This document shows, piece by piece, positions 1-64,000 of a DNA stretch of 64,000 nt; positions within the stretch are counted from its first letter, which is position 1; every line of letters starts with the position of its first letter. Location of the stretch: positions 11,655 through 75,654 of IMG/VR virus record IMGVR_UViG_3300005805_000074. One strand, 5' to 3'. Position numbers and translations under genes: made by a program. Source of the stretch: a virus. Taxonomy: Duplodnaviria > Caudoviricetes. The notes below the pieces were generated by a model that saw only the letters and a program-made list of their open reading frames with translations, was not told the origin of the DNA and did no database searches.

Positions 1-1452
1 GGCAGCATAACCACCACCAGCTAATGCTCCTACACCTAATGCCGCTAGTGACAATCCACCCGTAAATGGTGCTAGTGCTAATGCTAATCCAATACCACCA
101 CCTAATGCTCCAAGGCCAATACCTGTTTTTGTGTTACCCTGTTCTACCAATGAACGCCCTAACATAGCACCACCAATACCAAGCCCCAATCCTGCGCCTA
201 CCATTCCTGCTTTTCCTGCCATCCCCATACCGGCTGTTGGATTTTTTAGTAGATTTAATAACGAGGTTATTCCGCCGGAATTACCTACTTTTATTAATGC
301 CGCTGCTGCGTAAACCGCGGCAAGTGCCAATCCTCCGAAAGAACCACCTAAAATAGAAGATATTTTACTTGCCATAGCACCTAGAGAGGATATACTTTCC
401 GTTGCCGAACCAGTTTTACTTGCAGCTTCGGTCATTCGTTTTTCTAGTTTGTCTGCTGCACTTTGTTGTTCACCACCAGACTTAATATAATCTTCAACAG
501 AAATACCTAATTGTTTAAATAAGGCACGGGTACTTGCACTTTGCATTAAACTTTCTGGTACCGATGCACGAACTAATTTCATCAATGCATCTGGTCCTTC
601 CGTTTCTGCCACTCGTACTAATGTGCCAAAATCAATATTTGCACCTAATTGATTGAGTTGTGCGACTGTATCAATCGTACCATCCAAATTTGTTACTAGT
701 CCTTCTTGTGCCGCCTGTACACTCGCAAGATTAATACCTAATCGTTCTGCTTGAACTGCTGCCTTACCGAAACTATTTCCGTACAAAAGAAATGATAAAG
801 TATTTTTATTATAGAGAGTAGCTAATTGATTATTGGAAAGACTTGCTCTACCGGTTGCTTTACGGAATGCATCAAATTGTTCCGTGGTAGACATTCCCAT
901 TTGTGTAAGAATACGGAATGTTTCTGCTGTTGGTTCGAATTCTGACTTAAATCCTTTCTTTAAATCAGAAACAAGTCCTATACTACCCTTAGCGCTGATT
1001 TGCATACCTTGTGCGGCGCCAATAAACACATCAGTAAATCCTTCTTGTGCACCCTTAAGTTGTTCAATAGTTACGGCTAAATCTGCACTAAAGTTTTTTA
1101 ATTGTGCCGCAACTGCCAATCTATTTTGGATTTCTAATTGTACACCTTTAGTTGCACTAACACCTATTGCCGTTCCAAACTTTACACCTGCATTTGCGAT
1201 ATCAAGTAATTCTTTTCCAAGTGCTTTAGATTTCTCTTTTAAATCTTTTATAGCTTCAGACGCCTTTTTTGTTTCATCTGCCTCTTTTTTCTTCTGAGTT
1301 GTGGATTCTTTTGTTGCAGCAGTATTCTTCTTTATTTCTTCATTAGTTTCTTTTTGCGCAGCAGCTAATTCCTTAGTAGTATCTACCAATAAATCTAAAT
1401 ACTCTACCGCCATTTCTGCTAACGATTTTAAATCAGAAAAATCTTCTGCCAT
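1..1452 (-). CDS. Probable tail tape measure protein, N-terminal part (runs off the window edge)
   Basis: Hand-translated and absent from the ORF track. ATG at 1452 (MAEDFSDLKSLAEMAVEYLDLL...), open to position 1. Charged helical N-terminus, then Ala/Gly/Leu-rich GxxxG segments; lies directly after the hub/chaperone genes. Confidence 0.75.
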   Translation of the reverse strand, partial: MAEDFSDLKSLAEMAVEYLDLLVDTTKELAAAQKETNEEIKKNTAATKESTTQKKKEADETKKASEAIKDLKEKSKALGKELLDIANAGVKFGTAIGVSATKGVQLEIQNRLAVAAQLKNFSADLAVTIEQLKGAQEGFTDVFIGAAQGMQISAKGSIGLVSDLKKGFKSEFEPTAETFRILTQMGMSTTEQFDAFRKATGRASLSNNQLATLYNKNTLSFLLYGNSFGKAAVQAERLGINLASVQAAQEGLVTNLDGTIDTVAQLNQLGANIDFGTLVRVAETEGPDALMKLVRASVPESLMQSASTRALFKQLGISVEDYIKSGGEQQSAADKLEKRMTEAASKTGSATESISSLGAMASKISSILGGSFGGLALAAVYAAAALIKVGNSGGITSLLNLLKNPTAGMGMAGKAGMVGAGLGLGIGGAMLGRSLVEQGNTKTGIGLGALGGGIGLALALAPFTGGLSLAALGVGALAGGGYAA

Positions 1453-1454
1453 GG

Positions 1455-1616
1455 TTATCTCTTGGAGGGTCTATTCTTCTTAGGTGTAATCTGTTTAATT
1501 TGGTCTGATTCTTTCTTTTTCACTTCTTCTAACTGTTTCAAATGAAAGTTACGGAGGTACACCGGCATATTATAGAGTTGGTCAAAATTAAATGCTCCAT
1601 TACTATAATATGCCAT
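1455..1616 (-). CDS. Short baseplate-hub/tail assembly protein (T4 gp51-like position); may be made mainly as a frameshift extension of the upstream gene
   Basis: MAYYSNGAFNFDQLYNMPVYLRNFHLKQLEE...; the frame stays open upstream through the U7 run at 1665-1671; no clear SD before the ATG at 1616. Confidence 0.6.
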   Translation of the reverse strand: MAYYSNGAFNFDQLYNMPVYLRNFHLKQLEEVKKKESDQIKQITPKKNRPSKR

Positions 1617-1644
1617 CGTAAACAAGGTCTTATGAATTTCAACC

Positions 1645-2394
1645 TTATGCGTTGATGTCAGGCCAAAAAAAGTTGGCCCCAAAGGGCATCCTCGCTTTAA
1701 TTGTAGTATCACAATTTGGACAAACCACATTAAATTCAAAATTGACATCTGGACTTACTTTACGATATGCTTCCCGTAATGCACGAACATCACGGATAAT
1801 CATACTTTCTGAAAACTCTCTAATAGCTTTACGCTCACGATTTCCATTAAACGAGGTAATGATATACTTCAATCGTGTAGTTGATTCACTTTCAATAGAA
1901 CCTAGTTTTTTAATTGCGTTTATTTCGTTTGCAATTTCCTTTTCATCCGCACGAGTTAACAACCTAAAAGTTACATTTGTTCCGGTAGGTAATACAATTT
2001 GATATTCTCCATTTATCGGTAATTCTGTGGGTTCAATTGTACTCAATGTTGACAAATCTAAAAGATGGTCAAACTTATTTGAACACCCACTACATCCCAA
2101 TTCAATTGAGTAATCCTTACCGTATGCTAAAATACGAGACGCAACCATAACAACATTCAAATCCCCAATCAATAAATCATCGGGTTTCACACCAGGTGTG
2201 ACAATCAAACTTTCCATCAACTTGTCAATAACCGTCCCCTTTTGAATAAGATTGGTTGATGTCAAGATATCTTCTTCCTTAGCGGTCATATACTTGATAT
2301 CAATTTTCCCACTTCGTAACGGACTTCCCTCAGGATAGAATTTACCTTTACTTGGTAAATCTATCGTTTCTGTCGGGAAATTGTATTCTGCCAT
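1645..2394 (-). CDS. Baseplate hub / tail assembly chaperone (T4 gp26-like)
   Basis: IDLPSKG..Y...IDIKYMTAKEEDIL pattern, two CxxC pairs (CSGC, CPNC), SD AAGGAG, position upstream of the tape measure gene. Confidence 0.7.
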   Translation of the reverse strand: MAEYNFPTETIDLPSKGKFYPEGSPLRSGKIDIKYMTAKEEDILTSTNLIQKGTVIDKLMESLIVTPGVKPDDLLIGDLNVVMVASRILAYGKDYSIELGCSGCSNKFDHLLDLSTLSTIEPTELPINGEYQIVLPTGTNVTFRLLTRADEKEIANEINAIKKLGSIESESTTRLKYIITSFNGNRERKAIREFSESMIIRDVRALREAYRKVSPDVNFEFNVVCPNCDTTIKARMPFGANFFWPDINA

Positions 2395-2457
2395 AAATAA
2401 CTCCTTTGACTATTTGGTTTTACCACCTATATAAATATCAATTATACAAAAAATAAA

Positions 2458-3243
2458 CTATATAACAACATACTTTTCTACAAGTTCTTGGGGAAATAAA
2501 TGACGATTTTTCTCAATAAACTCATAATACGGTCTATATACTTCAGTTAATCCCATGTCGTTTAGTAATGGTCTTTTAGCGTAATCCAATGACGCTTTCT
2601 TATGGTTCTCAAAATTATTAGGATTGTTGATATCCCCACTCTGTTTATGACCTGCCCACTCTGGAGGGTCGGACCAATTAAAACAGTACGAAGGTACATA
2701 GTATGAATTGTGTTCATCTAATTGTCGTTCATCTCGTAGTTTGGTATACCAACTAAGCCCCTCATATCCTGTCAAATCTGTTCTAAATCCAATTTCTCGT
2801 ATTCTATTAATCTTAACAATGACACTAGCTTCTAATGTATTTTTTACAAGATGAATTCCCACTTTGTTCGCAAAAAAACTATATTCGGGTTTCCATGCAT
2901 CCTTTCCGTTTACTATTATTCCATCGTATGCTTGCCGCATATGCCACGGAAGATAAATGTCATCATCATCTGCTAACATAAAATAGTCACCTGTTGCGTG
3001 TGTGACGGCATCCCGACAAATCTGACCACGATTTTCATACGGATTTCCGGTCTGATAGTCCGTGTTGTTGTTTACTACGATAATATCATCGGCAGGGAAC
3101 CCCAATTCCATCGGGTGTTCTGTGTCTGTATTAAAGATAATCAGTTCTTTGTTCTGATGTTTCTGCGCATAAAACTGTGCTATGATTCGTTCTACACAAC
3201 TAAATCTACGATATGTGGTACAAACAAAACTTATTTTATTCAT
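2458..3243 (-). CDS. Glycosyltransferase family 2 (GT-A)
   Basis: ISFVCTTYRR N-terminus, NRGQICRDAV, FMLADDDDIYLP DxD motif. Confidence 0.85.
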   Translation of the reverse strand: MNKISFVCTTYRRFSCVERIIAQFYAQKHQNKELIIFNTDTEHPMELGFPADDIIVVNNNTDYQTGNPYENRGQICRDAVTHATGDYFMLADDDDIYLPWHMRQAYDGIIVNGKDAWKPEYSFFANKVGIHLVKNTLEASVIVKINRIREIGFRTDLTGYEGLSWYTKLRDERQLDEHNSYYVPSYCFNWSDPPEWAGHKQSGDINNPNNFENHKKASLDYAKRPLLNDMGLTEVYRPYYEFIEKNRHLFPQELVEKYVVI

Positions 3244-3244
3244 A

Positions 3245-3814
3245 TTATAATTTCCACACTACATCTTCACCTTCGGTTATCAAAGTGTATCCCTTCAATT
3301 GTAAACGAGAAAATGTCTGAACTAATTCTTCTTTTGGACAATGTGTTGTTTCAAATTCGATTTGTATAGGATATATGGTAGAATCAAGAATGCTATTTAC
3401 TACAATACAATCGTGTCCTTCGGTATCTATCTTAACCAAGTTTACAGATTCAATTTGATATCTTTTTGTGAGGGTGGTCCATGTAATGGCTTCTATTTTA
3501 TGATTAGTTAACATTCCTGTGTCTAACATCATTTGTGCTTCACTGTGTCCTCTGTGCGGTTTAATAATTGTCCCCCACCCTTTAGTAAAACTCAAATTAT
3601 ATTTATCCTGATTATGAGGTTCTACCCAAAATAAATCTACCATTTTATCTTCAGAAGAAATGGCAACATTAACTTTTGTAACATTTGGTTTATTCGGTAA
3701 TCTATCTAAATAGGTTTTGATTGGTTCTACTGACAATCCTATCTGGTTAGGAGAACATCCCTCTAGTAAAGTATGGTAATCACAAGTACCTATTTCAACG
3801 AAATCATATTTCAT
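3245..3814 (-). CDS. FkbM-like SAM-dependent methyltransferase
   Basis: DFVEIGT, SVEPI, NVAIS and VKIDTEGHD motifs. The ATG at 3814 overlaps the upstream TGA (ATGA). Confidence 0.7.
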   Translation of the reverse strand: MKYDFVEIGTCDYHTLLEGCSPNQIGLSVEPIKTYLDRLPNKPNVTKVNVAISSEDKMVDLFWVEPHNQDKYNLSFTKGWGTIIKPHRGHSEAQMMLDTGMLTNHKIEAITWTTLTKRYQIESVNLVKIDTEGHDCIVVNSILDSTIYPIQIEFETTHCPKEELVQTFSRLQLKGYTLITEGEDVVWKL

Positions 3815-4749
3815 AATAAGCAACTATTTTTTGAAGTTTGAATTATTTCTTCTACATACTTAATTGTTCCTCGTTTATTATCATAATCTTCCAATTTTAC
3901 ATCATATGGTAGTTTATTTTGATACATTCCTTTAAAAAATAACCGCTCCTTTATATTACCCACAACCCCCGCATTGTGGAATATAGTACACTTATCCCAC
4001 ATATCAGTTCCTTGTGTGGGCCATGCAAATTCCATTTCTGGAACCACTTTAACGGTATGACCAAAATACCATGCATTCCACAATACTGCCCACATATCTG
4101 CGGTCCACATTTGAATCGGATGATATTCTGGCGTTTGTGGATGTTCTTTGAGATGTTCTAAGAAATATTTGTACAATTCTTCGCTATCTTGTTCTACTTT
4201 ATCCCAATATTTGGCATCAATATTTTTCATAATATATTGTGCCCCACCACTATTCAATTCATTTTCTTCAGGTATACTTGGGTCAAGTCCAATGATTTCA
4301 CACATCCGTTCATAGATACCAAACTTCTTACTCTTGATATAGTCAGCACTGATATAGAATCTGGTATCGCTAAGGTACCACACATCGTCATCTAAAAATT
4401 TATCCCAATCTGGTTTTTTCGTAAAGATGATATCACAATCGTGATAGAATATTGCTTCATTTTTCATGTATGGATGTGCCATAAAATGCTGTTTTAATAT
4501 GTTCGGCCGAACGGATGAGATATATTTTGGATTTTGTCTTTCATCATTATAAAAGAAAAACCTGATATTATCATGAACCTCTGCTAATTTTTTCCAATTA
4601 TCAGGTATGTGATTATTTTTTATTGCACAAACTATGTCAATATTATTAGGATTAATTCCGTACTTTTTGAAATTATGTATCATAACTTCCACCTGCCAAG
4701 TATAGTAATCTATCGCAGGTTGAACACACATATACCTAAGATTTTTCAT
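3811..4749 (-). CDS. GT-A glycosyltransferase-like protein resembling plant peptide O-glycosyltransferases (GT95/GT96-like)
   Basis: FYHDCDIIF DxD motif, SGGAQYIMK and WTADMWAVLWNA, similar to the W..EMY motif of HPAT/SGT1-type enzymes; by-eye similarity only. Confidence 0.5.
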   Translation of the reverse strand: MKNLRYMCVQPAIDYYTWQVEVMIHNFKKYGINPNNIDIVCAIKNNHIPDNWKKLAEVHDNIRFFFYNDERQNPKYISSVRPNILKQHFMAHPYMKNEAIFYHDCDIIFTKKPDWDKFLDDDVWYLSDTRFYISADYIKSKKFGIYERMCEIIGLDPSIPEENELNSGGAQYIMKNIDAKYWDKVEQDSEELYKYFLEHLKEHPQTPEYHPIQMWTADMWAVLWNAWYFGHTVKVVPEMEFAWPTQGTDMWDKCTIFHNAGVVGNIKERLFFKGMYQNKLPYDVKLEDYDNKRGTIKYVEEIIQTSKNSCLL

Positions 4750-4752
4750 ATA

Positions 4753-6642
4753 TCATCCCTCTATTTCTTTTGTTGAAATATCTTCTTTATAAACTTGACT
4801 AATTTTGGACACAAATTCCTTAAAATAGGATTTGGAACGTTCGGGGGTGACCAATGCCCCGTCCACCACCAAATCTGCGACCTTTTGTTTCTCTTTGAGG
4901 ATATCACGCATATATTCGTCAATCGTATCCGCACATAACATATAATAAACTTGGACTTGACTCTTTTGACCGATACGATGGGTACGGTCCTCTGCTTGTT
5001 CGTGGTTCGCTGGAACCCAGTCACAATTCAAGAACACCACGGTATCTATCTGCTTCTGCAATCCGTCAATACCCATACCTGCCGCCATCAAACTGAATAG
5101 TCCGACCTTGGCTTCTCCGTTGGTTAATCGGTCAATAGACTTCTGACGCTCTTTACTATTCATTTCACCCGTAAGTAATGCAGACTTTTCTCCATAGTGT
5201 TCTTGAAGAAATTTTAATGGAGCGAGATAATTACTGAAAATGAGAATGGGTTTATCGTTATCTAAGAACTCGTCCACCATTTCGACCAACCGTGGCATCT
5301 TCTTTTCAATGAGAAATTCTTGAATTTTCGGCATGTGACCGATGGTAGGTTTCTCAACCTTCCACCGACCAAACACTTCTCGTAACATTTCTTTGTACTG
5401 CTTCTGTTCGTCTTTCGTTAATTCTACATACAAGTCATTTCGTTGTTTAGCTGGAAGTTCCGTCAAGATTTGTTCTTTCTTACGGCGGATGACCAAATCT
5501 TTCGTTCTATCATGCAAGTCTTGAAGGTTACGGGGAGCCTCACCCTTCCATCCCCCGTATCGTTGGGTAAAATGGAAGAAGTTGTTGAAACGGTCTTTGT
5601 CGAGGAAGTTTAACAAAGCAAATGCTTCGATAGGACGGGACATGACGGGAGTACCTGTGAGGAAGAGACAGTACTTGGTTTTGATACCCGGATATTTTCT
5701 CCGTTCCTTATATGACCCTAGGATACTCTTTGCTCGTATGGTTTGTCGGTTTTTGAGATAGGTAGCTTCATCACACACTAATAGGTCGAACTCTTGCTTC
5801 CGTAAATCATTAACAACTTTACCCACAGCATCGTAATGAACGATGTGGAATTGGTTCTTTAACTTCCCATCATAACTCTTACTATCCCAAATGGTAGAAT
5901 CTTTATCCGTGAACTTTTTGATTTCACGTTGCCAATTGACTACTACTGATAGGGGGCAGACGATGATTGTTTTTAAATTCTTATGTTGTGCGAATCCGAT
6001 TGCTTGAGCGGTCTTACCCAACCCAGGCGCGTCGGCGATGAGACACCGACCATCTGCTCGTTCCACAAACTTGACACCAACTTTCTGATAGGGATACAGT
6101 TGAAGTTGCATTCCGTCAATATCAAACTCTACATCTTCCTTGACTCGAATCTCGTCCAAATCCTCTCTACGGTCTTTTAACTTTTCCAGTAGGTTCAATA
6201 CCTTTTCGTCACACTTGACATTTGCTGGACCAAAAACATTAAATGCTTTCGGAAGATGAACCGCTGGAAACTCCCACCACTTCTCATCCCCATTCCATTT
6301 TCGTCCATCTACCTCGTATTTGAACTTTGCCATCAAGTTAGGATTATATGGCATGACAACAACCGCAGTTTTACTATCCTTTAAGTGAATAGAAACTGTG
6401 GTGTCTGTAGAAACTTGTGGTGTGAATTTGGAAGTCGGATTATTCGTCTTTGCGATTTTGAGGTGGGAAATGTCCTCACCTTTCAATGTGAGTGTTGCCG
6501 CTTCTTTCCAGATGTCAGGTATCCCAACGGTTTGTGTCATCCATTGAAGGTATGACTGATTGTTGTAGTATACATGAGCTAGTGAATAACCTTTAAACTT
6601 TCCGAATGTCAGTATTGCTTGTTCAGCTGACTGATGTATCAT
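4753..6642 (-). CDS. SNF2-family helicase with HARP-like N-terminal domain (SMARCAL1-like)
   Basis: LYPYQKVG, DAPGLGKT Walker A, CDEAT Walker B, LTGTP, QAEDRTHRIGQ; N-terminal LTFGKFKG motif and PYNPNL...RKWN...KWWEF HARP-like segment. Confidence 0.92.
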   Translation of the reverse strand: MIHQSAEQAILTFGKFKGYSLAHVYYNNQSYLQWMTQTVGIPDIWKEAATLTLKGEDISHLKIAKTNNPTSKFTPQVSTDTTVSIHLKDSKTAVVVMPYNPNLMAKFKYEVDGRKWNGDEKWWEFPAVHLPKAFNVFGPANVKCDEKVLNLLEKLKDRREDLDEIRVKEDVEFDIDGMQLQLYPYQKVGVKFVERADGRCLIADAPGLGKTAQAIGFAQHKNLKTIIVCPLSVVVNWQREIKKFTDKDSTIWDSKSYDGKLKNQFHIVHYDAVGKVVNDLRKQEFDLLVCDEATYLKNRQTIRAKSILGSYKERRKYPGIKTKYCLFLTGTPVMSRPIEAFALLNFLDKDRFNNFFHFTQRYGGWKGEAPRNLQDLHDRTKDLVIRRKKEQILTELPAKQRNDLYVELTKDEQKQYKEMLREVFGRWKVEKPTIGHMPKIQEFLIEKKMPRLVEMVDEFLDNDKPILIFSNYLAPLKFLQEHYGEKSALLTGEMNSKERQKSIDRLTNGEAKVGLFSLMAAGMGIDGLQKQIDTVVFLNCDWVPANHEQAEDRTHRIGQKSQVQVYYMLCADTIDEYMRDILKEKQKVADLVVDGALVTPERSKSYFKEFVSKISQVYKEDISTKEIEG

Positions 6643-6850
6643 TTGATTGTTCTGTTTTGATATAGGTAAATGTTCCTACATCTAATCTCCACCCATCATT
6701 TGGGTCTAACTTCAATACTCGCATTATTTCTTCGTTTGCAACTAATACCTTGTTTGTTAACTCAGCTTGGTATTGTTTTAATAATTGATTATTACTTTCA
6801 ATTAAATGTTGTAATGCAAGTGGTACTGGAACCGTTGTTACTTCTGTCAT
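6623..6850 (-). CDS. Hypothetical protein (75 aa)
   Basis: Clean ORF with GGGG SD, overlapping the helicase start, downstream of a sigma70-like promoter. Confidence 0.65.
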   Translation of the reverse strand: MTEVTTVPVPLALQHLIESNNQLLKQYQAELTNKVLVANEEIMRVLKLDPNDGWRLDVGTFTYIKTEQSNDTSVS

Positions 6851-6880
6851 ATATGCCCCATGTTTATAAAGTTTAGATTA

Positions 6881-6908
6881 AATATAATAAATTTATTGTA
6901 TTTGTCAA
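6881..6908 (-). promoter_or_regulatory. Putative sigma70-type promoter (TTGACA-N16-TATATT)
   Basis: Perfect -35 at 6903-6908 on the minus strand, with TATATT after 16 nt, upstream of the 75-aa ORF and helicase. Confidence 0.5.
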
Positions 6909-7930
6909 CACCCAGCTAATCCCGTATAGGAAAGACCACCACTTACAGATACTACACAAGTAATATCTTCTGTTTCATTGACGCATCCACTCTCATCAAC
7001 ATATGTGGATTGTGCGTATTCTCTAGTGATTGGGTCACCAGCCAATTGATAAGCCGGAATGGTAAGGGTAATATCGTTGTTTCCAACTCCTGACTTGTTG
7101 TATCTGATGACTACATCAACTGCTGTTCCACCATTGGTAATATTATTTCCGTATTGGTCCTTCAATAATATACTGGTAGTATTTCTTGCTTCTGGGTATG
7201 AACCACACGGAGATGGAGCAGTTCCATTACTGGTATTGGTATCAGATATTGCTACCGACGTTGCTACTGGAGCCGCCGTGGTTGTGGTAGTAGTCGTGGT
7301 CGGGGCTACAGTTGTAGTGGTAGTAGTTGTGCTAGTTGTGGGGGTTCCATCCCATATACAAATACCATAGGTTGGGTCTGTTGGGTCGCAGGTGTAACCC
7401 GAGCAACAGTTAGGTGATGCATTCAAGCATACATCACCCTCACCAATACACGCCGCTGTAGTTGTAGTAGTTGTTGGTGCTTCTGTAGTTGTAGTAGTAG
7501 TTGGTGCTTCTGTCGTTGTAGTAGTTGTTGGTGCTTCTGTTGTTGTAGTTGTAGTGGTGGTTGGTGCCCCTGTAGTGGTCGTGGTAGTGGTTGATGTTGT
7601 CGTGGTTGTACATGGTGAAGGAATAGTACTTGGACAGGTAACAAATTGTCCAGGTGGACATCCATCTCCTATTTGTAAACATACTTTAGCATATGTTGGT
7701 GTTACAAAAGATAACAAATTAGGACACTCAATATATCCCGCAGGACAATCTGCAGTAGAATACGATGTTCCAGGATCACCTTGTGGGCCTGGGTACGCTG
7801 CTGTTGGTGCGTATGATGCACTTAATACTCTAGTATTAGCAGACGCCGGATTACTTGCAGTAATGGCAGTTAGTGCAAATGACGAACTGAGTACGGTTAC
7901 ACCTTTTTCAAATGGGTAAAAATATGTCAT
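6905..7930 (-). CDS. Thr-rich mucin-like, Cys-rich putative virion protein with a knottin-pattern motif
   Basis: EAPTTTTTT repeats, short Gly-X-Y stretch PGPQGDPG, C-x6-C-x6-CC-x4-C-x9-C motif. Confidence 0.7.
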   Translation of the reverse strand: MTYFYPFEKGVTVLSSSFALTAITASNPASANTRVLSASYAPTAAYPGPQGDPGTSYSTADCPAGYIECPNLLSFVTPTYAKVCLQIGDGCPPGQFVTCPSTIPSPCTTTTTSTTTTTTTGAPTTTTTTTTEAPTTTTTTEAPTTTTTTEAPTTTTTTAACIGEGDVCLNASPNCCSGYTCDPTDPTYGICIWDGTPTTSTTTTTTTVAPTTTTTTTTAAPVATSVAISDTNTSNGTAPSPCGSYPEARNTTSILLKDQYGNNITNGGTAVDVVIRYNKSGVGNNDITLTIPAYQLAGDPITREYAQSTYVDESGCVNETEDITCVVSVSGGLSYTGLAGC

Positions 7931-8160
7931 GTATTAGAACTCGTTACCTGGTGAGCACTTGTACAATTCCCCTGCAAATTGTACACAAATACATCCCGTT
8001 GGACAAAGAGTATACTCTGGTCCACACGGTCCACCACATACTGGAGCGGTTGTTGTAGTTGTGGTGGTTGGTGACGCTGTTGTTGTAGTAGTGGTAGTAG
8101 TAGTAGTTGGTGCTTGTGTTGTTGTGGTAGTAGTTGATGTAGTGGTTGTTGTAGTAGTAG
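7255..8160 (-). repeat. Poly-Thr coding microsatellite-like tracts (ACN repeats), approx. 7255-7340, 7455-7610 and 8045-8160
   Basis: gtt/gta/gtg runs on the plus strand encode T5-T9 tracts punctuated by AP/EAP; boundaries approximate. Confidence 0.85.
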
Positions 8161-8359
8161 AACCACCACAAACTATTAAAGAACTAGATAATAAATATAT
8201 AGTCCCACCACTTGTTCCTGTGTCTCCCTTAGACCCCGTTGGGAATAATCCATGTGATGCTGTGGCAACCGTTCCCACGATGTATGATGCGGTAACGGCA
8301 TTACTTGCAGTAATTGATATATCTGCGAATACTGGGTATCCAAGTGGATAAAATTTCAT
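7934..8359 (-). CDS. Thr-rich, Cys-rich small putative virion protein
   Basis: MKFYPLG start, TGSKGDTG, poly-Thr linker, C-terminal CGGPCGPEYTLCPTGCICVQFAGELYKC. Confidence 0.7.
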   Translation of the reverse strand: MKFYPLGYPVFADISITASNAVTASYIVGTVATASHGLFPTGSKGDTGTSGGTIYLLSSSLIVCGGSTTTTTTTSTTTTTTQAPTTTTTTTTTTASPTTTTTTTAPVCGGPCGPEYTLCPTGCICVQFAGELYKCSPGNEF

Positions 8360-8361
8360 GG

Positions 8362-8565
8362 TTAACAGGTAGGTGGATAAGTGTCATAAGGTCCAACAGT
8401 AGTACTAGGAGTACCGTTATCTCCCGGAGGCCCCTTACTACCAGAAATAGCGTATGAGGCAGAGAGTGTTCTTAGTCCATATTCTGCAGTAAATGAATAG
8501 TTAGCACCAGAACCCGTGATAGTTTTTTCAAATTTTGAAGCAGACCCAAATGGATAAAATCTCAT
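8362..8565 (-). CDS. Small paralogue of the FYP-motif family (67 aa)
   Basis: MRFYPFG start, SASYA and GSKGPPGDNG motifs shared with the two neighbours. Confidence 0.7.
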   Translation of the reverse strand: MRFYPFGSASKFEKTITGSGANYSFTAEYGLRTLSASYAISGSKGPPGDNGTPSTTVGPYDTYPPTC

Positions 8566-8566
8566 A

Positions 8567-9367
8567 TCAATTCTCTAGTGGATATATCTGCACGGAAGCG
8601 TAAATATTACTTTGTACGGACGGAGATGTATTTTCTAGTATATATCCAACACGATTACTTCCAACGGGATATGTTTCTAGATTGTACGCTTGTAATACTG
8701 GAGTAATTCTATATAAATATGATGCACTATCGTATAACAAGTCACAAATTATAGATGACCCTGTTGCTGATGCGGTATCAAATTTTCTATTTTTTTCTGA
8801 GTTTGGAATGTCGCTAATAGGTCTAGAATATAATCTTAGTCGTACACTTGAACTTTCCGAATATGACCCAATAATCAAAAACGATTTTGGACTTGCAATA
8901 TTTCCCGAACTTGTTGCAAATCCAGCTAAATTTACTCCAGGATACGCGGGAATATTGATAAATGTTCTACTAGATGTGTTTAATTCTATTGGATAATACT
9001 CTATTGATAATTCATTGTTTACACTGTTTTCTATATTATACCATGTGTTATTTTCATTACCATGACTAGTAGCTATAATTGGTGGGGTAAATTCAATAAA
9101 TCTATCCCCAGAGGTTAGTCCGGCATCTAAATTTAAAGCAACAGATGCACTATAATCAAACGAACTAGTAGATCTTGCGGAATCAATAGATACACTTCCC
9201 GATGTACCATATAACCGAACTCTACAATCTTGTGATGACGAAATGTTTAATAAAATATATGATGCCCCTAAATACACACTTCCTTGTGTACTTGGGGTAG
9301 TGCTTGATACTGTTACTACTTTTCGTGTAAATCTAGACCCACTTTGTATTTGTTCTATTAGTCCCAT
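8567..9367 (-). CDS. Hypothetical Ser-rich putative virion protein with a two-fold internal repeat
   Basis: SYILL...CRVRLYG and SFLII...SVRLRLYS halves; SD GAGG; late-type motif upstream. Confidence 0.65.
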   Translation of the reverse strand: MGLIEQIQSGSRFTRKVVTVSSTTPSTQGSVYLGASYILLNISSSQDCRVRLYGTSGSVSIDSARSTSSFDYSASVALNLDAGLTSGDRFIEFTPPIIATSHGNENNTWYNIENSVNNELSIEYYPIELNTSSRTFINIPAYPGVNLAGFATSSGNIASPKSFLIIGSYSESSSVRLRLYSRPISDIPNSEKNRKFDTASATGSSIICDLLYDSASYLYRITPVLQAYNLETYPVGSNRVGYILENTSPSVQSNIYASVQIYPLEN

Positions 9368-9429
9368 ATTATTCCTCTAAAGTACTACTATAAGTATCAT
9401 AAACTGAAATAAATATGTATTAATTTACC

Positions 9430-9669
9430 CTATTTACTCCACTTACTTTTTGGACACGCTTCGGTTCCTGCCTTAGGACTATATATTTTTTTTGATATAG
9501 GACACCCACAAGCTCCACAAATATAAGTTTTAATCAAATCTTTAAACTGTTTGTGTTCGCATAATTCACATATACTTGCACGATATTCCGCCGTTTCTTT
9601 TTGTTCTGGAGTTGGATTGGATGCTCGGTGCCAAGCAACAACTATTTCAGATATACTAGGGATTTGCAT
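9430..9669 (-). CDS. Small Cys-rich putative zinc-binding protein
   Basis: RASICELC ... CGACGC ... CP pattern. Confidence 0.65.
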   Translation of the reverse strand: MQIPSISEIVVAWHRASNPTPEQKETAEYRASICELCEHKQFKDLIKTYICGACGCPISKKIYSPKAGTEACPKSKWSK

Positions 9670-9672
9670 AAT

Positions 9673-10353
9673 TTATACGGAATATTGTAATGAGTAATTA
9701 TATACTTTATAATCGTCATAGAACAAATATTCTATCATTTTTATAAATTTACCGTCATTCATGTCTAGGTGTTCTAGATGTTTCTTTTTTATATTTCCTA
9801 TTTTTTGTATTTTCGATGTATCTATTCCGAAAGTTTGCTGTAACCACATATTGAACTTATTTAAATTTTCATAATAAAACCAGGTCATTTTTGGATGATA
9901 TGCCCAATGTACTTGTGTTTTAAAAAACGCATCATAATATGCGGTGTAGTCTACACCAAATATTTGTTTAAACGATAAATTATTTCGAGGAACACAGTTT
10001 GTATGGAAATTATCATATATAAATTCCACTAATCTATCAATATTGTCGAGTGGTAATTTACCTGGATGGTTAATACAATCTAAAGTACTACATTCAGAAT
10101 TTATATCTGCCAAATGATTTAAAGCAGAAATAAATCTTGTAACGGGATGACGAACTATTGTAAATCCAGAATAGTTTTTGTTATGATGGGTATATAGTTG
10201 TTCAAATGTAAAATGAAAATGTAATGAATAATCTTTACTTTCAATATTTTCACCATTGCGAGAAACTAATATTTTTGAATAGGCTCTAGTTCCAGTTTTT
10301 GGAATTTTTACCCAAATCCATTTAGAATCATTAATTTTAGAAGATATTATCAT
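9673..10353 (-). CDS. Sulfotransferase family 2-like protein
   Basis: WVKIPKTGTRA (5'-PSB loop) and FTIVRHPVTRFISA (3'-PB) motifs. Confidence 0.75.
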   Translation of the reverse strand: MIISSKINDSKWIWVKIPKTGTRAYSKILVSRNGENIESKDYSLHFHFTFEQLYTHHNKNYSGFTIVRHPVTRFISALNHLADINSECSTLDCINHPGKLPLDNIDRLVEFIYDNFHTNCVPRNNLSFKQIFGVDYTAYYDAFFKTQVHWAYHPKMTWFYYENLNKFNMWLQQTFGIDTSKIQKIGNIKKKHLEHLDMNDGKFIKMIEYLFYDDYKVYNYSLQYSV

Positions 10354-11056
10354 TTTCTAACCGCCATATTATATTATCGGCAATTACTCTGTGACAAGTT
10401 TTGGACGGGTGATAATCTTTTCTTGGTTTTTTAAAATTGGCATAATCTGTAGCTATAGTCAATTCTGGTCTTGAATTTTCTTCTGGTCTTTTTTGTAATG
10501 GAATATCCTGTAAATTTGCAATACATTCAAATGTTTCGTCTTTATATTTTAAACGAATTAAATTATTGAATGACCATGTACAACTCTTTACGGTTTCTAA
10601 CGTGTCTTCCGGCCATTGAAGTATATACACTGGGAACTTATGTGTATAACTTTCTAAAAATTTTAATACTGATAATGTATCTTCTGTTTTATTTTGTTCT
10701 ATATATTCGTCTAATGTGACATTATTTTTTTCTAACCATTCTTTTAAATAAGCATTATGACGATGATTCATTAAATCAATATGGGAAACATTAGGTAGAA
10801 TTTTACTATCACTTCTAGCCCATCTAGTTAATTGAAATACAAAAACATCCACACTATTATTTTTTAGATATTCTTCCCACCAAGATATAATCTTCGTATG
10901 AGAACCACCACGAAATGACTGATTTATAGTGTTAACATTAAAATGATTACCAACTAGAGTAGAAAATCTACTTAATGTATTCGTACCGTCATAATACTCT
11001 AGACCGTCACCATATGTAAATGAACATCCTGCAAACCCAATATTTTTATCTAACAT
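10337..11056 (-). CDS. SGNH/GDSL-fold protein
   Basis: AGCSFTYGDG block I, RGGS block II, DYHPSKTCHRVIAD block V; start placed at ATG 11056. Confidence 0.65.
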   Translation of the reverse strand: MLDKNIGFAGCSFTYGDGLEYYDGTNTLSRFSTLVGNHFNVNTINQSFRGGSHTKIISWWEEYLKNNSVDVFVFQLTRWARSDSKILPNVSHIDLMNHRHNAYLKEWLEKNNVTLDEYIEQNKTEDTLSVLKFLESYTHKFPVYILQWPEDTLETVKSCTWSFNNLIRLKYKDETFECIANLQDIPLQKRPEENSRPELTIATDYANFKKPRKDYHPSKTCHRVIADNIIWRLENDNIF

Positions 11057-11057
11057 T

Positions 11058-12572
11058 TTAGCAACAGAATCCTCCACAACAAAATCCACCCTTACCACAG
11101 TCTCCATTATAATAACAAGCAAGAGTTACAAGAAGAACAGTATTTTCATTTTCATCTAAAGTAAGATACTGTTCTGACTCTATTTCATCTAGTTCAGTTG
11201 CTGCTGTTTCGTACACTCCTATGACATAATGACTATAATATTTGTTGTTATTGTTATCAGTGGATGTAATTTGTAAACGATATTTTCCAACTTCCACAGT
11301 TTCATCTGGAGATACCGACACAGTAAGTGTTCCGTCTACATATGATGCAGTTATCCACGGAAATGCTTTATAAAAAATATTTGGGTCTTCATATGTAGTT
11401 GCATCAATATATTCTGCATTTGATATACTATTTATTGCACTAAATGTTAAAGTACTGGTGGTGTTTCTTTGTACTGGAAATAAAGTACCTACTGGCGTAT
11501 TCCAAATTAATCTGTTTCCTAAATATAATGTTTTAATAAGTCTGTTTGGAGTAGTGTTATAAATAGTTTCGTTACGGAACAACATATCTTCCGATGCGTT
11601 GTTTAATACTAATGTTTGTATTTGTTGTGCAGATAAAGTAGGGTTATCAACAATATATTGTGAAACCACACCAGATACTATGGCCGCGGCCACAGAAGTT
11701 CCTGAGATAGTTTCATATGTGTTGAATCGATTTGCCACAAGTACATTGATACCAGGTGCGGTAATATCCACTTCCGAACCCCAATTACTTATTCCCACTC
11801 CACCAGGCACCCACGATACCACTCGGTCGTATGCGTCTGATGCAGCAACGCCTAACACAGTATCCAACCCTACAGGTGATAATGTATCTGCATCAATACC
11901 AGTGTTACCTGCCGCGGCAACAACAACTAATCCGGCGTTTTGTAATTCTGTAATTTTAGTATCTAGTAACCTACTCTTTGGTACAGTCCATGAACAATTA
12001 ACAACTTTTATACCTGGAGTTTGTAAATGGTCTGCAAGAACCGCGTCAAACGCCTTTAATAGTTCACCAACTGTGGTAGATTCTAGTGGAATTTTTACAT
12101 TCTTAACAATTGCATTTTTTGCCACACCAACGGTTTTACCATTAATTAAACTGGCCATAGAAGTACCGTGTCCTACTATATCAGTGTAAAACCCGTCGTG
12201 AGAATATAAATGCACTACTGTAGATTCAGAAAATTCATCCACACTTACATCTATACCAGAGTCCATGAGATACACAACACAACCATCACCATAATTTACT
12301 GGATTGTAGGTTTGACGCATAGGAAGTGTTGGGGATACTAATCGTAACAGATGCCACGAAGAATGTGGTGTTACTGTTATGCCCTCATCTACTTCAACAA
12401 AAACAACTCCCGAAATAGCTTCGATGGTAGAACTTTCCACCTCATCGGACACTTCTAGTCCAATAACATTAAGACTTTGTAATGTGTAAACAACCGTTCC
12501 GTGTGTACTTAATGTTGTAGTTAGTATCTCAACATTGGTATCAGGAGAATATGAAATATTAAAGGTTTTCAT
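11058..12572 (-). CDS. Subtilisin-like S8 serine protease with a propeptide and a Cys-rich C-terminal tail
   Basis: Catalytic triad motifs YLMDSGID, GHGTSMAS and SGTSVAA; AAAGN oxyanion motif; I9-like N-terminus. Confidence 0.92.
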   Translation of the reverse strand: MKTFNISYSPDTNVEILTTTLSTHGTVVYTLQSLNVIGLEVSDEVESSTIEAISGVVFVEVDEGITVTPHSSWHLLRLVSPTLPMRQTYNPVNYGDGCVVYLMDSGIDVSVDEFSESTVVHLYSHDGFYTDIVGHGTSMASLINGKTVGVAKNAIVKNVKIPLESTTVGELLKAFDAVLADHLQTPGIKVVNCSWTVPKSRLLDTKITELQNAGLVVVAAAGNTGIDADTLSPVGLDTVLGVAASDAYDRVVSWVPGGVGISNWGSEVDITAPGINVLVANRFNTYETISGTSVAAAIVSGVVSQYIVDNPTLSAQQIQTLVLNNASEDMLFRNETIYNTTPNRLIKTLYLGNRLIWNTPVGTLFPVQRNTTSTLTFSAINSISNAEYIDATTYEDPNIFYKAFPWITASYVDGTLTVSVSPDETVEVGKYRLQITSTDNNNNKYYSHYVIGVYETAATELDEIESEQYLTLDENENTVLLVTLACYYNGDCGKGGFCCGGFCC

Positions 12573-12592
12573 GAACTATTCCTAAAAATGGG

Positions 12593-13162
12593 TTACTGTT
12601 CGTCAACTATATTTAATGTGGATGCTGCCCACGCTCTTTCCATACAAAAATAACAACCATTACATCTTTCCAAACCAGGCAAACCGCATGACCTAGTTAA
12701 TTTTAGTAAATCAAGTATATCTTCCTCTATATACATACTTAGTATTTCTACTTTATCTATGTCTATAAACGGTCGTAAATGGTACTCATTTAGTGGAGCC
12801 CCACGTACTGGTGGAGTGTCGCCTGGAATATAAACCGTTGGGGTAAAATGTGTTACAACTTTATTACATCCTGTTAGTACTACTCCTGGATATACACTTA
12901 AGATACGTTCCACCGCATCTCTAATAAACATCCCTTGCTGTTTTATACGAGAAATTTTATATCTATCACCAAACTTGTTTTTAAAATACTGACTTATTGG
13001 AACTATCAATTTATTAAATATTACTTCATCATTATTCATTATATGACACACAACAGGTACATCATTATACTTTAAAACCAAATATGTCAGTAGTGCACTA
13101 TCCGCCCCACCAGACATCAAAATATTTGTGTTTTCACACTCTTTTGGTATGTAAACTTTCAT
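12593..13162 (-). CDS. PP-loop ATPase, QueC-like (short)
   Basis: LMSGGADSAL PP-loop; C-terminal SC-x7-CNGCYFC zinc motif. Confidence 0.65.
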   Translation of the reverse strand: MKVYIPKECENTNILMSGGADSALLTYLVLKYNDVPVVCHIMNNDEVIFNKLIVPISQYFKNKFGDRYKISRIKQQGMFIRDAVERILSVYPGVVLTGCNKVVTHFTPTVYIPGDTPPVRGAPLNEYHLRPFIDIDKVEILSMYIEEDILDLLKLTRSCGLPGLERCNGCYFCMERAWAASTLNIVDEQ

Positions 13163-13176
13163 AGTATAAATATCAG

Positions 13177-13947
13177 TTATAATCCCATTTCCTTCCGAAT
13201 TTGGGTGGCGCTAATGGACTCAGTTTGGGGGTCTAAGTCAATCTTTTCTACCTTATACCCCACGTCCCGACCATAGTAGACACCCGTAATGTTCGGAAGT
13301 GCCATAATAAGGTACTTCCCCTGATACTTTGTTTCCAATTTGGCATGTATTCCCTTCACTACATCCAGAAAGTTAAATGGGTTCTTTTCATCCAGACCAT
13401 ATGTGTCCCGAACCCCGATAAGTACTTGTCCTTCCTTTTCTAGAATCTTCTCAAACAGTTTAAGGTGACCATCGTGAAATGGTTGGAAACGACCAATCAT
13501 CAGTCCGGTGGATGATTGATATTTAAACCTTACACTTAGTTGTCGAACCAGTTCGATAATGGGTAGTATTTGTTCTTCTACATTTCCCCATTCCGTAATG
13601 ATGAAATTCACACTATCCGGGTCTGGTCGTTCAAATACCTTGTTGGTATCCTCAAATCGTCCCGCATCAATCGTATCCATAAAGATTGTAAGATGTGCAT
13701 TAAATATTTTTCTAGTATGTTCAGTGGGACATACAAAATCTACTACAGATACCCGTGGGCTACTGATTTCACACAACTTACTCATTCGTTTGGCTTGCCT
13801 ATGCCGACCGTCATCCGAAAAATCCCAATCATTGAACATCTTTCGTACTTCGTCTGCGTTGAAATAAGCGGCACCTAGTTTTTCTGCCAGTATCTTTGCA
13901 AATGTGGTCTTTCCAGACCCCGGTAATCCCATAACCAAAATTTTCAT
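13177..13947 (-). CDS. Adenylylsulfate-kinase-like domain fused to an HxGH nucleotidyltransferase domain
   Basis: GLPGSGKTT P-loop, NADEVRK, DFVCP and FERP; then IGRFQPFHDGH and ISATQIRK. Confidence 0.85.
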   Translation of the reverse strand: MKILVMGLPGSGKTTFAKILAEKLGAAYFNADEVRKMFNDWDFSDDGRHRQAKRMSKLCEISSPRVSVVDFVCPTEHTRKIFNAHLTIFMDTIDAGRFEDTNKVFERPDPDSVNFIITEWGNVEEQILPIIELVRQLSVRFKYQSSTGLMIGRFQPFHDGHLKLFEKILEKEGQVLIGVRDTYGLDEKNPFNFLDVVKGIHAKLETKYQGKYLIMALPNITGVYYGRDVGYKVEKIDLDPQTESISATQIRKEMGL

Positions 13948-14168
13948 AATACCGTCCTGTCGTTTTTTAATCCGTATCGTATCCAGTTATACCATACTCG
14001 TTCGTGTATAAAGTAAATCAAGGGTTTTATTATTAATTCAATAAAACCCATACTACCAGCTATAGTTAAATTTCTAGTAAATATATACGAAATTACCACC
14101 GTTGTCAAGGTACCTAGTATTCTATATGTAACTGTCTTTGCGATGTGTCGTTTTATATGTAAAGTCAT
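13944..14168 (-). CDS. DUF2061-like small membrane protein
   Basis: RHIAKTVTYRILGT ... YFIHERVWYNWIRYG. Confidence 0.8.
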   Translation of the reverse strand: MTLHIKRHIAKTVTYRILGTLTTVVISYIFTRNLTIAGSMGFIELIIKPLIYFIHERVWYNWIRYGLKNDRTVL

Positions 14169-14794
14169 ATTAAATTTTCTTGTTGTAAGCAGTCGTCGTA
14201 TAATTGATTAAATGCATCTATGTCCTCTAACATATCCTCATCTTTTATTTCATAGGGTTCATATTTGTATTTTGTACCCATATATGGTAATTGTATAATA
14301 TTCATAAACTCTTCTGAGTTATTAATAATATATCTATCAGAAAACTGATAATCACACTCGTATCTAAATGTCATATGTTCTGTATAATGTTGTAATCTTT
14401 GTATTATTTCTTGTTTAGTGATTACTAGTGACCCTGTATATTTTTTTCTTTTACTTTTATCTAGAAAAGTATCTGTTTGTTTAGCTACCAATACTTTTAA
14501 TATTTGTTTTCGTAAATCCTCTGGATAAATGAATATGGTTTTGTACTCACTTTCTATGATGCGAGTTACCATATTAAAATCATGACTAGATATTATTTTA
14601 ATTAATGGTAATGGAGAACTACTCATTATTTTTTTAAATCTATCTTCTATCTGTTCTTTGTTATATGAACGAGGATTGAATGCAGAAAACTTACCTATTG
14701 AAGAATACAAAGGATTTTGAAACATCAACGATTGATTTAATAAATGCCATGTATATGTACTAGCACTTCTTGGTAAAGATATAATACAATACAT
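14165..14794 (-). CDS. Sulfotransferase-like (P-loop fold) protein
   Basis: N-terminal IISLPRSASTY, resembling the PRSGST PAPS-binding loop. Confidence 0.55.
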   Translation of the reverse strand: MYCIISLPRSASTYTWHLLNQSLMFQNPLYSSIGKFSAFNPRSYNKEQIEDRFKKIMSSSPLPLIKIISSHDFNMVTRIIESEYKTIFIYPEDLRKQILKVLVAKQTDTFLDKSKRKKYTGSLVITKQEIIQRLQHYTEHMTFRYECDYQFSDRYIINNSEEFMNIIQLPYMGTKYKYEPYEIKDEDMLEDIDAFNQLYDDCLQQENLI

Positions 14795-14800
14795 TTGTGT

Positions 14801-15580
14801 TTACCGTGGTTTGTACCCGTAATCTTCTCCACCATTTCCTACGAAATGTCCGTCCCACGTTTCCTCTTCGTATAATTTGTGGTGAGAATATTCGTTTGAT
14901 TTGTATGTACTTCTGTGTGGTGGATTTTCTTTGTCTGGTTCTGATGTACTAATATAGTAAAAGAATCTAATCGCACATCGACCAATATCTTCTGGTGCGT
15001 TTACTGCACTCACACGATGATATGGTCCGTGTCTAACATTTTCATTAATAACAAACCTATTAAACCGTGGTGCAACAGATTCAATAAGTACGGCGTCAGA
15101 ATTGATATCAATATTGTCAGTATAATATTGTATGTGACCACCCCATTCATCCTTCCAATCAGGTGTAATATATAACAAAGAAGTTAACTTTCTGTGTAGA
15201 CGAATACGGTCATTCCAATTAAAATCATAATGACATCCAAGAGTATTTCCATTTCTGATAATAGAATACCCGGCACCAACTAAATGTGGGTCAGGTAATA
15301 ATCCTGTAATACCAGTCATTTGTTCTAGTTCATATAGAAACTCACCAGAGTGCATAATATCATAAGTGACTCTATGTGCAGTAGGAAGAGAAATTAAATC
15401 ATTGAATTCTTCCATACGTGACCCTGCACGGGTGAACACTGTCCATCCACCTTTAGGGGCATTCATGCACTCTTCATATAGTGCATATGCGGTATCTTCG
15501 TCTAAAAAGTTATCAACTTTTGTTCTACCAAATCCATACTTTGTTTTATTAGTATCCCATTCTGTTTTTTTATTTATCAT
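14801..15580 (-). CDS. 2OG-Fe(II) oxygenase (prolyl-hydroxylase-like)
   Basis: HYD ... LLYI..DW..EWGG ... YHRV ... R..IRFFY; start placed at ATG 15580. Confidence 0.85.
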   Translation of the reverse strand: MINKKTEWDTNKTKYGFGRTKVDNFLDEDTAYALYEECMNAPKGGWTVFTRAGSRMEEFNDLISLPTAHRVTYDIMHSGEFLYELEQMTGITGLLPDPHLVGAGYSIIRNGNTLGCHYDFNWNDRIRLHRKLTSLLYITPDWKDEWGGHIQYYTDNIDINSDAVLIESVAPRFNRFVINENVRHGPYHRVSAVNAPEDIGRCAIRFFYYISTSEPDKENPPHRSTYKSNEYSHHKLYEEETWDGHFVGNGGEDYGYKPR

Positions 15581-15582
15581 AA

Positions 15583-15924
15583 CTATTTCCAAAGTAAACT
15601 GACAAGAATTATGGTTAATGCAAGAAGTAATTGAACAAAGGTTTTTCCCGTAAACGGTTGACCAAAATGGTACGGATATAATATAGCAGCAACTATAATT
15701 CCTGTCACGAAGAACAAGAAACGGTTGGACCACATTTCCCCATTAAATGCCTTAACACCATAATGAGATGCGGTTATCCACACAAACGCAGAAATAGAAC
15801 CCAGTAAATATGGCCATGGAGTTTTAATCCAGTTTGGATTTTTAAACTGCCAATACATTATGTACCAATGTGTGAATGACCCCACAAAGAACAATCCAAA
15901 CGAATAAAGTAAATTAATTATCAT
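15583..15924 (-). CDS. Small integral membrane protein (about 4 TM, SMR/DMT-like size)
   Basis: Four hydrophobic stretches in 113 aa. Confidence 0.6.
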   Translation of the reverse strand: MIINLLYSFGLFFVGSFTHWYIMYWQFKNPNWIKTPWPYLLGSISAFVWITASHYGVKAFNGEMWSNRFLFFVTGIIVAAILYPYHFGQPFTGKTFVQLLLALTIILVSLLWK

Positions 15925-16562
15925 ATATAGTCCTTATATATTTTTTGCTGTCGTAAATCTTTGTACAACCAACTACCACCTACAGACGGATTATTGTCTT
16001 TAATTTTTCCAGAATGAAATATTTCTAGTCCTCGTTTTGCTTGTTCTGGGGTCATGTACATATGCCACCCAATACATTCAAACTCATCCTCAGTATACAT
16101 GGTATATTTATGCCGTCCATCGTATATCATAGGCCGAGCCCAGTTTTCAAACTTTTCATCATTTGTTAATATCATTCCACCCGTTCCTATGTTTATTATT
16201 TTTTTAAGGTGAAATGATAATATCATAAATTTATCTTCGTAACCAACTGACATATTTTTCCATAATCCTGTCGCGGCATCTACTATGGGTGTTCCACCCA
16301 ATTCATAGATACCGTCCCATTCATAATCTTCAAACTTAAGTTTATTACCACTTAGTATGATTTGATTAGGTACAGAAACATAAGTTCTCGCTGGAACTAT
16401 AATGGTTTCATTTATTATATTAAGATAGTGTAGTACTAATCGTATAGCATTGGTGTTAGAGTCGCACGCTACCGCGTGTTTATACCCCGTGTAACTTTTC
16501 AACTCATTTTCAAAATGAGTTACCCAATCCCACGAATCAGTTACCAAGTATTTCTTTAGCAT
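15921..16562 (-). CDS. DegT/DnrJ/EryC1/StrS PLP aminotransferase (short form)
   Basis: FENEL..YTG..HAVACDSNTNA, VPARTYVSV, VDAA, SFHLKK..IGTGGMILTND. Confidence 0.85.
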   Translation of the reverse strand: MLKKYLVTDSWDWVTHFENELKSYTGYKHAVACDSNTNAIRLVLHYLNIINETIIVPARTYVSVPNQIILSGNKLKFEDYEWDGIYELGGTPIVDAATGLWKNMSVGYEDKFMILSFHLKKIINIGTGGMILTNDEKFENWARPMIYDGRHKYTMYTEDEFECIGWHMYMTPEQAKRGLEIFHSGKIKDNNPSVGGSWLYKDLRQQKIYKDYI

Positions 16563-17739
16563 TTCTATTTATTGTTTCGTAGTTAGTAGATTTTAAAACA
16601 CTCATCAACACATAATGATTTCTCAGTAATCTAGGCGCATTGTTCCAATAGAACTCATGTAATTCTTTATAAGACATATTTTTTATGATTCCTAGATTTT
16701 TATCTAGTGACGAATATAATTCACTTCTACTATTTACTGGTGTATTGTCAAACAAGTCATCAAACATATCAAATCCAAGACTTCTCAAATATTCAACTAA
16801 ACTAGGTTGTCCGAATATTAAAGGAATGTTATATGCTGCGAATGCCTTGAATGATTTTTCAGATAAAGAAACTAAATTTGTGTTTTCAAAATAATTTGTT
16901 TCTGAATTTATTGATATGTAACTTTGCATCGCATATGTCGGTGGAATTATAAACGGTGTTTCAAATAATCCAGGTTTATAATATCCATCATAAGTTTCTA
17001 ACAGATGAGGAATCTCAAAAGTAGATAATTCTCGTTCTAACTCCTCAACTGATATATTTAACCACTCGGCGGTTTCTTGTATTTTTTCTGGTTGTTTCAG
17101 GTATCCAGTAAAATCTAGATACGAAACAAATCCATCATTAAGTAGATTATGTTTATTGAGTAATTGATATGCTAAAAATCTAAAAGGCTTATGCACCCCA
17201 GTAAAAAAGTTATATTTTTTATATCTTCTAATTTTGTGATGCATACGATGCATACTTTCTATCATTCCCATATTTTTTTGTAAGTATAAATTTACCATAT
17301 AATATGGAAATACTTTGTTACGTAACTGTTTCGCATCACTAGTGGTAAATGAATTTATTATGTATGCGGCGTTCTGCAGTTCGGCGGTTCTACTGTTTAA
17401 CAATAATGTGAAATCTAATTCATCATAAAAAAATATAAAAAATATATTAGGGTATCTTTTACATAAATCTTCATCGTAATTAATTAGTTTAGCCTTGTAT
17501 GTGAAACAGTCGAAATCGCAAGCAAATATTTTAATATCTGGGTTTTCTTGTAATATTTTTTCCACAGTTTCTACATCTATCCGTTCTTCATCATTGTGTA
17601 TATGATGCACTTTTGTTGGTTGGTCTTTAAACAAAAAATCTGTAATAACATATTCCAAGTTTACATACTGGAATGGTCGGTCTACCATATCTTTAAAGTA
17701 ATTAAACTTCATCTTGTTTCTATTTAAAACATATATCAT
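16537..17739 (-). CDS. Glycosyltransferase-like protein (GT10-like C-terminal motif family, copy 1)
   Basis: SYISINSETNY...LSEKSFKAF...PLIFG...LRSLGFDMFDDLFD. Confidence 0.5.
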   Translation of the reverse strand: MIYVLNRNKMKFNYFKDMVDRPFQYVNLEYVITDFLFKDQPTKVHHIHNDEERIDVETVEKILQENPDIKIFACDFDCFTYKAKLINYDEDLCKRYPNIFFIFFYDELDFTLLLNSRTAELQNAAYIINSFTTSDAKQLRNKVFPYYMVNLYLQKNMGMIESMHRMHHKIRRYKKYNFFTGVHKPFRFLAYQLLNKHNLLNDGFVSYLDFTGYLKQPEKIQETAEWLNISVEELERELSTFEIPHLLETYDGYYKPGLFETPFIIPPTYAMQSYISINSETNYFENTNLVSLSEKSFKAFAAYNIPLIFGQPSLVEYLRSLGFDMFDDLFDNTPVNSRSELYSSLDKNLGIIKNMSYKELHEFYWNNAPRLLRNHYVLMSVLKSTNYETINRNAKEILGN

Positions 17740-17945
17740 TTTACATATCTCCCATACTTTATATTACTCCATACTCTTTCAAAGAAATAAAATGCAAAGA
17801 ATCCAGTTATATTCATGTAGATAGCATTTAATAAATTACTATCTGTCAAGTGTATGGTTAGTATCAAAAATGAATTTAGTACCGCGACCAATCTCCAACT
17901 AATAGTTTTAATTATAGTTCTTTTTTTAGTTTCTACTATTGTCAT
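17736..17945 (-). CDS. DUF2061-like small membrane protein
   Basis: RTIIKTISWRLVA ... FYFFERVWSNIKYG. Confidence 0.8.
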   Translation of the reverse strand: MTIVETKKRTIIKTISWRLVAVLNSFLILTIHLTDSNLLNAIYMNITGFFAFYFFERVWSNIKYGRYVK

Positions 17946-18655
17946 AAAAACTTCAACTTTTTTATAATATCCTCATAAAACATAGACTGTGCAACAGTAG
18001 TTAAATGAAAATCTCCCTTTAATATCGCTACTTCTCTACCTAATTTTGATATAGTATATTCTGCCATACCACCGTGTTCATTAAATCTCCAAAAATTTTC
18101 ATCGTATATTAAATCTAATACTTGTTTGTGTTGTGCTTCTATTTCGGGTGTAATTTGTTCCCATCCCCAAAACATTGTATAAGGTATGTTCTTACTTTCC
18201 AACATACATTTAGTTAAAAATATTTGATATAACGAGTAGGTATAAAAATGAGATGATACAGTGTTTAATGTATCAGTAACCCAATCCTCTTTGTTACCAT
18301 TAACAATATATTCATTTGAATAAGGTAAGAATTGTAATTCTGTTTGTCGTATAACTTTTTCAATAAATTTGGTTTCGCTCAGCGCATACGCTCTAGTTAT
18401 ACCTGACCATTGTATTATTACATGGTCGATATCAAAATTATATTTGATTAATTCTCTTACTATGGATTGTGAAATCATTCCTTGTCCAAATGAACTTTGG
18501 GCAGTGTTTATAATGTTAAATTTGTTACTAAAATCTCTCTCAAATACATCAGTCCATGAAGTCCATAGTGGAGTAACATTTCCTGTAGGGAATCCTGTGT
18601 GTTGTGAAAACGAACACCCACCTATTAAAATTTTTTTCTTCATTGGTTTATCCAT
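17942..18655 (-). CDS. SGNH/GDSL-fold protein
   Basis: LIGGCSFS, NTAQSSFGQ, IIQWSGITR, DFHLT motifs. Confidence 0.6.
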   Translation of the reverse strand: MDKPMKKKILIGGCSFSQHTGFPTGNVTPLWTSWTDVFERDFSNKFNIINTAQSSFGQGMISQSIVRELIKYNFDIDHVIIQWSGITRAYALSETKFIEKVIRQTELQFLPYSNEYIVNGNKEDWVTDTLNTVSSHFYTYSLYQIFLTKCMLESKNIPYTMFWGWEQITPEIEAQHKQVLDLIYDENFWRFNEHGGMAEYTISKLGREVAILKGDFHLTTVAQSMFYEDIIKKLKFL

Positions 18656-19623
18656 CCTTTATTTACTAAATTTTTATATATGGTGTCGGCGATTAATTTC
18701 ATACCAAGTGGTCCGGCGTGGCTACCATCTGCGTTCCATTCTGTTTGGTGTGGTTTGAATTGATATAAACTCCATAATACAACATCATCTATTTTATATT
18801 TTATGTCTATAGAATCAAATATCCAACCTACTTGTATATTTTTGAAGTCATATATCATCACATCATCAACATCAATACCAATCGTATTAGTTGACCAAAA
18901 TTCTTTTACCATTTCGTATTCATCATTGGTGTCATAATAATTTGTAAAATTCAATTTATATGACAGAAATGGAGAATATCCGTCAACAATTATGTGGTCT
19001 AAATTTAAACTTTTAAGAAACAAATGAAACGAATAAATTCTCAATCCCCAATGTAGCATCAATTCTTGAAATTGTTCGTGAATATAAGGAGGATATATAT
19101 GATGGAATTCTCCTAACTTCCAATCGTGTCGAGAATTAGGATAATGTTTATGCTCTGGAAAATATATTAATTTACTATCTACATTCTCTCCTTCCGTCCA
19201 TGCGCCTATATACTGTCTAGATTGTCCTATTTTCGGCCACCATTTTGGTTTATTTTGTATATTACTATATTTTTCCCAGTCATAGTATCCTTGTGCAGAA
19301 ATCACAACCTTTGATGCATATTTAATATTCCACTTTTCCCATATGTCAGTTCTACATATGGCAATTTCGTTATAATTTACTCGTCTTTCTAGGGCGGACT
19401 TTTGTAAAATAAAGAAGCATTCATTAATTATATCTTTGTTATTATTGATAAACGAAGTTATGGCAGTTTCTACCGCATACCATCCAGAACCAGGAGAGGC
19501 TAAGCTTATTAATTTTAGTCCTAATTTGTCCGCTAAAAGTTTTCCATATACTTTATCTTCTGGACAACCTTGACCATATGTTTGTGAGCATCCCGCCACA
19601 ACTAAATATTTATATTTTTTCAT
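18640..19623 (-). CDS. SGNH/GDSL-fold protein
   Basis: VAGCSQTYGQG, LASPGSG, DGSHAGPLG; TAATG overlap with the upstream gene. Confidence 0.6.
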   Translation of the reverse strand: MKKYKYLVVAGCSQTYGQGCPEDKVYGKLLADKLGLKLISLASPGSGWYAVETAITSFINNNKDIINECFFILQKSALERRVNYNEIAICRTDIWEKWNIKYASKVVISAQGYYDWEKYSNIQNKPKWWPKIGQSRQYIGAWTEGENVDSKLIYFPEHKHYPNSRHDWKLGEFHHIYPPYIHEQFQELMLHWGLRIYSFHLFLKSLNLDHIIVDGYSPFLSYKLNFTNYYDTNDEYEMVKEFWSTNTIGIDVDDVMIYDFKNIQVGWIFDSIDIKYKIDDVVLWSLYQFKPHQTEWNADGSHAGPLGMKLIADTIYKNLVNKGWINQ

Positions 19624-20027
19624 TACCAACTAATCTCCCAGTCTTTAAAATCTGCAGCTAGGCAGTCAATCTTGTAATCTTTTCGACCACCGACAATTTC
19701 CTGAATTTTATTCTTTGCGGTATTACGAATACCATTTAGTCCGTGTGTAAGTTCAAGATTGTTTCCATCCTTGATACCCTTACGATAGTTTGATTCGTTG
19801 TGCCAAATATGTAGATTCATCTGTGAAAGAACTACGATAGCACGAATGGTTTCTGCAGTAATCTTTCCATCTTGACTATCAAGTAAAAGTTGAATATCAT
19901 GAACAATATCTTCTATTTCTTTGGCGTATTCTGCTTTATGTTCAGGAATGAATACTTCTTTTAATTGAACAATAGATAATCTATCTACTAGTTCTGATAA
20001 TGTTGGTAAATACTTTCTGTCTGTCAT
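19623..20027 (-). CDS. Hypothetical helical protein
   Basis: Clean ORF with tight operon spacing; MTDRKYLPTLSELVDRLSIVQLKE. Confidence 0.7.
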   Translation of the reverse strand: MTDRKYLPTLSELVDRLSIVQLKEVFIPEHKAEYAKEIEDIVHDIQLLLDSQDGKITAETIRAIVVLSQMNLHIWHNESNYRKGIKDGNNLELTHGLNGIRNTAKNKIQEIVGGRKDYKIDCLAADFKDWEISW

Positions 20028-20034
20028 AAATTTC

Positions 20035-21660
20035 TCACTTTATTATAATAAAATTGTTTAGTACTAAAACGCCAATATCGGTATTCATAAATGTATCGTA
20101 TGCCATACGTGGTGTCAATACCATAGTTTGACCCCGTACATTAAATGATGTGTTTAATAAAATGGGGGGATTGTCCGTACTTTCTGAGAACTTAGTAAGT
20201 AGTTTATGAATAGTTGGATTTTCTTCTCTGGTTACACTTTGTATTCTTGCTGTCCCATCTACATTTGATACTTCCTTTAATAAATTTCTATGTTCTTTTT
20301 TAACTTCAACTACTTGGTTCATATATGGAACATATTCCTTTTCTTTAAAATATACTGGTTGCATATCGAATCTAACCATTGGTGCAAATGGACGGAATCC
20401 TTCTCTTTTTTTGATAATACTATTTACTTTATCTCTGGTACCGTCAATGAATGGATTTGCTAAAATTGACCGATGCCCTAACGCACGGGCACCAAATTCA
20501 GACTTACCCCGTACCCACCCAATAACCTTTCCCTTTTGTAATTCCTTAGATACTATTTCATATAATGTGGCGTCACTAACCTTTGTTAGCTTTACATCTG
20601 GTAACTGATTAATAATATCTTCATCAGAATACTCTGGTCCTAGGAATGGTGTTTCTTTTATACGAGAAACATTTTTACTATGTAAGTACCCCAATACCGC
20701 ACCGATAGATGACCCTGCATCAGATGGAGCAGGTGGTATCCATAATTCTGTGAATGGTGTGTACTTTTTAATTTTTCCGTTTGCTACACCATTATATGCA
20801 CACCCACCACCCAAACATAAATTTCTGATGTCGGTTTCTTGTGAAATTTTATTTAATAAACTAAATAGTTGTTCTTCATATACTCGTTGGACTGCAGCGG
20901 CAATATCTTTATGAATCGGTAATATTTCTTCTTCTGGTAATCGATTTGATATACCTAATGCAGTAGATAAAGTCTCATTGAACATTATTTTATTGGACTT
21001 GTCCCAAATGAAATGGTTCATATTTAATTTCTTTACCACATCATAATATTTTGATGAGTCACCGAACCCAGCCAATCCCATCAACTTATATTCCCCATTA
21101 TTTGGTTTAAACCCAAGGAACGAGGTCATAGTGGAGTAAAATAGTCCCAATGACTGTGGGTATTTCATCAAAGGTTTGAATGTAAACTTACCATTTTTTA
21201 CAATTGCTACCACAACAGTGTCGGTTTCACCAACACCATCGACAGAAACCACAACAGCATCATCAAACTTTGATGTATAATAAGAGTAGTATAAATGTGA
21301 ATGATGGTGTGGCTGATAATAAATGTTTTTCCCAAGTTCTTTCTTTAGAAGTTGGGTATTATTATACAATGATATTAATGAGTCTTTAGTAAATGAAACA
21401 GATGAGATGGGATTTCTGATATAGTTTTTAATAATTCTGCTTAGTTTTAATCGTGGGGTTTCGTAAAAGCAGAATTTCTCTATTTCATCCAATCGTATGT
21501 TATAAGTGTCCAGTATGTATCTTAGTCCGTTATACGGAAAGGATGAATCGTGCTTCTTACCTGTGAACCTTTCTTCTTCACATGCAAAAACCAATTCACC
21601 GTTTTTGAACAAACAAATAGACGAATCGTGATAGAAACACGATATTCCAATTATGTACAT
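20035..21660 (-). CDS. Carbamoyltransferase (NodU/CmcH/TobZ family)
   Basis: GISCFYHDSS, EEERF..KKHD, HHHSH, DGVGE, GEYKLMGLA, GGCAYN, EFGARALGHRSILA, RPFAP, LLNTSFN. Confidence 0.95.
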   Translation of the reverse strand: MYIIGISCFYHDSSICLFKNGELVFACEEERFTGKKHDSSFPYNGLRYILDTYNIRLDEIEKFCFYETPRLKLSRIIKNYIRNPISSVSFTKDSLISLYNNTQLLKKELGKNIYYQPHHHSHLYYSYYTSKFDDAVVVSVDGVGETDTVVVAIVKNGKFTFKPLMKYPQSLGLFYSTMTSFLGFKPNNGEYKLMGLAGFGDSSKYYDVVKKLNMNHFIWDKSNKIMFNETLSTALGISNRLPEEEILPIHKDIAAAVQRVYEEQLFSLLNKISQETDIRNLCLGGGCAYNGVANGKIKKYTPFTELWIPPAPSDAGSSIGAVLGYLHSKNVSRIKETPFLGPEYSDEDIINQLPDVKLTKVSDATLYEIVSKELQKGKVIGWVRGKSEFGARALGHRSILANPFIDGTRDKVNSIIKKREGFRPFAPMVRFDMQPVYFKEKEYVPYMNQVVEVKKEHRNLLKEVSNVDGTARIQSVTREENPTIHKLLTKFSESTDNPPILLNTSFNVRGQTMVLTPRMAYDTFMNTDIGVLVLNNFIIIK

Positions 21661-22373
21661 CCAACCTCCTTTAACAAAAACTCAGCCCACAACTTGTGTG
21701 AGGCTTTATCTGGGTGTTTTCTCGGAAGAAATTTACCTCCATTCTCCTTTATATAATTATACATCGTTTGACTTCTAAATGAGTTTGGAGTCCTTTTTAA
21801 CAGAGATTTTAGAGATATTTGGTGTTTTTCCCTTCCAAACATATCGATTTTGTTGGTAGGTTCTGGAATATTTTCATACTCATAGAACACATTAAAAAAA
21901 TAATATGGAATTTTATTTACCTCAAGAAATGAGCTTAAACCAATCACATGATTTAAAGTTCTGAGGTACGAAGGGATTACTTCAGTTTGGTGTAAAACGA
22001 ATTCATCTTCCGTAGTTCTATGTTCATCTGGGTCACCCCATTTATCGTACCCCACCCATAATCTTTCTTGTATATATTTTTGTCCATCCCACCATTCAAG
22101 ACGAGTGGGGGCAGTCCAACCAACGATAACGAATACATCGTTAGATTGCACCCACCCCGATTCTTCACTCCATATTTCTTTTGTGTCCAACCAATGTGAC
22201 ATATCTCTTATAGTTTGACGATAAATGTAATCATTGGAAACACCAGATGACGCATTATTACAGTCTATTCTTTTTGTTAGACTTGCTAGTACTGCCGAAA
22301 ATCTTTCTTCTGTCTTGTTTTCCAATTCGGACCCCCACTCAGTAGAGGAACCATTCGTATATAAAACTTTCAT
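21651..22373 (-). CDS. SGNH/GDSL-fold protein
   Basis: LYTNGSSTEWG, NASSGVSNDYIYR, IVGWT, KHPDKASHKLWAE. Confidence 0.65.
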   Translation of the reverse strand: MKVLYTNGSSTEWGSELENKTEERFSAVLASLTKRIDCNNASSGVSNDYIYRQTIRDMSHWLDTKEIWSEESGWVQSNDVFVIVGWTAPTRLEWWDGQKYIQERLWVGYDKWGDPDEHRTTEDEFVLHQTEVIPSYLRTLNHVIGLSSFLEVNKIPYYFFNVFYEYENIPEPTNKIDMFGREKHQISLKSLLKRTPNSFRSQTMYNYIKENGGKFLPRKHPDKASHKLWAEFLLKEVGCT

Positions 22374-22374
22374 A

Positions 22375-24462
22375 TTATCGTAATATCTTTCCACTTAATT
22401 GTTCCCAAAATTTTAATTCTGTTTCATTAGGGTCACCAAAAATAATACTCATTAATAATTTTTTATTATGTTCGATATAATGATAATGTTCTTTTCTAAA
22501 ATTATTTAATGTTTCTATGGAGTTAATCGTAGCAAATCTTGCTATGATAGAAGCGGCTATAGCATTATCTTTGTTTGTGTTTGTTAGGTAATCTATATTA
22601 AAAAGTTTTTTAAGATAACTAAAATCAAATCCAATTCTTTCTAAATTTCTATAAAACAGTCCATCCCAAGTAATAAACACAAATGTTTCACTAAGTATTG
22701 CCAACAACGATTTTTCACTAAACTGTTGGTTTTGAAAATTTTCGAAGTTGGTTACATCAACATAATCACCATGTTCTGTTTCATTAACAATCGAGAATAT
22801 AGATTGTTTATGATGGTCTAACACAGAAGTAAGTAACTGCGCAATTTCAGTATAATCTCGTTTAATATGATACTTTTCTGATGTATCTGTATGCCACGGT
22901 AACCCTATTTCTCTATATTTTGAAATATCAAAGTTAAAATCTGGTGGTGGTATTAAAGGTAGTTGTGGTTGTTCCTGCAACCAAGCATCTTCTATCATAG
23001 AAATAATGTTTTCATTCTTTAACAGATTGTGGTCTTTATATTCATTTAATAAATTATCAAATACTCGAAGTCTGTGAATACTTACTTTATTGTTTAACAT
23101 AGTTATTTTTTTATTTCTATAATCATCCTTAAAACATTTTACATTTACTTTATTTAATTCTTGAAATATTCTGAATTTTACTTCCAACGGTACGAAGTTT
23201 GTAGAAGGATAATCGGTTGCATTGGTATCTATATACCAAATCTGTGACGGATTAATATTAAATTCATTTTTTATAAACTTAAGAAATTCTACGAACACTT
23301 TTGAATGTACTCTCTCATGTTTTAATACTAAAAGAAATCTTTTATTTTCTGTAACTATTTCTTTTAGCCAACCACACTCTCTGTTAATACTTTCTGTAAA
23401 TTTCTTTGTGTTTTCTTGTAGTTTGTCTTTACCGTCCATAATAACTTGTCGGTAAGCAAAAATATGAAATTCTTCTAAATAAATAAAATCGGCTTGGTCT
23501 GGATTATCTACACGTTGAAATTCTATGGGTAGGTAGTTTGTAAGATTAAAGTCTTTCTCGAAATTTGGTATTTGTACAGGACAAAAATATTTTATTGTAT
23601 TATTATGTTTTATATAGTTAATAATTTTATCCGCAACAATTTGATTACCAAAGTAACCAATGTGATTATCATTATTATCTATTTCATTACGTATCAAAAG
23701 TTTTTTATCTTCCGCATATGTCCATATACCTACATTATTGTTTACTTTATTTGGTTCTTGTTCATTAAAAGCATAGTTCAAATCACATTTTTTTGGAATT
23801 ATTTTTCTGAAATGTCGTAGTCGTGGATTGCCGGGTTTACCTCCATCTTGAAAAAATTCATGATGTGCTTCCGGTAAGGATACTAAATAATCTATATTTC
23901 TACTGTTTAGGAACTCTAAAAATATTGCTAAACGTCTTAATTCTGCTTGATACTGCTCATCCGCGTCAAAGAAATTAAGAAGATGTTGATTAATAATTGT
24001 TTTATATTTTTCATTCCAGTTTATTTGTTCATCCTTATCATCAACATACCAATCTTTAACCAACATAAAATCATATTCATCACCTTTCTTATGAGCATTT
24101 AGTACCCCATAATCTTGCCACTCAAAAACATAATAGTCTAAACGAACTCCTACTTGTGGTTCAAGTAAAAAAATAGTCTGGTCCACCTTATCTTTGTTTG
24201 CCATTATCCATATAAAAGTGGTACGTATTAGTCTATCTATACCACTTCCACTTTTGGCATCGTTTATAAGTTCAAGATTTAATTTTTTTGCGACAAAATG
24301 TGGATATGAACACTCAACCTGTGCCTCTGGAAGTTTAGTGTTAGGATATTTTTTTTCGTATAGTTGACGAACATTCTGTCTGTGTTCCATGCGTTCAAAA
24401 CCACCACCTGCGGTTACAGAAGATCCGTTTGCGTACAAATATTTTTTCTTATATAAGTTCAT
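22375..24462 (-). CDS. Fusion of an SGNH-fold domain and a GT10-like family domain
   Basis: N-terminal NGSSVTAGGG, AKSGSG and DNHIGYFGN; C-terminal KITMLNNKVSIHRL and SIFSIVNET...FSEKSLLA. Confidence 0.6.
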   Translation of the reverse strand: MNLYKKKYLYANGSSVTAGGGFERMEHRQNVRQLYEKKYPNTKLPEAQVECSYPHFVAKKLNLELINDAKSGSGIDRLIRTTFIWIMANKDKVDQTIFLLEPQVGVRLDYYVFEWQDYGVLNAHKKGDEYDFMLVKDWYVDDKDEQINWNEKYKTIINQHLLNFFDADEQYQAELRRLAIFLEFLNSRNIDYLVSLPEAHHEFFQDGGKPGNPRLRHFRKIIPKKCDLNYAFNEQEPNKVNNNVGIWTYAEDKKLLIRNEIDNNDNHIGYFGNQIVADKIINYIKHNNTIKYFCPVQIPNFEKDFNLTNYLPIEFQRVDNPDQADFIYLEEFHIFAYRQVIMDGKDKLQENTKKFTESINRECGWLKEIVTENKRFLLVLKHERVHSKVFVEFLKFIKNEFNINPSQIWYIDTNATDYPSTNFVPLEVKFRIFQELNKVNVKCFKDDYRNKKITMLNNKVSIHRLRVFDNLLNEYKDHNLLKNENIISMIEDAWLQEQPQLPLIPPPDFNFDISKYREIGLPWHTDTSEKYHIKRDYTEIAQLLTSVLDHHKQSIFSIVNETEHGDYVDVTNFENFQNQQFSEKSLLAILSETFVFITWDGLFYRNLERIGFDFSYLKKLFNIDYLTNTNKDNAIAASIIARFATINSIETLNNFRKEHYHYIEHNKKLLMSIIFGDPNETELKFWEQLSGKILR

Positions 24463-24468
24463 AACTAC

Positions 24469-24603
24469 TTAGTGTTTATATACAAACGGGTCGCGTTTTT
24501 TTAATTCTTCTAATTTTTGTTTATACAACTTTTCTAATCTCTTTTTATTTTGTTTTTCTTTATATTTCTGGTATATTTTTTTAATTATACTAATCATTTT
24601 CAT
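24469..24603 (-). CDS. Small Lys-rich peptide (44 aa), not in the ORF track
   Basis: SD GAGGAG; MKMISIIKKIYQKYKEKQNKKRLEKLYKQKLEELKKRDPFVYKH; fills the only gap between 24462 and 24608. Confidence 0.7.
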   Translation of the reverse strand: MKMISIIKKIYQKYKEKQNKKRLEKLYKQKLEELKKRDPFVYKH

Positions 24604-24607
24604 CTCC

Positions 24608-25723
24608 TCATATAAGTTCATTATCTAGCATAAAGTTTTTCAATATTGAGTAACCTTCTAATTTTAAACTTTCACATAAAATATTATTTCTAATAAACCT
24701 TGTGTGATTTTTTTCATAAAAATCTAGTAAATCCATCTTCATTACATTTTCTAGTTCATCAACTGCTTTTTTGATTCGTTTTACATTGTCAAGTTCATTA
24801 TCGTAATCATGATTTATGATATCATCAAACAAATCAAAACCTAAACTTCGTAATGTAGATACATAACCAGGCATAGAAATATAAATTGGTATTTGATGTA
24901 ATTTAAACGGACGCCACGCCTTTTCTGTAACTGTGACTGTGTTTATATGTGTTATTCCACAATCTATACTTGCAACATTTTCAGTAACTAACGCTAACAC
25001 CTTTTTACAGGAACTATCATTTAATACTAAACTAGGAATTAGACCATCTTCTCCACGCAATTTAATTGGTAACTTATTTTTTAAATTTTCTAAAATAGGT
25101 AAATCATTCTTTGAGTATATATCATTCTCAATCATTGAGGAGTATAAATCATAGTCTGTTGAATTACCATGTGAGTAAAATAAAAAGGAAATGTCGTTAT
25201 TTTTATTTTCGTCTAATAAATTTCGTTTTACTAATTCTAACAATAGTAAAATTCTGTGTGTTCTTATTCTTCCATTTAAACAACAAAACCCGTTTTCTTT
25301 ATCGTAAGCATTGGCATAATCTATTATATAATTTTGTTTATTTTTACTATAAGAAAAGTTTTCAAAATATGCTAAGAGTGATAATTTAAAAGAAGAACAG
25401 ACTTTTACATTTTTACCAAAATTATGTTCAACTTCACTGTCTACAATTAAATAAAACGGTATTTCTGAGTGTTTCTCGGTCAATTCACTAAAGTATATTA
25501 TGAAGTCATCTATACAACCGCTCTCTGTCACTATATTGACTATTACTTTAGTATTTTCGTGTAGATACTGAATAACATTATCAAAGTTATCCTGTATATT
25601 ATCGCGTGAAAGTATAACTATGTCAAATTTTCCAGTTGGAGAATCATGTATAGTTTTTACTTTTGTAAAAAATGTTGGTAATAATTCTGGTACTATACTT
25701 CCATAATCTAGAACTTTTTTCAT
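24608..25723 (-). CDS. Glycosyltransferase-like protein (GT10-like motif family)
   Basis: FCCLNGRIRTHRILL, LVTEN...VTEKAWRPF...PIYI....LRSLGFDLFDDII.HDYD. Confidence 0.55.
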   Translation of the reverse strand: MKKVLDYGSIVPELLPTFFTKVKTIHDSPTGKFDIVILSRDNIQDNFDNVIQYLHENTKVIVNIVTESGCIDDFIIYFSELTEKHSEIPFYLIVDSEVEHNFGKNVKVCSSFKLSLLAYFENFSYSKNKQNYIIDYANAYDKENGFCCLNGRIRTHRILLLLELVKRNLLDENKNNDISFLFYSHGNSTDYDLYSSMIENDIYSKNDLPILENLKNKLPIKLRGEDGLIPSLVLNDSSCKKVLALVTENVASIDCGITHINTVTVTEKAWRPFKLHQIPIYISMPGYVSTLRSLGFDLFDDIINHDYDNELDNVKRIKKAVDELENVMKMDLLDFYEKNHTRFIRNNILCESLKLEGYSILKNFMLDNELI

Positions 25724-25727
25724 TTTA

Positions 25728-26492
25728 TTATTTTTTAAAGTGGTATGCTTTGTGATGGTGTCGAATTCTAATTATATCATCACCAAAAAATTCTTTTACT
25801 GCTTTTATAACGCCGGCATGAAACATAGACCCATCATCAAATCGATATGTATCTACCTCTATAACTTCGTTAGGTGCGTCTTGTAGATTGTACTTATCAT
25901 AAAAATCATCGTCACCACTTACATCATCTAAAACCATTATACCGCCAGGTTTTAATTTTTTGTATCCATTTTCTATGTCAGATTTTACGATACTATATTC
26001 GTGTCCACCGTCTATAAAGACCATATCATAGTATTCATCGTTCATATGATGTATTACTTCTCTTGAGTCACCCTCAAATACAGTGATAATATCATCTACT
26101 TTAAACTTTTTAGCCTCAGACCATAAATGAGACTTCCAACTTTCTGAATTATTCTCATTGTATGCCCATTCTTCTTCTTTATCTACCGTTAAGTTCCCCT
26201 TAAACCAATCTATTATATGAAGTTTACCATTTATCATTGGTAATTTCAATATTTTAGCTATCGCTACTGCGTCACTACCCTGTGCGCAACCAATTTGTAA
26301 AATTTTTGGACAATCTTTTTCACTATCATATTCATTATATCCACAAAATTCCGCCGTCATATGAGTATACACAAACATAGCTATCCACTGAAACGGTAAC
26401 ACCCAATTAGAGGGGGTAAATGTATCTTTCTCTTCTTCTTTAACAAACCAGTCAGATATATCTGGTGGTATTATAGTATGAAATCTATTCAT
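25728..26492 (-). CDS. Class I SAM-dependent methyltransferase (Methyltransf_24-like)
   Basis: LQIGCAQGSD, IDWF, GDSRE, DMVFIDGGHEY, LKPGGIMVLDD. Confidence 0.88.
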   Translation of the reverse strand: MNRFHTIIPPDISDWFVKEEEKDTFTPSNWVLPFQWIAMFVYTHMTAEFCGYNEYDSEKDCPKILQIGCAQGSDAVAIAKILKLPMINGKLHIIDWFKGNLTVDKEEEWAYNENNSESWKSHLWSEAKKFKVDDIITVFEGDSREVIHHMNDEYYDMVFIDGGHEYSIVKSDIENGYKKLKPGGIMVLDDVSGDDDFYDKYNLQDAPNEVIEVDTYRFDDGSMFHAGVIKAVKEFFGDDIIRIRHHHKAYHFKK

Positions 26493-27394
26493 CGTCTATT
26501 CTCTATGGCTTCTATAACTGATTTAGCTAAATGTTGATGCTGCTCTAGCGTAGGATGACCATTACCACATCCTTTAAATTCATGTGATATTTCTTTAAAT
26601 TTAAATGTATTTTTCCATGTTTCATAGGTATAATATTTTTTATTATCTTTTCCTATTAGTGGTATTTTGTAATTATTAAATTCAGAATTTAATATAAATT
26701 TACTAGTTATTGGATCCCAAGAATCAATAACATAAATTTTTCGTTTACCACCCGCTTGCCAGAATTTAACATAATCTAAATATAAATTGTCTAGCATACT
26801 TTGATACGAGTTGTTAATTTGCTCTTGTACTTTTTCTATAAAATTGGGATTATCTTTTTGTATCTTAATAGTGTTTTCTATAATATGCAAAGTTTCCTTG
26901 TCTAACTCACTCAATTCTATGTTATACATTAATTTATACAAAAAGTTGTCTATATCTTCATATACACGATAATATTCAATATTTGTACAAAACATACATT
27001 TACAATTTTTTAAATTTGAATGTAATGGATCTCTGGATATTATAGAAAATTGAATTACTATAGTGTCAATGTATACACCGGGGTCTAGTAAATATTTATT
27101 TGCTATTTTTACATAACGTTGTATACATCCGCCATTGTGGTCATCTACATATGCATTTGTATTAAAATGTTTAGAAACTATACCTGGATACCTGTTTTTT
27201 TCGCGGAACTCTTCTCCATTATTATCTCGTTTGGTTCCTAAATATTTCCAAGTATTCATCTGATTTCTTTCTGCAATCCACTTTGGTGTATCACAGTACA
27301 ATTCCAATCCTTCTCCCCAAGTAAAACTATCTCCTAAAAATAAAATACCTTTTTCTAAATTATGTAATGGTGGAGTGTTATTAAACCCATTCAT
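26489..27394 (-). CDS. SGNH/GDSL-fold protein (tandem paralogue A)
   Basis: LFLGDSFTWGEG, NGGC, GHPTLEQHQHLA. Confidence 0.7.
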   Translation of the reverse strand: MNGFNNTPPLHNLEKGILFLGDSFTWGEGLELYCDTPKWIAERNQMNTWKYLGTKRDNNGEEFREKNRYPGIVSKHFNTNAYVDDHNGGCIQRYVKIANKYLLDPGVYIDTIVIQFSIISRDPLHSNLKNCKCMFCTNIEYYRVYEDIDNFLYKLMYNIELSELDKETLHIIENTIKIQKDNPNFIEKVQEQINNSYQSMLDNLYLDYVKFWQAGGKRKIYVIDSWDPITSKFILNSEFNNYKIPLIGKDNKKYYTYETWKNTFKFKEISHEFKGCGNGHPTLEQHQHLAKSVIEAIENRR

Positions 27395-28298
27395 ATTTTT
27401 TTTCCTGTAAAAATTTTATAATGGAGTTTGCCACATACTGATGTTGTTCCAGTGACATATGCATATTATCTGTACGTGGGAAATCAGAAATAATTCTTTT
27501 TTTCTCAAATGTATTTTCCCACTCGTTAAACCTCAAATATTTTTTATTATTTTTTCCATATAATGGTATAAAATTTTCTATATACTTTTCTCTAAATGGT
27601 CCGTTTTGTGAGAAAATACTGTTACTTGATTGTTGTTCCCATGAATCTATAAAATAAATATTTCTTTTATTATAATACTGCCATGTAATAACTTTGTTGA
27701 AAAATTGATAAAGTAATTTTTCATACCATATCATTTTTATTTCTTCAAATTTATTTAAAAAATTTGAATTACTAACTGACACTCCAGTTTCTTTTTCATA
27801 AAAACTTAGTACTCTTAATTCTTCTTCAGTCATGTTTTCATTTTGTAGTACTTTATTTACAATGTGTTCTACACATCCACCATCATATATACGTGTTAGG
27901 TGGGAACTTGTTTGATTACGGTCCACTTCACACGTATCACATCCACAAGTAAATGTACCGTGTAATGGTTCTCTTGATAAACAAGAAAACTGAATAATGA
28001 TTGTGTCTACATATATGTCAGGGTCGAATAGAAAATGTTCTGCTACATCTATATTTCGTGCTAAACATCCACCATTTTTATCGTCTACTAAATCCATTTT
28101 GTTAAAATGGTTAGCTACTAATCTAGGAAACCTATTCTGATTACGAAAGTTTATACCATCATCATCTTGTTTGTCTTGAAGTTCATTCCATTGGTTGAAT
28201 ATATTTCGTTCTTTTATCCACTTAGGAGTATCGCAATATAATTCTAACCCTTCTCCCCAAGTAAAACTATCTCCTAAAAACAAAATACTTTTTGGCAT
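27381..28298 (-). CDS. SGNH/GDSL-fold protein (tandem paralogue B)
   Basis: LFLGDSFTWGEG, NGGC, MHMSLEQHQYVA. Confidence 0.7.
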   Translation of the reverse strand: MPKSILFLGDSFTWGEGLELYCDTPKWIKERNIFNQWNELQDKQDDDGINFRNQNRFPRLVANHFNKMDLVDDKNGGCLARNIDVAEHFLFDPDIYVDTIIIQFSCLSREPLHGTFTCGCDTCEVDRNQTSSHLTRIYDGGCVEHIVNKVLQNENMTEEELRVLSFYEKETGVSVSNSNFLNKFEEIKMIWYEKLLYQFFNKVITWQYYNKRNIYFIDSWEQQSSNSIFSQNGPFREKYIENFIPLYGKNNKKYLRFNEWENTFEKKRIISDFPRTDNMHMSLEQHQYVANSIIKFLQEKKYEWV

Positions 28299-28299
28299 A

Positions 28300-28815
28300 T
28301 TAATACAATTCAGGATATTCGTTTATGACATATACACCAGGTGTATTGATTGCTAAATTGTAATTCTCTCGAACACTTTCTGGAGTAGTACAATCTAATA
28401 ATGTAATAGTTTTTAACATATCACCAAATGGTTTTATATAATTTGCTTTGTGTTGGTGGCCTGGGTCAAGTGGTTTATCCGACCCCTTACCTACTCGTAC
28501 AATAACATGAACATTTTTACCTGTCATGAGTGTATACTTGTCAAGATGGTTGACTAATTGATTCATTGCTGAAATTAAAAAGTCCCATCGTGGATAAAAA
28601 CTAACTACTAACTTTCCTGTCATTGCCATACCCAAAGTCATACCCATTTGAGTTTCTTCCATGACAGGGGTTTCTATCATACGTTCTTTTGGTAATCCTT
28701 CGATTGTTTTTGACATTGGATTACCATAATAAACGATTTGTTGACCAATGAAAACCGTTTCTGGTTTGTCCATTAACAGTTTCATCGCGTTAGTTAATTC
28801 GTCTTTATAGCTCAT
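28300..28815 (-). CDS. TPP-dependent dehydrogenase/transketolase E1 beta-like, pyrimidine-binding domain only
   Basis: VFIGQ, IETPVMEETQMGM..GMAM.G, FYPRWDFL..AMNQLVNH, GHQH. Confidence 0.85.
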   Translation of the reverse strand: MSYKDELTNAMKLLMDKPETVFIGQQIVYYGNPMSKTIEGLPKERMIETPVMEETQMGMTLGMAMTGKLVVSFYPRWDFLISAMNQLVNHLDKYTLMTGKNVHVIVRVGKGSDKPLDPGHQHKANYIKPFGDMLKTITLLDCTTPESVRENYNLAINTPGVYVINEYPELY

Positions 28816-28830
28816 AGAAACACACCTATA

Positions 28831-29496
28831 TTATTTTTTAAAGTAAACTCTAAACACATATCGTTCCCAATCTACCGTTGCATCCACGGAATGTGCTAAT
28901 GTATCTTCGTAAAAATGAGAATCGAAAATTACTAATTCATTTTTTATCGGCGAGTATTTACATAGTTCTGTAACTTCGTCCTCTTCATAAAAAATTAAAT
29001 CTCCACCATTATTATTTTCCTTTGAATTTAAATACAACACAGCAGTACATATTCTATTATTACCCAAGTCTCTGTGTTTGTCCATTTTATATCCAATTCC
29101 ATATTTTATTACACTGGAATGTTCTACTTTTATCTCATCTTTTATATCACTATAGATTTCTTTTACTTTACTAAGAATAACTTCTTCTAACTTATGTTTT
29201 AAGTTTGAATCAATTGAAAAATCTGAATCTTTTCTTAGTAACTCAACTTTATCGTAATCTAATACATCATTATGAGAAAAAATAAACTTTTCTACATTCG
29301 TACATTCAATAAATTCTTTATTAAGTTCGAATGAAAAATTAAAATCTTTAGTTCTTACTGTCATTCTCGCTAGAAAGTGTTGACTATCTTCTTGCTCATT
29401 ACATTGCCTAATGACATCGTTTAATGCAACATCAGGTTGGTCTAAAACATTCTCAAAAATAAAAGCTCTACCAACTATATCATTTTTTAAGTTCAT
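28831..29496 (-). CDS. 2OG-Fe(II) oxygenase
   Basis: MDKHRD, TAVLYLN....GGDL.F, HSV, RYV motifs. Confidence 0.8.
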   Translation of the reverse strand: MNLKNDIVGRAFIFENVLDQPDVALNDVIRQCNEQEDSQHFLARMTVRTKDFNFSFELNKEFIECTNVEKFIFSHNDVLDYDKVELLRKDSDFSIDSNLKHKLEEVILSKVKEIYSDIKDEIKVEHSSVIKYGIGYKMDKHRDLGNNRICTAVLYLNSKENNNGGDLIFYEEDEVTELCKYSPIKNELVIFDSHFYEDTLAHSVDATVDWERYVFRVYFKK

Positions 29497-30485
29497 GGTT
29501 TTGACTCTGGATTAAATTGATGTTTATTTTCCTTGTACCATCGCAATGCGTCTGCTAATCCCGTCTTTAAATCATATTTAGTAGTCCATCCTAAATTTTT
29601 TAACTTAGTGTTATCAAGTAATCGGACAGGTATCATTGGTGCTTTATTATTTACAAAATTAATTGGATTGGTGTTACCTTCAATTTCTTTAATAGTATTC
29701 AATACTTCCATTACGGTATATCCTTCCCCGTAAGATACATTATAGATATCATATGTGTCAACCTTTTCCGCAACAGTAATAAATCCACTTACCATATCAT
29801 CAACATGGATAACATCACGAACTTCAGTTCCATCTCCCCACACTGGAATTGGATTTAGTCCATCTGCTACCTTACGGATATTTGCAGGGGTAACATGACA
29901 CTTTTCATAATCATACTTGTCATTTGGACCATATGCATTTGATGGTCTGATAATAACGCATTGCATTGGGTTGTGAATTTGGTTAGAGAAAAAGTCACAC
30001 AATGTTTCACAGTATCGTTTCATCCAACCCACTGCCTTATATACAGGAACAATATCTGGTGTTTGTACGACCGTATCTTCCGTACACGATACATCACCCA
30101 TATCTGGGTATGTAGTATTTGAAGAAATGAAGATAAACTTACGAACATTATTCTTCCAACTTTGTTCCATAAGATTAACATTCATTTCTATATTTGGTGT
30201 AACATGAAGAAGTGGATTAAACTTTGTATCAAGAGCATTTGATGTATTTGCCGCACAGTGGAACACAATATCTACATTTTTGGATACTACTTCACAAAAA
30301 TCTGCATCTTGTAAATTTCCTCTAATGTGTTCTACACCATCTAGTGTATCACGTAGTTCTCTATTCCAAGAGGTAGCGCGTAGATTTGTGTATCCTAATT
30401 CATGTAACATCTTTAATAAGCGTGACCCAATAAATCCACTTGCTCCAGTAACTAAAATTTTGTCTGTTTTGTTCATATTAAACAC
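29493..30485 (-). CDS. NAD-dependent epimerase/reductase (GDP-fucose-synthase-like SDR)
   Basis: VTGASGFIG, FHCAA, FISS, RPSNAYGP.D, VWGDGTEVRDVIHVDD. True start may be 30476. Confidence 0.9.
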   Translation of the reverse strand: MFNMNKTDKILVTGASGFIGSRLLKMLHELGYTNLRATSWNRELRDTLDGVEHIRGNLQDADFCEVVSKNVDIVFHCAANTSNALDTKFNPLLHVTPNIEMNVNLMEQSWKNNVRKFIFISSNTTYPDMGDVSCTEDTVVQTPDIVPVYKAVGWMKRYCETLCDFFSNQIHNPMQCVIIRPSNAYGPNDKYDYEKCHVTPANIRKVADGLNPIPVWGDGTEVRDVIHVDDMVSGFITVAEKVDTYDIYNVSYGEGYTVMEVLNTIKEIEGNTNPINFVNNKAPMIPVRLLDNTKLKNLGWTTKYDLKTGLADALRWYKENKHQFNPESKP

Positions 30486-31509
30486 CTAAATTTACAAAAT
30501 GTGAAGAGTTTATTAACTCATGATATACGATAATTTCTTGTTTCAAATACTCAGATACAATACAGGTACTAGCACTATCATTTACTAACGCGTCATTTGT
30601 AAAAAAATGATTGTTTCTATATAAATCTATAGCATATTTGTATATTGGACTGTTATCTTCCTTTCGTTGGTCCTTCATTATTTCTTCATAAAGTCTATCG
30701 TCTACATTACGTAACTTTGAAAAGAATTCCGCAGCCGCGGGAGTTCGTAAATGAGATAAATCTATTATTTTAATTTTTGAAGTATCTTTGATGTTATACA
30801 TTATTTCTTGAAAATGTACCAGATAGGGTTCAGAATGAACATCTCTGATTATCATACCCCATTTATTAGAAATAAAATATTTGAACACCTTTTTAATGAT
30901 GTTTGGTGGTAAATGTTCAGTTACCGAAATACTATCGAATTGTGCTTCAACAAAACATTTAATTATCAATCCCATCATTTCATCAGAAACTTGTAGTTGA
31001 CTCTTGAAAAAATCATATTCGTCTGGCCAGTGTTGTACATCAAAACAATATGCGATAATACATTGTGTAACACCCGAAAAAAATCTGTCAAGTGGGTTTC
31101 TTACTAGAAAAATTATATCTTTTTTATTCTCAAAGAAAAATTCAGTGTAAGATTTTACTCCCATTTCTGTCAAAAAATCGTTATCAGTGTTCCATCTAGG
31201 ATATGACCGTAATTTTTCATTCAAATCTTCTGGTCTTAATTTCTCTTTTTCGTGCCATGGGGTATGTACATATTTCTTAGAAAATTTATATTCTATAGAA
31301 TCATTACCATTAATAATATTAGAAGGATATGTCTTAATTGTAAAATCGATTTGTTTATTATCTGTATGTATGTTATCTTGACCGTTACAAACTAACGTAC
31401 GAAAAAATCTTGTACCAACTTTTTTGTATTGTAATAGCACTCCATTATCAAATACACATACAGTTGGTTCAAATACTTTTGCATCAGGATAATTATTTGT
31501 CATATTCAT
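30478..31509 (-). CDS. Sulfotransferase family 2-like protein
   Basis: YKKVGTRF and FLVRNPLDRFFSG motifs. Confidence 0.55.
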   Translation of the reverse strand: MNMTNNYPDAKVFEPTVCVFDNGVLLQYKKVGTRFFRTLVCNGQDNIHTDNKQIDFTIKTYPSNIINGNDSIEYKFSKKYVHTPWHEKEKLRPEDLNEKLRSYPRWNTDNDFLTEMGVKSYTEFFFENKKDIIFLVRNPLDRFFSGVTQCIIAYCFDVQHWPDEYDFFKSQLQVSDEMMGLIIKCFVEAQFDSISVTEHLPPNIIKKVFKYFISNKWGMIIRDVHSEPYLVHFQEIMYNIKDTSKIKIIDLSHLRTPAAAEFFSKLRNVDDRLYEEIMKDQRKEDNSPIYKYAIDLYRNNHFFTNDALVNDSASTCIVSEYLKQEIIVYHELINSSHFVNLGV

Positions 31510-32470
31510 TTAAATAATAGTTTATAGTTTCTAATAACCCTTCTTTAAGAGAGACTTTTTGTTTGATTCCAAATGATTCTGCTCGTTCGGTACTCATTAA
31601 TCGTTTTGCATCACCATTTGGTTTTGTATGGTCCCACTCAATTCCAACCTTAACACCATACATTTCTTCATATAACTCTACAAGAGTTTCTGCAAGCTCC
31701 TTAATAGTTACACCCGTTCCACTACCCAAATTAATTGGTTGTGTAATACGTTGTTCATATGCTTGGATAATACCATCGGCAACATCACCAGCGTAAATGA
31801 AATCACGAATCGGTGACCCATCACCCCAACATACAAGAGGATGTTCTTTTTCACCAAATAATCTCTTAATTAAAGATGCGATAACAGTTGATTCTGGTCC
31901 GAAGTTGTCGTGGCGTCCGTAAATATTAGCCGGACGGACAATAGATGCCTTATTCCAGTTATATGATACTTGATATACTTCTGCTTGAAGTTCTCCTAGT
32001 CTCTTCGCCCACCCCGCATACTTATCCTTTTCAGATGGGAATGTTTTCCATACATCATCTTCAATAAACACTTCTGCTGGTTGGTATACGCCAACGGTAG
32101 ACGTAAAGACATACCACTCGACATCTTCAAGTCGAGCGGCTTCCATCATATTAGTATTGAATTGTAGCATAGGGACAAAATAATCCGCTGGTTGTTCCAT
32201 CGCCCGTTTGGGGGAACCTTTTACTCCGGCGATGTGAAAGATTACATCCTGTCCTTTAACGACTTCTCTACATTGAATAAATTCACGAAGGTCGGCTTGG
32301 ATGAAATGATAGTTCTCTTTGTACTTTTGAATCTGATTTTTTGGTTCTACGATATCTACCGCGGTAACTATTGCACCCCGTTCCATACACTTCTGTACCG
32401 CGTAATTACCAACAAGACCATTGGCGCCAGTAATTAAAACCTTTTTACCATTCATTTTGTATTTCCTCAA
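31493..32470 (-). CDS. NAD-dependent epimerase/reductase (GDP-fucose-synthase-like SDR)
   Basis: ITGANGLVG, FHIAG, RPANIYG.HDNF, WGDGSPIRDFIY. True start may be 32455. Confidence 0.9.
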   Translation of the reverse strand: MRKYKMNGKKVLITGANGLVGNYAVQKCMERGAIVTAVDIVEPKNQIQKYKENYHFIQADLREFIQCREVVKGQDVIFHIAGVKGSPKRAMEQPADYFVPMLQFNTNMMEAARLEDVEWYVFTSTVGVYQPAEVFIEDDVWKTFPSEKDKYAGWAKRLGELQAEVYQVSYNWNKASIVRPANIYGRHDNFGPESTVIASLIKRLFGEKEHPLVCWGDGSPIRDFIYAGDVADGIIQAYEQRITQPINLGSGTGVTIKELAETLVELYEEMYGVKVGIEWDHTKPNGDAKRLMSTERAESFGIKQKVSLKEGLLETINYYLNEYDK

Positions 32471-33632
32471 AAATAACTTTTAGTGTGTCTAATTCTAAAT
32501 CATAAAACAAGTTTCTGTTATGTATACAAATTTCTTTTGTACTTTTATAAATATCATTCAACTCTTCTATACTCTTACTATTTAAAGACTTTACTAAAGA
32601 AATTAATGATTTCATACGTTCTATTGAATTTTCTATATCGTCGTACTCTTCATTCCATATGCTAGAAAATGTCTTAAAACCATATTTTTTTATTTGTTTT
32701 AAATATCCGTGTGGTCCAAACACAATAAACGGTTGGTAACATAATATTGGTTTTAATATTTTCTCTGATACAAACAATTCATTATCTACAAATGCAGTTT
32801 CCGTTACCAAATTTACACAACTGTCTATAAATAAATTTTTTTTAAATGTGTTTGACGTATTAAAGTCTACTTTACTATCGACATATTGTGTATCCAATTC
32901 TATTGGTATACTCTTATTGTAAAGTTCTATTGTTTCTTGTGATAATTCTACATTATTATACTTTTTAAAAAATTCTACATTTTCCGTAGCATAATCTATT
33001 GGTCTGAGAAAACTAAAATATGAATTTTTAAATGTACCTTTTATATATTCATCAAGTAATACAAACCTATGAGCTCGGTCTAATGACCTGTTAAAACATA
33101 AGAATTTTTTATTTCTAAAGTTATTCAGCTCGTTTAACTCTATTTGTTCGCTAAAATAACCTAAAGAATTTTCATATCTAAAAAAATTATTTTTGTTCTG
33201 TGTTGCTTCTTCTAGGAAAAAATCAAATGTGTATATCTTATGTTTAGAAACAGTTGGAATATTTGACAGTTTTGTATTTGTATCTATGTATATTAATTTA
33301 TCAAAGTTTAATCCGTGACTTTTTAAATATCGTAGAGAAAATTTATATGTAGATTCTCCTGTTGGATCTGGTAATCCTAGTATTAGTAATTTTATATCAT
33401 TTTCATTTATAAATTGTATCAGTCCTACTGGTATTTTTCTAATACTGTACCCACCCTCATCTATCTCTATTGGTAATATATTTTTAAAACCTTCTTTCAA
33501 TTGACCATTTAAAGTATAACTTAATTTATTTTTTTGTATGTACTGGTTTAGTGGGCCTTGCCGTGCAAATTTTCCATTTCCATTTGGTGAAAGTATATCA
33601 TCTAAGAATACAAAATTTAAAATACTACCCAT
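32445..33632 (-). CDS. Glycosyltransferase-like protein (GT10-like motif family)
   Basis: KKFLCFNRSLDRAHR, SCVNLVTETAF...FVSEKILKPI...QPFIVFG...GFKTF. Confidence 0.55.
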   Translation of the reverse strand: MGSILNFVFLDDILSPNGNGKFARQGPLNQYIQKNKLSYTLNGQLKEGFKNILPIEIDEGGYSIRKIPVGLIQFINENDIKLLILGLPDPTGESTYKFSLRYLKSHGLNFDKLIYIDTNTKLSNIPTVSKHKIYTFDFFLEEATQNKNNFFRYENSLGYFSEQIELNELNNFRNKKFLCFNRSLDRAHRFVLLDEYIKGTFKNSYFSFLRPIDYATENVEFFKKYNNVELSQETIELYNKSIPIELDTQYVDSKVDFNTSNTFKKNLFIDSCVNLVTETAFVDNELFVSEKILKPILCYQPFIVFGPHGYLKQIKKYGFKTFSSIWNEEYDDIENSIERMKSLISLVKSLNSKSIEELNDIYKSTKEICIHNRNLFYDLELDTLKVIFEEIQNEW

Positions 33633-34249
33633 TTTCCTGTTCCGTAATGAGGGTATTTTGATTTATAGTTATAATAAATAACATCCTCTGGAATATCGCG
33701 TAACACATATCCCCATGTAACTTCCGTGGGAGTATTTGTGGATACATGATTATCTTCTACTATAAAATATAATGGTAAGTTGAAATTTCTAGCATATTTA
33801 TGAACTTCATAAAATATACCACTTTCAAATGACATATCTCCTATAAAACACCAAACCTTATCATCACCACCATCTCTCTTAATAGCAGTAGCAACCCCAA
33901 GAGCTATAGAGAGAGTTCCACCGACTATAGCCGATGAGTAAAACTTCTCATCTATATTACATAAAGTGATTGATTTACCTTTAAGAATTTCCGACTCAAT
34001 CCAATCTGGTGATACTCCTTTTAGTAATGCGTGATAGTGGGAACGCCAAGTTGAAAAAACCCAATCAGTTGATTTTATTCTAGTGAATATATCAATAAGT
34101 TCGGCTTCATTTCCATTAGAAAGGTGAATTGGACCACGAATTTTGCCACCTTCCCAGTACTCTATTATTTTATCTTCAAATGTAATCAACTCATCTGGTG
34201 TATACTTATTTTCCCTGACTACAGGATATTTTTCTAAATTACTAATCAT
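33617..34249 (-). CDS. TPP-dependent dehydrogenase E1 alpha-like
   Basis: GPIHLSNGNE, STWRSHYHAL.KG, SAIVGG, GD...ESG....N..EDN TPP-binding motif. Confidence 0.88.
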   Translation of the reverse strand: MISNLEKYPVVRENKYTPDELITFEDKIIEYWEGGKIRGPIHLSNGNEAELIDIFTRIKSTDWVFSTWRSHYHALLKGVSPDWIESEILKGKSITLCNIDEKFYSSAIVGGTLSIALGVATAIKRDGGDDKVWCFIGDMSFESGIFYEVHKYARNFNLPLYFIVEDNHVSTNTPTEVTWGYVLRDIPEDVIYYNYKSKYPHYGTGKWVVF

Positions 34250-34261
34250 ACTCTTCCTCGT

Positions 34262-34816
34262 TTATAACGAATCTCTTTTTTGTAAGATTGGATTGTTCGT
34301 AGGCCATTCCATATTAAACTTGGGGTCATTCCATTTAATTACAGACTGTTTGTCTACATCAACAAAATTACCTTCATAAAACAAATTATAACTGAACACA
34401 CAGTCTGTTAGTGCGAAATGACCATTTGCAAATCCAGGTGGCACTAGTACTTGCATCTTGTTTGCTTCAGATATTATGTAAGATTCCCATTTACCATAGG
34501 TTAGAGAATCTTCTCGAATATCTAATACAACCAAATATATCTCACCTACAAGTGCTTGAACCATTTTCCATGTTTTATGGTCATAGTGTAATCCACGAAG
34601 GACACCCTTGTATGACCGTGAGTGTCTATCGTGGACCGTTAAATCTTCCATATAACCGATGTATTGTTTAACTGGATGATATTTTGAGTGATAACTAGTC
34701 CAAATTTCCCCACGAAACTCTTGGTACGAGGTAGGAGAAAACATGGGAACTTCATCACCAAACACCTTTGACGGTTTCATATCAAAGTCATTCCAGTTTG
34801 CGTATTTGTAATTCAT
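34262..34816 (-). CDS. rmlC: dTDP-4-dehydrorhamnose 3,5-epimerase (RmlC-like cupin)
   Basis: EFRG, S..GVLRGLHY, VPPGFANGH, IKWNDP, LQKRD. Confidence 0.9.
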   Translation of the reverse strand: MNYKYANWNDFDMKPSKVFGDEVPMFSPTSYQEFRGEIWTSYHSKYHPVKQYIGYMEDLTVHDRHSRSYKGVLRGLHYDHKTWKMVQALVGEIYLVVLDIREDSLTYGKWESYIISEANKMQVLVPPGFANGHFALTDCVFSYNLFYEGNFVDVDKQSVIKWNDPKFNMEWPTNNPILQKRDSL

Positions 34817-34817
34817 A

Positions 34818-35786
34818 TTATAAGTTGTTAGCGTACCCTAGTGGGAATCCGTTTCTAAATTCGGAGGACATCTTGGGTACAATCATTTTATATGTGTCTA
34901 TCAACTGGTGAATACCATCGTCAATACTGTACTGCGGTTTCCATCCCGTTGCTTCAATCTTTTCGTTGGATACAATATAATCTCGTTTATCTGGGTCTTC
35001 GTAATAATCTGATACACTGATTGAGAAGTCTGGTACATACTTTTTAATCAGATTTACTAATTCTAGTTTAGATAAATTGGCATCAGATAATCCCACATTG
35101 AATACTTCATTTTTGTGAGTATCATAGTTTGTAATCATGAAAGAGAATACATCCGCAACATCTTCAATATGAATATAGTTTCTCTTAAAATGTGGTTCAA
35201 ACAGTACGATATATTTGTCAGTAATTGCCTTATATACAAACTCATTAACTAACAAATCGGTTCTCATCCGTGGTGATGGTCCGAACACCGTTGCTAATCG
35301 GAAACAGATTGCATCTGTATTCTGTAATAGGTATCTTTCGGCATTTACCTTTGTCACCCCGTAATGAGAGATAGGATTGAGTGGACTTTTTTCAGTACAT
35401 ACCTGTCCGCCTTCCGCTACACCATATCCACTATTCGTATTAGGGAACAATATCTTTGACTTCCCATCAGCAAAATTTACTACATCAACAATTTGTTCAT
35501 AGTTTAATTGTGTCGCACCTAATGGGTCTGCATCGCACGCAGGGAATCCAACTCTAGCTGCGAGCGGGATAACAATATCATGTGTTGTTACTAATTTCTT
35601 CAGAAGGTCTTTATTTCTTGCATCTCCATAAACAAACTTAAAGTTTTTATTCTTAACAAACGGGAGCAACGATAACTGGTTAAACTCCAAAGAGTCTAAC
35701 ACAGTTACCGAATACCCATCATTGAGTAATCTGTTCGTAATGGTGGAACCTAAGTAACCAGCACCACCCGTTAATAAAATTCTCAC
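34818..35786 (-). CDS. NAD-dependent epimerase/dehydratase (SDR)
   Basis: GTG start; LTGGAGYLGS, YGVTK catalytic motif, FRLATVFG.SPRMR.DLLVN. Confidence 0.92.
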   Translation of the reverse strand: MRILLTGGAGYLGSTITNRLLNDGYSVTVLDSLEFNQLSLLPFVKNKNFKFVYGDARNKDLLKKLVTTHDIVIPLAARVGFPACDADPLGATQLNYEQIVDVVNFADGKSKILFPNTNSGYGVAEGGQVCTEKSPLNPISHYGVTKVNAERYLLQNTDAICFRLATVFGPSPRMRTDLLVNEFVYKAITDKYIVLFEPHFKRNYIHIEDVADVFSFMITNYDTHKNEVFNVGLSDANLSKLELVNLIKKYVPDFSISVSDYYEDPDKRDYIVSNEKIEATGWKPQYSIDDGIHQLIDTYKMIVPKMSSEFRNGFPLGYANNL

Positions 35787-35787
35787 C

Positions 35788-36570
35788 TTAGAATCCCCAA
35801 TGTTCCTTTCTCATCGCGTACATATCAATCGGTTCACGCTTCATTTGCGCTCCAGATGCGAACGGTGCGCCTTCCTTTAAGTATCCACCGATGAAATTAC
35901 GGCGCATTCTCTTTGAGAGATTTGGTTCCGACCCGTGGACAACGTGTGAATGAAGAATGGTCATTGTTCCCTTACGTTGATACCCTTCTACCTTTCTAAA
36001 GGTATGTCCCTCTGGCATGACACATGGTTTACCGCGTTCATTATGCCAGAACGCAGGATTAGTTTTGGTCCGTTCTTCATCTACTTCAATCGGAAGTACT
36101 GGTAAAAGGTGTGAACCTTCATAATTCCATACAGCACCATTTACTGGGTCATGGTTATCCAGTGCAATTGCAACATTGATGATTTCATTTGGACCACATT
36201 TAGTATAGAATGCATTTTGATGTTGGTCGCGACCAAGTTGTCCGGGTGGTTTGAAATATCCCCAACTTTGCATACCAATTATATTTCCCCCCATCAAGAA
36301 TTCACATGCTTCAAGAATTTTTGGATGAGAATATAACTTTGCTAATTTTGGAGATAACTTGTGTGGATACGAGAAAGGATCCCACTCTCCCCAAACCTTA
36401 CCATCGGGCGCAGTAGTTCCAGTTCGTTCTCTACGGAGTTTATCCATTTCTTCATTGACTTCATCTACCTCTTCTTCTGTGAGAAGTTCGAGGTTTATGT
36501 AACCAATATAACGCCATGCAAACATCATTTGTTGCTGTTCGTCTATTGTTAAATACTTGTACTCTTTCAT
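35788..36570 (-). CDS. Phytanoyl-CoA dioxygenase (PhyH)-family 2OG-Fe(II) enzyme
   Basis: FKPPG, HQN, IALD....NG, PGSH-like EGSH, HVVHGS.PN.S.R.R; SD GGAGG. Confidence 0.85.
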   Translation of the reverse strand: MKEYKYLTIDEQQQMMFAWRYIGYINLELLTEEEVDEVNEEMDKLRRERTGTTAPDGKVWGEWDPFSYPHKLSPKLAKLYSHPKILEACEFLMGGNIIGMQSWGYFKPPGQLGRDQHQNAFYTKCGPNEIINVAIALDNHDPVNGAVWNYEGSHLLPVLPIEVDEERTKTNPAFWHNERGKPCVMPEGHTFRKVEGYQRKGTMTILHSHVVHGSEPNLSKRMRRNFIGGYLKEGAPFASGAQMKREPIDMYAMRKEHWGF

Positions 36571-36599
36571 ACATCCTCCCTAATATGGGTTTACAGTTA

Positions 36600-36628
36600 A
36601 AACTAATTAATTACAACTAATTTGTCAA
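36600..36628 (-). promoter_or_regulatory. Putative sigma70-type promoter (TTGACA-N17-TAGTTT)
   Basis: Perfect -35 at 36623-36628 and a TAnnnT -10 at 36600-36605, in the intergenic gap upstream of the PhyH gene. Confidence 0.55.
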
Positions 36629-36631
36629 GGG

Positions 36632-37639
36632 TTATTCTCGTTCAATATCTAAAGTAATACAATGCGGACCACCACTTAATGTCCTCGCGTGTCTTAATTT
36701 AACGGGTATAGAATCTATTCCCATTTTTTTCAATAATTTCATTAACATAATTTGATGTTCTTCTACCATGACCAAATTCTCATTGATAGAAAGAATATTC
36801 ATACCCAACCATGGTGATGCCGGACACCAATCTGACATAACTTGAGTTGCATACGGTTCTGGTGCACTAAGTATGTGCCAATTCTTTAGAAATTGTGGCA
36901 TATTATTTGTATTGACTCTGGAAGGATTTGTTAATACCAAACCTTCTCGTAAGAAAACAAATGTGGTATCTATGTGAATGTACGCGTATACATTTTCCGC
37001 AAGATGTACTGTATATTTATCAGAGATATTGTCTCGTAACCACGTTTGTAAATATTCTGCCCCAACTTTATTTCCAGTGTTAGATATTAAATATAATAAG
37101 TCATAGTTTGCCCGTAGAACATTTGCAGCATCAAATACAGGTTCATTATTCATCAATGTACTTCTAGATAAGTCACTACGGTCATATAAACTATCTTCTG
37201 CGACTGGTTTTGGGAATGTTACCCAACTTTCGGTGGTGAATAGTTGTTTGTATTTATCCGCCTCATCCCGACGTTGACGTAAGGTCATTGGAGTAGCTAT
37301 TACCTTATCTTTAATTACTAACATAGAATCTCGGGGGCAGTAATCATAGTATGAGTCATTAAATGGTCTGTCACCTGGTATTACTGGTGGTCTGTATACC
37401 TCGACCCCCAATCCTACCAAAATCTTTTGAATTTCATTTAAATCTTCTTCTGTTTCTTCTAAAACTTGATTAGGATATGCCCCAGTTGGTATTGTAAAAA
37501 ACTGGTCATCTGTGTAGTGAGCATAGTCTATACAATGTAATCCTTTATCTTTGACTGATGGAATCTGTGCATTGTGAACATTTCCTAGTATTATCTTTTT
37601 AAGATTACCCCACTCATTATTTACATTAGGTGTTAACAT
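36632..37639 (-). CDS. Amidinotransferase (glycine/inosamine-phosphate amidinotransferase family)
   Basis: NEWGNLKKIILG, YCPRD, PVFDAAN, IHIDTT and LSGGPHCITLD (catalytic Asp, His and Cys all present). Confidence 0.92.
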   Translation of the reverse strand: MLTPNVNNEWGNLKKIILGNVHNAQIPSVKDKGLHCIDYAHYTDDQFFTIPTGAYPNQVLEETEEDLNEIQKILVGLGVEVYRPPVIPGDRPFNDSYYDYCPRDSMLVIKDKVIATPMTLRQRRDEADKYKQLFTTESWVTFPKPVAEDSLYDRSDLSRSTLMNNEPVFDAANVLRANYDLLYLISNTGNKVGAEYLQTWLRDNISDKYTVHLAENVYAYIHIDTTFVFLREGLVLTNPSRVNTNNMPQFLKNWHILSAPEPYATQVMSDWCPASPWLGMNILSINENLVMVEEHQIMLMKLLKKMGIDSIPVKLRHARTLSGGPHCITLDIERE

Positions 37640-39062
37640 TTAGAACCTCAAACAAATTTTTAATAAAAAACTCTTTCATTAACTTCCCATCTGCGTATGT
37701 TAAGAATAATTTTTGATTATATACTAGTACATCTTCAAAAATAGAGTGATACCAGTTATGAATTTCTTCTAATGAAAATTTAGACAATCTTTCTATTTCA
37801 TTTATTATCATTTTGAATCGTTCTGCACCATTTTCTTCATCATCATAACTTTCATCAATAAACGGAGAAAATGTCTTAAATCCAAACCGTTTGATTTCTT
37901 TAAGTCCATGCGCTGGTCCCATAAAAATAAACGGTTGTAGATGACCTATTGGTTTCCATGTCTTTTCAGAAAAATAACCACCGTTCTCAAAAAAGTTAGT
38001 TTCTGATGTTATGTGTATGTAGGATTGTAAATATATTCTTTTGTTTTCGAAATTAAATCCCCACACATTTTCTAAATTGTCATAATCTAATGTACTGACG
38101 GGTTTATTTTGTTTTAAATTTTGGTACTCAGCTTCTATCGTAACGAATGGGAATTTATCTCCAATATGATGTACGGAATACATTGATTGGTCTAAATCAA
38201 ACATTTTCATAGAATCTAAGTCATATGATACAAAAAAGTTATCAATAATGTTTAAATGATTAAACATCAGAACAGAATATAAACGATGTGGTCGCATCCG
38301 TCTATTTAACATTAAAAACTTTTTCTGTCTTACGATTTTATCAGTAACTTCTTCCTTAGAAACTACACTACAGACATTAGAAATATTATTAAATGTAGTG
38401 ACTTGATTGTTTAATATTTTTCTAAACTCTTCGGCTTTGTCTTTCAACGACCAAATATGATACAATAATTTAATCTTACCTACATTTTTATTTTCATTAT
38501 ATGGCCGTTTTGTAAATGCATCATACCATATATCAAAAGTTTTTTTGATATTATAATCAGATATACAGAATATAATTTTTTCAAATGGTATATTAAATTC
38601 TTCTGCGTCTTTATATATAACTTCAAAAAACTCTGTGTTTAGTGTTCCTTCGTTTGAATAATTTATAAAAAGATAAAAGTTTTCAATTGTCCTAATTAAA
38701 TGTTTTGTTCGTTCTGGTATAAAAAAGAAGAACGACCTATGCATATGTAGACTATTATGCAATCCAAATGTACAACTTGCTCCACCAAACGGAGACATTA
38801 AATACAAATATATAGCCTCTTTTTGGTAGTTGTTTGAAGAAACATCGTAAGTAGATATTCTACCATTAAGAGCATATTCTACTGTACCTTGCCCGTGCCA
38901 AACTGCTACACCATCATAATACTTGTTTTGTAACTTTGATATAATACCGTTTTCTCTATTAAAATCTTCTTCTATATGAGACTGGAAGTAATCAAAATTT
39001 AAACAATTTTCTAATGGTCCCGCGGGAGATATGTAATCGTCAACTAAAAATACATTTTTCAT
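37626..39062 (-). CDS. Glycosyltransferase-like protein (GT10-like motif family)
   Basis: KKFLMLNRRMRPHR, SYIHITSETNF...FSEKTWKPI...QPFIFMG...GFKTFSPFIDESYD. Confidence 0.55.
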   Translation of the reverse strand: MKNVFLVDDYISPAGPLENCLNFDYFQSHIEEDFNRENGIISKLQNKYYDGVAVWHGQGTVEYALNGRISTYDVSSNNYQKEAIYLYLMSPFGGASCTFGLHNSLHMHRSFFFFIPERTKHLIRTIENFYLFINYSNEGTLNTEFFEVIYKDAEEFNIPFEKIIFCISDYNIKKTFDIWYDAFTKRPYNENKNVGKIKLLYHIWSLKDKAEEFRKILNNQVTTFNNISNVCSVVSKEEVTDKIVRQKKFLMLNRRMRPHRLYSVLMFNHLNIIDNFFVSYDLDSMKMFDLDQSMYSVHHIGDKFPFVTIEAEYQNLKQNKPVSTLDYDNLENVWGFNFENKRIYLQSYIHITSETNFFENGGYFSEKTWKPIGHLQPFIFMGPAHGLKEIKRFGFKTFSPFIDESYDDEENGAERFKMIINEIERLSKFSLEEIHNWYHSIFEDVLVYNQKLFLTYADGKLMKEFFIKNLFEVLNVNT

Positions 39063-40432
39063 ACATTTATTGTTTGTAAAAATTTATTTTTAATACTACC
39101 ATTTCTGAAAAAGTCGGTTAGTAAATTTCTGTTGTGTAATAATTTACCTTGTACTGAGTTATACAAACGATGTAACTCTTCAATAGACAGATTACATACT
39201 CGTTCTACATTATTTAGAATCATAGATAATCGTTCTACTTCATTTTCAATTGTATCATAACTTTCATCAAAAAACTCTGGGAATGTTTCAAAACCTAATT
39301 TACGTAGTTCTGATAAAGTGTTTGGATTACCGTAAACTATAAATGGGTGAAAATATATCATAGGTCTTATAGTTTTTTCAGTAATAAATATTGCCCCACC
39401 ACTTACACCCGTTTCATTTACAACAGAAAAATATGTATCATTCCACATATCTTTTTCTGTAAAATAGTTGTGCATATTAGCCACTTCTGTTGCATCTTCG
39501 TAGTCTATAACGAATGGATATTTCTCTTTAATTTTTAGTTTATACTCAATATTTTCTGGTACTTCACAAAAATCATCAAACTCAGTTGACCTAAGTAAAG
39601 AGATTAGTCCTTTATCAAACAAACCTCGTTCTATTAAGTTCAATATCATTCTTGGTCTATGTAATCTGTTACTATTTCTGTTTAGACAAAGAAAATGTTT
39701 GTTTCTAGTGTGTGATATTGGTTTTACATCTAACGAATATTTAATATTGCGTTCAATCACATTATTTACTTCGTAATTGTTAGTCATACTTTCATACTTA
39801 AGAATATTTTTTCCAGGTTCTCCTTCAACAAAAAAATTAATTGATTCACATAACATAAACGAAGTTAAATTATATTTTCTTAAGTAGTTGTCATAGATTT
39901 GTTTAATATTAGATGTATTTGTTACAAATACTACTTTTTTATTACTAATTTTATGTTTCTCAACAAAATTGTAGATATTTCTAAAAAAGTCATCAGAATA
40001 CTCTAAACAACCTTCTTTATCGTCTATAAACAATACTTTTACACTATCATAATTCTTTAGTAGTTTAAATGATTTTTTACTTAGAATATTATCTAAATCC
40101 ACCCTTGAAATATAATCTACTATAGTTTGGTCAAATGTACTGGCGATAGCAAATATATTAATGTCATTTTCTAGTTGTTCATTAGACAAATTATGTACCA
40201 ACACCCTGTCTGTGTTACTTACATATTCGGATATTAAATGAAATATATCTAGTGTCGTTTTAGATATACGAAAACTAGAATTATCTATCATTCGTAGTGT
40301 AACATCGTCCATATCCACCAAACCATCATTTATTTCACTAAACAATATTGGTATATCTTTTAATTGATACCCTAATGGGAGATATCCGTTCGGAGTTAAA
40401 AATTCATATAAAAAATTTACTTTAGTCTTCAT
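39059..40432 (-). CDS. Glycosyltransferase-like protein (GT10-like motif family)
   Basis: KHFLCLNRNSNRLHR, YFSVVNET...FITEKTIRPM...HPFIVYG...LGFETF..FFDESYD. Confidence 0.55.
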   Translation of the reverse strand: MKTKVNFLYEFLTPNGYLPLGYQLKDIPILFSEINDGLVDMDDVTLRMIDNSSFRISKTTLDIFHLISEYVSNTDRVLVHNLSNEQLENDINIFAIASTFDQTIVDYISRVDLDNILSKKSFKLLKNYDSVKVLFIDDKEGCLEYSDDFFRNIYNFVEKHKISNKKVVFVTNTSNIKQIYDNYLRKYNLTSFMLCESINFFVEGEPGKNILKYESMTNNYEVNNVIERNIKYSLDVKPISHTRNKHFLCLNRNSNRLHRPRMILNLIERGLFDKGLISLLRSTEFDDFCEVPENIEYKLKIKEKYPFVIDYEDATEVANMHNYFTEKDMWNDTYFSVVNETGVSGGAIFITEKTIRPMIYFHPFIVYGNPNTLSELRKLGFETFPEFFDESYDTIENEVERLSMILNNVERVCNLSIEELHRLYNSVQGKLLHNRNLLTDFFRNGSIKNKFLQTINV

Positions 40433-41870
40433 TGTGATATGGATACTTACAATATTTATAAAATTCTTCTAATTCAGGAAATGTATCTAAGAAATTAGTT
40501 CCTCGACGAGCATCATATGTATCTACAAATGATGCAAAGTTTTTTCTTTGGTCTATAAATGACGGTTTTTTTGTTTTTATTTCATTAAGAACTAAATAGT
40601 ATAGTCGTTCCATTCTATGAATTTCGTAATCATAAAATCCCTTTGCAGCCAAATGGTACCAATTAGAATACTGTTGATTTCTCATCATGAAACTTACAGA
40701 ATCGGCTATTTGTTGGTGGAAGTTTTCTGTTAGTAACCACGCCGCTAAAAAGTCTGGATGCCTTAGATAAGGAATATCAACACTTAACGGTAACTGTCTG
40801 TGTGTTGCGTCAGAATATTTTAACTTCAAATCTAACATATCCTTTAAGAAGTCAGTAAACGATGTCACAGACAACAAGTTATATGTACACATTAATGTAG
40901 CCTTACTATTTGGTACTTCCTTTAAGAATCTATCTAGATTACTTAACCAATAATCGTACTTCAATCCAAACCGAATATATTCTGCTCGTTTACCGTGTGC
41001 TTCATTACTGGTAAACAATTTAAATTCTTTTACTGCTTTCTTATCTTGAATTATAGAGATTTTTTCAAAGAATTTATCAATAATTTCTTTAGGAGCACCC
41101 AAGTTACTATTGATGTTAAATTCCATTTGTGGTTGTGGATTATCAATTAAATAATCTAATACTTTAAAAGTATTCTTACTTAATAATGGTTCACCACCAG
41201 TAATTCTAAAAGTATGTAAATCTCTAACTGCATCAGGCCACCATTTCCAAAATGCATCAACATATGGATTATCTTCTGATTGTAAAATAGGTAGTCCCTG
41301 TCCTCGTTTTAGGTTATCTACACTATTGAATATCATACCAGTTGGTAACTTATATGGACCGTGTTGTTTAATTTCTTGCATCCATGTAGTTGAGTACAAC
41401 GGAGAACAATACGCACATTTAAAATTACACGTAGTGTCAAAGTCAACTTCCATGTATGATGGATTTATGTTTGTATCCCATGGTAATACTTTAATTGTTT
41501 GTAAATGTGGTCTAGACCAATCTTCAGAACTTTTTATTATTCTATCGCTATAAACTTCTCCCTCGTTATCCTTTTTTGGAGTATCTTCTACTCTCCAACA
41601 ATAATCGCATTCGTCTGGACGTATACCTTCTAACATTGATTTTCTTTGTTCTTTTTTAAATTGAGTGTTGTGTAGGGCAGTTGGGTTATGTTCCAGTTCT
41701 TCTAATGGAATTGGGTGCACTTTAGGATGGTGACAACTATGTGTTGTACCATTACCTAAATGAATAGTAACCTGCTGCCATTTGGCCGCACACATTGTCG
41801 GACTAATAACATCTAATTCTCGTTTAGTACTTTTAAATGAATCTGTTGCGGATTTTATTATATTACTCAT
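40422..41870 (-). CDS. Radical SAM protein with an N-terminal SPASM/twitch-like Cys cluster
   Basis: TTCNFKCAYC (CxxxCxxC), ITGGEPLL, INSN; N-terminal CAAKW...SCHH...CDYCW. Confidence 0.9.
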   Translation of the reverse strand: MSNIIKSATDSFKSTKRELDVISPTMCAAKWQQVTIHLGNGTTHSCHHPKVHPIPLEELEHNPTALHNTQFKKEQRKSMLEGIRPDECDYCWRVEDTPKKDNEGEVYSDRIIKSSEDWSRPHLQTIKVLPWDTNINPSYMEVDFDTTCNFKCAYCSPLYSTTWMQEIKQHGPYKLPTGMIFNSVDNLKRGQGLPILQSEDNPYVDAFWKWWPDAVRDLHTFRITGGEPLLSKNTFKVLDYLIDNPQPQMEFNINSNLGAPKEIIDKFFEKISIIQDKKAVKEFKLFTSNEAHGKRAEYIRFGLKYDYWLSNLDRFLKEVPNSKATLMCTYNLLSVTSFTDFLKDMLDLKLKYSDATHRQLPLSVDIPYLRHPDFLAAWLLTENFHQQIADSVSFMMRNQQYSNWYHLAAKGFYDYEIHRMERLYYLVLNEIKTKKPSFIDQRKNFASFVDTYDARRGTNFLDTFPELEEFYKYCKYPYHNED

Positions 41871-41871
41871 G

Positions 41872-42504
41872 TTATTTATATCCTATTGTCATAAATCTGT
41901 AGAATGGTTTATTTGGTCCCATACATTTCAATTTATTCGTAAACACGATATTTTTCAATGTACTATTATTATTGAATTCTTCTAAGGTTTCAAAACATCT
42001 CACATGCTCTTGACATTCATAAAAATTGTTTCCCTGTATAACTACAGGAGTTCCTACTGGTATGTTTTTTAACCACATATCATATACATCTTGTGTAACG
42101 TGTTCAGTACTAGTATTAATTACTAGATTTGGTTCAATATAGTTATTAAATCTTGCCATATCTTCGGTAATAAAGTTTATTCTAGAATCATTATTAGATA
42201 ACATATTACCATATATAATACAACTGTCATCGATGTCAATATTGTATACTGATGTGGGAAAATTATCTACTATAAGTTGTGACAATATTCCATACCACCC
42301 ACCAATAACATAAACATTACCTGATAATGTTGGTATATGTTTTTTTATATTATTTATCAGCCACGATTTACTACGAAGTTGACTATCCCAAAAACTCTCT
42401 AAGATTCTATATTGTATTTCTTTATTACAATTTCTTATTATATTCATCCACTGAACGACACGGGATGATTTTATAGGTAATACATCATCCATATGTTTCT
42501 TCAA
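41872..42504 (-). CDS. Class I SAM-dependent methyltransferase-like protein
   Basis: VYVIGGWYG motif I, NIDID, VINTSTEH. Confidence 0.65.
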   Translation of the reverse strand: MKKHMDDVLPIKSSRVVQWMNIIRNCNKEIQYRILESFWDSQLRSKSWLINNIKKHIPTLSGNVYVIGGWYGILSQLIVDNFPTSVYNIDIDDSCIIYGNMLSNNDSRINFITEDMARFNNYIEPNLVINTSTEHVTQDVYDMWLKNIPVGTPVVIQGNNFYECQEHVRCFETLEEFNNNSTLKNIVFTNKLKCMGPNKPFYRFMTIGYK

Positions 42505-43594
42505 AATGTTGTTCTAACCAAGTCCAACTGACCGTATTCCGAAGTGCTTCTGGGTTCTTTTCGTGTTGTTGTGCGTATTCATGTCCATCCTTTGCACCCT
42601 TCAATACCCACTCAGCATTTTCTCCTTCCGCAAACGCCAACCATCGTTGTAACCAGAGATGAGCATCGGTTGAGTGTTGTAAGGTTAACTTGACCGTTTC
42701 ACGGAATGCGGTTCTCCATGCCTCATATGGACTTGTAGCAAAATGAGCTTCACTCACTGTACGTGGAATAGAAACCGTCTTACTGTATTGAGTAAAGTCC
42801 AGTCCGAAATTTGTTGGTGTATTCAATACAAGATTGGTGTTATAACAGACGATTCCCATATGCCCATATTCTAAACGATTACTCATATTCTTGGCTTGGA
42901 ATACTACATGAGCATCGGGAATAGTTTCTACCGGATAATTAAATACGGTTACATCCGTTACATAATTTTTACCAGTGACCACAAAGAATTGATTCTTATC
43001 TCCGGCCAAATCTACGCAACGATGAAATACTTTTCTCCGTCCATCAATATTATCAATTCGTATTGCTTTAGGATAAATAGAACTCAAGTGCTTCCAATTT
43101 TTATCTGCATTTGTTTCGCCGTTACTAACAAAAAACACAGGAACTTCTGTCTGTTTTGGTTTACGGATAACGGAAACCGTTCGTACCGCCGAAGCAGGAT
43201 TGACTTCCACAATCATCTTTTCTGACCACTCCCACGGGTCATCACTTTCCTTCTTCATCTTTTCAATGATTTTCTTCTCTCCTGCCCATCCCGCGATAAA
43301 CACTTGTTCGGCATCCTTACGAACAACAAACACCACAGGACCAGAGATGTGTTCCCATGTTACTCCATTGGTACACCGATAGAGTTTCTTTTCTGCTAAC
43401 GGCGTATCAACAATCTGCACATAATCAAATACACTTAGTTCCTTTTCACCTGCCTGTGCCCACCCATCTGCGTCCTTGACCGTTTCCATATAGTCAGTAA
43501 ACCATCCAAGACTCCGTACCCACGGTTTGGTTTCTACAACCCAATACTTTTTAAATAAGTCACTATGGGCTAACCACGATTCATTATTAACCAT
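42485..43594 (-). CDS. Two-domain protein with a C-terminal GT-A-like domain
   Basis: VFFVSNGE.NAD.NW, FFVVTGKN, N.LEYGHMG, SPYEAWRTAFRE.VKL. Confidence 0.5.
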   Translation of the reverse strand: MVNNESWLAHSDLFKKYWVVETKPWVRSLGWFTDYMETVKDADGWAQAGEKELSVFDYVQIVDTPLAEKKLYRCTNGVTWEHISGPVVFVVRKDAEQVFIAGWAGEKKIIEKMKKESDDPWEWSEKMIVEVNPASAVRTVSVIRKPKQTEVPVFFVSNGETNADKNWKHLSSIYPKAIRIDNIDGRRKVFHRCVDLAGDKNQFFVVTGKNYVTDVTVFNYPVETIPDAHVVFQAKNMSNRLEYGHMGIVCYNTNLVLNTPTNFGLDFTQYSKTVSIPRTVSEAHFATSPYEAWRTAFRETVKLTLQHSTDAHLWLQRWLAFAEGENAEWVLKGAKDGHEYAQQHEKNPEALRNTVSWTWLEQHFEETYG

Positions 43595-44282
43595 TTTTCT
43601 TTACCTTTTTTGTATGTCTCTTAATTCTCTGTTCTTCATTTACACCTAAATTTGGACCAAATGCCCACTGTCCTACATGACGAACTTGGAAACTAAGGTT
43701 CATATCAACTAAAATCTTATATCCTGCATTTCTTAATTTACTTTGGAAAAAGAAATCTTCTCCGTGCCATTCCTTATCTTTATATTCAAATGCAAAGTAT
43801 GGAGGTACTATTTTATTTAGTACTTCGGTTTTCATCATCATACATCCCATTCCAATTCCTTCGACTTCTTGAAGTTCTTGGTCACCTTCTAACGGTAACC
43901 AATTTTCCCAATTACCTCGTTCTGGATACGCGACCGTTTGTAATGGTACCGACCGTTTCATGTAATTTGCACAGACTATATCTACATTATGTCCCATTAA
44001 TCGCATAGCTGTAGTGTTGGGGAACATCATATCAGAATCTAACCACAATGCATAGTCTGCCTTTATTTCTAATGCTTGTTGTGCGAGGCGTTCACGTTGT
44101 GTCAATAATATTGTACTTTGGTCATATATAACATGAACATCAATACCTGCCATGGTGGTAGTTTTCACCATTTCTACTAAACACGCAGTAAACAAACTAT
44201 ATGTGTACTCTCTACATGGTACTAAAATTGCTAATTTAGTAGGTTTGGTTTGCCAAATACTTAAATCGTAGATGTTCTTCAT
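43587..44282 (-). CDS. Glycosyltransferase family 2-like (GT-A)
   Basis: AILVP, RERLA..A, LWLDSDMMFP, GMGCMMMK, GEDFFF. Confidence 0.8.
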   Translation of the reverse strand: MKNIYDLSIWQTKPTKLAILVPCREYTYSLFTACLVEMVKTTTMAGIDVHVIYDQSTILLTQRERLAQQALEIKADYALWLDSDMMFPNTTAMRLMGHNVDIVCANYMKRSVPLQTVAYPERGNWENWLPLEGDQELQEVEGIGMGCMMMKTEVLNKIVPPYFAFEYKDKEWHGEDFFFQSKLRNAGYKILVDMNLSFQVRHVGQWAFGPNLGVNEEQRIKRHTKKVKKNG

Positions 44283-44737
44283 AACCCCGCCACCCCAGAA
44301 GCTAATGTAGCAGCTTGACTTGTAATTTCTCGAATCATTGTAGTGATTTCTTGTATTCTTTTTACAATTAGTTGATAATCCGCTAAAGGAAACTGAGTAA
44401 TTGTATTTAATGTTTCGATACTGTATTTATCGAATATAAGAATTTCCATCGCACCCTGACGTGCCCACTTTTCAATCATTGCAAATCTTGCTGTTTGTGG
44501 GTCGTTATTTAATAAATTTAACAGATGTTGTGGGTCGTGTTGAGCTAATACAGTTTCGAGAAATGTAATACGTTCAGGCCATTCACCCTTTTCTTTCAGA
44601 TATTGTAATTCGTATAACAATTCACAAAGAACTTTTTTGTCATAACCAATAGAAACCCATCGGACATACCTTTCTTCGTAGTCCGATGGGTTAGTGTTTA
44701 CTGCCGCTAATAATGTTTCGAATGTTATTTCACTCAT
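44279..44737 (-). CDS. Hypothetical protein
   Basis: Clean ORF with GGGG SD, first gene after a sigma70-like promoter. Confidence 0.7.
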   Translation of the reverse strand: MSEITFETLLAAVNTNPSDYEERYVRWVSIGYDKKVLCELLYELQYLKEKGEWPERITFLETVLAQHDPQHLLNLLNNDPQTARFAMIEKWARQGAMEILIFDKYSIETLNTITQFPLADYQLIVKRIQEITTMIREITSQAATLASGVAGL

Positions 44738-44770
44738 AAAATATAACCCCTTATTTGATAACCATTTTTA

Positions 44771-44799
44771 AATATATATTACATTATAAGACTTGTCAA
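44771..44799 (-). promoter_or_regulatory. Putative sigma70-type promoter (TTGACA-N17-TATATT) at the head of the accessory island
   Basis: TTGACA at 44794-44799, 17-nt spacer, TATATT at 44771-44776. Confidence 0.65.
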
Positions 44800-44808
44800 G
44801 TCCCTATA

Positions 44809-44988
44809 TTATGCATAGTTATTTGGTGTAGTTTGTCCACCAAAATCAATAGATAATCGAATTTGACCAGTAGTAATACCGCGTTGCGCACCTAAATTGG
44901 CACGCAACGCAACTTGACCTGACAATCCGTATGCGTTTCTCACCTTCCCCATCGCGATTTCTGAACCGGTTGCTGGAATTATACCCAT
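44809..44988 (-). CDS. Small protein (59 aa) after the S74-chaperone fibre gene; not in the ORF track
   Basis: SD AGGAG; MGIIPATGSEIAMGKVRNAYGLSGQVALRANLGAQRGITTGQIRLSIDFGGQTTPNNYA. Confidence 0.8.
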   Translation of the reverse strand: MGIIPATGSEIAMGKVRNAYGLSGQVALRANLGAQRGITTGQIRLSIDFGGQTTPNNYA

Positions 44989-45006
44989 TGTCTACTCCTA
45001 CCGGTA

Positions 45007-48000
45007 TTATGCGTTAGAGGTCTTTTTTATTTCATCCAGCTCAGTCTTAAGTTCCTTAATTGCTTCAATTAATAAAGGAACCAGTTTTTCATACTGAACT
45101 GTGAGGTATTCTACTCCCTGTGTATCTACTCCACCAAATACGAATGGTGCGATACGAACCACTTCAGGAAGAACTTTTTGTACTTGTTGTGCACTGACAC
45201 CAACTTGACGTTCTTCCTTATTAAATCCAAACGACTTAGCCAATTCATTTTCTGTGTAATAATATCCATTTAATAACATTACTTTATCCAACGCATTAGT
45301 AATGTTTCCAGAGAAATTCTTAAGGCGTTCATCTGAATAGTATGCGGTGATTTCACTTGCGGCGCGAATTTCACCTGTGGCGCCAGATGGATTTGTTCCC
45401 ACACCCAACGAAGCGTGTGATTTTATGTCACCCAATACATCCAATCTGTAATCGGGAACCGCGGTTCCAATTCCAACTCTACCTGTACTATGTGCTATAG
45501 CGAATTGTACACCGAGACTAGTTGTAGTAGAGCCACTCATAATACGGAAAATATTTGCGTAGTTATCTATGTGAGTAGCTGTAGTATACGACCCGCCAGG
45601 TGGTTGTAATACAATTTGACCACCTTCGTTGCTTGTATCCACTGGACCAAGACTTAAATTTGCTTCCGTTGGTGCCGCCGTAGCTCCAATTTGTAATCTC
45701 GTTCCATCAAAGTTAAAATTAGTAGTACTGGTAAGTGTAGTTGCTCCCGAGAAGTAAGCTACTTTATTTGCTGCACCACCACTGATGGTTCCTGCGCCAG
45801 AAGTACCAGAGGTTCCATTTCCTCCGTTTGCTCCAGAAGTACCAGAGGTTCCATTTCCTCCGTTTGCTCCACTCGTACCAGAACTACCATTTCCTCCGTT
45901 TGCTCCACTCGTACCAGAACTACCTGAACTACCATTAGCTCCGTTTGCACCAGAAGTTCCTGAACTACCATTTGCTCCGTTTGCTCCAGAAGTACCAGAT
46001 GAACCGTTTGCTCCATTTGCACCTGAAGTTCCTGAACTACCACTTGTACCAGATGAACCTGAAGTTCCTGAACTACCATTTGCTCCATTTGCACCTGAAG
46101 TTCCTGAACTACCATTTGCTCCCGAGGTACCTGAACTACCACTTGTACCAGATGAACCTGAAGTACCATTTGCACCAGAAGTTCCAGAACTACCAGATGA
46201 ACCTGATGTTCCTGTACTACCAGATGAACCACTCGTACCAGATGAACCTGAAGTACCCGAACTACCACTAGTACCAGAACTACCCGCCGTTCCAGAAGTT
46301 CCTGCTGTACCAGCAGTACCTGCTGGGGTTAATGCGAATGATGCGGTTCCGAAGAACCCGACTCCGTTTACAATAGAACTGGTGAATGATGATGCAGAAA
46401 CAGTTCCTGCAACAGTAATTTGTGACCCATTATCTGTAATAATAGATTCGGTTATGTGTTCAAGTCCTGCCGACTTTAATACTTTATTTTGTGTTAAAAG
46501 AGTTTCATTTCCAATACTATTAAATGTTGCTGGTCCCACCAGTAATACCGATGAGGTGACTCCACCTGCCGTATTTTGGTGAACGAATACCCATTGGTCA
46601 TTTGTTGAATCAAATAATAGTGACCCACTTCGTTGTGGTGATGAACCGGAGTCAATAACTGCCAATCCACCAAATCTGACACTTGGATTATCGACATTCG
46701 TGGTAATAATATTAGTTCCAATATTTAATGTGCTTTGTGACACATAACTAATGGATGATGACCCTAGTACTGTTAAGTTACCAGTAATCGTTTGTGATCC
46801 AGACACTACACTGGTACCTACTACGGTTAATGTTGCACCGTCAAATCGTAAATTACTTTCAACAGATGCATTTGGAGCACTACCATTTAAAGTAATTAAT
46901 CCATTATCAGTAGTACCTGTGAGTGTAAGTGTTCCTGATGTTCCTGATGAACCTGCAGAACCACTTGATCCAGAAGTTCCACTACTACCTGAGGTTCCTG
47001 TTGACCCCGATGTTCCTGATGAACCGGATGTACCTGTTGTTCCAGAACTACCTGAGGTTCCTGAACTACCACTTGAACCAGATGTTCCATTTTGTCCTGA
47101 TGTGCCAGAGCTTCCTGATGTTCCTGAACTACCACTAGTTCCTGTAGTTCCTGATGAACCGGATGTACCTGTTGTTCCAGAACTACCTGAAGTTCCTGAA
47201 CTACCTGAAGTACCACTAGTTCCTGCCGAACCAGAGGTTCCTGATGACCCAGAGGTACCTGTACTACCCGATGAACCAGAGGTTCCTGATGACCCAGAAC
47301 TACCTGAAGTACCAGATGACCCACTGGTACCACTACTACCTGAAGTTCCACTTGAACCAGAAGTACCAGATGTTCCAGAAGTTGCTGCTGTATATGAAGT
47401 TCCGTTAATTAATAATGAACCTGTTATTTCTAGTGAACCTGTTCTTTGATGTACATCATCTAGACTATCACCGAATTTAGTTGAACCACTTTCGTAGATA
47501 ATAGACGCAGTGACAAATTGTGTTTCAAGTCTACGAATTGACGCAGTACCATTTACCTGTATGTTACTTGCGGTTATTTGGCCAGTAACTACTAATGAAT
47601 TACCATCAAAAGTTAAATTACTTTCTACTCTAGCATTAGGTGCAGTACCATCTAATGTAATTAATCCATTATCAGTCGTACCCGTAAGTGTTAATGTACC
47701 CGATGTACCAGATGAACCAGATGTTCCTGAACTTCCGCTGGTACCAGATGAACCTGAGGTGCCTGATGAACCGGATGTTCCCGATGAACCAGAACTACCA
47801 GAAGTACCAGTACTTCCAGAACTACCACTTGTTCCAGAACTTCCACTGGTACCAGATGAACCTGATGAACCACTTGTTCCAGACGACCCAGATGTTCCAG
47901 ACGAACCCGCGGTCCCAGATGAACCAGAAGTTCCACTTGAACCGGCTGTACCTGATGTACCTGATGTTGCGGCCGTATATGAAGTTCCGTTAATTAATAA

Positions 48001-48516
48001 TGAACCCGTGATTTCTAACGAACCCGTTCTTTGGTGTACGTCATCAAGTGTATCACCAAATTTAGTAGACCCACTGTCATAAAAGATAGATGAAGTTACA
48101 TATTCAGTTTGAATAACATTAGCAGTAAGTGTTCCTACAACATTAAGATTTTGTGGGAATGTGAAATTACTAGCGGAGAATGTTGTCCCCGTTATTTGAT
48201 TTAATTGAATTTGTGAAGATGCTGTAACCCAACCTGGGTATTGTGTTGAACTCGATACTGTTCCTACTGGTAGTAATTCTTTTACTTGACCAGAACTACT
48301 AACTACGGAATCTAAATCTAACTCAGCTTGTATTTGAGCAGAACTACTGACCGTTCCCGTAGGTAATAAAGGTTTTACCTGTGCCGAACTACTGACTGTT
48401 CCAGTAGGTAATGAATTGGTAATTTGAACAGAACTAGAAACAACACCACCACTTAATGCAGTTGTTGGAATACTTCCACTTCTAATCAATATACCAGTAA
48501 GTCTTGTTATCGCCAT
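45007..48516 (-). CDS. Tail fibre-like protein with Gly-Ser/Thr repeats and a C-terminal intramolecular chaperone (peptidase S74-like) domain
   Basis: YYSDERLKN, ALDKVMLLNGYYY, GVSAQQVQKVLPEVV, YLTVQYEKLVPLLIEAIKEL; three (SG[TS])n blocks. Confidence 0.88.
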   Translation of the reverse strand: MAITRLTGILIRSGSIPTTALSGGVVSSSVQITNSLPTGTVSSSAQVKPLLPTGTVSSSAQIQAELDLDSVVSSSGQVKELLPVGTVSSSTQYPGWVTASSQIQLNQITGTTFSASNFTFPQNLNVVGTLTANVIQTEYVTSSIFYDSGSTKFGDTLDDVHQRTGSLEITGSLLINGTSYTAATSGTSGTAGSSGTSGSSGTAGSSGTSGSSGTSGSSGSSGTSGSSGTSGSSGSTGTSGSSGSSGTSGSSGTSGSSGTSGSSGTSGSSGTSGTLTLTGTTDNGLITLDGTAPNARVESNLTFDGNSLVVTGQITASNIQVNGTASIRRLETQFVTASIIYESGSTKFGDSLDDVHQRTGSLEITGSLLINGTSYTAATSGTSGTSGSSGTSGSSGTSGSSGTSGSSGSSGTSGSSGSTGTSGSSGTSGSAGTSGTSGSSGTSGSSGTTGTSGSSGTTGTSGSSGTSGSSGTSGQNGTSGSSGSSGTSGSSGTTGTSGSSGTSGSTGTSGSSGTSGSSGSAGSSGTSGTLTLTGTTDNGLITLNGSAPNASVESNLRFDGATLTVVGTSVVSGSQTITGNLTVLGSSSISYVSQSTLNIGTNIITTNVDNPSVRFGGLAVIDSGSSPQRSGSLLFDSTNDQWVFVHQNTAGGVTSSVLLVGPATFNSIGNETLLTQNKVLKSAGLEHITESIITDNGSQITVAGTVSASSFTSSIVNGVGFFGTASFALTPAGTAGTAGTSGTAGSSGTSGSSGTSGSSGTSGSSGSTGTSGSSGSSGTSGANGTSGSSGTSGSSGTSGANGSSGTSGANGANGSSGTSGSSGTSGSSGTSGANGANGSSGTSGANGANGSSGTSGANGANGSSGSSGTSGANGGNGSSGTSGANGGNGTSGTSGANGGNGTSGTSGAGTISGGAANKVAYFSGATTLTSTTNFNFDGTRLQIGATAAPTEANLSLGPVDTSNEGGQIVLQPPGGSYTTATHIDNYANIFRIMSGSTTTSLGVQFAIAHSTGRVGIGTAVPDYRLDVLGDIKSHASLGVGTNPSGATGEIRAASEITAYYSDERLKNFSGNITNALDKVMLLNGYYYTENELAKSFGFNKEERQVGVSAQQVQKVLPEVVRIAPFVFGGVDTQGVEYLTVQYEKLVPLLIEAIKELKTELDEIKKTSNA
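45790..47967 (-). repeat. Three coding Gly-X-Y repeat blocks (SGT/SGS/GAN), approx. 45790-46322, 46931-47383 and 47697-47967
   Basis: Gly at every third residue; degenerate 9- and 18-nt DNA repeats; boundaries approximate. Confidence 0.9.
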
Positions 48517-48587
48517 TATATAATCTCTGAGAATGAGTTATCTGATATAAATATAAAGAAACCTCTAATAAATCTACTTTTTACATA

Positions 48588-49700
48588 CTAACTTAGACTT
48601 AATCTAATACCCTTTACCAATATATTTGAAGAAGTTGGTGGGGTTGTAATAAAGGATAATTGTGTTCCAGTTACCGTGTAATCTTCTGTTAATGCATTTA
48701 CTAAACCGTCTACCGACACCGTTAATATTGACGGACTATACGATTGTGATAATGTATAATTACTTGTTGTACCATCACCAACAAATAAGTGATTGTCTGC
48801 AACGAGATTAATGTTTACATATGACGCGGTAGTTGCGAATGACGAAGTTTCTGTATAACTTGCTGTTGAAATTATACCAAAGAAGGAACCACTAAATGAT
48901 CCAGTGACTTCATTCCCGGTATTTATGAGAGCTTTAGCGAAAATAACAGAGGACGATGGTGGAGCAGAAGTAAATTGTAAAGTAGTATTACTGAGTGTAT
49001 AATCGCTTACAGAGTTATATGTTAATCCATCAACACTAACAAATAAAGAATTAATTGCGTATGAACGGTCTAATTCATAATTTGTTGTAGTTCCATCACC
49101 AATAAACTCATAATTGTCTATGTTAACTGCAAGTGGGATGTTTGTTAATCCACGACCATCACCAATAAATGACCCGGTATATGAACCAGTTAAGTTATTC
49201 TGTGCATTTAAAAGTGCATTAACTAAAATATTAGATGATGACGGTGGAGCTTCAACAAATGTTATAGACCCTGTATAATAGGTAAAATCTACATTTGGGG
49301 TAAATGTTAAACCATCTACACTAACTCTGAGATTATTTTCTATATAACTCTGAGATAGTACATAAAGTTGTGTAGTTCCATCTCCTACGAATTTATAAAC
49401 ATCACTTACAACAGACGCACCAACATCAATATTTGTAAGTTGACTACCATCACCCTTAAAATAAGAAGCAGTCACCCCTTGAGTTACATTGAGTGACCCA
49501 GTGATGACTGCATTACCTGTGAAGGGGAATCCGTTTCCTGCGGCTGTACTTAACGCAAATGAAGCGGTGGTTGCAAATGAAGAACTAATTGCGGCACTTG
49601 CTGTACCAACAAAGTTCGATGCCGTAACTGAGCCAGAGATAACATTAATACTACCAGTAGGGACTATCAGCCCCTTTCTGGCTACAAATTCATTTGCCAT
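48588..49700 (-). CDS. Putative virion protein with three GDGTT repeat domains
   Basis: 3x F[VI]GDGTT..Y.L..SY....L.VSVDGL......D[FY]T.......F...PP.SS.I. Confidence 0.75.
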   Translation of the reverse strand: MANEFVARKGLIVPTGSINVISGSVTASNFVGTASAAISSSFATTASFALSTAAGNGFPFTGNAVITGSLNVTQGVTASYFKGDGSQLTNIDVGASVVSDVYKFVGDGTTQLYVLSQSYIENNLRVSVDGLTFTPNVDFTYYTGSITFVEAPPSSSNILVNALLNAQNNLTGSYTGSFIGDGRGLTNIPLAVNIDNYEFIGDGTTTNYELDRSYAINSLFVSVDGLTYNSVSDYTLSNTTLQFTSAPPSSSVIFAKALINTGNEVTGSFSGSFFGIISTASYTETSSFATTASYVNINLVADNHLFVGDGTTSNYTLSQSYSPSILTVSVDGLVNALTEDYTVTGTQLSFITTPPTSSNILVKGIRLSLS

Positions 49701-49762
49701 AATTCCCCTTTTTCATTATCCAAAGGTGAGAAGTTTCTATTGTAATAACCTTTTACTTAAAC

Positions 49763-52231
49763 TTAAATTGCACGAATTGCAGTCTTTACATACCAATCAT
49801 TTGATGCTGCGGTTGCCTTTAATCGTGCGGTTGCGGACACAAGGTCTACTGTAAAGGTGATATCAGTCGTGTTACCTAAATCGTTTGTAGAAGTATCGGT
49901 GAATTCTACATTCGTTGTACCTGCTTCCCAGACTGCCATCACAGTACCTGCACGATAGTTTGAACCCTTCTTTACTACATAATCGAAGAATGCTGCGTCA
50001 TAACTACCAGTTTGTACTGTTGCAACTACTTCAGCTACACCTATATCAACATCGGTATTACTACCCGAACTGTAGAGGACACCGTGGATAACTGCTCCAC
50101 CATTTAGAACAAGTTGGTCTGCGGTGGTTGCACCTTGTGAGGTAATATTTTGTATTCCGAACGAATAACTTGAACCAAGATTGAGTGGAACACCGTTGAA
50201 GGTAATTGCGTTAGCACTTACTTGACCACTGGTAACTGTGAAGTTTGAACTTGTGAATGATGCAACACCGACACTAGATGTAGTTGCGTTTACACCACTA
50301 ATCGTAATTGTTTGACCACTGACTGTTGCTGCAACACCACTTTCACCATCAACAGTAAGTGCTTGTGTCTTAAGTGCGACAGTACCAGTACCACCTTCTG
50401 AGCCAGTAATATTAAGATTTGTTACGATACCGGTAATATTACTACCATCACCACTGAATCCTACAGATGAAGTTACTGAACCCGTTATATATAGTCCAGC
50501 TTCAATATGTGTCAACCGTGATGGGAAATCTATACGAATAGAACTTGATTCTGGGCGACTGTCAATGTGGTCATCACCATGCGCGACAGGAACACGGTGG
50601 TCAGTTAATCCTACTTCGTTACCTAACGCACCTGTATTTTTTGGACCAGCGATAATAACTGCGGAATTGTAGTTTAGGTCATCTGCTTCGTATATCCAAC
50701 GATTATTTAGACTGTCCCACAGAAGTGAACCAGTTCCGAAAGTAGAACCAGAATCAATGACAGACAATCCTGCAAAGCGTACAATATCATCGTCGTTAAC
50801 AATTACACGACTTGTTCCTACAACATATTGTGAAGATGTAACATATTGGGTAGACATACTGACTGCTGTGAGTAATCCAGTAACAGTCAATGAACCAGAA
50901 ATATTTACATCCTTAGCAATTCCAACACCACCTTGTACAACTAATGCACCATCAGTAAAGTTTGTACTGTTGGTAGTATTGGTAACTGTTTGAACACCAG
51001 TAAAGGTATTTGAACCAGTTGTTGCAATAGTTGCGATACCAGTAGTGTTACGAACATCAACTTGAACAGAAGATGAAACTGTATCTGCTGGAAGAAGGTC
51101 TTTAACTTGTGCACTACTTGATACAACCCCATTGGTTGCAAGAAGCGAACCAGTAATACCTTCGGTTACTTTTAACGAACCCGTGACCTGTACGCCCCCA
51201 TCATTAACGATGAACTTTTGCGTCCAAGTAGTTCCGTTAAATGATGCTACATGGAAGTTTGCATCTGCATTACTTCTGTTATCGTATACGAATTCTGCGG
51301 AACCGCGTTGTGTTGATGATACGTGGTTGGTACCCCACATTTGATAGTATGCACCAAGAACACTACTACCATTCCAAAAACCAAAGAGTGTACTATCAGT
51401 ATCGTCTACGATACGAATTTGACCATCGTTTGAAAGTACAATGTTTCCACTTACGATTTGGTCTGCGGTGAATATGTTTGAACCAGTAGTTGCGATTGTT
51501 GCAATACCTGTGGTATTACGAACATCGGTTTGGATGGAACTACTGAATACATTATCAGAGTTTAACTTTTGTTTTACACCAGTAAGGAAGTGTGCAGATG
51601 ATGTATCAAGTGCGAGGGATACACTTGAACCCAGTGCTACTGTACCACCATCTTGTAAACCACTACCTGCGGTTACAGTAATAGAATCATTATCAAGACC
51701 ACTATTTGGGATATTAGTGATTTGTGCACCACTACCAGAGAATGAACCGCTGACCGAGGTTGCACTGATTGGGCCTAGTGTTTTAACACTACCAGTAATT
51801 GTTACTATATCATTAGTATCATTACCTAAGTTGGTACTACCACTAACAGTAAGTTGGTCAAGAACAGTAATACCATCAAGACTGATATTAGTTGCTTGTA
51901 CAGTATCAATATATGCCGTACCACTTACATATAAATTACGCCAAGATTTTGGATTAGAACCAAGGTCGAATGAATTATTAACATCTGGAAGAATTGACGA
52001 ACTAACTTCCGCCAGAAACTTGACTACATCAATGTCTGCATTACCGACAGTTAGGTTTCCACCTAATGTAAGGTCGCCGGTGATACTTGCACTACCAAGT
52101 AATTGCAGGTTTGATGCGGTTACATTATATCCAGTTGCATCTATATCACCTTGGACCAACAATGATCCAGTGACTTTTGCACCGTTATTAAGGACTATCA
52201 GGCCTTTACGGGCAATAAATTCATTTGCCAT
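49763..52231 (-). CDS. Putative tail fibre/virion structural protein (Ser/Thr/Gly/Val-rich)
   Basis: MANEFIARKGL start shared with the neighbour; beta-rich modules shared with the other fibre genes. Confidence 0.75.
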   Translation of the reverse strand: MANEFIARKGLIVLNNGAKVTGSLLVQGDIDATGYNVTASNLQLLGSASITGDLTLGGNLTVGNADIDVVKFLAEVSSSILPDVNNSFDLGSNPKSWRNLYVSGTAYIDTVQATNISLDGITVLDQLTVSGSTNLGNDTNDIVTITGSVKTLGPISATSVSGSFSGSGAQITNIPNSGLDNDSITVTAGSGLQDGGTVALGSSVSLALDTSSAHFLTGVKQKLNSDNVFSSSIQTDVRNTTGIATIATTGSNIFTADQIVSGNIVLSNDGQIRIVDDTDSTLFGFWNGSSVLGAYYQMWGTNHVSSTQRGSAEFVYDNRSNADANFHVASFNGTTWTQKFIVNDGGVQVTGSLKVTEGITGSLLATNGVVSSSAQVKDLLPADTVSSSVQVDVRNTTGIATIATTGSNTFTGVQTVTNTTNSTNFTDGALVVQGGVGIAKDVNISGSLTVTGLLTAVSMSTQYVTSSQYVVGTSRVIVNDDDIVRFAGLSVIDSGSTFGTGSLLWDSLNNRWIYEADDLNYNSAVIIAGPKNTGALGNEVGLTDHRVPVAHGDDHIDSRPESSSIRIDFPSRLTHIEAGLYITGSVTSSVGFSGDGSNITGIVTNLNITGSEGGTGTVALKTQALTVDGESGVAATVSGQTITISGVNATTSSVGVASFTSSNFTVTSGQVSANAITFNGVPLNLGSSYSFGIQNITSQGATTADQLVLNGGAVIHGVLYSSGSNTDVDIGVAEVVATVQTGSYDAAFFDYVVKKGSNYRAGTVMAVWEAGTTNVEFTDTSTNDLGNTTDITFTVDLVSATARLKATAASNDWYVKTAIRAI

Positions 52232-52278
52232 ACAGTTCTCCCATCGGGGTTATCAGTATATAAATATTAAATACTTTG

Positions 52279-52878
52279 TTAAGAATTCAAATTTGGAAAC
52301 AATTTAAAGAGACTTTGTACTGTCCATTGTCCACTTCCAGAACCATTACTATTGACCCGTAACTTGAAATAACTTCCCGATTGAATAAACCCGAAAGATA
52401 TGTCTTTGGTGTCCCCAATATCTGCGGTTGAGATATCGGTAAATACCACACTACTTCCAGACCAGGTTGCCATCACCATTCCAATACGGGTTGCCCCAGG
52501 TCGTTGAGCAATATATTCAATAGTGGTTCCTGAATAGTCCGCAGTGGATATATAAGGTCTTACATCTTCGGTTGCCCCAAATATACCAGTATTTATCGAC
52601 CCAGTAAATATAATATTAACTGTTCCTGCATCCAATCTAAATTCGTTAGATTTGACAATTGCCGGTTCAATTGTGGTATCTACCAATAATCCGACAACTT
52701 GGGTACTACTGGATACGAAATTGGTATAATCGTTTAATGCGACAATTGCAGACCCACTTTTAGTATACAGCTTTCCATCGGAAATATTGACCGCAAGTTC
52801 ACCATCATACATGGCACTTGCGGTTGGGACTGCTCCGTACTGACTATTATATAAAGGTATAAAACGATTTGCTGGCAT
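52279..52878 (-). CDS. Putative virion protein (fibre-associated)
   Basis: GELAVNISDGKLYTK head motif seen in phage fibre proteins; C-terminal domain similar to that of 49763..52231. Confidence 0.7.
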   Translation of the reverse strand: MPANRFIPLYNSQYGAVPTASAMYDGELAVNISDGKLYTKSGSAIVALNDYTNFVSSSTQVVGLLVDTTIEPAIVKSNEFRLDAGTVNIIFTGSINTGIFGATEDVRPYISTADYSGTTIEYIAQRPGATRIGMVMATWSGSSVVFTDISTADIGDTKDISFGFIQSGSYFKLRVNSNGSGSGQWTVQSLFKLFPNLNS

Positions 52879-52916
52879 ATTATCTCAATAAATAAATTCT
52901 TTAATAAATAGTGTGA

Positions 52917-55900
52917 TTATGATACGACAACCACTCCGAACAATGAACCTGGTGTATTAGTTGGGTCACAATAAATGTGAATTGCATCAAATTGACTTAG
53001 TGTTAATCCAGAGAAAGTATATGTCTGAATTGTATCTTGTGTTAGGTTTAATGACGAACTAGCTATTAGTGATGCTCCAGAGAATGCTGCTCCATTTGCA
53101 TTTCTAGCAACACCAACTAAAGTAGAATTTGTTCCGGCATTATCTTGACGCAAATACACCGTTACTGTACTTAATCCAGTTGAATTAATTAAGAATGCAG
53201 TATCAGAACTTGGTGATGCGGAATCACCTGCTGTTTTCGTGTTTGAATTAAAATAGAATGCTGATGCATTTGCTCTACTTGTACCCACTGTTAAACGAAT
53301 CGTACCAAGTGTCGCAATCTGGGTACTACTGGATACAAGTCCCGCTGGTAACCCTAACGGTGCAGCGTATGATGCGGTAAGTGCGAATGATGCCGTTGCT
53401 GGTGTAGACGATACAAATGATGCAGTTGTTGCGTGTGATGACGATACTGCATACGAAGAGGTACCAAAGAATCCTACACCGTTTACAACAGAACTTGTAA
53501 AGTTACTTGCGAATACTGCTCCTGCAATATCAATGTGAGTTCCACTTTGTGATACGATAGAATTACTGATATGGTCATCACCGGTTGCAACTGGAATATA
53601 TCCCGTAGTTAGTCCGACCTCTTGTCCCAACGAACCAGTGTTCTTTGGTCCTGCTATGAGTATTGCACTATTGTACCCAGACCCACTTAGATTTTCATAC
53701 AAGAACTTATGGTTTTGACTGTCCCAGTAAATAGATGCTGTTGCTGCTGTTGAGCCGGAGTCAAAAATAGAAATACCAGAGAATCTAACCAAATCATCGT
53801 CATTTAACAATATTTTACTTGTACCAACAATATATTGTGATGAAGTGACATATTGAGTAGACATTGTGACGGCGGTAAGTAATCCCGTAACAGTCAATGC
53901 TCCAGAAACTATTTGATTACCAGTAACAGTAAGTGTTGACCCATCAAATGTTAAGTTTGATTCTGCAACAGCAGCATTGGTTGTTCCATCTGAAGTTAGT
54001 ATTCTGTTGTCTGCTGGGTTTAATACTGTGTTAAACCCTGTACCTGATGTTCCAGATGACCCACTGGTTCCCGTACTACCTGAACTACCAGATGTACCAT
54101 CTTGTCCAGATGTACCAGAAGAACCCGAAGTTCCTGCTGGACCAGTTTCACCAGACGTACCACTACTTCCTGAAGTTCCTGAGGAACCAGAAGTTCCTGC
54201 TTGTCCAGGAACACCACCCACATTGATTTGCCAATCGGTGTACGGACCACCAGAACCTACTGTTGATGTTACATTAATAACTAATGTATCTGTACCGTCA
54301 TCATAACTGACTACATCACCTTCCATTCGTGTTGCATAATCTGCTGCTCTTGCGACAATGACTGTTTGTCCGTTGGTATATGCTAATCCACTACCATCTA
54401 CGGTGAATGATTTGTTTCCTGTTCCAATTGAATGAGATGTAGATGATGTGGTTGCGTAAATATCACCATTTACACCACTTGTACCAGATGACCCCGATGT
54501 ACCCGAAGAACCGCTAGTTCCAGATTCTCCAGAGGTACCAGACGAACCCGATTCACCTGAAGTTCCACTGCTACCAGATGTACCAGATTCTCCAGAGGTT
54601 CCCGATGAACCACTGGTTCCAGATTCTCCACTGGTGCCACTACTACCTGTTGTTCCTGACGTACCATTTTGTCCGGAAGTTCCACTACTGCCAGAAGTTC
54701 CTGAACTTCCACTTGCTCCTGTTGCTCCAGAGGTGCCACTTGAACCCGATGTTCCTGTACTACCAGAAGAACCAGAGGTACCATTTTGTCCAGAGGTACC
54801 ACTAGTGCCCGATGTTCCAGAACCACCACCGCCACCACCATTCATTGCATAACTTGCAGTGACTACATATGACGCTGTTACTGCTGTATTTGCCCAACTA
54901 CTGGTTCCAAGTAATGAACCAGTGATTCCGTTTGTGACATCCAATGACCCACTAAATACAGCTGGTCCAATATTAGTTAATGTCGATGAACCAGAAATCG
55001 TAAGTGAACCAGTAACTTCAATTCCTTCCTTTGCCACAAACTTTTTATTTGCAGTAATTCGACCATCGGTGTAACTTGCTGACCCTTGGAATTCCAATGG
55101 AATGTATGCCGTGTCTATCGTACTACCACTATGTATGTATATACCAGGATTAATTTTACCTGCCAATTGAGGTCTTGTACTTGCTAATTCATATGGTTGT
55201 GCCATCAATCCAATATATTCACCATTTGATTCATTGAACAAACCATATCGGTTTACTGATGTAGAATGAACTCCACCAGAAACATAAAATATACCAGTTC
55301 TGGAAATTCTAACTGCACCTGCATCTGTTCCTACACCACCACTAATTTGTAACAAGTCCGTGGATGGATTAAATAATAGTGTTCCACCATTTGTAGCAAT
55401 AACAGACTCACTTAAAAATGTAATAGGAAAATTGTGATTAGTGTCTGTATAAACTGTATCCAATGGGGCGTATGCAGCATATGATGCACTTCGTGCGACA
55501 ACAGCGTGCGATGCACTTTCAACTGGAAAATAATATACTTGGACCGAACTAGATACTAGTCCTTCTGGTATATTTGATAAATTTTCCCATGTGTTATTAG
55601 CAATATAACTAGCCGTTAATGCATAACTTGCACTAGTAATATAACTAAGTCCACCACTTGGTGTTGGGACAATAACACCTTCACTACCAGTAAGATAAAT
55701 ACCAGCAGAAACTATATGAATACCTGCTGCTACACTTGCAGTTCCATATAACGAAGCAGATAGTCCAACTGGTACATCAATTGTTAGTTTATTATTAGTA
55801 ACGGCGGTAGTAATACCATTTACACCACTAATAATTAAATCATCTGTGAGTAATGATAATGTATCACTTCCAGTTGACCCACTAATACGGAGGTCAGTTA

Positions 55901-56423
55901 CTAGTCCTGTAAGTTGTGACCCATCACCCTTAAATGATCCTGTGATTCCACTTGAAGCGGAAAGTGGTCCTTGTATTGATACCGATCCCGTAAATTGATG
56001 AGTGTCATCTAAAGAATCGCCAAACTTTGTTGAACCAGAAGCGTAAATAATAGAAGAAGATACTAATAGTTGTTCTGCACTAATAATACCTTGAACTGTT
56101 AAGTTGTCTGTAATTGTTGTCGAGCCGGTAATAGATACTGACCCACTGATTTGTCTATTAATAGTTTCTGCAAACGCAGCATAAGAAGCACTATCTACCG
56201 ATCCAGTATCTAGTGCGAGTGTAAATTGTTCACCATTACCTCTTGTAAAAGTAATTGTATTTCCATCTAAAGATGCGCTTAGTAGATTACCCGCTGCTAA
56301 CGATGAACTAACGGAACTAAACGCGATATCTACAATAGATGGATACGAACCTGACCTGTATACTGAGGTTTGTTGGCTTTTTATTAAAACTGTAAGACTG
56401 GGAATATCTAGTTCTATGGACAT
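52917..56423 (-). CDS. Putative tail fibre/virion structural protein with SG[TS] repeats
   Basis: SGSTKFGDSLDD.H.FTGS module, SGT/GES repeat blocks, ESNLTFDG module. Confidence 0.8.
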   Translation of the reverse strand: MSIELDIPSLTVLIKSQQTSVYRSGSYPSIVDIAFSSVSSSLAAGNLLSASLDGNTITFTRGNGEQFTLALDTGSVDSASYAAFAETINRQISGSVSITGSTTITDNLTVQGIISAEQLLVSSSIIYASGSTKFGDSLDDTHQFTGSVSIQGPLSASSGITGSFKGDGSQLTGLVTDLRISGSTGSDTLSLLTDDLIISGVNGITTAVTNNKLTIDVPVGLSASLYGTASVAAGIHIVSAGIYLTGSEGVIVPTPSGGLSYITSASYALTASYIANNTWENLSNIPEGLVSSSVQVYYFPVESASHAVVARSASYAAYAPLDTVYTDTNHNFPITFLSESVIATNGGTLLFNPSTDLLQISGGVGTDAGAVRISRTGIFYVSGGVHSTSVNRYGLFNESNGEYIGLMAQPYELASTRPQLAGKINPGIYIHSGSTIDTAYIPLEFQGSASYTDGRITANKKFVAKEGIEVTGSLTISGSSTLTNIGPAVFSGSLDVTNGITGSLLGTSSWANTAVTASYVVTASYAMNGGGGGGSGTSGTSGTSGQNGTSGSSGSTGTSGSSGTSGATGASGSSGTSGSSGTSGQNGTSGTTGSSGTSGESGTSGSSGTSGESGTSGSSGTSGESGSSGTSGESGTSGSSGTSGSSGTSGVNGDIYATTSSTSHSIGTGNKSFTVDGSGLAYTNGQTVIVARAADYATRMEGDVVSYDDGTDTLVINVTSTVGSGGPYTDWQINVGGVPGQAGTSGSSGTSGSSGTSGETGPAGTSGSSGTSGQDGTSGSSGSTGTSGSSGTSGTGFNTVLNPADNRILTSDGTTNAAVAESNLTFDGSTLTVTGNQIVSGALTVTGLLTAVTMSTQYVTSSQYIVGTSKILLNDDDLVRFSGISIFDSGSTAATASIYWDSQNHKFLYENLSGSGYNSAILIAGPKNTGSLGQEVGLTTGYIPVATGDDHISNSIVSQSGTHIDIAGAVFASNFTSSVVNGVGFFGTSSYAVSSSHATTASFVSSTPATASFALTASYAAPLGLPAGLVSSSTQIATLGTIRLTVGTSRANASAFYFNSNTKTAGDSASPSSDTAFLINSTGLSTVTVYLRQDNAGTNSTLVGVARNANGAAFSGASLIASSSLNLTQDTIQTYTFSGLTLSQFDAIHIYCDPTNTPGSLFGVVVVS
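54040..54840 (-). repeat. Two coding Gly-X-Y repeat blocks (SGT/SGS/GES), approx. 54040-54200 and 54478-54840
   Basis: Gly at every third residue, interrupted by a ~90-aa globular insert. Confidence 0.85.
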
Positions 56424-56425
56424 TT

Positions 56426-56764
56426 TTATCTCGTTGCTGCAGGACGAACTACAAAGTATCCTTCTAAAATTCTACGAGTAATAGAACCACTTGTCATTTT
56501 GACATCATATACATATTTTCTTTGGTTTAATAGTTCTGTTTCTGTTGTATCTAGTGACATAAACAAACTACCACAGACATATGGTTGTAATTTTTGAATT
56601 ACAAAGGTTGCTGCTACATCTTCTGTACTATAATTTTCTCGGAGTTGCGCTACAAATTCTTGACCAACAATGTTTAAAGGTGCGCCAGTATCGTCATTAA
56701 TAACAGTCATCAATATTTTAAAGGTTTCCCCCTGACCAATATTAAATTCAGTAATTTCTGCCAT
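56426..56764 (-). CDS. Small Ig-like virion/baseplate-associated protein
   Basis: IGQGETF ... AQLR..Y ... L..RKYVYDV ... RILEG...V.P..TR pattern typical of phage structural genes. Confidence 0.6.
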   Translation of the reverse strand: MAEITEFNIGQGETFKILMTVINDDTGAPLNIVGQEFVAQLRENYSTEDVAATFVIQKLQPYVCGSLFMSLDTTETELLNQRKYVYDVKMTSGSITRRILEGYFVVRPAATR

Positions 56765-56820
56765 AGTTTCTCTCGAAAAATATACCTTTCTATAAGTATC
56801 ACAAAGAATTCATATATAAC

Positions 56821-56852
56821 AAAAACCCCACGGTTTCCCGTGAGGTTTTTTT
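56821..56852 (-). terminator. Rho-independent terminator after the tail tube gene
   Basis: Minus strand ACCTCACGG-GAAA-CCGTGGGGT followed by TTTT; an A-run on the other side may make it bidirectional. Confidence 0.85.
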
Positions 56853-56867
56853 ATTTGTAATCTACTG

Positions 56868-57356
56868 TTAGTAGTTGAGGATGCAGTAGTCTGGTTGGAT
56901 GGTAAGGGAGATACTCATTGGGTCATCTTTTTCCCAACTCATTTCACCAAATTCAACCTTGGTAATTTGTGAACCCTTTAAAATCCATTCTTCAACTTTA
57001 TCACCTACTGGACCAAGAACATTAATAAGAATATCCTTCTTATAGAATTCTGCGTATCCGTCACGACCCGTAACTGATTCGTGGTGAAGACGAACCCATT
57101 CCATTACTGCTTGTGCACCAGATGGAACGATTGGGTCGTATAATTCGAATGTCATTTCATCCCATACAGTCTTACCCTTGATATAGCGTTGAAGATTGAT
57201 ATGGTCTAAACGCTTCTTTTCTTGGGTAATCTTTGGACGGTCTGCCTTCTTGATAAGATAGGAAGGAACCCCATCAAGTGACAAAATATATCGATTCGCA
57301 GTCTTTGGTTCGAATGCGGTGAAAAACAGTTCTTGTTCATTAACCAAAATTGCCAT
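56868..57356 (-). CDS. gp19: Tail tube protein (T4 gp19-like)
   Basis: FEPK..NRYIL, ADRPKI, GKTVW, LYDPI, VMEW, KDI.I..LGP.G..VEEW.L.G; ATG 57356 with SD GGAG; follows the sheath gene. Confidence 0.9.
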   Translation of the reverse strand: MAILVNEQELFFTAFEPKTANRYILSLDGVPSYLIKKADRPKITQEKKRLDHINLQRYIKGKTVWDEMTFELYDPIVPSGAQAVMEWVRLHHESVTGRDGYAEFYKKDILINVLGPVGDKVEEWILKGSQITKVEFGEMSWEKDDPMSISLTIQPDYCILNY

Positions 57357-57414
57357 ATGGCTCTCCAAATATAGATTAGTACTTTAAATAAATAGTGTCT
57401 ATTAAAAAAACTGA

Positions 57415-59748
57415 TTAGATTGTATCGAAGGTTGCACCAGTTGGGAGAATGTTGAAATCCAACTTGATGAATTCAGCGGTACGGGTTGGTTGGAGATAAA
57501 TTGCACCTGCCAAGATGTTTTGATCGATGATATCTGGGGTGTTGTTTGTTTCGTCCATTACTACACGGAAAGCGGTCAACCCAGAGCGTTGTTGAATTGC
57601 TGCGAGATATGGATTGACAATATTCAAGAAACGATTACGAGTTTCTTCAGTATTTTGTTCAAACACTAAATATCGTGCAGAACTTGCAATAAACTTCTTA
57701 ACAGTTATAAGAAGACGACGAACATTTACACGGTCAAGTGCGGATGGACGTTTTTGTAATGTCTTTTGTCCCCACACACAGATACCTTGTCCTGGGAATT
57801 GTGCGATTGGATTTACCTTTGATTCATAAAGAGTATCGCGTTGTGTTTGGCTGAGTCTTGTCTTGACACCAACCGCACCTGGTATTCCACCACGATTTAA
57901 ACCTGCTGGTGCGAACCATTCTGCACCAACATTATCACTATATTGATATACTTCTGGAAGTACTACTGATGGTGGTGCCCAAATGAAATTACCACTTATA
58001 TCATCAAGAACACGAACCCAAGGATAGTATCCTGCTGCATAGTTTGTATCAAGAAGTTGTGCGTTTGAAGTTACTGAATCAATGGTTGCGTCAAGAACAT
58101 CAAGGTCTAGAATATAGAAACAGTCACCACGTTGTTCACAAATATCAATTGCAGTTTGAGCCACATTTGTATGTTGTGAATAAAGAACACCAGGTACTAC
58201 TAAGAGATTAAAGTCTATTGCATCTGCATTACTCAATTGAGTTAACGCTCTCTTATATTCTACTGAACCCGATGCAGATGCGTTTTGAAGATTAAATCCT
58301 TGAGTATTTGTTGATGTAATACTTGAACCAATTGCAATTTCACGATTTGGTTTAAATCCATCAAATCCACCTTGAAATGGTACAGAAAATTTTCTGTACG
58401 AGATGTGGCTAGAGTTTGTTAATGATAGTGTAGCACCGGCGACTTCGTTAGATGGAAGATTTTCAAGACTAAATTCACTACCAACTGTGTTTGACCCTAC
58501 CGTTGGTGCCAAATATGATAATGAAGAAAGTTTACTACCAGATGCATATACACCATCAAAATTAAATCCATAGTATAAGTTAGAATTTCTGGTTGCATTT
58601 GCATTATATCCTGGAACACCAGAATTTACCCATGCAGAAGTAACATATGCTTGATTTGATACTTGCCCCGATGTAGAAGGATACACAGACTTCAACGCTG
58701 CGAATCCGTATGGTAATGCGTTTGATGGGATTACATTTGTACTCATTTCTACTCTAATATATGATGAAAGATTTGGGAAATCTCCTTCATATGACATAAA
58801 CCCGGTGTCTGAATTGTATGTTGGTACACTATTACCGATTCTTCGTGCAATATAATTTGCGTCTCTCGGATTTAAATTTACAGTGAAACTTTCTAATACA
58901 ACAAACTCTGCATCTGTGTTGTTGAAGTCTCTAACTTGGATTGTAAAAGTACCGTATGGTTGATTTTCATCATTACTTGGTCGTATATTATTGATTGATA
59001 CTTTTATGTTCTTATTTGCTCCTGTTCCATCATTAATAGTGTGTAATTTAAACAACTCATATTTTTGACCACCAATAGTTTGTGATTTAATCCATGGTGT
59101 AGTTGCATTTTGATATTCGGTTCTTAAATCTAGTGTATCTAAACTCCAAGAATAATGTAAAGCTTCAGTATAATTACCAACTTGATTAATAGCATCAGGA
59201 AATACCGCATACACATAAGCGGGTATTGTAGTCGATACTGTTTGTGAATCACTTCCAAATACATTTGTGATAAAAGATGTATTTGTTGCGTTAGGACTGA
59301 TACCACTTGCTGAGTAGTGAATACCCGCAGAACTACTGACCATTAAACTAAAACTTGAGGTAGTACCACCTACCGCTACATCAGTAATATTACTACCAGA
59401 AATTGTTGGATGTAGTACGGCAAATACTTTGTATCCACCAGAACCAGATGCGTAGATAGTTGCTACACTTGAGGTATATCCTGCTAATCCAAGAACACGA
59501 ACAATTGTTGCACTACCTGCTTCTTGTAAGTAGTTCTTTACGGTATATCCCATGTATGACTTACCATCGGGTTCACCAAATTGTGTTACAAACCCTTCAT
59601 TTCCCCTCACTAGTGTCGGAATGAATGCTGGTCCTTTAGTTGTTGGACCAACAAACGCCGCACCTATTTCTGCAACGCCTTGTGCGAGGAATGATTGGTC
59701 GCGTTCCTGTGTAAAAACACCAGGCGACACTATTATTTGTTCTGGCAT
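57415..59748 (-). CDS. gp18: Tail sheath protein (T4 gp18-like)
   Basis: SPGVFTQERD, AAFVGPT.KGP, F.GGFDG, AGYYPWV, WFAPAG.NRG, GQKTL, ALDRVNVRRL, FEQN, PTRTAEFI.L.F. Confidence 0.96.
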   Translation of the reverse strand: MPEQIIVSPGVFTQERDQSFLAQGVAEIGAAFVGPTTKGPAFIPTLVRGNEGFVTQFGEPDGKSYMGYTVKNYLQEAGSATIVRVLGLAGYTSSVATIYASGSGGYKVFAVLHPTISGSNITDVAVGGTTSSFSLMVSSSAGIHYSASGISPNATNTSFITNVFGSDSQTVSTTIPAYVYAVFPDAINQVGNYTEALHYSWSLDTLDLRTEYQNATTPWIKSQTIGGQKYELFKLHTINDGTGANKNIKVSINNIRPSNDENQPYGTFTIQVRDFNNTDAEFVVLESFTVNLNPRDANYIARRIGNSVPTYNSDTGFMSYEGDFPNLSSYIRVEMSTNVIPSNALPYGFAALKSVYPSTSGQVSNQAYVTSAWVNSGVPGYNANATRNSNLYYGFNFDGVYASGSKLSSLSYLAPTVGSNTVGSEFSLENLPSNEVAGATLSLTNSSHISYRKFSVPFQGGFDGFKPNREIAIGSSITSTNTQGFNLQNASASGSVEYKRALTQLSNADAIDFNLLVVPGVLYSQHTNVAQTAIDICEQRGDCFYILDLDVLDATIDSVTSNAQLLDTNYAAGYYPWVRVLDDISGNFIWAPPSVVLPEVYQYSDNVGAEWFAPAGLNRGGIPGAVGVKTRLSQTQRDTLYESKVNPIAQFPGQGICVWGQKTLQKRPSALDRVNVRRLLITVKKFIASSARYLVFEQNTEETRNRFLNIVNPYLAAIQQRSGLTAFRVVMDETNNTPDIIDQNILAGAIYLQPTRTAEFIKLDFNILPTGATFDTI

Positions 59749-59772
59749 ACGGTATTCTCCAAACTAAATTTG

Positions 59773-60039
59773 TTATTTCTCTGGTGTAAATTCGCCTGTT
59801 TCAAAATCAATTGAGCCAGCGCCATACTTGTCCGATAACCGTTTAATTAGTGTTTGTTCTTCTTCCAATAACCTTTTAAACACAGTTGTTTGTTCTTCCA
59901 GTTTATTATTCAATTCAGTTATATCCAACTTTAATAATTGAATTTGTAAAGTTGTTTGTCCTGATTCTGAAACAATCACAGCTAATTTATTTCTTAAATT
60001 ATTAATTTCTTCTATTTCTTCCTTCAAAATTTGTGTCAT
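59773..60039 (-). CDS. Small coiled-coil protein
   Basis: ATG 60039 with SD GAGG; heptad pattern; ends KYGAGSIDFETGEF. Confidence 0.7.
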   Translation of the reverse strand: MTQILKEEIEEINNLRNKLAVIVSESGQTTLQIQLLKLDITELNNKLEEQTTVFKRLLEEEQTLIKRLSDKYGAGSIDFETGEFTPEK

Positions 60040-60105
60040 AAAACCCTCTTTTTGTGTAGAAAACAACTCGTATTATAAATATATCTTTTTTTATCTAAAC
60101 ATCAA

Positions 60106-60903
60106 TTATTCAGACTCTATTTCTGTGAAAGTAACAACTTTTTTAACCGAATATCTCTTCTTACTGGTTCCTGTTCTATTGTTAAATTTGTCTAGTTGAC
60201 TTTTTGGTAACAGGTAGGCATGTACAGTCATATCAAACTGTGTGCGTACCACGCGGTCTTCTGTATTAGGTAACTCTGTTAGAGGTTCAAATGACTTCAC
60301 AGAAGTACGGAATTTATAGTTGTTTTGGTCACCCCAATATTGGTCCGTTTCGAACGATATATTTTCTACAACAGAATTCATTTGTTCCATATATTCAGTC
60401 CAAATCATACACCGATATGTTACTTCATAATAATCGGGTACCGTAGTAACCAGATATTCCCGACTTGGGGTAATATTATTAATTACTGCAAATTGGTCAT
60501 ATGGATTTCTTCTATTCCATCCTGTTTCAAAGGTTCGTTCCAAATACTTGTTAATAGGAGAATTTATAAGGGATTTTTTCATTGCAGTTCGACGAATCAT
60601 AATCATTGGAAGTTGAATTTTTCCAATAGAATCACGCATAACTCCATCACGTTGTGCGGACTTCCAACGTTCAGGATCACCATATATAACTGGTACTTTT
60701 ACTGCAACACCTGTCTGTGTCACCACTGGTTTGATTTTATCGTTCATATAACGAAGAATAGCATTATCTATCGTATACAATGTGACCGCAACAGATGGAG
60801 TACTTCCAATTGCAATGTCATTTGCTCTGTTTTCTACCGCTTCTATTTTTTGTTGGTCATTTGTAACTTTTACTGGTTCTTTATACTCTGGGTTAAAGGT
60901 CAT
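60106..60903 (-). CDS. Tail terminator / sheath stabiliser (T4 gp15-like)
   Basis: KVPVIYG..ERW, LPMI, VPDY..VTY...IWT..MEQMN; sits between the neck and sheath genes. Confidence 0.7.
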   Translation of the reverse strand: MTFNPEYKEPVKVTNDQQKIEAVENRANDIAIGSTPSVAVTLYTIDNAILRYMNDKIKPVVTQTGVAVKVPVIYGDPERWKSAQRDGVMRDSIGKIQLPMIMIRRTAMKKSLINSPINKYLERTFETGWNRRNPYDQFAVINNITPSREYLVTTVPDYYEVTYRCMIWTEYMEQMNSVVENISFETDQYWGDQNNYKFRTSVKSFEPLTELPNTEDRVVRTQFDMTVHAYLLPKSQLDKFNNRTGTSKKRYSVKKVVTFTEIESE

Positions 60904-61358
60904 ACTTGTGCCTCTTCGATATCAATACTTGTACGGCGGGTAAGATGTGCCATACAAATGATTGCGGTATTAAACCCTGGCTTACCTGCGATAAGTTGTG
61001 TTTCGGTGATATTATGTATTTCATAATAGTGATTGTTGTACCCAACAATATCACCAATTTCTGGATAAGTGTTGACTTCCTGTAACATACGACGAGCAAA
61101 TCTAAATTCAGTTTGTTGATTTTGATTAACACCAAATCCTTCTTCGCGAGCAGGAGTATTTTTATCGTATTTGACAATAGCGTTTACTTTTACAGGAGTA
61201 TATCTAGGTTTAACTGTACTTTCGCCATAAATATTAACTTTTGCAGACGCTACTACGATTTTATATAAAGTAACCCCCACATCCATTGTTTCATCAATTA
61301 ATTCGCGGGTGATGTGTTGAATGAATTCAAAATCTCGTTGCGTAACGAACCGTGCCAT
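60900..61358 (-). CDS. Neck / head-closure protein (T4 gp14-like)
   Basis: N.YGES, YPEIGDIVGY..HYYEI; follows the gp13-like gene. Confidence 0.7.
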   Translation of the reverse strand: MARFVTQRDFEFIQHITRELIDETMDVGVTLYKIVVASAKVNIYGESTVKPRYTPVKVNAIVKYDKNTPAREEGFGVNQNQQTEFRFARRMLQEVNTYPEIGDIVGYNNHYYEIHNITETQLIAGKPGFNTAIICMAHLTRRTSIDIEEAQV

Positions 61359-61361
61359 GTA

Positions 61362-62516
61362 TTATCCTACGTAGATAAGAGTTGGAATATTACGGAACAT
61401 TTCTTGTGTATTTTTAGAATTTTCTGCTTGTTTTTTCATCTGTGCTTGCAATCCAGTTTCTTCGAGAGTTTCACGAAGTTCTTTAATGAGTGATTCTTTT
61501 TCTTCGATAGCTTCTCTTCGTAATAGTTCTCCGTCCATTTTGATTTCACCGTCGGGATATGGAATTTCTGAGAACTTAGACCGAATAATACCTAACAACT
61601 CTTTTGCTAGTGCAAGTGTATATTTGAATATCCAAGTGCGAGACATATCATTTGTTTTAGTATACGAAATGTGCTCATACGGAAGATTTGATAAGTCACT
61701 AGCTATATCAGAACCAGATTGGAATGTATTTGCCTGTTTATCGTCAACAACCATGTAATCAAAAAATACTGGTTTATCTTCTTTAAATATTGGTGTAAAT
61801 CTTATAATATTATTAGAAATTTCAAATCCATATTGACTCTTACGGATCATATCGTTGACTTCAATTGCTTGAATACGGAGAAGGTCTTCGTATGCAGGCA
61901 TCATCACGAATGTGACCGGGGGAGAGTATCCGTCAAATCCAAATTCACTCATTAAGTTAGTTAGACCAAGACCAGTGGTTGCAAATGGGTCATAATAACG
62001 CGCAATTGCTGGTGGCATATAGTGATACACACGACGAATTTCTATTTTTTTACCACTTTCACTTACATCTGCCCATAGTGTTTTTAAGTCATATGATTGG
62101 GTATAAGCGGAAGCGGAAATGTATCCTCGTTTGATAGTTACATCACCACCAGATTGTGCTTCAACACCGTAGTCTGATGCGAGTTTTACAACTTGTGGAA
62201 TTGCAGAACCAATAATATTGCGTTGAGTTGCAGATGTAGTCGTTGATACACCTTGCAAATTCATCATGTATTCCCTAGCATTAAATTGATTTACTTGGTT
62301 GCCATATGTTGTGATTGCTTCTTCAAAGCAAGAATAAATTTGCTTATCAATTAATTCAACTTCAACTATTGGCCAACCAAGCTTTCTTGCAACAAATTCT
62401 GCTACTTTTGGTGCATCATTTTGAAATTCTTGGTCATTGTCAAAAAAATTGAACGCTGTTAAACCATATGGGTTACGAGGAAAACCATCATAAAAAATTG
62501 GTTCTTGTGTTTCCAT
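61362..62516 (-). CDS. Neck / head-tail adaptor protein (T4 gp13-like)
   Basis: RKLG.PIVEVEL...QI..C.EEA, WIFKYTLALAKELLG.IRSKF, KMDG..L..EA..E. Confidence 0.85.
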   Translation of the reverse strand: METQEPIFYDGFPRNPYGLTAFNFFDNDQEFQNDAPKVAEFVARKLGWPIVEVELIDKQIYSCFEEAITTYGNQVNQFNAREYMMNLQGVSTTTSATQRNIIGSAIPQVVKLASDYGVEAQSGGDVTIKRGYISASAYTQSYDLKTLWADVSESGKKIEIRRVYHYMPPAIARYYDPFATTGLGLTNLMSEFGFDGYSPPVTFVMMPAYEDLLRIQAIEVNDMIRKSQYGFEISNNIIRFTPIFKEDKPVFFDYMVVDDKQANTFQSGSDIASDLSNLPYEHISYTKTNDMSRTWIFKYTLALAKELLGIIRSKFSEIPYPDGEIKMDGELLRREAIEEKESLIKELRETLEETGLQAQMKKQAENSKNTQEMFRNIPTLIYVG

Positions 62517-62590
62517 AATTCTCTCTAATTAGGGACTTACAATAAATAGTTTTATTAAATCATTAAGTGGTATTTTTGTGAATAGAAATA

Positions 62591-62615
62591 AAAAGGGTGA
62601 CCTTTCGGCCACCCT
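62591..62615 (-). terminator. Rho-independent terminator after the major capsid gene
   Basis: Minus strand AGGGTGGCC-GAAA-GGTCACCCT-TTTT. Confidence 0.9.
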
Positions 62616-62642
62616 AATTATTTTCTTCGTTAATTCGTCAGA

Positions 62643-64000
62643 TTAGACAGTTTGAAGTCCACTGATGTAAATCTTACCGAAGAATTCTGGGCGTACGACC
62701 TTCTTAGCATAACGGGTCATCACACCACGACGTGGAGTGAAGTTATTTGGGTCATACACTAATGGAGTCATGATGAGTGGGATATATGGAGCATATACTG
62801 CACCAGTTTCGAGGAAGTTACTTCCACGGAAGCCCATCAACATTACATTTTCCTTCATGTATGGGTTCTTGTAGATGGTGTAACGGTTTGAGAATGAACC
62901 AACCTTGGTTACGCCACCTGCAAATTCCATCTTGTCACCATCGGTGTTGGTCATGAAACCTGGGATGGTTTCGATGATTGTTGCAACGGTTGGTGAAACA
63001 ACTGCGAAGTTTGCACCACCACGCATGGTGAGTTGGTGAATCTTGTTACTTACCTTTTGCATCTTTTGACCGAGTGTTTGGTACCAGGTCATGTTGGTCC
63101 ATGCAGTTCCAGTGAAGGATGATGCTGCGAATGCGCCGGTTACTGAGTTGTAAGTAGTACCGATTGTTGATGACCAGTATTCGGTGGTGAGACTTGGTAC
63201 TGCTGCAATTAACATATCAAGGATTTCGAGGTCGATTTCGGTTGAGATGTAGTCACTCAACATTGCAGTGAGTTCTGCTTCTGCGTCGATTGAGTGGTAT
63301 GCGTTCAAGTCTTGTGCGAGTTCTGGTGACCATACTGCCTTCAACTTACGGGTCTTAGCAACGATAGTTTCACTCTTAAGTTCGAGGTCAACTTGTGGGA
63401 TTGCTAAGTCGGTTGAACCGTCGCGGTCTTCGAAATCACCACGGGTGGTATCGGTTGGTTGCTTACTGTAGGTGACCTTATCAACAGTCTTGGTGCCTGA
63501 TGCTGCGGTGTTGATGATGAAGGTGATGTTGGTTCCATCATACTTGGTGAATTCTGGGAGAACAAGTGCTGCCATGTCTGCGCCTGAACCACTTGGTACG
63601 AATGAACGAACTGCGAGGAAGTCTGCGTTTGAAGCACTTGCTGCTGGAACAACGTACTTACTGAGACTTGCAGTGTTGTAAAGGGTGTTGAAGTTGACAT
63701 CTGACCAACTTACTGATTGTGAAGCTACTGGAACGATGGTTACTGATACATCGTTGATTGAGTAGCCGAATGCGCCTGCGCCGTATAAGCCGCCTACGTC
63801 TTGGTTACCGAATGCACTATAGTTGTTACTTAATGCGGTACCATAGAGTGATTGACCAGCGGTCTTTCCTGCTACAGTGTTGCCGTACTTGAAGTCCATG
63901 AAGAACACAAGTCCTGAAGGAAGGTTCATTGGTTGGACTGATACGAAGTTCTTACTTGCGATACTTCCGAAGACCTTACGGACTAATGGAAGTGCTACAC
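62643..64000 (-). CDS. gp23: Major capsid protein (T4 gp23-like), 5'-truncated by the window edge
   Basis: LPLVRKVF...VSVQPMNLPSGLVFFMDF, AKTRKLKA.WSPELAQDL.AYH.IDAEAEL, EIDLEI, YAPYIPL, P.RGVMTRYA. Confidence 0.97.
   Translation of the reverse strand, partial: VALPLVRKVFGSIASKNFVSVQPMNLPSGLVFFMDFKYGNTVAGKTAGQSLYGTALSNNYSAFGNQDVGGLYGAGAFGYSINDVSVTIVPVASQSVSWSDVNFNTLYNTASLSKYVVPAASASNADFLAVRSFVPSGSGADMAALVLPEFTKYDGTNITFIINTAASGTKTVDKVTYSKQPTDTTRGDFEDRDGSTDLAIPQVDLELKSETIVAKTRKLKAVWSPELAQDLNAYHSIDAEAELTAMLSDYISTEIDLEILDMLIAAVPSLTTEYWSSTIGTTYNSVTGAFAASSFTGTAWTNMTWYQTLGQKMQKVSNKIHQLTMRGGANFAVVSPTVATIIETIPGFMTNTDGDKMEFAGGVTKVGSFSNRYTIYKNPYMKENVMLMGFRGSNFLETGAVYAPYIPLIMTPLVYDPNNFTPRRGVMTRYAKKVVRPEFFGKIYISGLQTV

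Follow-up and report, generated by a model that had tools for sequence, protein, structure and literature searches.

The locus analyzed here raises the question of which molecule is decorated by a set of genes for making and modifying sugars that spans approximately 40 kb and adjoins a Ser/Thr-rich tail-fibre gene. The window (the whole stretch of DNA analyzed, 64,000 nucleotides) comes from a 75.6-kb contig that can be assigned with high confidence to an uncultured T4-like aquatic myovirus, of which it is a fragment, with a hypervariable and composite island of glycan genes in the tail module. The capsid protein was 54% identical to its counterpart in Flavobacterium phage immuto, and the capsid, sheath and tube genes were located upstream of the island, on the same strand.

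Position and composition of the island

In agreement with the initial annotation, which had described about 45 co-oriented and tightly packed genes, 45 ORFs of at least 80 aa were counted on the minus strand between positions 2458 and 44737, with few gaps and many overlaps. The island is bounded on the left by a gp26-like baseplate hub gene (1645..2394, minus strand; Pfam T4_baseplate, 2.6e-13; phrog_150 'baseplate hub') and flanked on the other side by the gene of an 1169-aa fibre (45007..48516, minus strand; Pfam Collagen, 7e-53; Peptidase_S74, 1e-10). Both flanks were thus as described, while the 581-aa neighbour that had been called a tape measure matched no family. The proposed insertion inside the tail module was supported by the relatives: sheath, tube and baseplate hub genes were contiguous in distant ones (72/80 and 70/80 loci), and the 35-kb part at 9673-44737 was missing in locus L006, which retained fibre and poly-Thr genes with no glycosyltransferase (GT) beside them, and was replaced in L004 by five genes (DUF6445, GT17, two GT2 and a 2OG oxygenase).

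Enzymes of a glycan island were indeed recovered by Pfam, but the block was not uniform: three structural-like proteins rich in S/T, an S8 protease and an SNF2 helicase were also encoded inside it. It was composed of an insertion (2458-4749), a stretch of backbone (4753-9367) and a variable part (9673-44737). Within the backbone, the SNF2-family helicase (4753..6642, minus strand; Pfam SNF2-rel_dom, 3e-33, and Helicase_C) is not a glycan gene and was 87-92% identical in relatives, where it adjoins the baseplate-hub gene. The S/T-rich proteins (6905..9367, minus strand; recognized from translations and composition) comprised a Ser-rich protein of 266 aa and two stalk proteins in which poly-Thr 'TTTTTTEAP' stretches occur together with Cys-rich knots, with homologues in L004-L006 and L010; the order in close relatives was fibre, S-rich protein, poly-Thr protein, SNF2 and hub. 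With high confidence, three layers can be distinguished, namely a conserved fibre-linked module, a mobile cassette and a set of lineage-specific tailoring genes, and a three-gene GT/methyltransferase insertion adjoining the baseplate-hub gene can be set apart from them with the same confidence.

The Ser/Thr richness reported for the flanking proteins was also confirmed, with S+T contents of 36.5% in the 1169-aa fibre, 31% in a second collagen-like fibre and 33-38% in the two poly-Thr proteins. The 1169-aa fibre, the proposed acceptor of the glycans, carries 139 collagen-like triplets of the form G-(T/S)-S, all free of proline, and ends in an S74 intramolecular chaperone domain; the S/T-rich backbone proteins are further possible acceptors. 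A cellular parallel is BclA of Bacillus anthracis, whose collagen-like GXT repeats are O-glycosylated on Thr with rhamnose-based oligosaccharides, and whose gene adjoins rml and GT genes. BclA differs in being a spore-coat protein with GPT repeats.

The fibre-linked glycosyltransferase module

A small ORF of 59 aa (44809..44988, minus strand; ORF list) separates the fibre gene from the GT operon and was kept, with an SD-like AGGAG, in nine aligned loci. It is followed by a sigma70-like promoter detected by pattern scan (TTGACA-17 nt-TATATT; 44771..44799, minus strand), which lies 62 nt ahead of the 152-aa gene and whose CTTGACA box was nearly invariant across the nine aligned loci; the structural genes bear a different motif, TATTTAT. 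Three genes of the module, all on the minus strand, come next. The first encodes a 152-aa protein with no match in Pfam, PHROG or PDB (44279..44737), and the second a GT-A similar to A197, Anp1 and Mnn9, the proposed fibre-linked transferase (43587..44282). Its match to Pfam Anp1 (4e-6) was below the family cut-off; in a profile search against PDB, it matched A197 from STIV (5.5e-5) and Mnn9 (2e-3), and D82-S83-D84 was invariant in the family columns. A197 (PDB 2c0n) is thereby the closest solved sequence relative, a viral GT-A with DxD, although the similarity is remote, STIV is an archaeal virus, and the acceptors of both proteins are putative. The capsid protein of STIV is glycosylated. The third gene encodes a conserved 369-aa protein (42485..43594) with no PDB match, whose family comprised 106 metagenome clusters, none of them annotated.

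The linkage of the 152-aa/GT-A pair to an S74 fibre gene across IMG/VR loci is newly found here. Among 80 loci sampled from IMG/VR (GT-A identity 46-92%, contigs up to 334 kb), a 152-aa homologue was directly upstream of the GT-A in all 80, a fibre homologue preceded the pair in 76, and a 369-aa homologue was downstream in 43. Approximately 40 of the 57 distinct readable upstream fibre ORFs combined an S74 motif with 25-51% S+T. The fibre/152-aa/GT-A order was retained even where no further sugar gene followed. Moreover, in a podovirus of 39.7 kb, the gene of a GT with 38% identity had the capsid gene on one side and the tail-tubular genes on the other.

Genes for sugar synthesis, transfer and tailoring

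The mobile sugar cassette of approximately 16 kb (28.3-44.7 kb in the overall division of the block, with the genes listed here at 28300..42504; minus strand) was recognized by Pfam, NCBIfam and gene order. It encodes a Rossmann-like protein (41872), a twitch radical SAM protein (40422; NCBIfam N_Twi_rSAM, 316 bits), two GT-B proteins of the family here named FamA (39059 and 37626; fold search), an ADI-superfamily protein (36632; Pfam, C-terminus), a PhyH oxygenase (35788; Pfam), a third FamA GT-B (32445; fold search), a sulfotransferase-like protein (30478) and a 2OG oxygenase (28831; Pfam). The three SDRs (29493, 31493 and 34818), RmlC (34262) and the split TPP E1, with its alpha (E1_dh, 33617) and beta (Transket_pyr, 28300) parts, named initially were all matched by Pfam. 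The cassette is predicted to make and transfer a modified, probably branched 6-deoxyhexose. Its gene order was repeated in L083 (66-97% identity) and, on a 324-kb contig, in L084/L085 (44-80% identity), and on the other contigs it again sits directly behind an S74 fibre gene. Co-occurrence of a collagen-like fibre with a downstream sugar cassette (28/2/2/16 in 48 loci) amounted to about two independent contrasts on the GT tree, and therefore carries no statistical weight.

The lineage-specific tailoring half (9673..28298, minus strand; Pfam, motifs and paralogy) had no counterpart in L003-L010. From its upstream end, it encodes an SGNH-like pair (27381 and 26489; motifs), Methyltransf_24 (25728; Pfam), a FamA GT-B (24608; fold search), two DUF6071/SGNH-like proteins (22375 and 21651), a carbamoyltransferase (20035; Pfam, E 1e-61), two SGNH-like proteins (18640 and 17942; motifs), another FamA GT-B (16537; fold search), a short DegT (15921; Pfam), a 2OG oxygenase (14801; Pfam), a sulfotransferase-like protein (14165), a P-loop kinase fused to a cytidylyltransferase-like domain (13177; Pfam), a PP-loop ATPase (12593), the S8 protease (11058), an SGNH-like protein (10337; motifs) and Sulfotransfer_2 (9673; Pfam). 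The DegT-like enzyme was present but not at full length: its 213 aa correspond to roughly residues 1-240 of an enzyme of 375 aa. Both 2OG oxygenases of the island were of the P4H (protein hydroxylase) type. As regards the tailoring chemistry proposed initially, candidate enzymes for sulfation, carbamoylation, methylation and hydroxylation were matched by Pfam, while those for acylation were suggested by the GDS/GCS/NGS motifs of seven SGNH-like paralogues. The groups added would include carbamoyl, sulfate and methyl, and perhaps acyl or amidino.

About ten GT-like proteins had been reported, of which eight were supported by fold search, profile or Pfam: five FamA GT-B paralogues, a GT8-like GT-A, the A197/Anp1-like GT-A and a weak GT2-like protein. 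FamA was modelled by AF2 with a pLDDT of 93.6, and its top Foldseek and VIA matches were all GT-B enzymes, with tied Z scores for WlaC-like 6eji (11.4), T4 BGT (11.1), H. pylori FucT (10.6) and FUT9 (10.5). No Pfam family, Glyco_transf_10 (CAZy GT10, alpha-1,3/4-fucosyltransferases) included, was matched by the paralogues at E ≤0.01, and no homologue was found among 50,697 GenBank phage records; the viral family comprises over 160 unannotated clusters.

The three-gene insertion (2458..4749, minus strand) was missing between SNF2 and hub in L003-L010. It encodes the GT8-like GT-A (3811-4749; AF2 pLDDT 96, fold search), an FkbM methyltransferase (3245-3823; Pfam FkbM, 9e-7) and the GT2-like protein (2458-3243; Pfam GT2, 1.6e-4). 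The predicted fold of the first was closest to LgtC (Z 14.2, rmsd 3.7 over 241 aa), glycogenin (Z 14.1) and Skp1 alpha-GalT (Z 14.1), and the DxD residues D104 and D106 were invariant in 50 homologues, a combination that fits a putative GT8-type retaining GT-A nearest to LgtC and glycogenin. The protein matched no Pfam family, and so lacks sequence membership of Glyco_transf_8; its 50 homologues showed weak Stealth_CR2 matches only (5/50). PF23452 (HPAT, GT95) was recorded on 10% of the members of one neighbouring ESM-Atlas cluster, with no direct Pfam match to HPAT in the protein and no HPAT structure among its fold matches. In siphophages of Firmicutes, relatives of the GT8-like protein are encoded immediately after the major tail protein, as in the case of phiFL1A gp51.

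Candidate targets and known islands

The initial annotation had proposed that the island provides a glycan coat for the fibres of the phage itself, a reading that we retain tentatively and consider slightly less than evenly probable. Gene neighbourhood and predicted fold constitute its whole support: the order fibre/152-aa/GT-A (76-80 of 80 loci), the GT relatives in structural operons of small phages, and the lack of any transporter or membrane component. According to the proposed mechanism, soluble enzymes would work within the infected cell's cytoplasm, converting host NDP-sugars and assembling an O-glycan with substituents on Ser/Thr residues in the (G-T/S-S)n collagen-like fibres and poly-Thr stalk proteins, with the fibre-linked GT-A starting the glycan and the GT-B paralogues extending it. 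The product would resemble the BclA exosporium nap of Bacillus or giant-virus fibrils, and could plausibly stabilise the proline-free triple helices, or shield or tune adhesion. It is also possible, rather than probable, that aquatic tailed phages carry a modular and horizontally exchanged virion-glycosylation system, in which a fibre-linked initiation module and interchangeable cassettes (including the unannotated viral GT-B) would coat (G-T/S-S)n fibres and poly-Thr stalks with sulfated, carbamoylated, branched deoxy-sugar glycans, as a phage counterpart of giant-virus fibril glycocalyces.

The same soluble GTs and NDP-sugar enzymes might instead alter lipid-linked O-antigen or capsule units of the host during infection, thereby blocking superinfection or keeping progeny from sticking to debris; the fibre linkage would then mean that a protein binding the receptor and an enzyme modifying it are selected together. 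We regard such host remodelling as possible but less probable than fibre glycosylation. It is how islands of equal size and position in pelagimyophages and cyanophages have been interpreted in print (PMC7029224; PMC12801897), and the carbamoyltransferase has relatives among the 'Nol-like' genes of P-SSM2, S-SSM7 and HTVC008M. The conserved sigma70-like promoter, set against the structural TATTTAT motif, implies that the operon is expressed independently of the late structural genes and suggests that it is expressed earlier, which would suit host or DNA modification at least equally. On the other hand, no credible transmembrane helix was found in the island proteins, except in one doubtful 113-aa overlapping ORF, and thus no Wzx, Wzy, ABC transporter or polyprenyl-phosphate GT; neither were the parts of seroconversion systems (gtrABC and Oac, i.e. 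flippase, bactoprenol GT and integral-membrane acyltransferase) present among the island ORFs. This absence is compatible with action on lipid-linked host glycans, as O-antigen GTs are likewise soluble peripheral enzymes. What argues further against host remodelling is that relatives of two of the GTs reside in structural operons of 38-40 kb phages, adjoining capsid or tail-tube genes and not in lysogeny or early regions, and that the fibre/152-aa/GT order persists where no other sugar gene follows.

It is unlikely that the slot is merely a recombination hotspot gathering unrelated accessory genes with several targets, where the fibre linkage marks a place at which insertions are tolerated. 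The composite block (at least two insertions plus backbone genes), the differing gene content of close relatives, the truncated DegT and several ORFs without assignable function speak for this reading, but an order of 12 or more cassette genes kept at 44-97% identity on distant contigs argues for selection on a joint product, and the co-orientation, tight packing and frequent overlap of the genes point the same way. Least probable is hypermodification of phage DNA, with GT-B paralogues glycosylating hydroxymethylated bases in the manner of T4 AGT/BGT and tailoring enzymes decorating the sugar, so that restriction is evaded. Phage GTs reportedly produce a variety of glycans on DNA (Pyle 2024, as cited in PMC12619734), T4 beta-glucosyltransferase is among the tied top structures of FamA (Z 11.1 vs. 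11.4 for the best), and an SNF2 helicase lies inside the block. Nevertheless, dozens of non-DNA enzymes share the GT-B fold at equal Z, the SNF2 gene is conserved backbone present also in relatives that lack the island, and the island contains no hydroxymethylase, base kinase or DNA-binding partner, with no thymidylate-synthase-like hydroxymethylase among the ORFs scanned in the window. To our knowledge, sulfation, carbamoylation and branched deoxysugars are not known from DNA, and the fixed position behind the fibre gene would be left unexplained.

The suggestion that the system might be undescribed was not supported. Islands of 34-45 kb that are hypervariable and combine fibres with numerous GT and LPS genes have been published from the structural module of aquatic T4-like myophages, as the 'host recognition cluster' islands of pelagimyophages and cyanomyophages (Zaragoza-Solas 2020, PMC7029224; Sullivan 2010, PMC3037559), read by preference as modifying the host O-chain (PMC7029224), and phage virion glycosylation is already known (summarised in PMC12619734). 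The present island is a large example of this kind. It shares with those islands a non-syntenic position in the structural module, tail fibres, many GTs and sugar-nucleotide ('LPS') genes, with a Nol-like carbamoyltransferase and 2OG oxygenases as common themes; it abuts tail-fibre genes, from the S74/collagen fibres to the baseplate hub, and its content is non-syntenic between conserved flanks (L006, L004 and the 80 loci). It differs in its slot, which runs from tube and fibres to the gp26-like hub and not between VrlC and gp14 (no match to either family was found flanking the island), in its phage lineage (immuto/RM378-like capsid), in its FamA GT-B, and in its sulfotransferases and fibre-linked GT module, which were not described there. 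For 15 years, large glycan islands have been recorded in myophages from the sea and from fresh water with modification of host LPS as the default reading, their target never having been established; the linkage of fibre, small ORF, promoter, 152-aa protein and GT-A, together with the operon relatives in small phages, offers fibre self-glycosylation as a concrete and testable alternative. If it is correct, an exchangeable glycan coat would govern how phages adsorb in nature, as well as their stability and antigenicity there, a stabilising partner would have been found for the collagen-like fibres that lack proline, and three unannotated families (the viral GT-B, the 369-aa and the 152-aa proteins) would gain a role; if not, the module would still be a compact handle on host remodelling by such islands.

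Virion glycosylation in mycobacteriophages, according to summaries of Freeman 2023 (PMC12619734, PMC11256854), takes place in the cytoplasm, where phage-encoded GTs attach glycans to capsid and tail proteins of the same phage; the GTs are few, the sugars come from the host, and the targets are the C-termini of capsid and tail-tube proteins. The fibril clusters and collagen GTs of Megavirinae and Mimivirus (PMC10117803, PMC9614988, PMC9546862) share with the present island clade-variable, virus-encoded rare sugars of bacterial type and GTs, linked to surface fibrils or collagen-like proteins. The locus described here, known from its genes, differs from the former in its 35-40 kb pathway with own sugar synthesis, tailoring and a presumed fibre target, and from the latter, which belong to giant viruses of eukaryotes and whose glycans were chemically determined, in its gene set. 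When FamA was compared with BFVD, the best structural matches included one protein of the Mimivirus group.

Source contig and gene content of the island

The source contig is single, measures 75,654 bp and has no terminal repeat; all credible genes of the window lie on the minus strand, as do all features described below. Pfam matches identified a Gp23 major capsid protein (62643-63929), a tail sheath (57415-59748), a T7-tail-fibre-N protein, two long collagen-repeat fibres (52917-56423 and 45007-48516, the second with a C-terminal Peptidase_S74 chaperone domain) and a T4_baseplate protein (1645-2394), named 'baseplate hub' in PHROGs. The capsid protein shared 54% identity with its counterpart in Flavobacterium phage vB_FspM_immuto, 53% with those of Microcystis phage Mel-JY01 and a 484-kb uncultured phage, and 37% with that of Rhodothermus phage RM378. 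Megablast of 44 kb detected no near relative among GenBank phages, only 188 bp at 73%. Based on these capsid identities and the lack of near-identical DNA in GenBank phages, the contig is judged to be part of the genome of an uncultured myovirus that is distantly T4-like. Three large ORFs with no assignment lie to the left of the hub gene (the tape measure of the initial annotation matched no family), followed by replication genes (a DNA-polymerase-like protein, an ssDNA-binding protein and UvsX). The hub ORF overlaps a 97-aa ORF (1455-1748) by approximately 100 nt, and both are kept together in 74-80 of 80 loci. GC-rich hairpins with T runs directly after the capsid gene (62517-62642) and the tail-tube gene (56765-56867), GGGTGGCCGAAAGGTCACCC-TTTTT and CCTCACGGGAAACCGTGGGG-TTTTT, look like intrinsic terminators. 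No tRNAs were found in the window.

Between the S74 fibre and hub genes, positions 2458-44737 hold 45 ORFs of at least 80 aa, all co-oriented, in agreement with the initial annotation. The sugar enzymes that it listed all had Pfam matches: three extended SDRs (29493, 31493 and 34818), RmlC (34262), a split TPP E1 alpha/beta pair (E1_dh at 33617 and Transket_pyr at 28300) and a DegT-type aminotransferase (15921-16562) of only 213 aa. The latter aligns to approximately residues 30-240 of 375-aa enzymes, with the C-terminal third missing from the fold, and is possibly truncated, inactive or repurposed. A 113-aa ORF (15583-15924), overlapping the next gene, contains two hydrophobic segments. All NCBIfam scores for the SDRs, DegT and E1 subunits were below cut-off, with no equivalog-level names, and therefore the exact sugar cannot be named.

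Among the proposed tailoring enzymes, Pfam supported carbamoylation (a full NodU/CmcH-type carbamoyltransferase at 20035, E 1e-61), sulfation (Sulfotransfer_2 at 9673 and a weak Sulfotransfer_1 at 30478), methylation (FkbM and Methyltransf_24 methyltransferases in the island) and oxygenation (two P4H-type 2OG oxygenases at 14801 and 28831, and PhyH at 35788), whereas the putative acyl-type enzymes were recognized by motif, as a family of seven paralogues whose N-terminal motifs (GDS/GCS/NGS) are typical of SGNH enzymes; a single member had a Pfam match (DUF6071). Further matches were a P-loop APS-kinase-like domain fused to a cytidylyltransferase-like domain (13177), an arginine-deiminase-superfamily C-terminus (36632) and a radical SAM protein (40422; Pfam and, above cut-off, the NCBIfam twitch-domain radical SAM family). 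Motif reading added a PP-loop (SGGxDS; 12593-13162) and PAPS-loop-like motifs (9673, 14165 and 30478). The block further encodes proteins that are not glycan enzymes, namely three rich in Ser/Thr, an S8 subtilase and an SNF2 helicase. About twenty ORFs had no match in Pfam or PHROGs; for the 20 Pfam-less ORFs searched, PHROGs returned only phrog_4417, of unknown function.

Eight of the roughly ten glycosyltransferase (GT)-like proteins initially counted are supported, namely five paralogues defined by all-against-all BLAST (FamA; 16537, 24608, 32445, 37626 and 39059), a GT8-like protein (3811-4749), an A197/Anp1-like protein (43587-44282) and a weak GT2-like Pfam match (2458-3243). FamA had more than 160 metagenomic homologue clusters, none annotated, and no homologues in 50,697 GenBank phage records. 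The AlphaFold2 model of the FamA member at 39059-40432 (pLDDT 93.6) gave Foldseek matches to GT-B glycosyltransferases only, and the tied top VIA-align scores included 6eji (Z 11.4), T4 BGT (11.1), a Rickettsia GT (11.1), H. pylori alpha-1,3-FucT (10.6) and FUT9 (10.5); these matches assign FamA by predicted fold to the GT-B enzymes. Its best BFVD matches were uncharacterised proteins of uncultured Caudovirales and one Mimivirus-group protein. The 312-aa protein at 3811-4749 (phrog_4417; more than 2,600 homologue clusters) carries an invariant DxD motif, and its model (pLDDT 96) matched LgtC (Z 14.2), glycogenin (14.1) and Skp1 alpha-galactosyltransferase (14.1), as well as WbbM and UGGT, which assigns it by predicted fold to the GT8-type GT-A enzymes; its gene was not found in the four related IMG/VR records in which it was looked for. 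For the protein at 43587-44282, which has an invariant D-S-D motif, the Pfam Anp1 match scored below cut-off, and a PDB search with a 22-sequence profile matched Mnn9 and, at E 5.5e-5, A197, a viral glycosyltransferase of STIV. PDB searches with profiles of FamA and of the 369-aa and 152-aa families described below gave no meaningful match.

Comparative anatomy of the slot and its fibre-linked module

The hub protein as query retrieved 80 IMG/VR loci, and in the large majority of them the hub gene is immediately preceded by sheath and tube genes. Where the hub was most similar (65-75% identity, the closest relatives), it is abutted by the gene for the SNF2 helicase (4753-6642), so that positions 2458-4749 (GT2-like, FkbM and GT8-like) are a three-gene insertion. 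The helicase shares 87-92% identity with its counterparts in these relatives, vs. 65-75% for the adjacent hub protein, an unusually strong conservation for a helicase within a tail module. The related locus L006 shows the order fibre C-terminus, homologue of the Ser-rich 8567-9367 protein, poly-Thr homologue, SNF2 and hub, and lacks all of 9673-44737, while in a second locus (L004) the same slot holds five other genes (DUF6445, GT17, two GT2 and a 2OG oxygenase). Since its content is absent from one relative and replaced in the other, the slot is read as a hypervariable glycan-gene site. The claimed insertion inside the tail module is accordingly borne out for 9673-44737, but the SNF2 and Ser/Thr-rich genes belong to the backbone. 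An apparent gap at 8360-8566 reads as coding, ending in TLSASYAISGSKGPPGDNGTPSTTVGPYDTYPPTC and a stop, and may represent a third member of a small fibre-like SASYA-motif family (with 6905-7930 and 7934-8359).

Positions 28.3-44.7 kb were recovered in the same gene order on a 51.9-kb JGI contig (66-97% identity) and on 324-kb NCBI and 56-kb ENA contigs (44-80% identity), on the latter two directly after a fibre gene with a terminal S74 domain; this region forms a conserved mobile cassette. The 9.7-28.3 kb half, with the carbamoyl, sulfo, SGNH-like and other genes, had no counterpart in the cassette-bearing loci, scattered paralogues excepted. A composite hypervariable glycan island with this anatomy is considered very probable.

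When the GT-A at 43587-44282 was used as probe, 80 IMG/VR loci were obtained (GT identity 46%-92%, contigs up to 334 kb). In all 80, the gene immediately upstream of the GT-A encoded a homologue of the 152-aa protein (44279-44737), a homologue of the fibre at 45007-48516 preceded the 152-aa gene in 76, and the 369-aa protein (42485-43594) followed the GT-A in 43. The upstream fibre combined an S74 cleavage motif with 25-51% Ser+Thr in approximately 40 of 57 distinct readable ORFs. Downstream content varied, with either no sugar gene (a tail gene being next) or SDR, radical SAM and FamA cassettes. The predicted complex of the GT-A and the 152-aa protein scored 0.00 and was counted neither for nor against their pairing. 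The apparent 270-bp gap between fibre and 152-aa genes holds a 59-aa ORF (44809-44988) conserved in nine aligned loci, with AGGAG upstream and two short internal repeats, followed by a nearly invariant CTTGACA box, 17 nt and TATATT (44771-44799).

Promoter elements

All seven minus-strand matches to TTGACA-N16-18-TAnnnT fell within 6.9-44.8 kb, in the island or its backbone genes. TATTTAT was located 15-50 nt upstream of structural-gene starts in 12 of 23 minus-strand occurrences, vs. 1.3 expected (motif-scan sites at 62548, 60081, 57394, 52910, 52266, 48553, 9415 and 2437), and may serve as the late-promoter element in this group of phages. No enrichment was seen for the late promoter of T4, TATAAATA (12 found vs. 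12 expected). With sigma70-like boxes confined to the island and backbone, and TATTTAT at structural genes, the GT operon is probably transcribed independently of the late genes. Bacteroidota-type promoters have the form TTG...TAnnTTTG. The module promoter and its aligned loci (L088-L124) carry canonical TTGACA/TAnnnT boxes, not the Bacteroidota type, which hints at a possible host outside the Bacteroidota, although the nearest cultured capsid relative infects Flavobacterium.

Possible acceptors and relation to known systems

The initial annotation proposed that the island product decorates the phage's own fibres, and we place this reading slightly short of an even chance. It is favoured by the conserved order of fibre, 152-aa and GT genes, by a 38%-identical GT that a 39.7-kb podovirus encodes between its capsid and tail-tubular-protein genes, and by GT8-like relatives directly 3' of the major tail protein gene in siphophages of Enterococcus, Lactobacillus, Lactococcus and Staphylococcus (e.g. 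phiFL1A gp51). Striking candidate acceptors (139 proline-free G-(T/S)-S triplets in 45007-48516, consistent with the Ser/Thr-rich flanking fibre initially noted, and TTTTTTEAP stalks in two proteins), the prolyl-hydroxylase type of the 2OG oxygenases, and the finding of no TM helices in island proteins argue in the same direction. Against it, the separate sigma70-like promoter would fit early functions, O-antigen GTs are likewise soluble, and L006 has fibre and poly-Thr genes with no adjacent GT. In the 48 loci whose flanking sequence was long enough, collagen-like fibre and downstream sugar cassette co-occurred (28/2/2/16), a pattern rejected as statistical evidence because the fibre trait changes only twice on the GT tree, leaving two independent contrasts.

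Remodelling of host glycans is rather unlikely by our estimate; a comparable hypervariable island of 34-45 kb within the structural genes of pelagimyophages and cyanomyophages, the host recognition cluster with fibres and many GT/LPS genes, was read as host O-chain modification (PMC7029224). That the block is a mixed bag of genes with no single pathway seems improbable. DNA glycosylation or modification is a minor and very improbable alternative, since gene context and tailoring chemistry do not fit, even with T4 BGT among the tied fold matches of FamA.

The initial suggestion of an undescribed system is not supported: besides the host recognition cluster, cyanophage 'cell-wall modification' sets contain up to 13 GTs (PMC12801897), virion glycosylation by phage GTs in mycobacteriophages is summarised in PMC12619734, and giant viruses carry fibril glycosylation clusters (PMC10117803, PMC9614988). 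Four features appear to be new: the fibre-linked GT module, conserved and with a promoter of its own; the mobile cassette of 16 kb; the viral GT-B family, so far unannotated; and, in this lineage, the gene set for sulfation and carbamoylation. In addition, 77 GenBank phage records have the unannotated GT8-like GT-A of phrog_4417 directly 3' of the major tail protein gene, and the protein of Firmicutes siphophages such as phiFL1A (gp51) is a candidate tail-tube glycosyltransferase in culturable phages.
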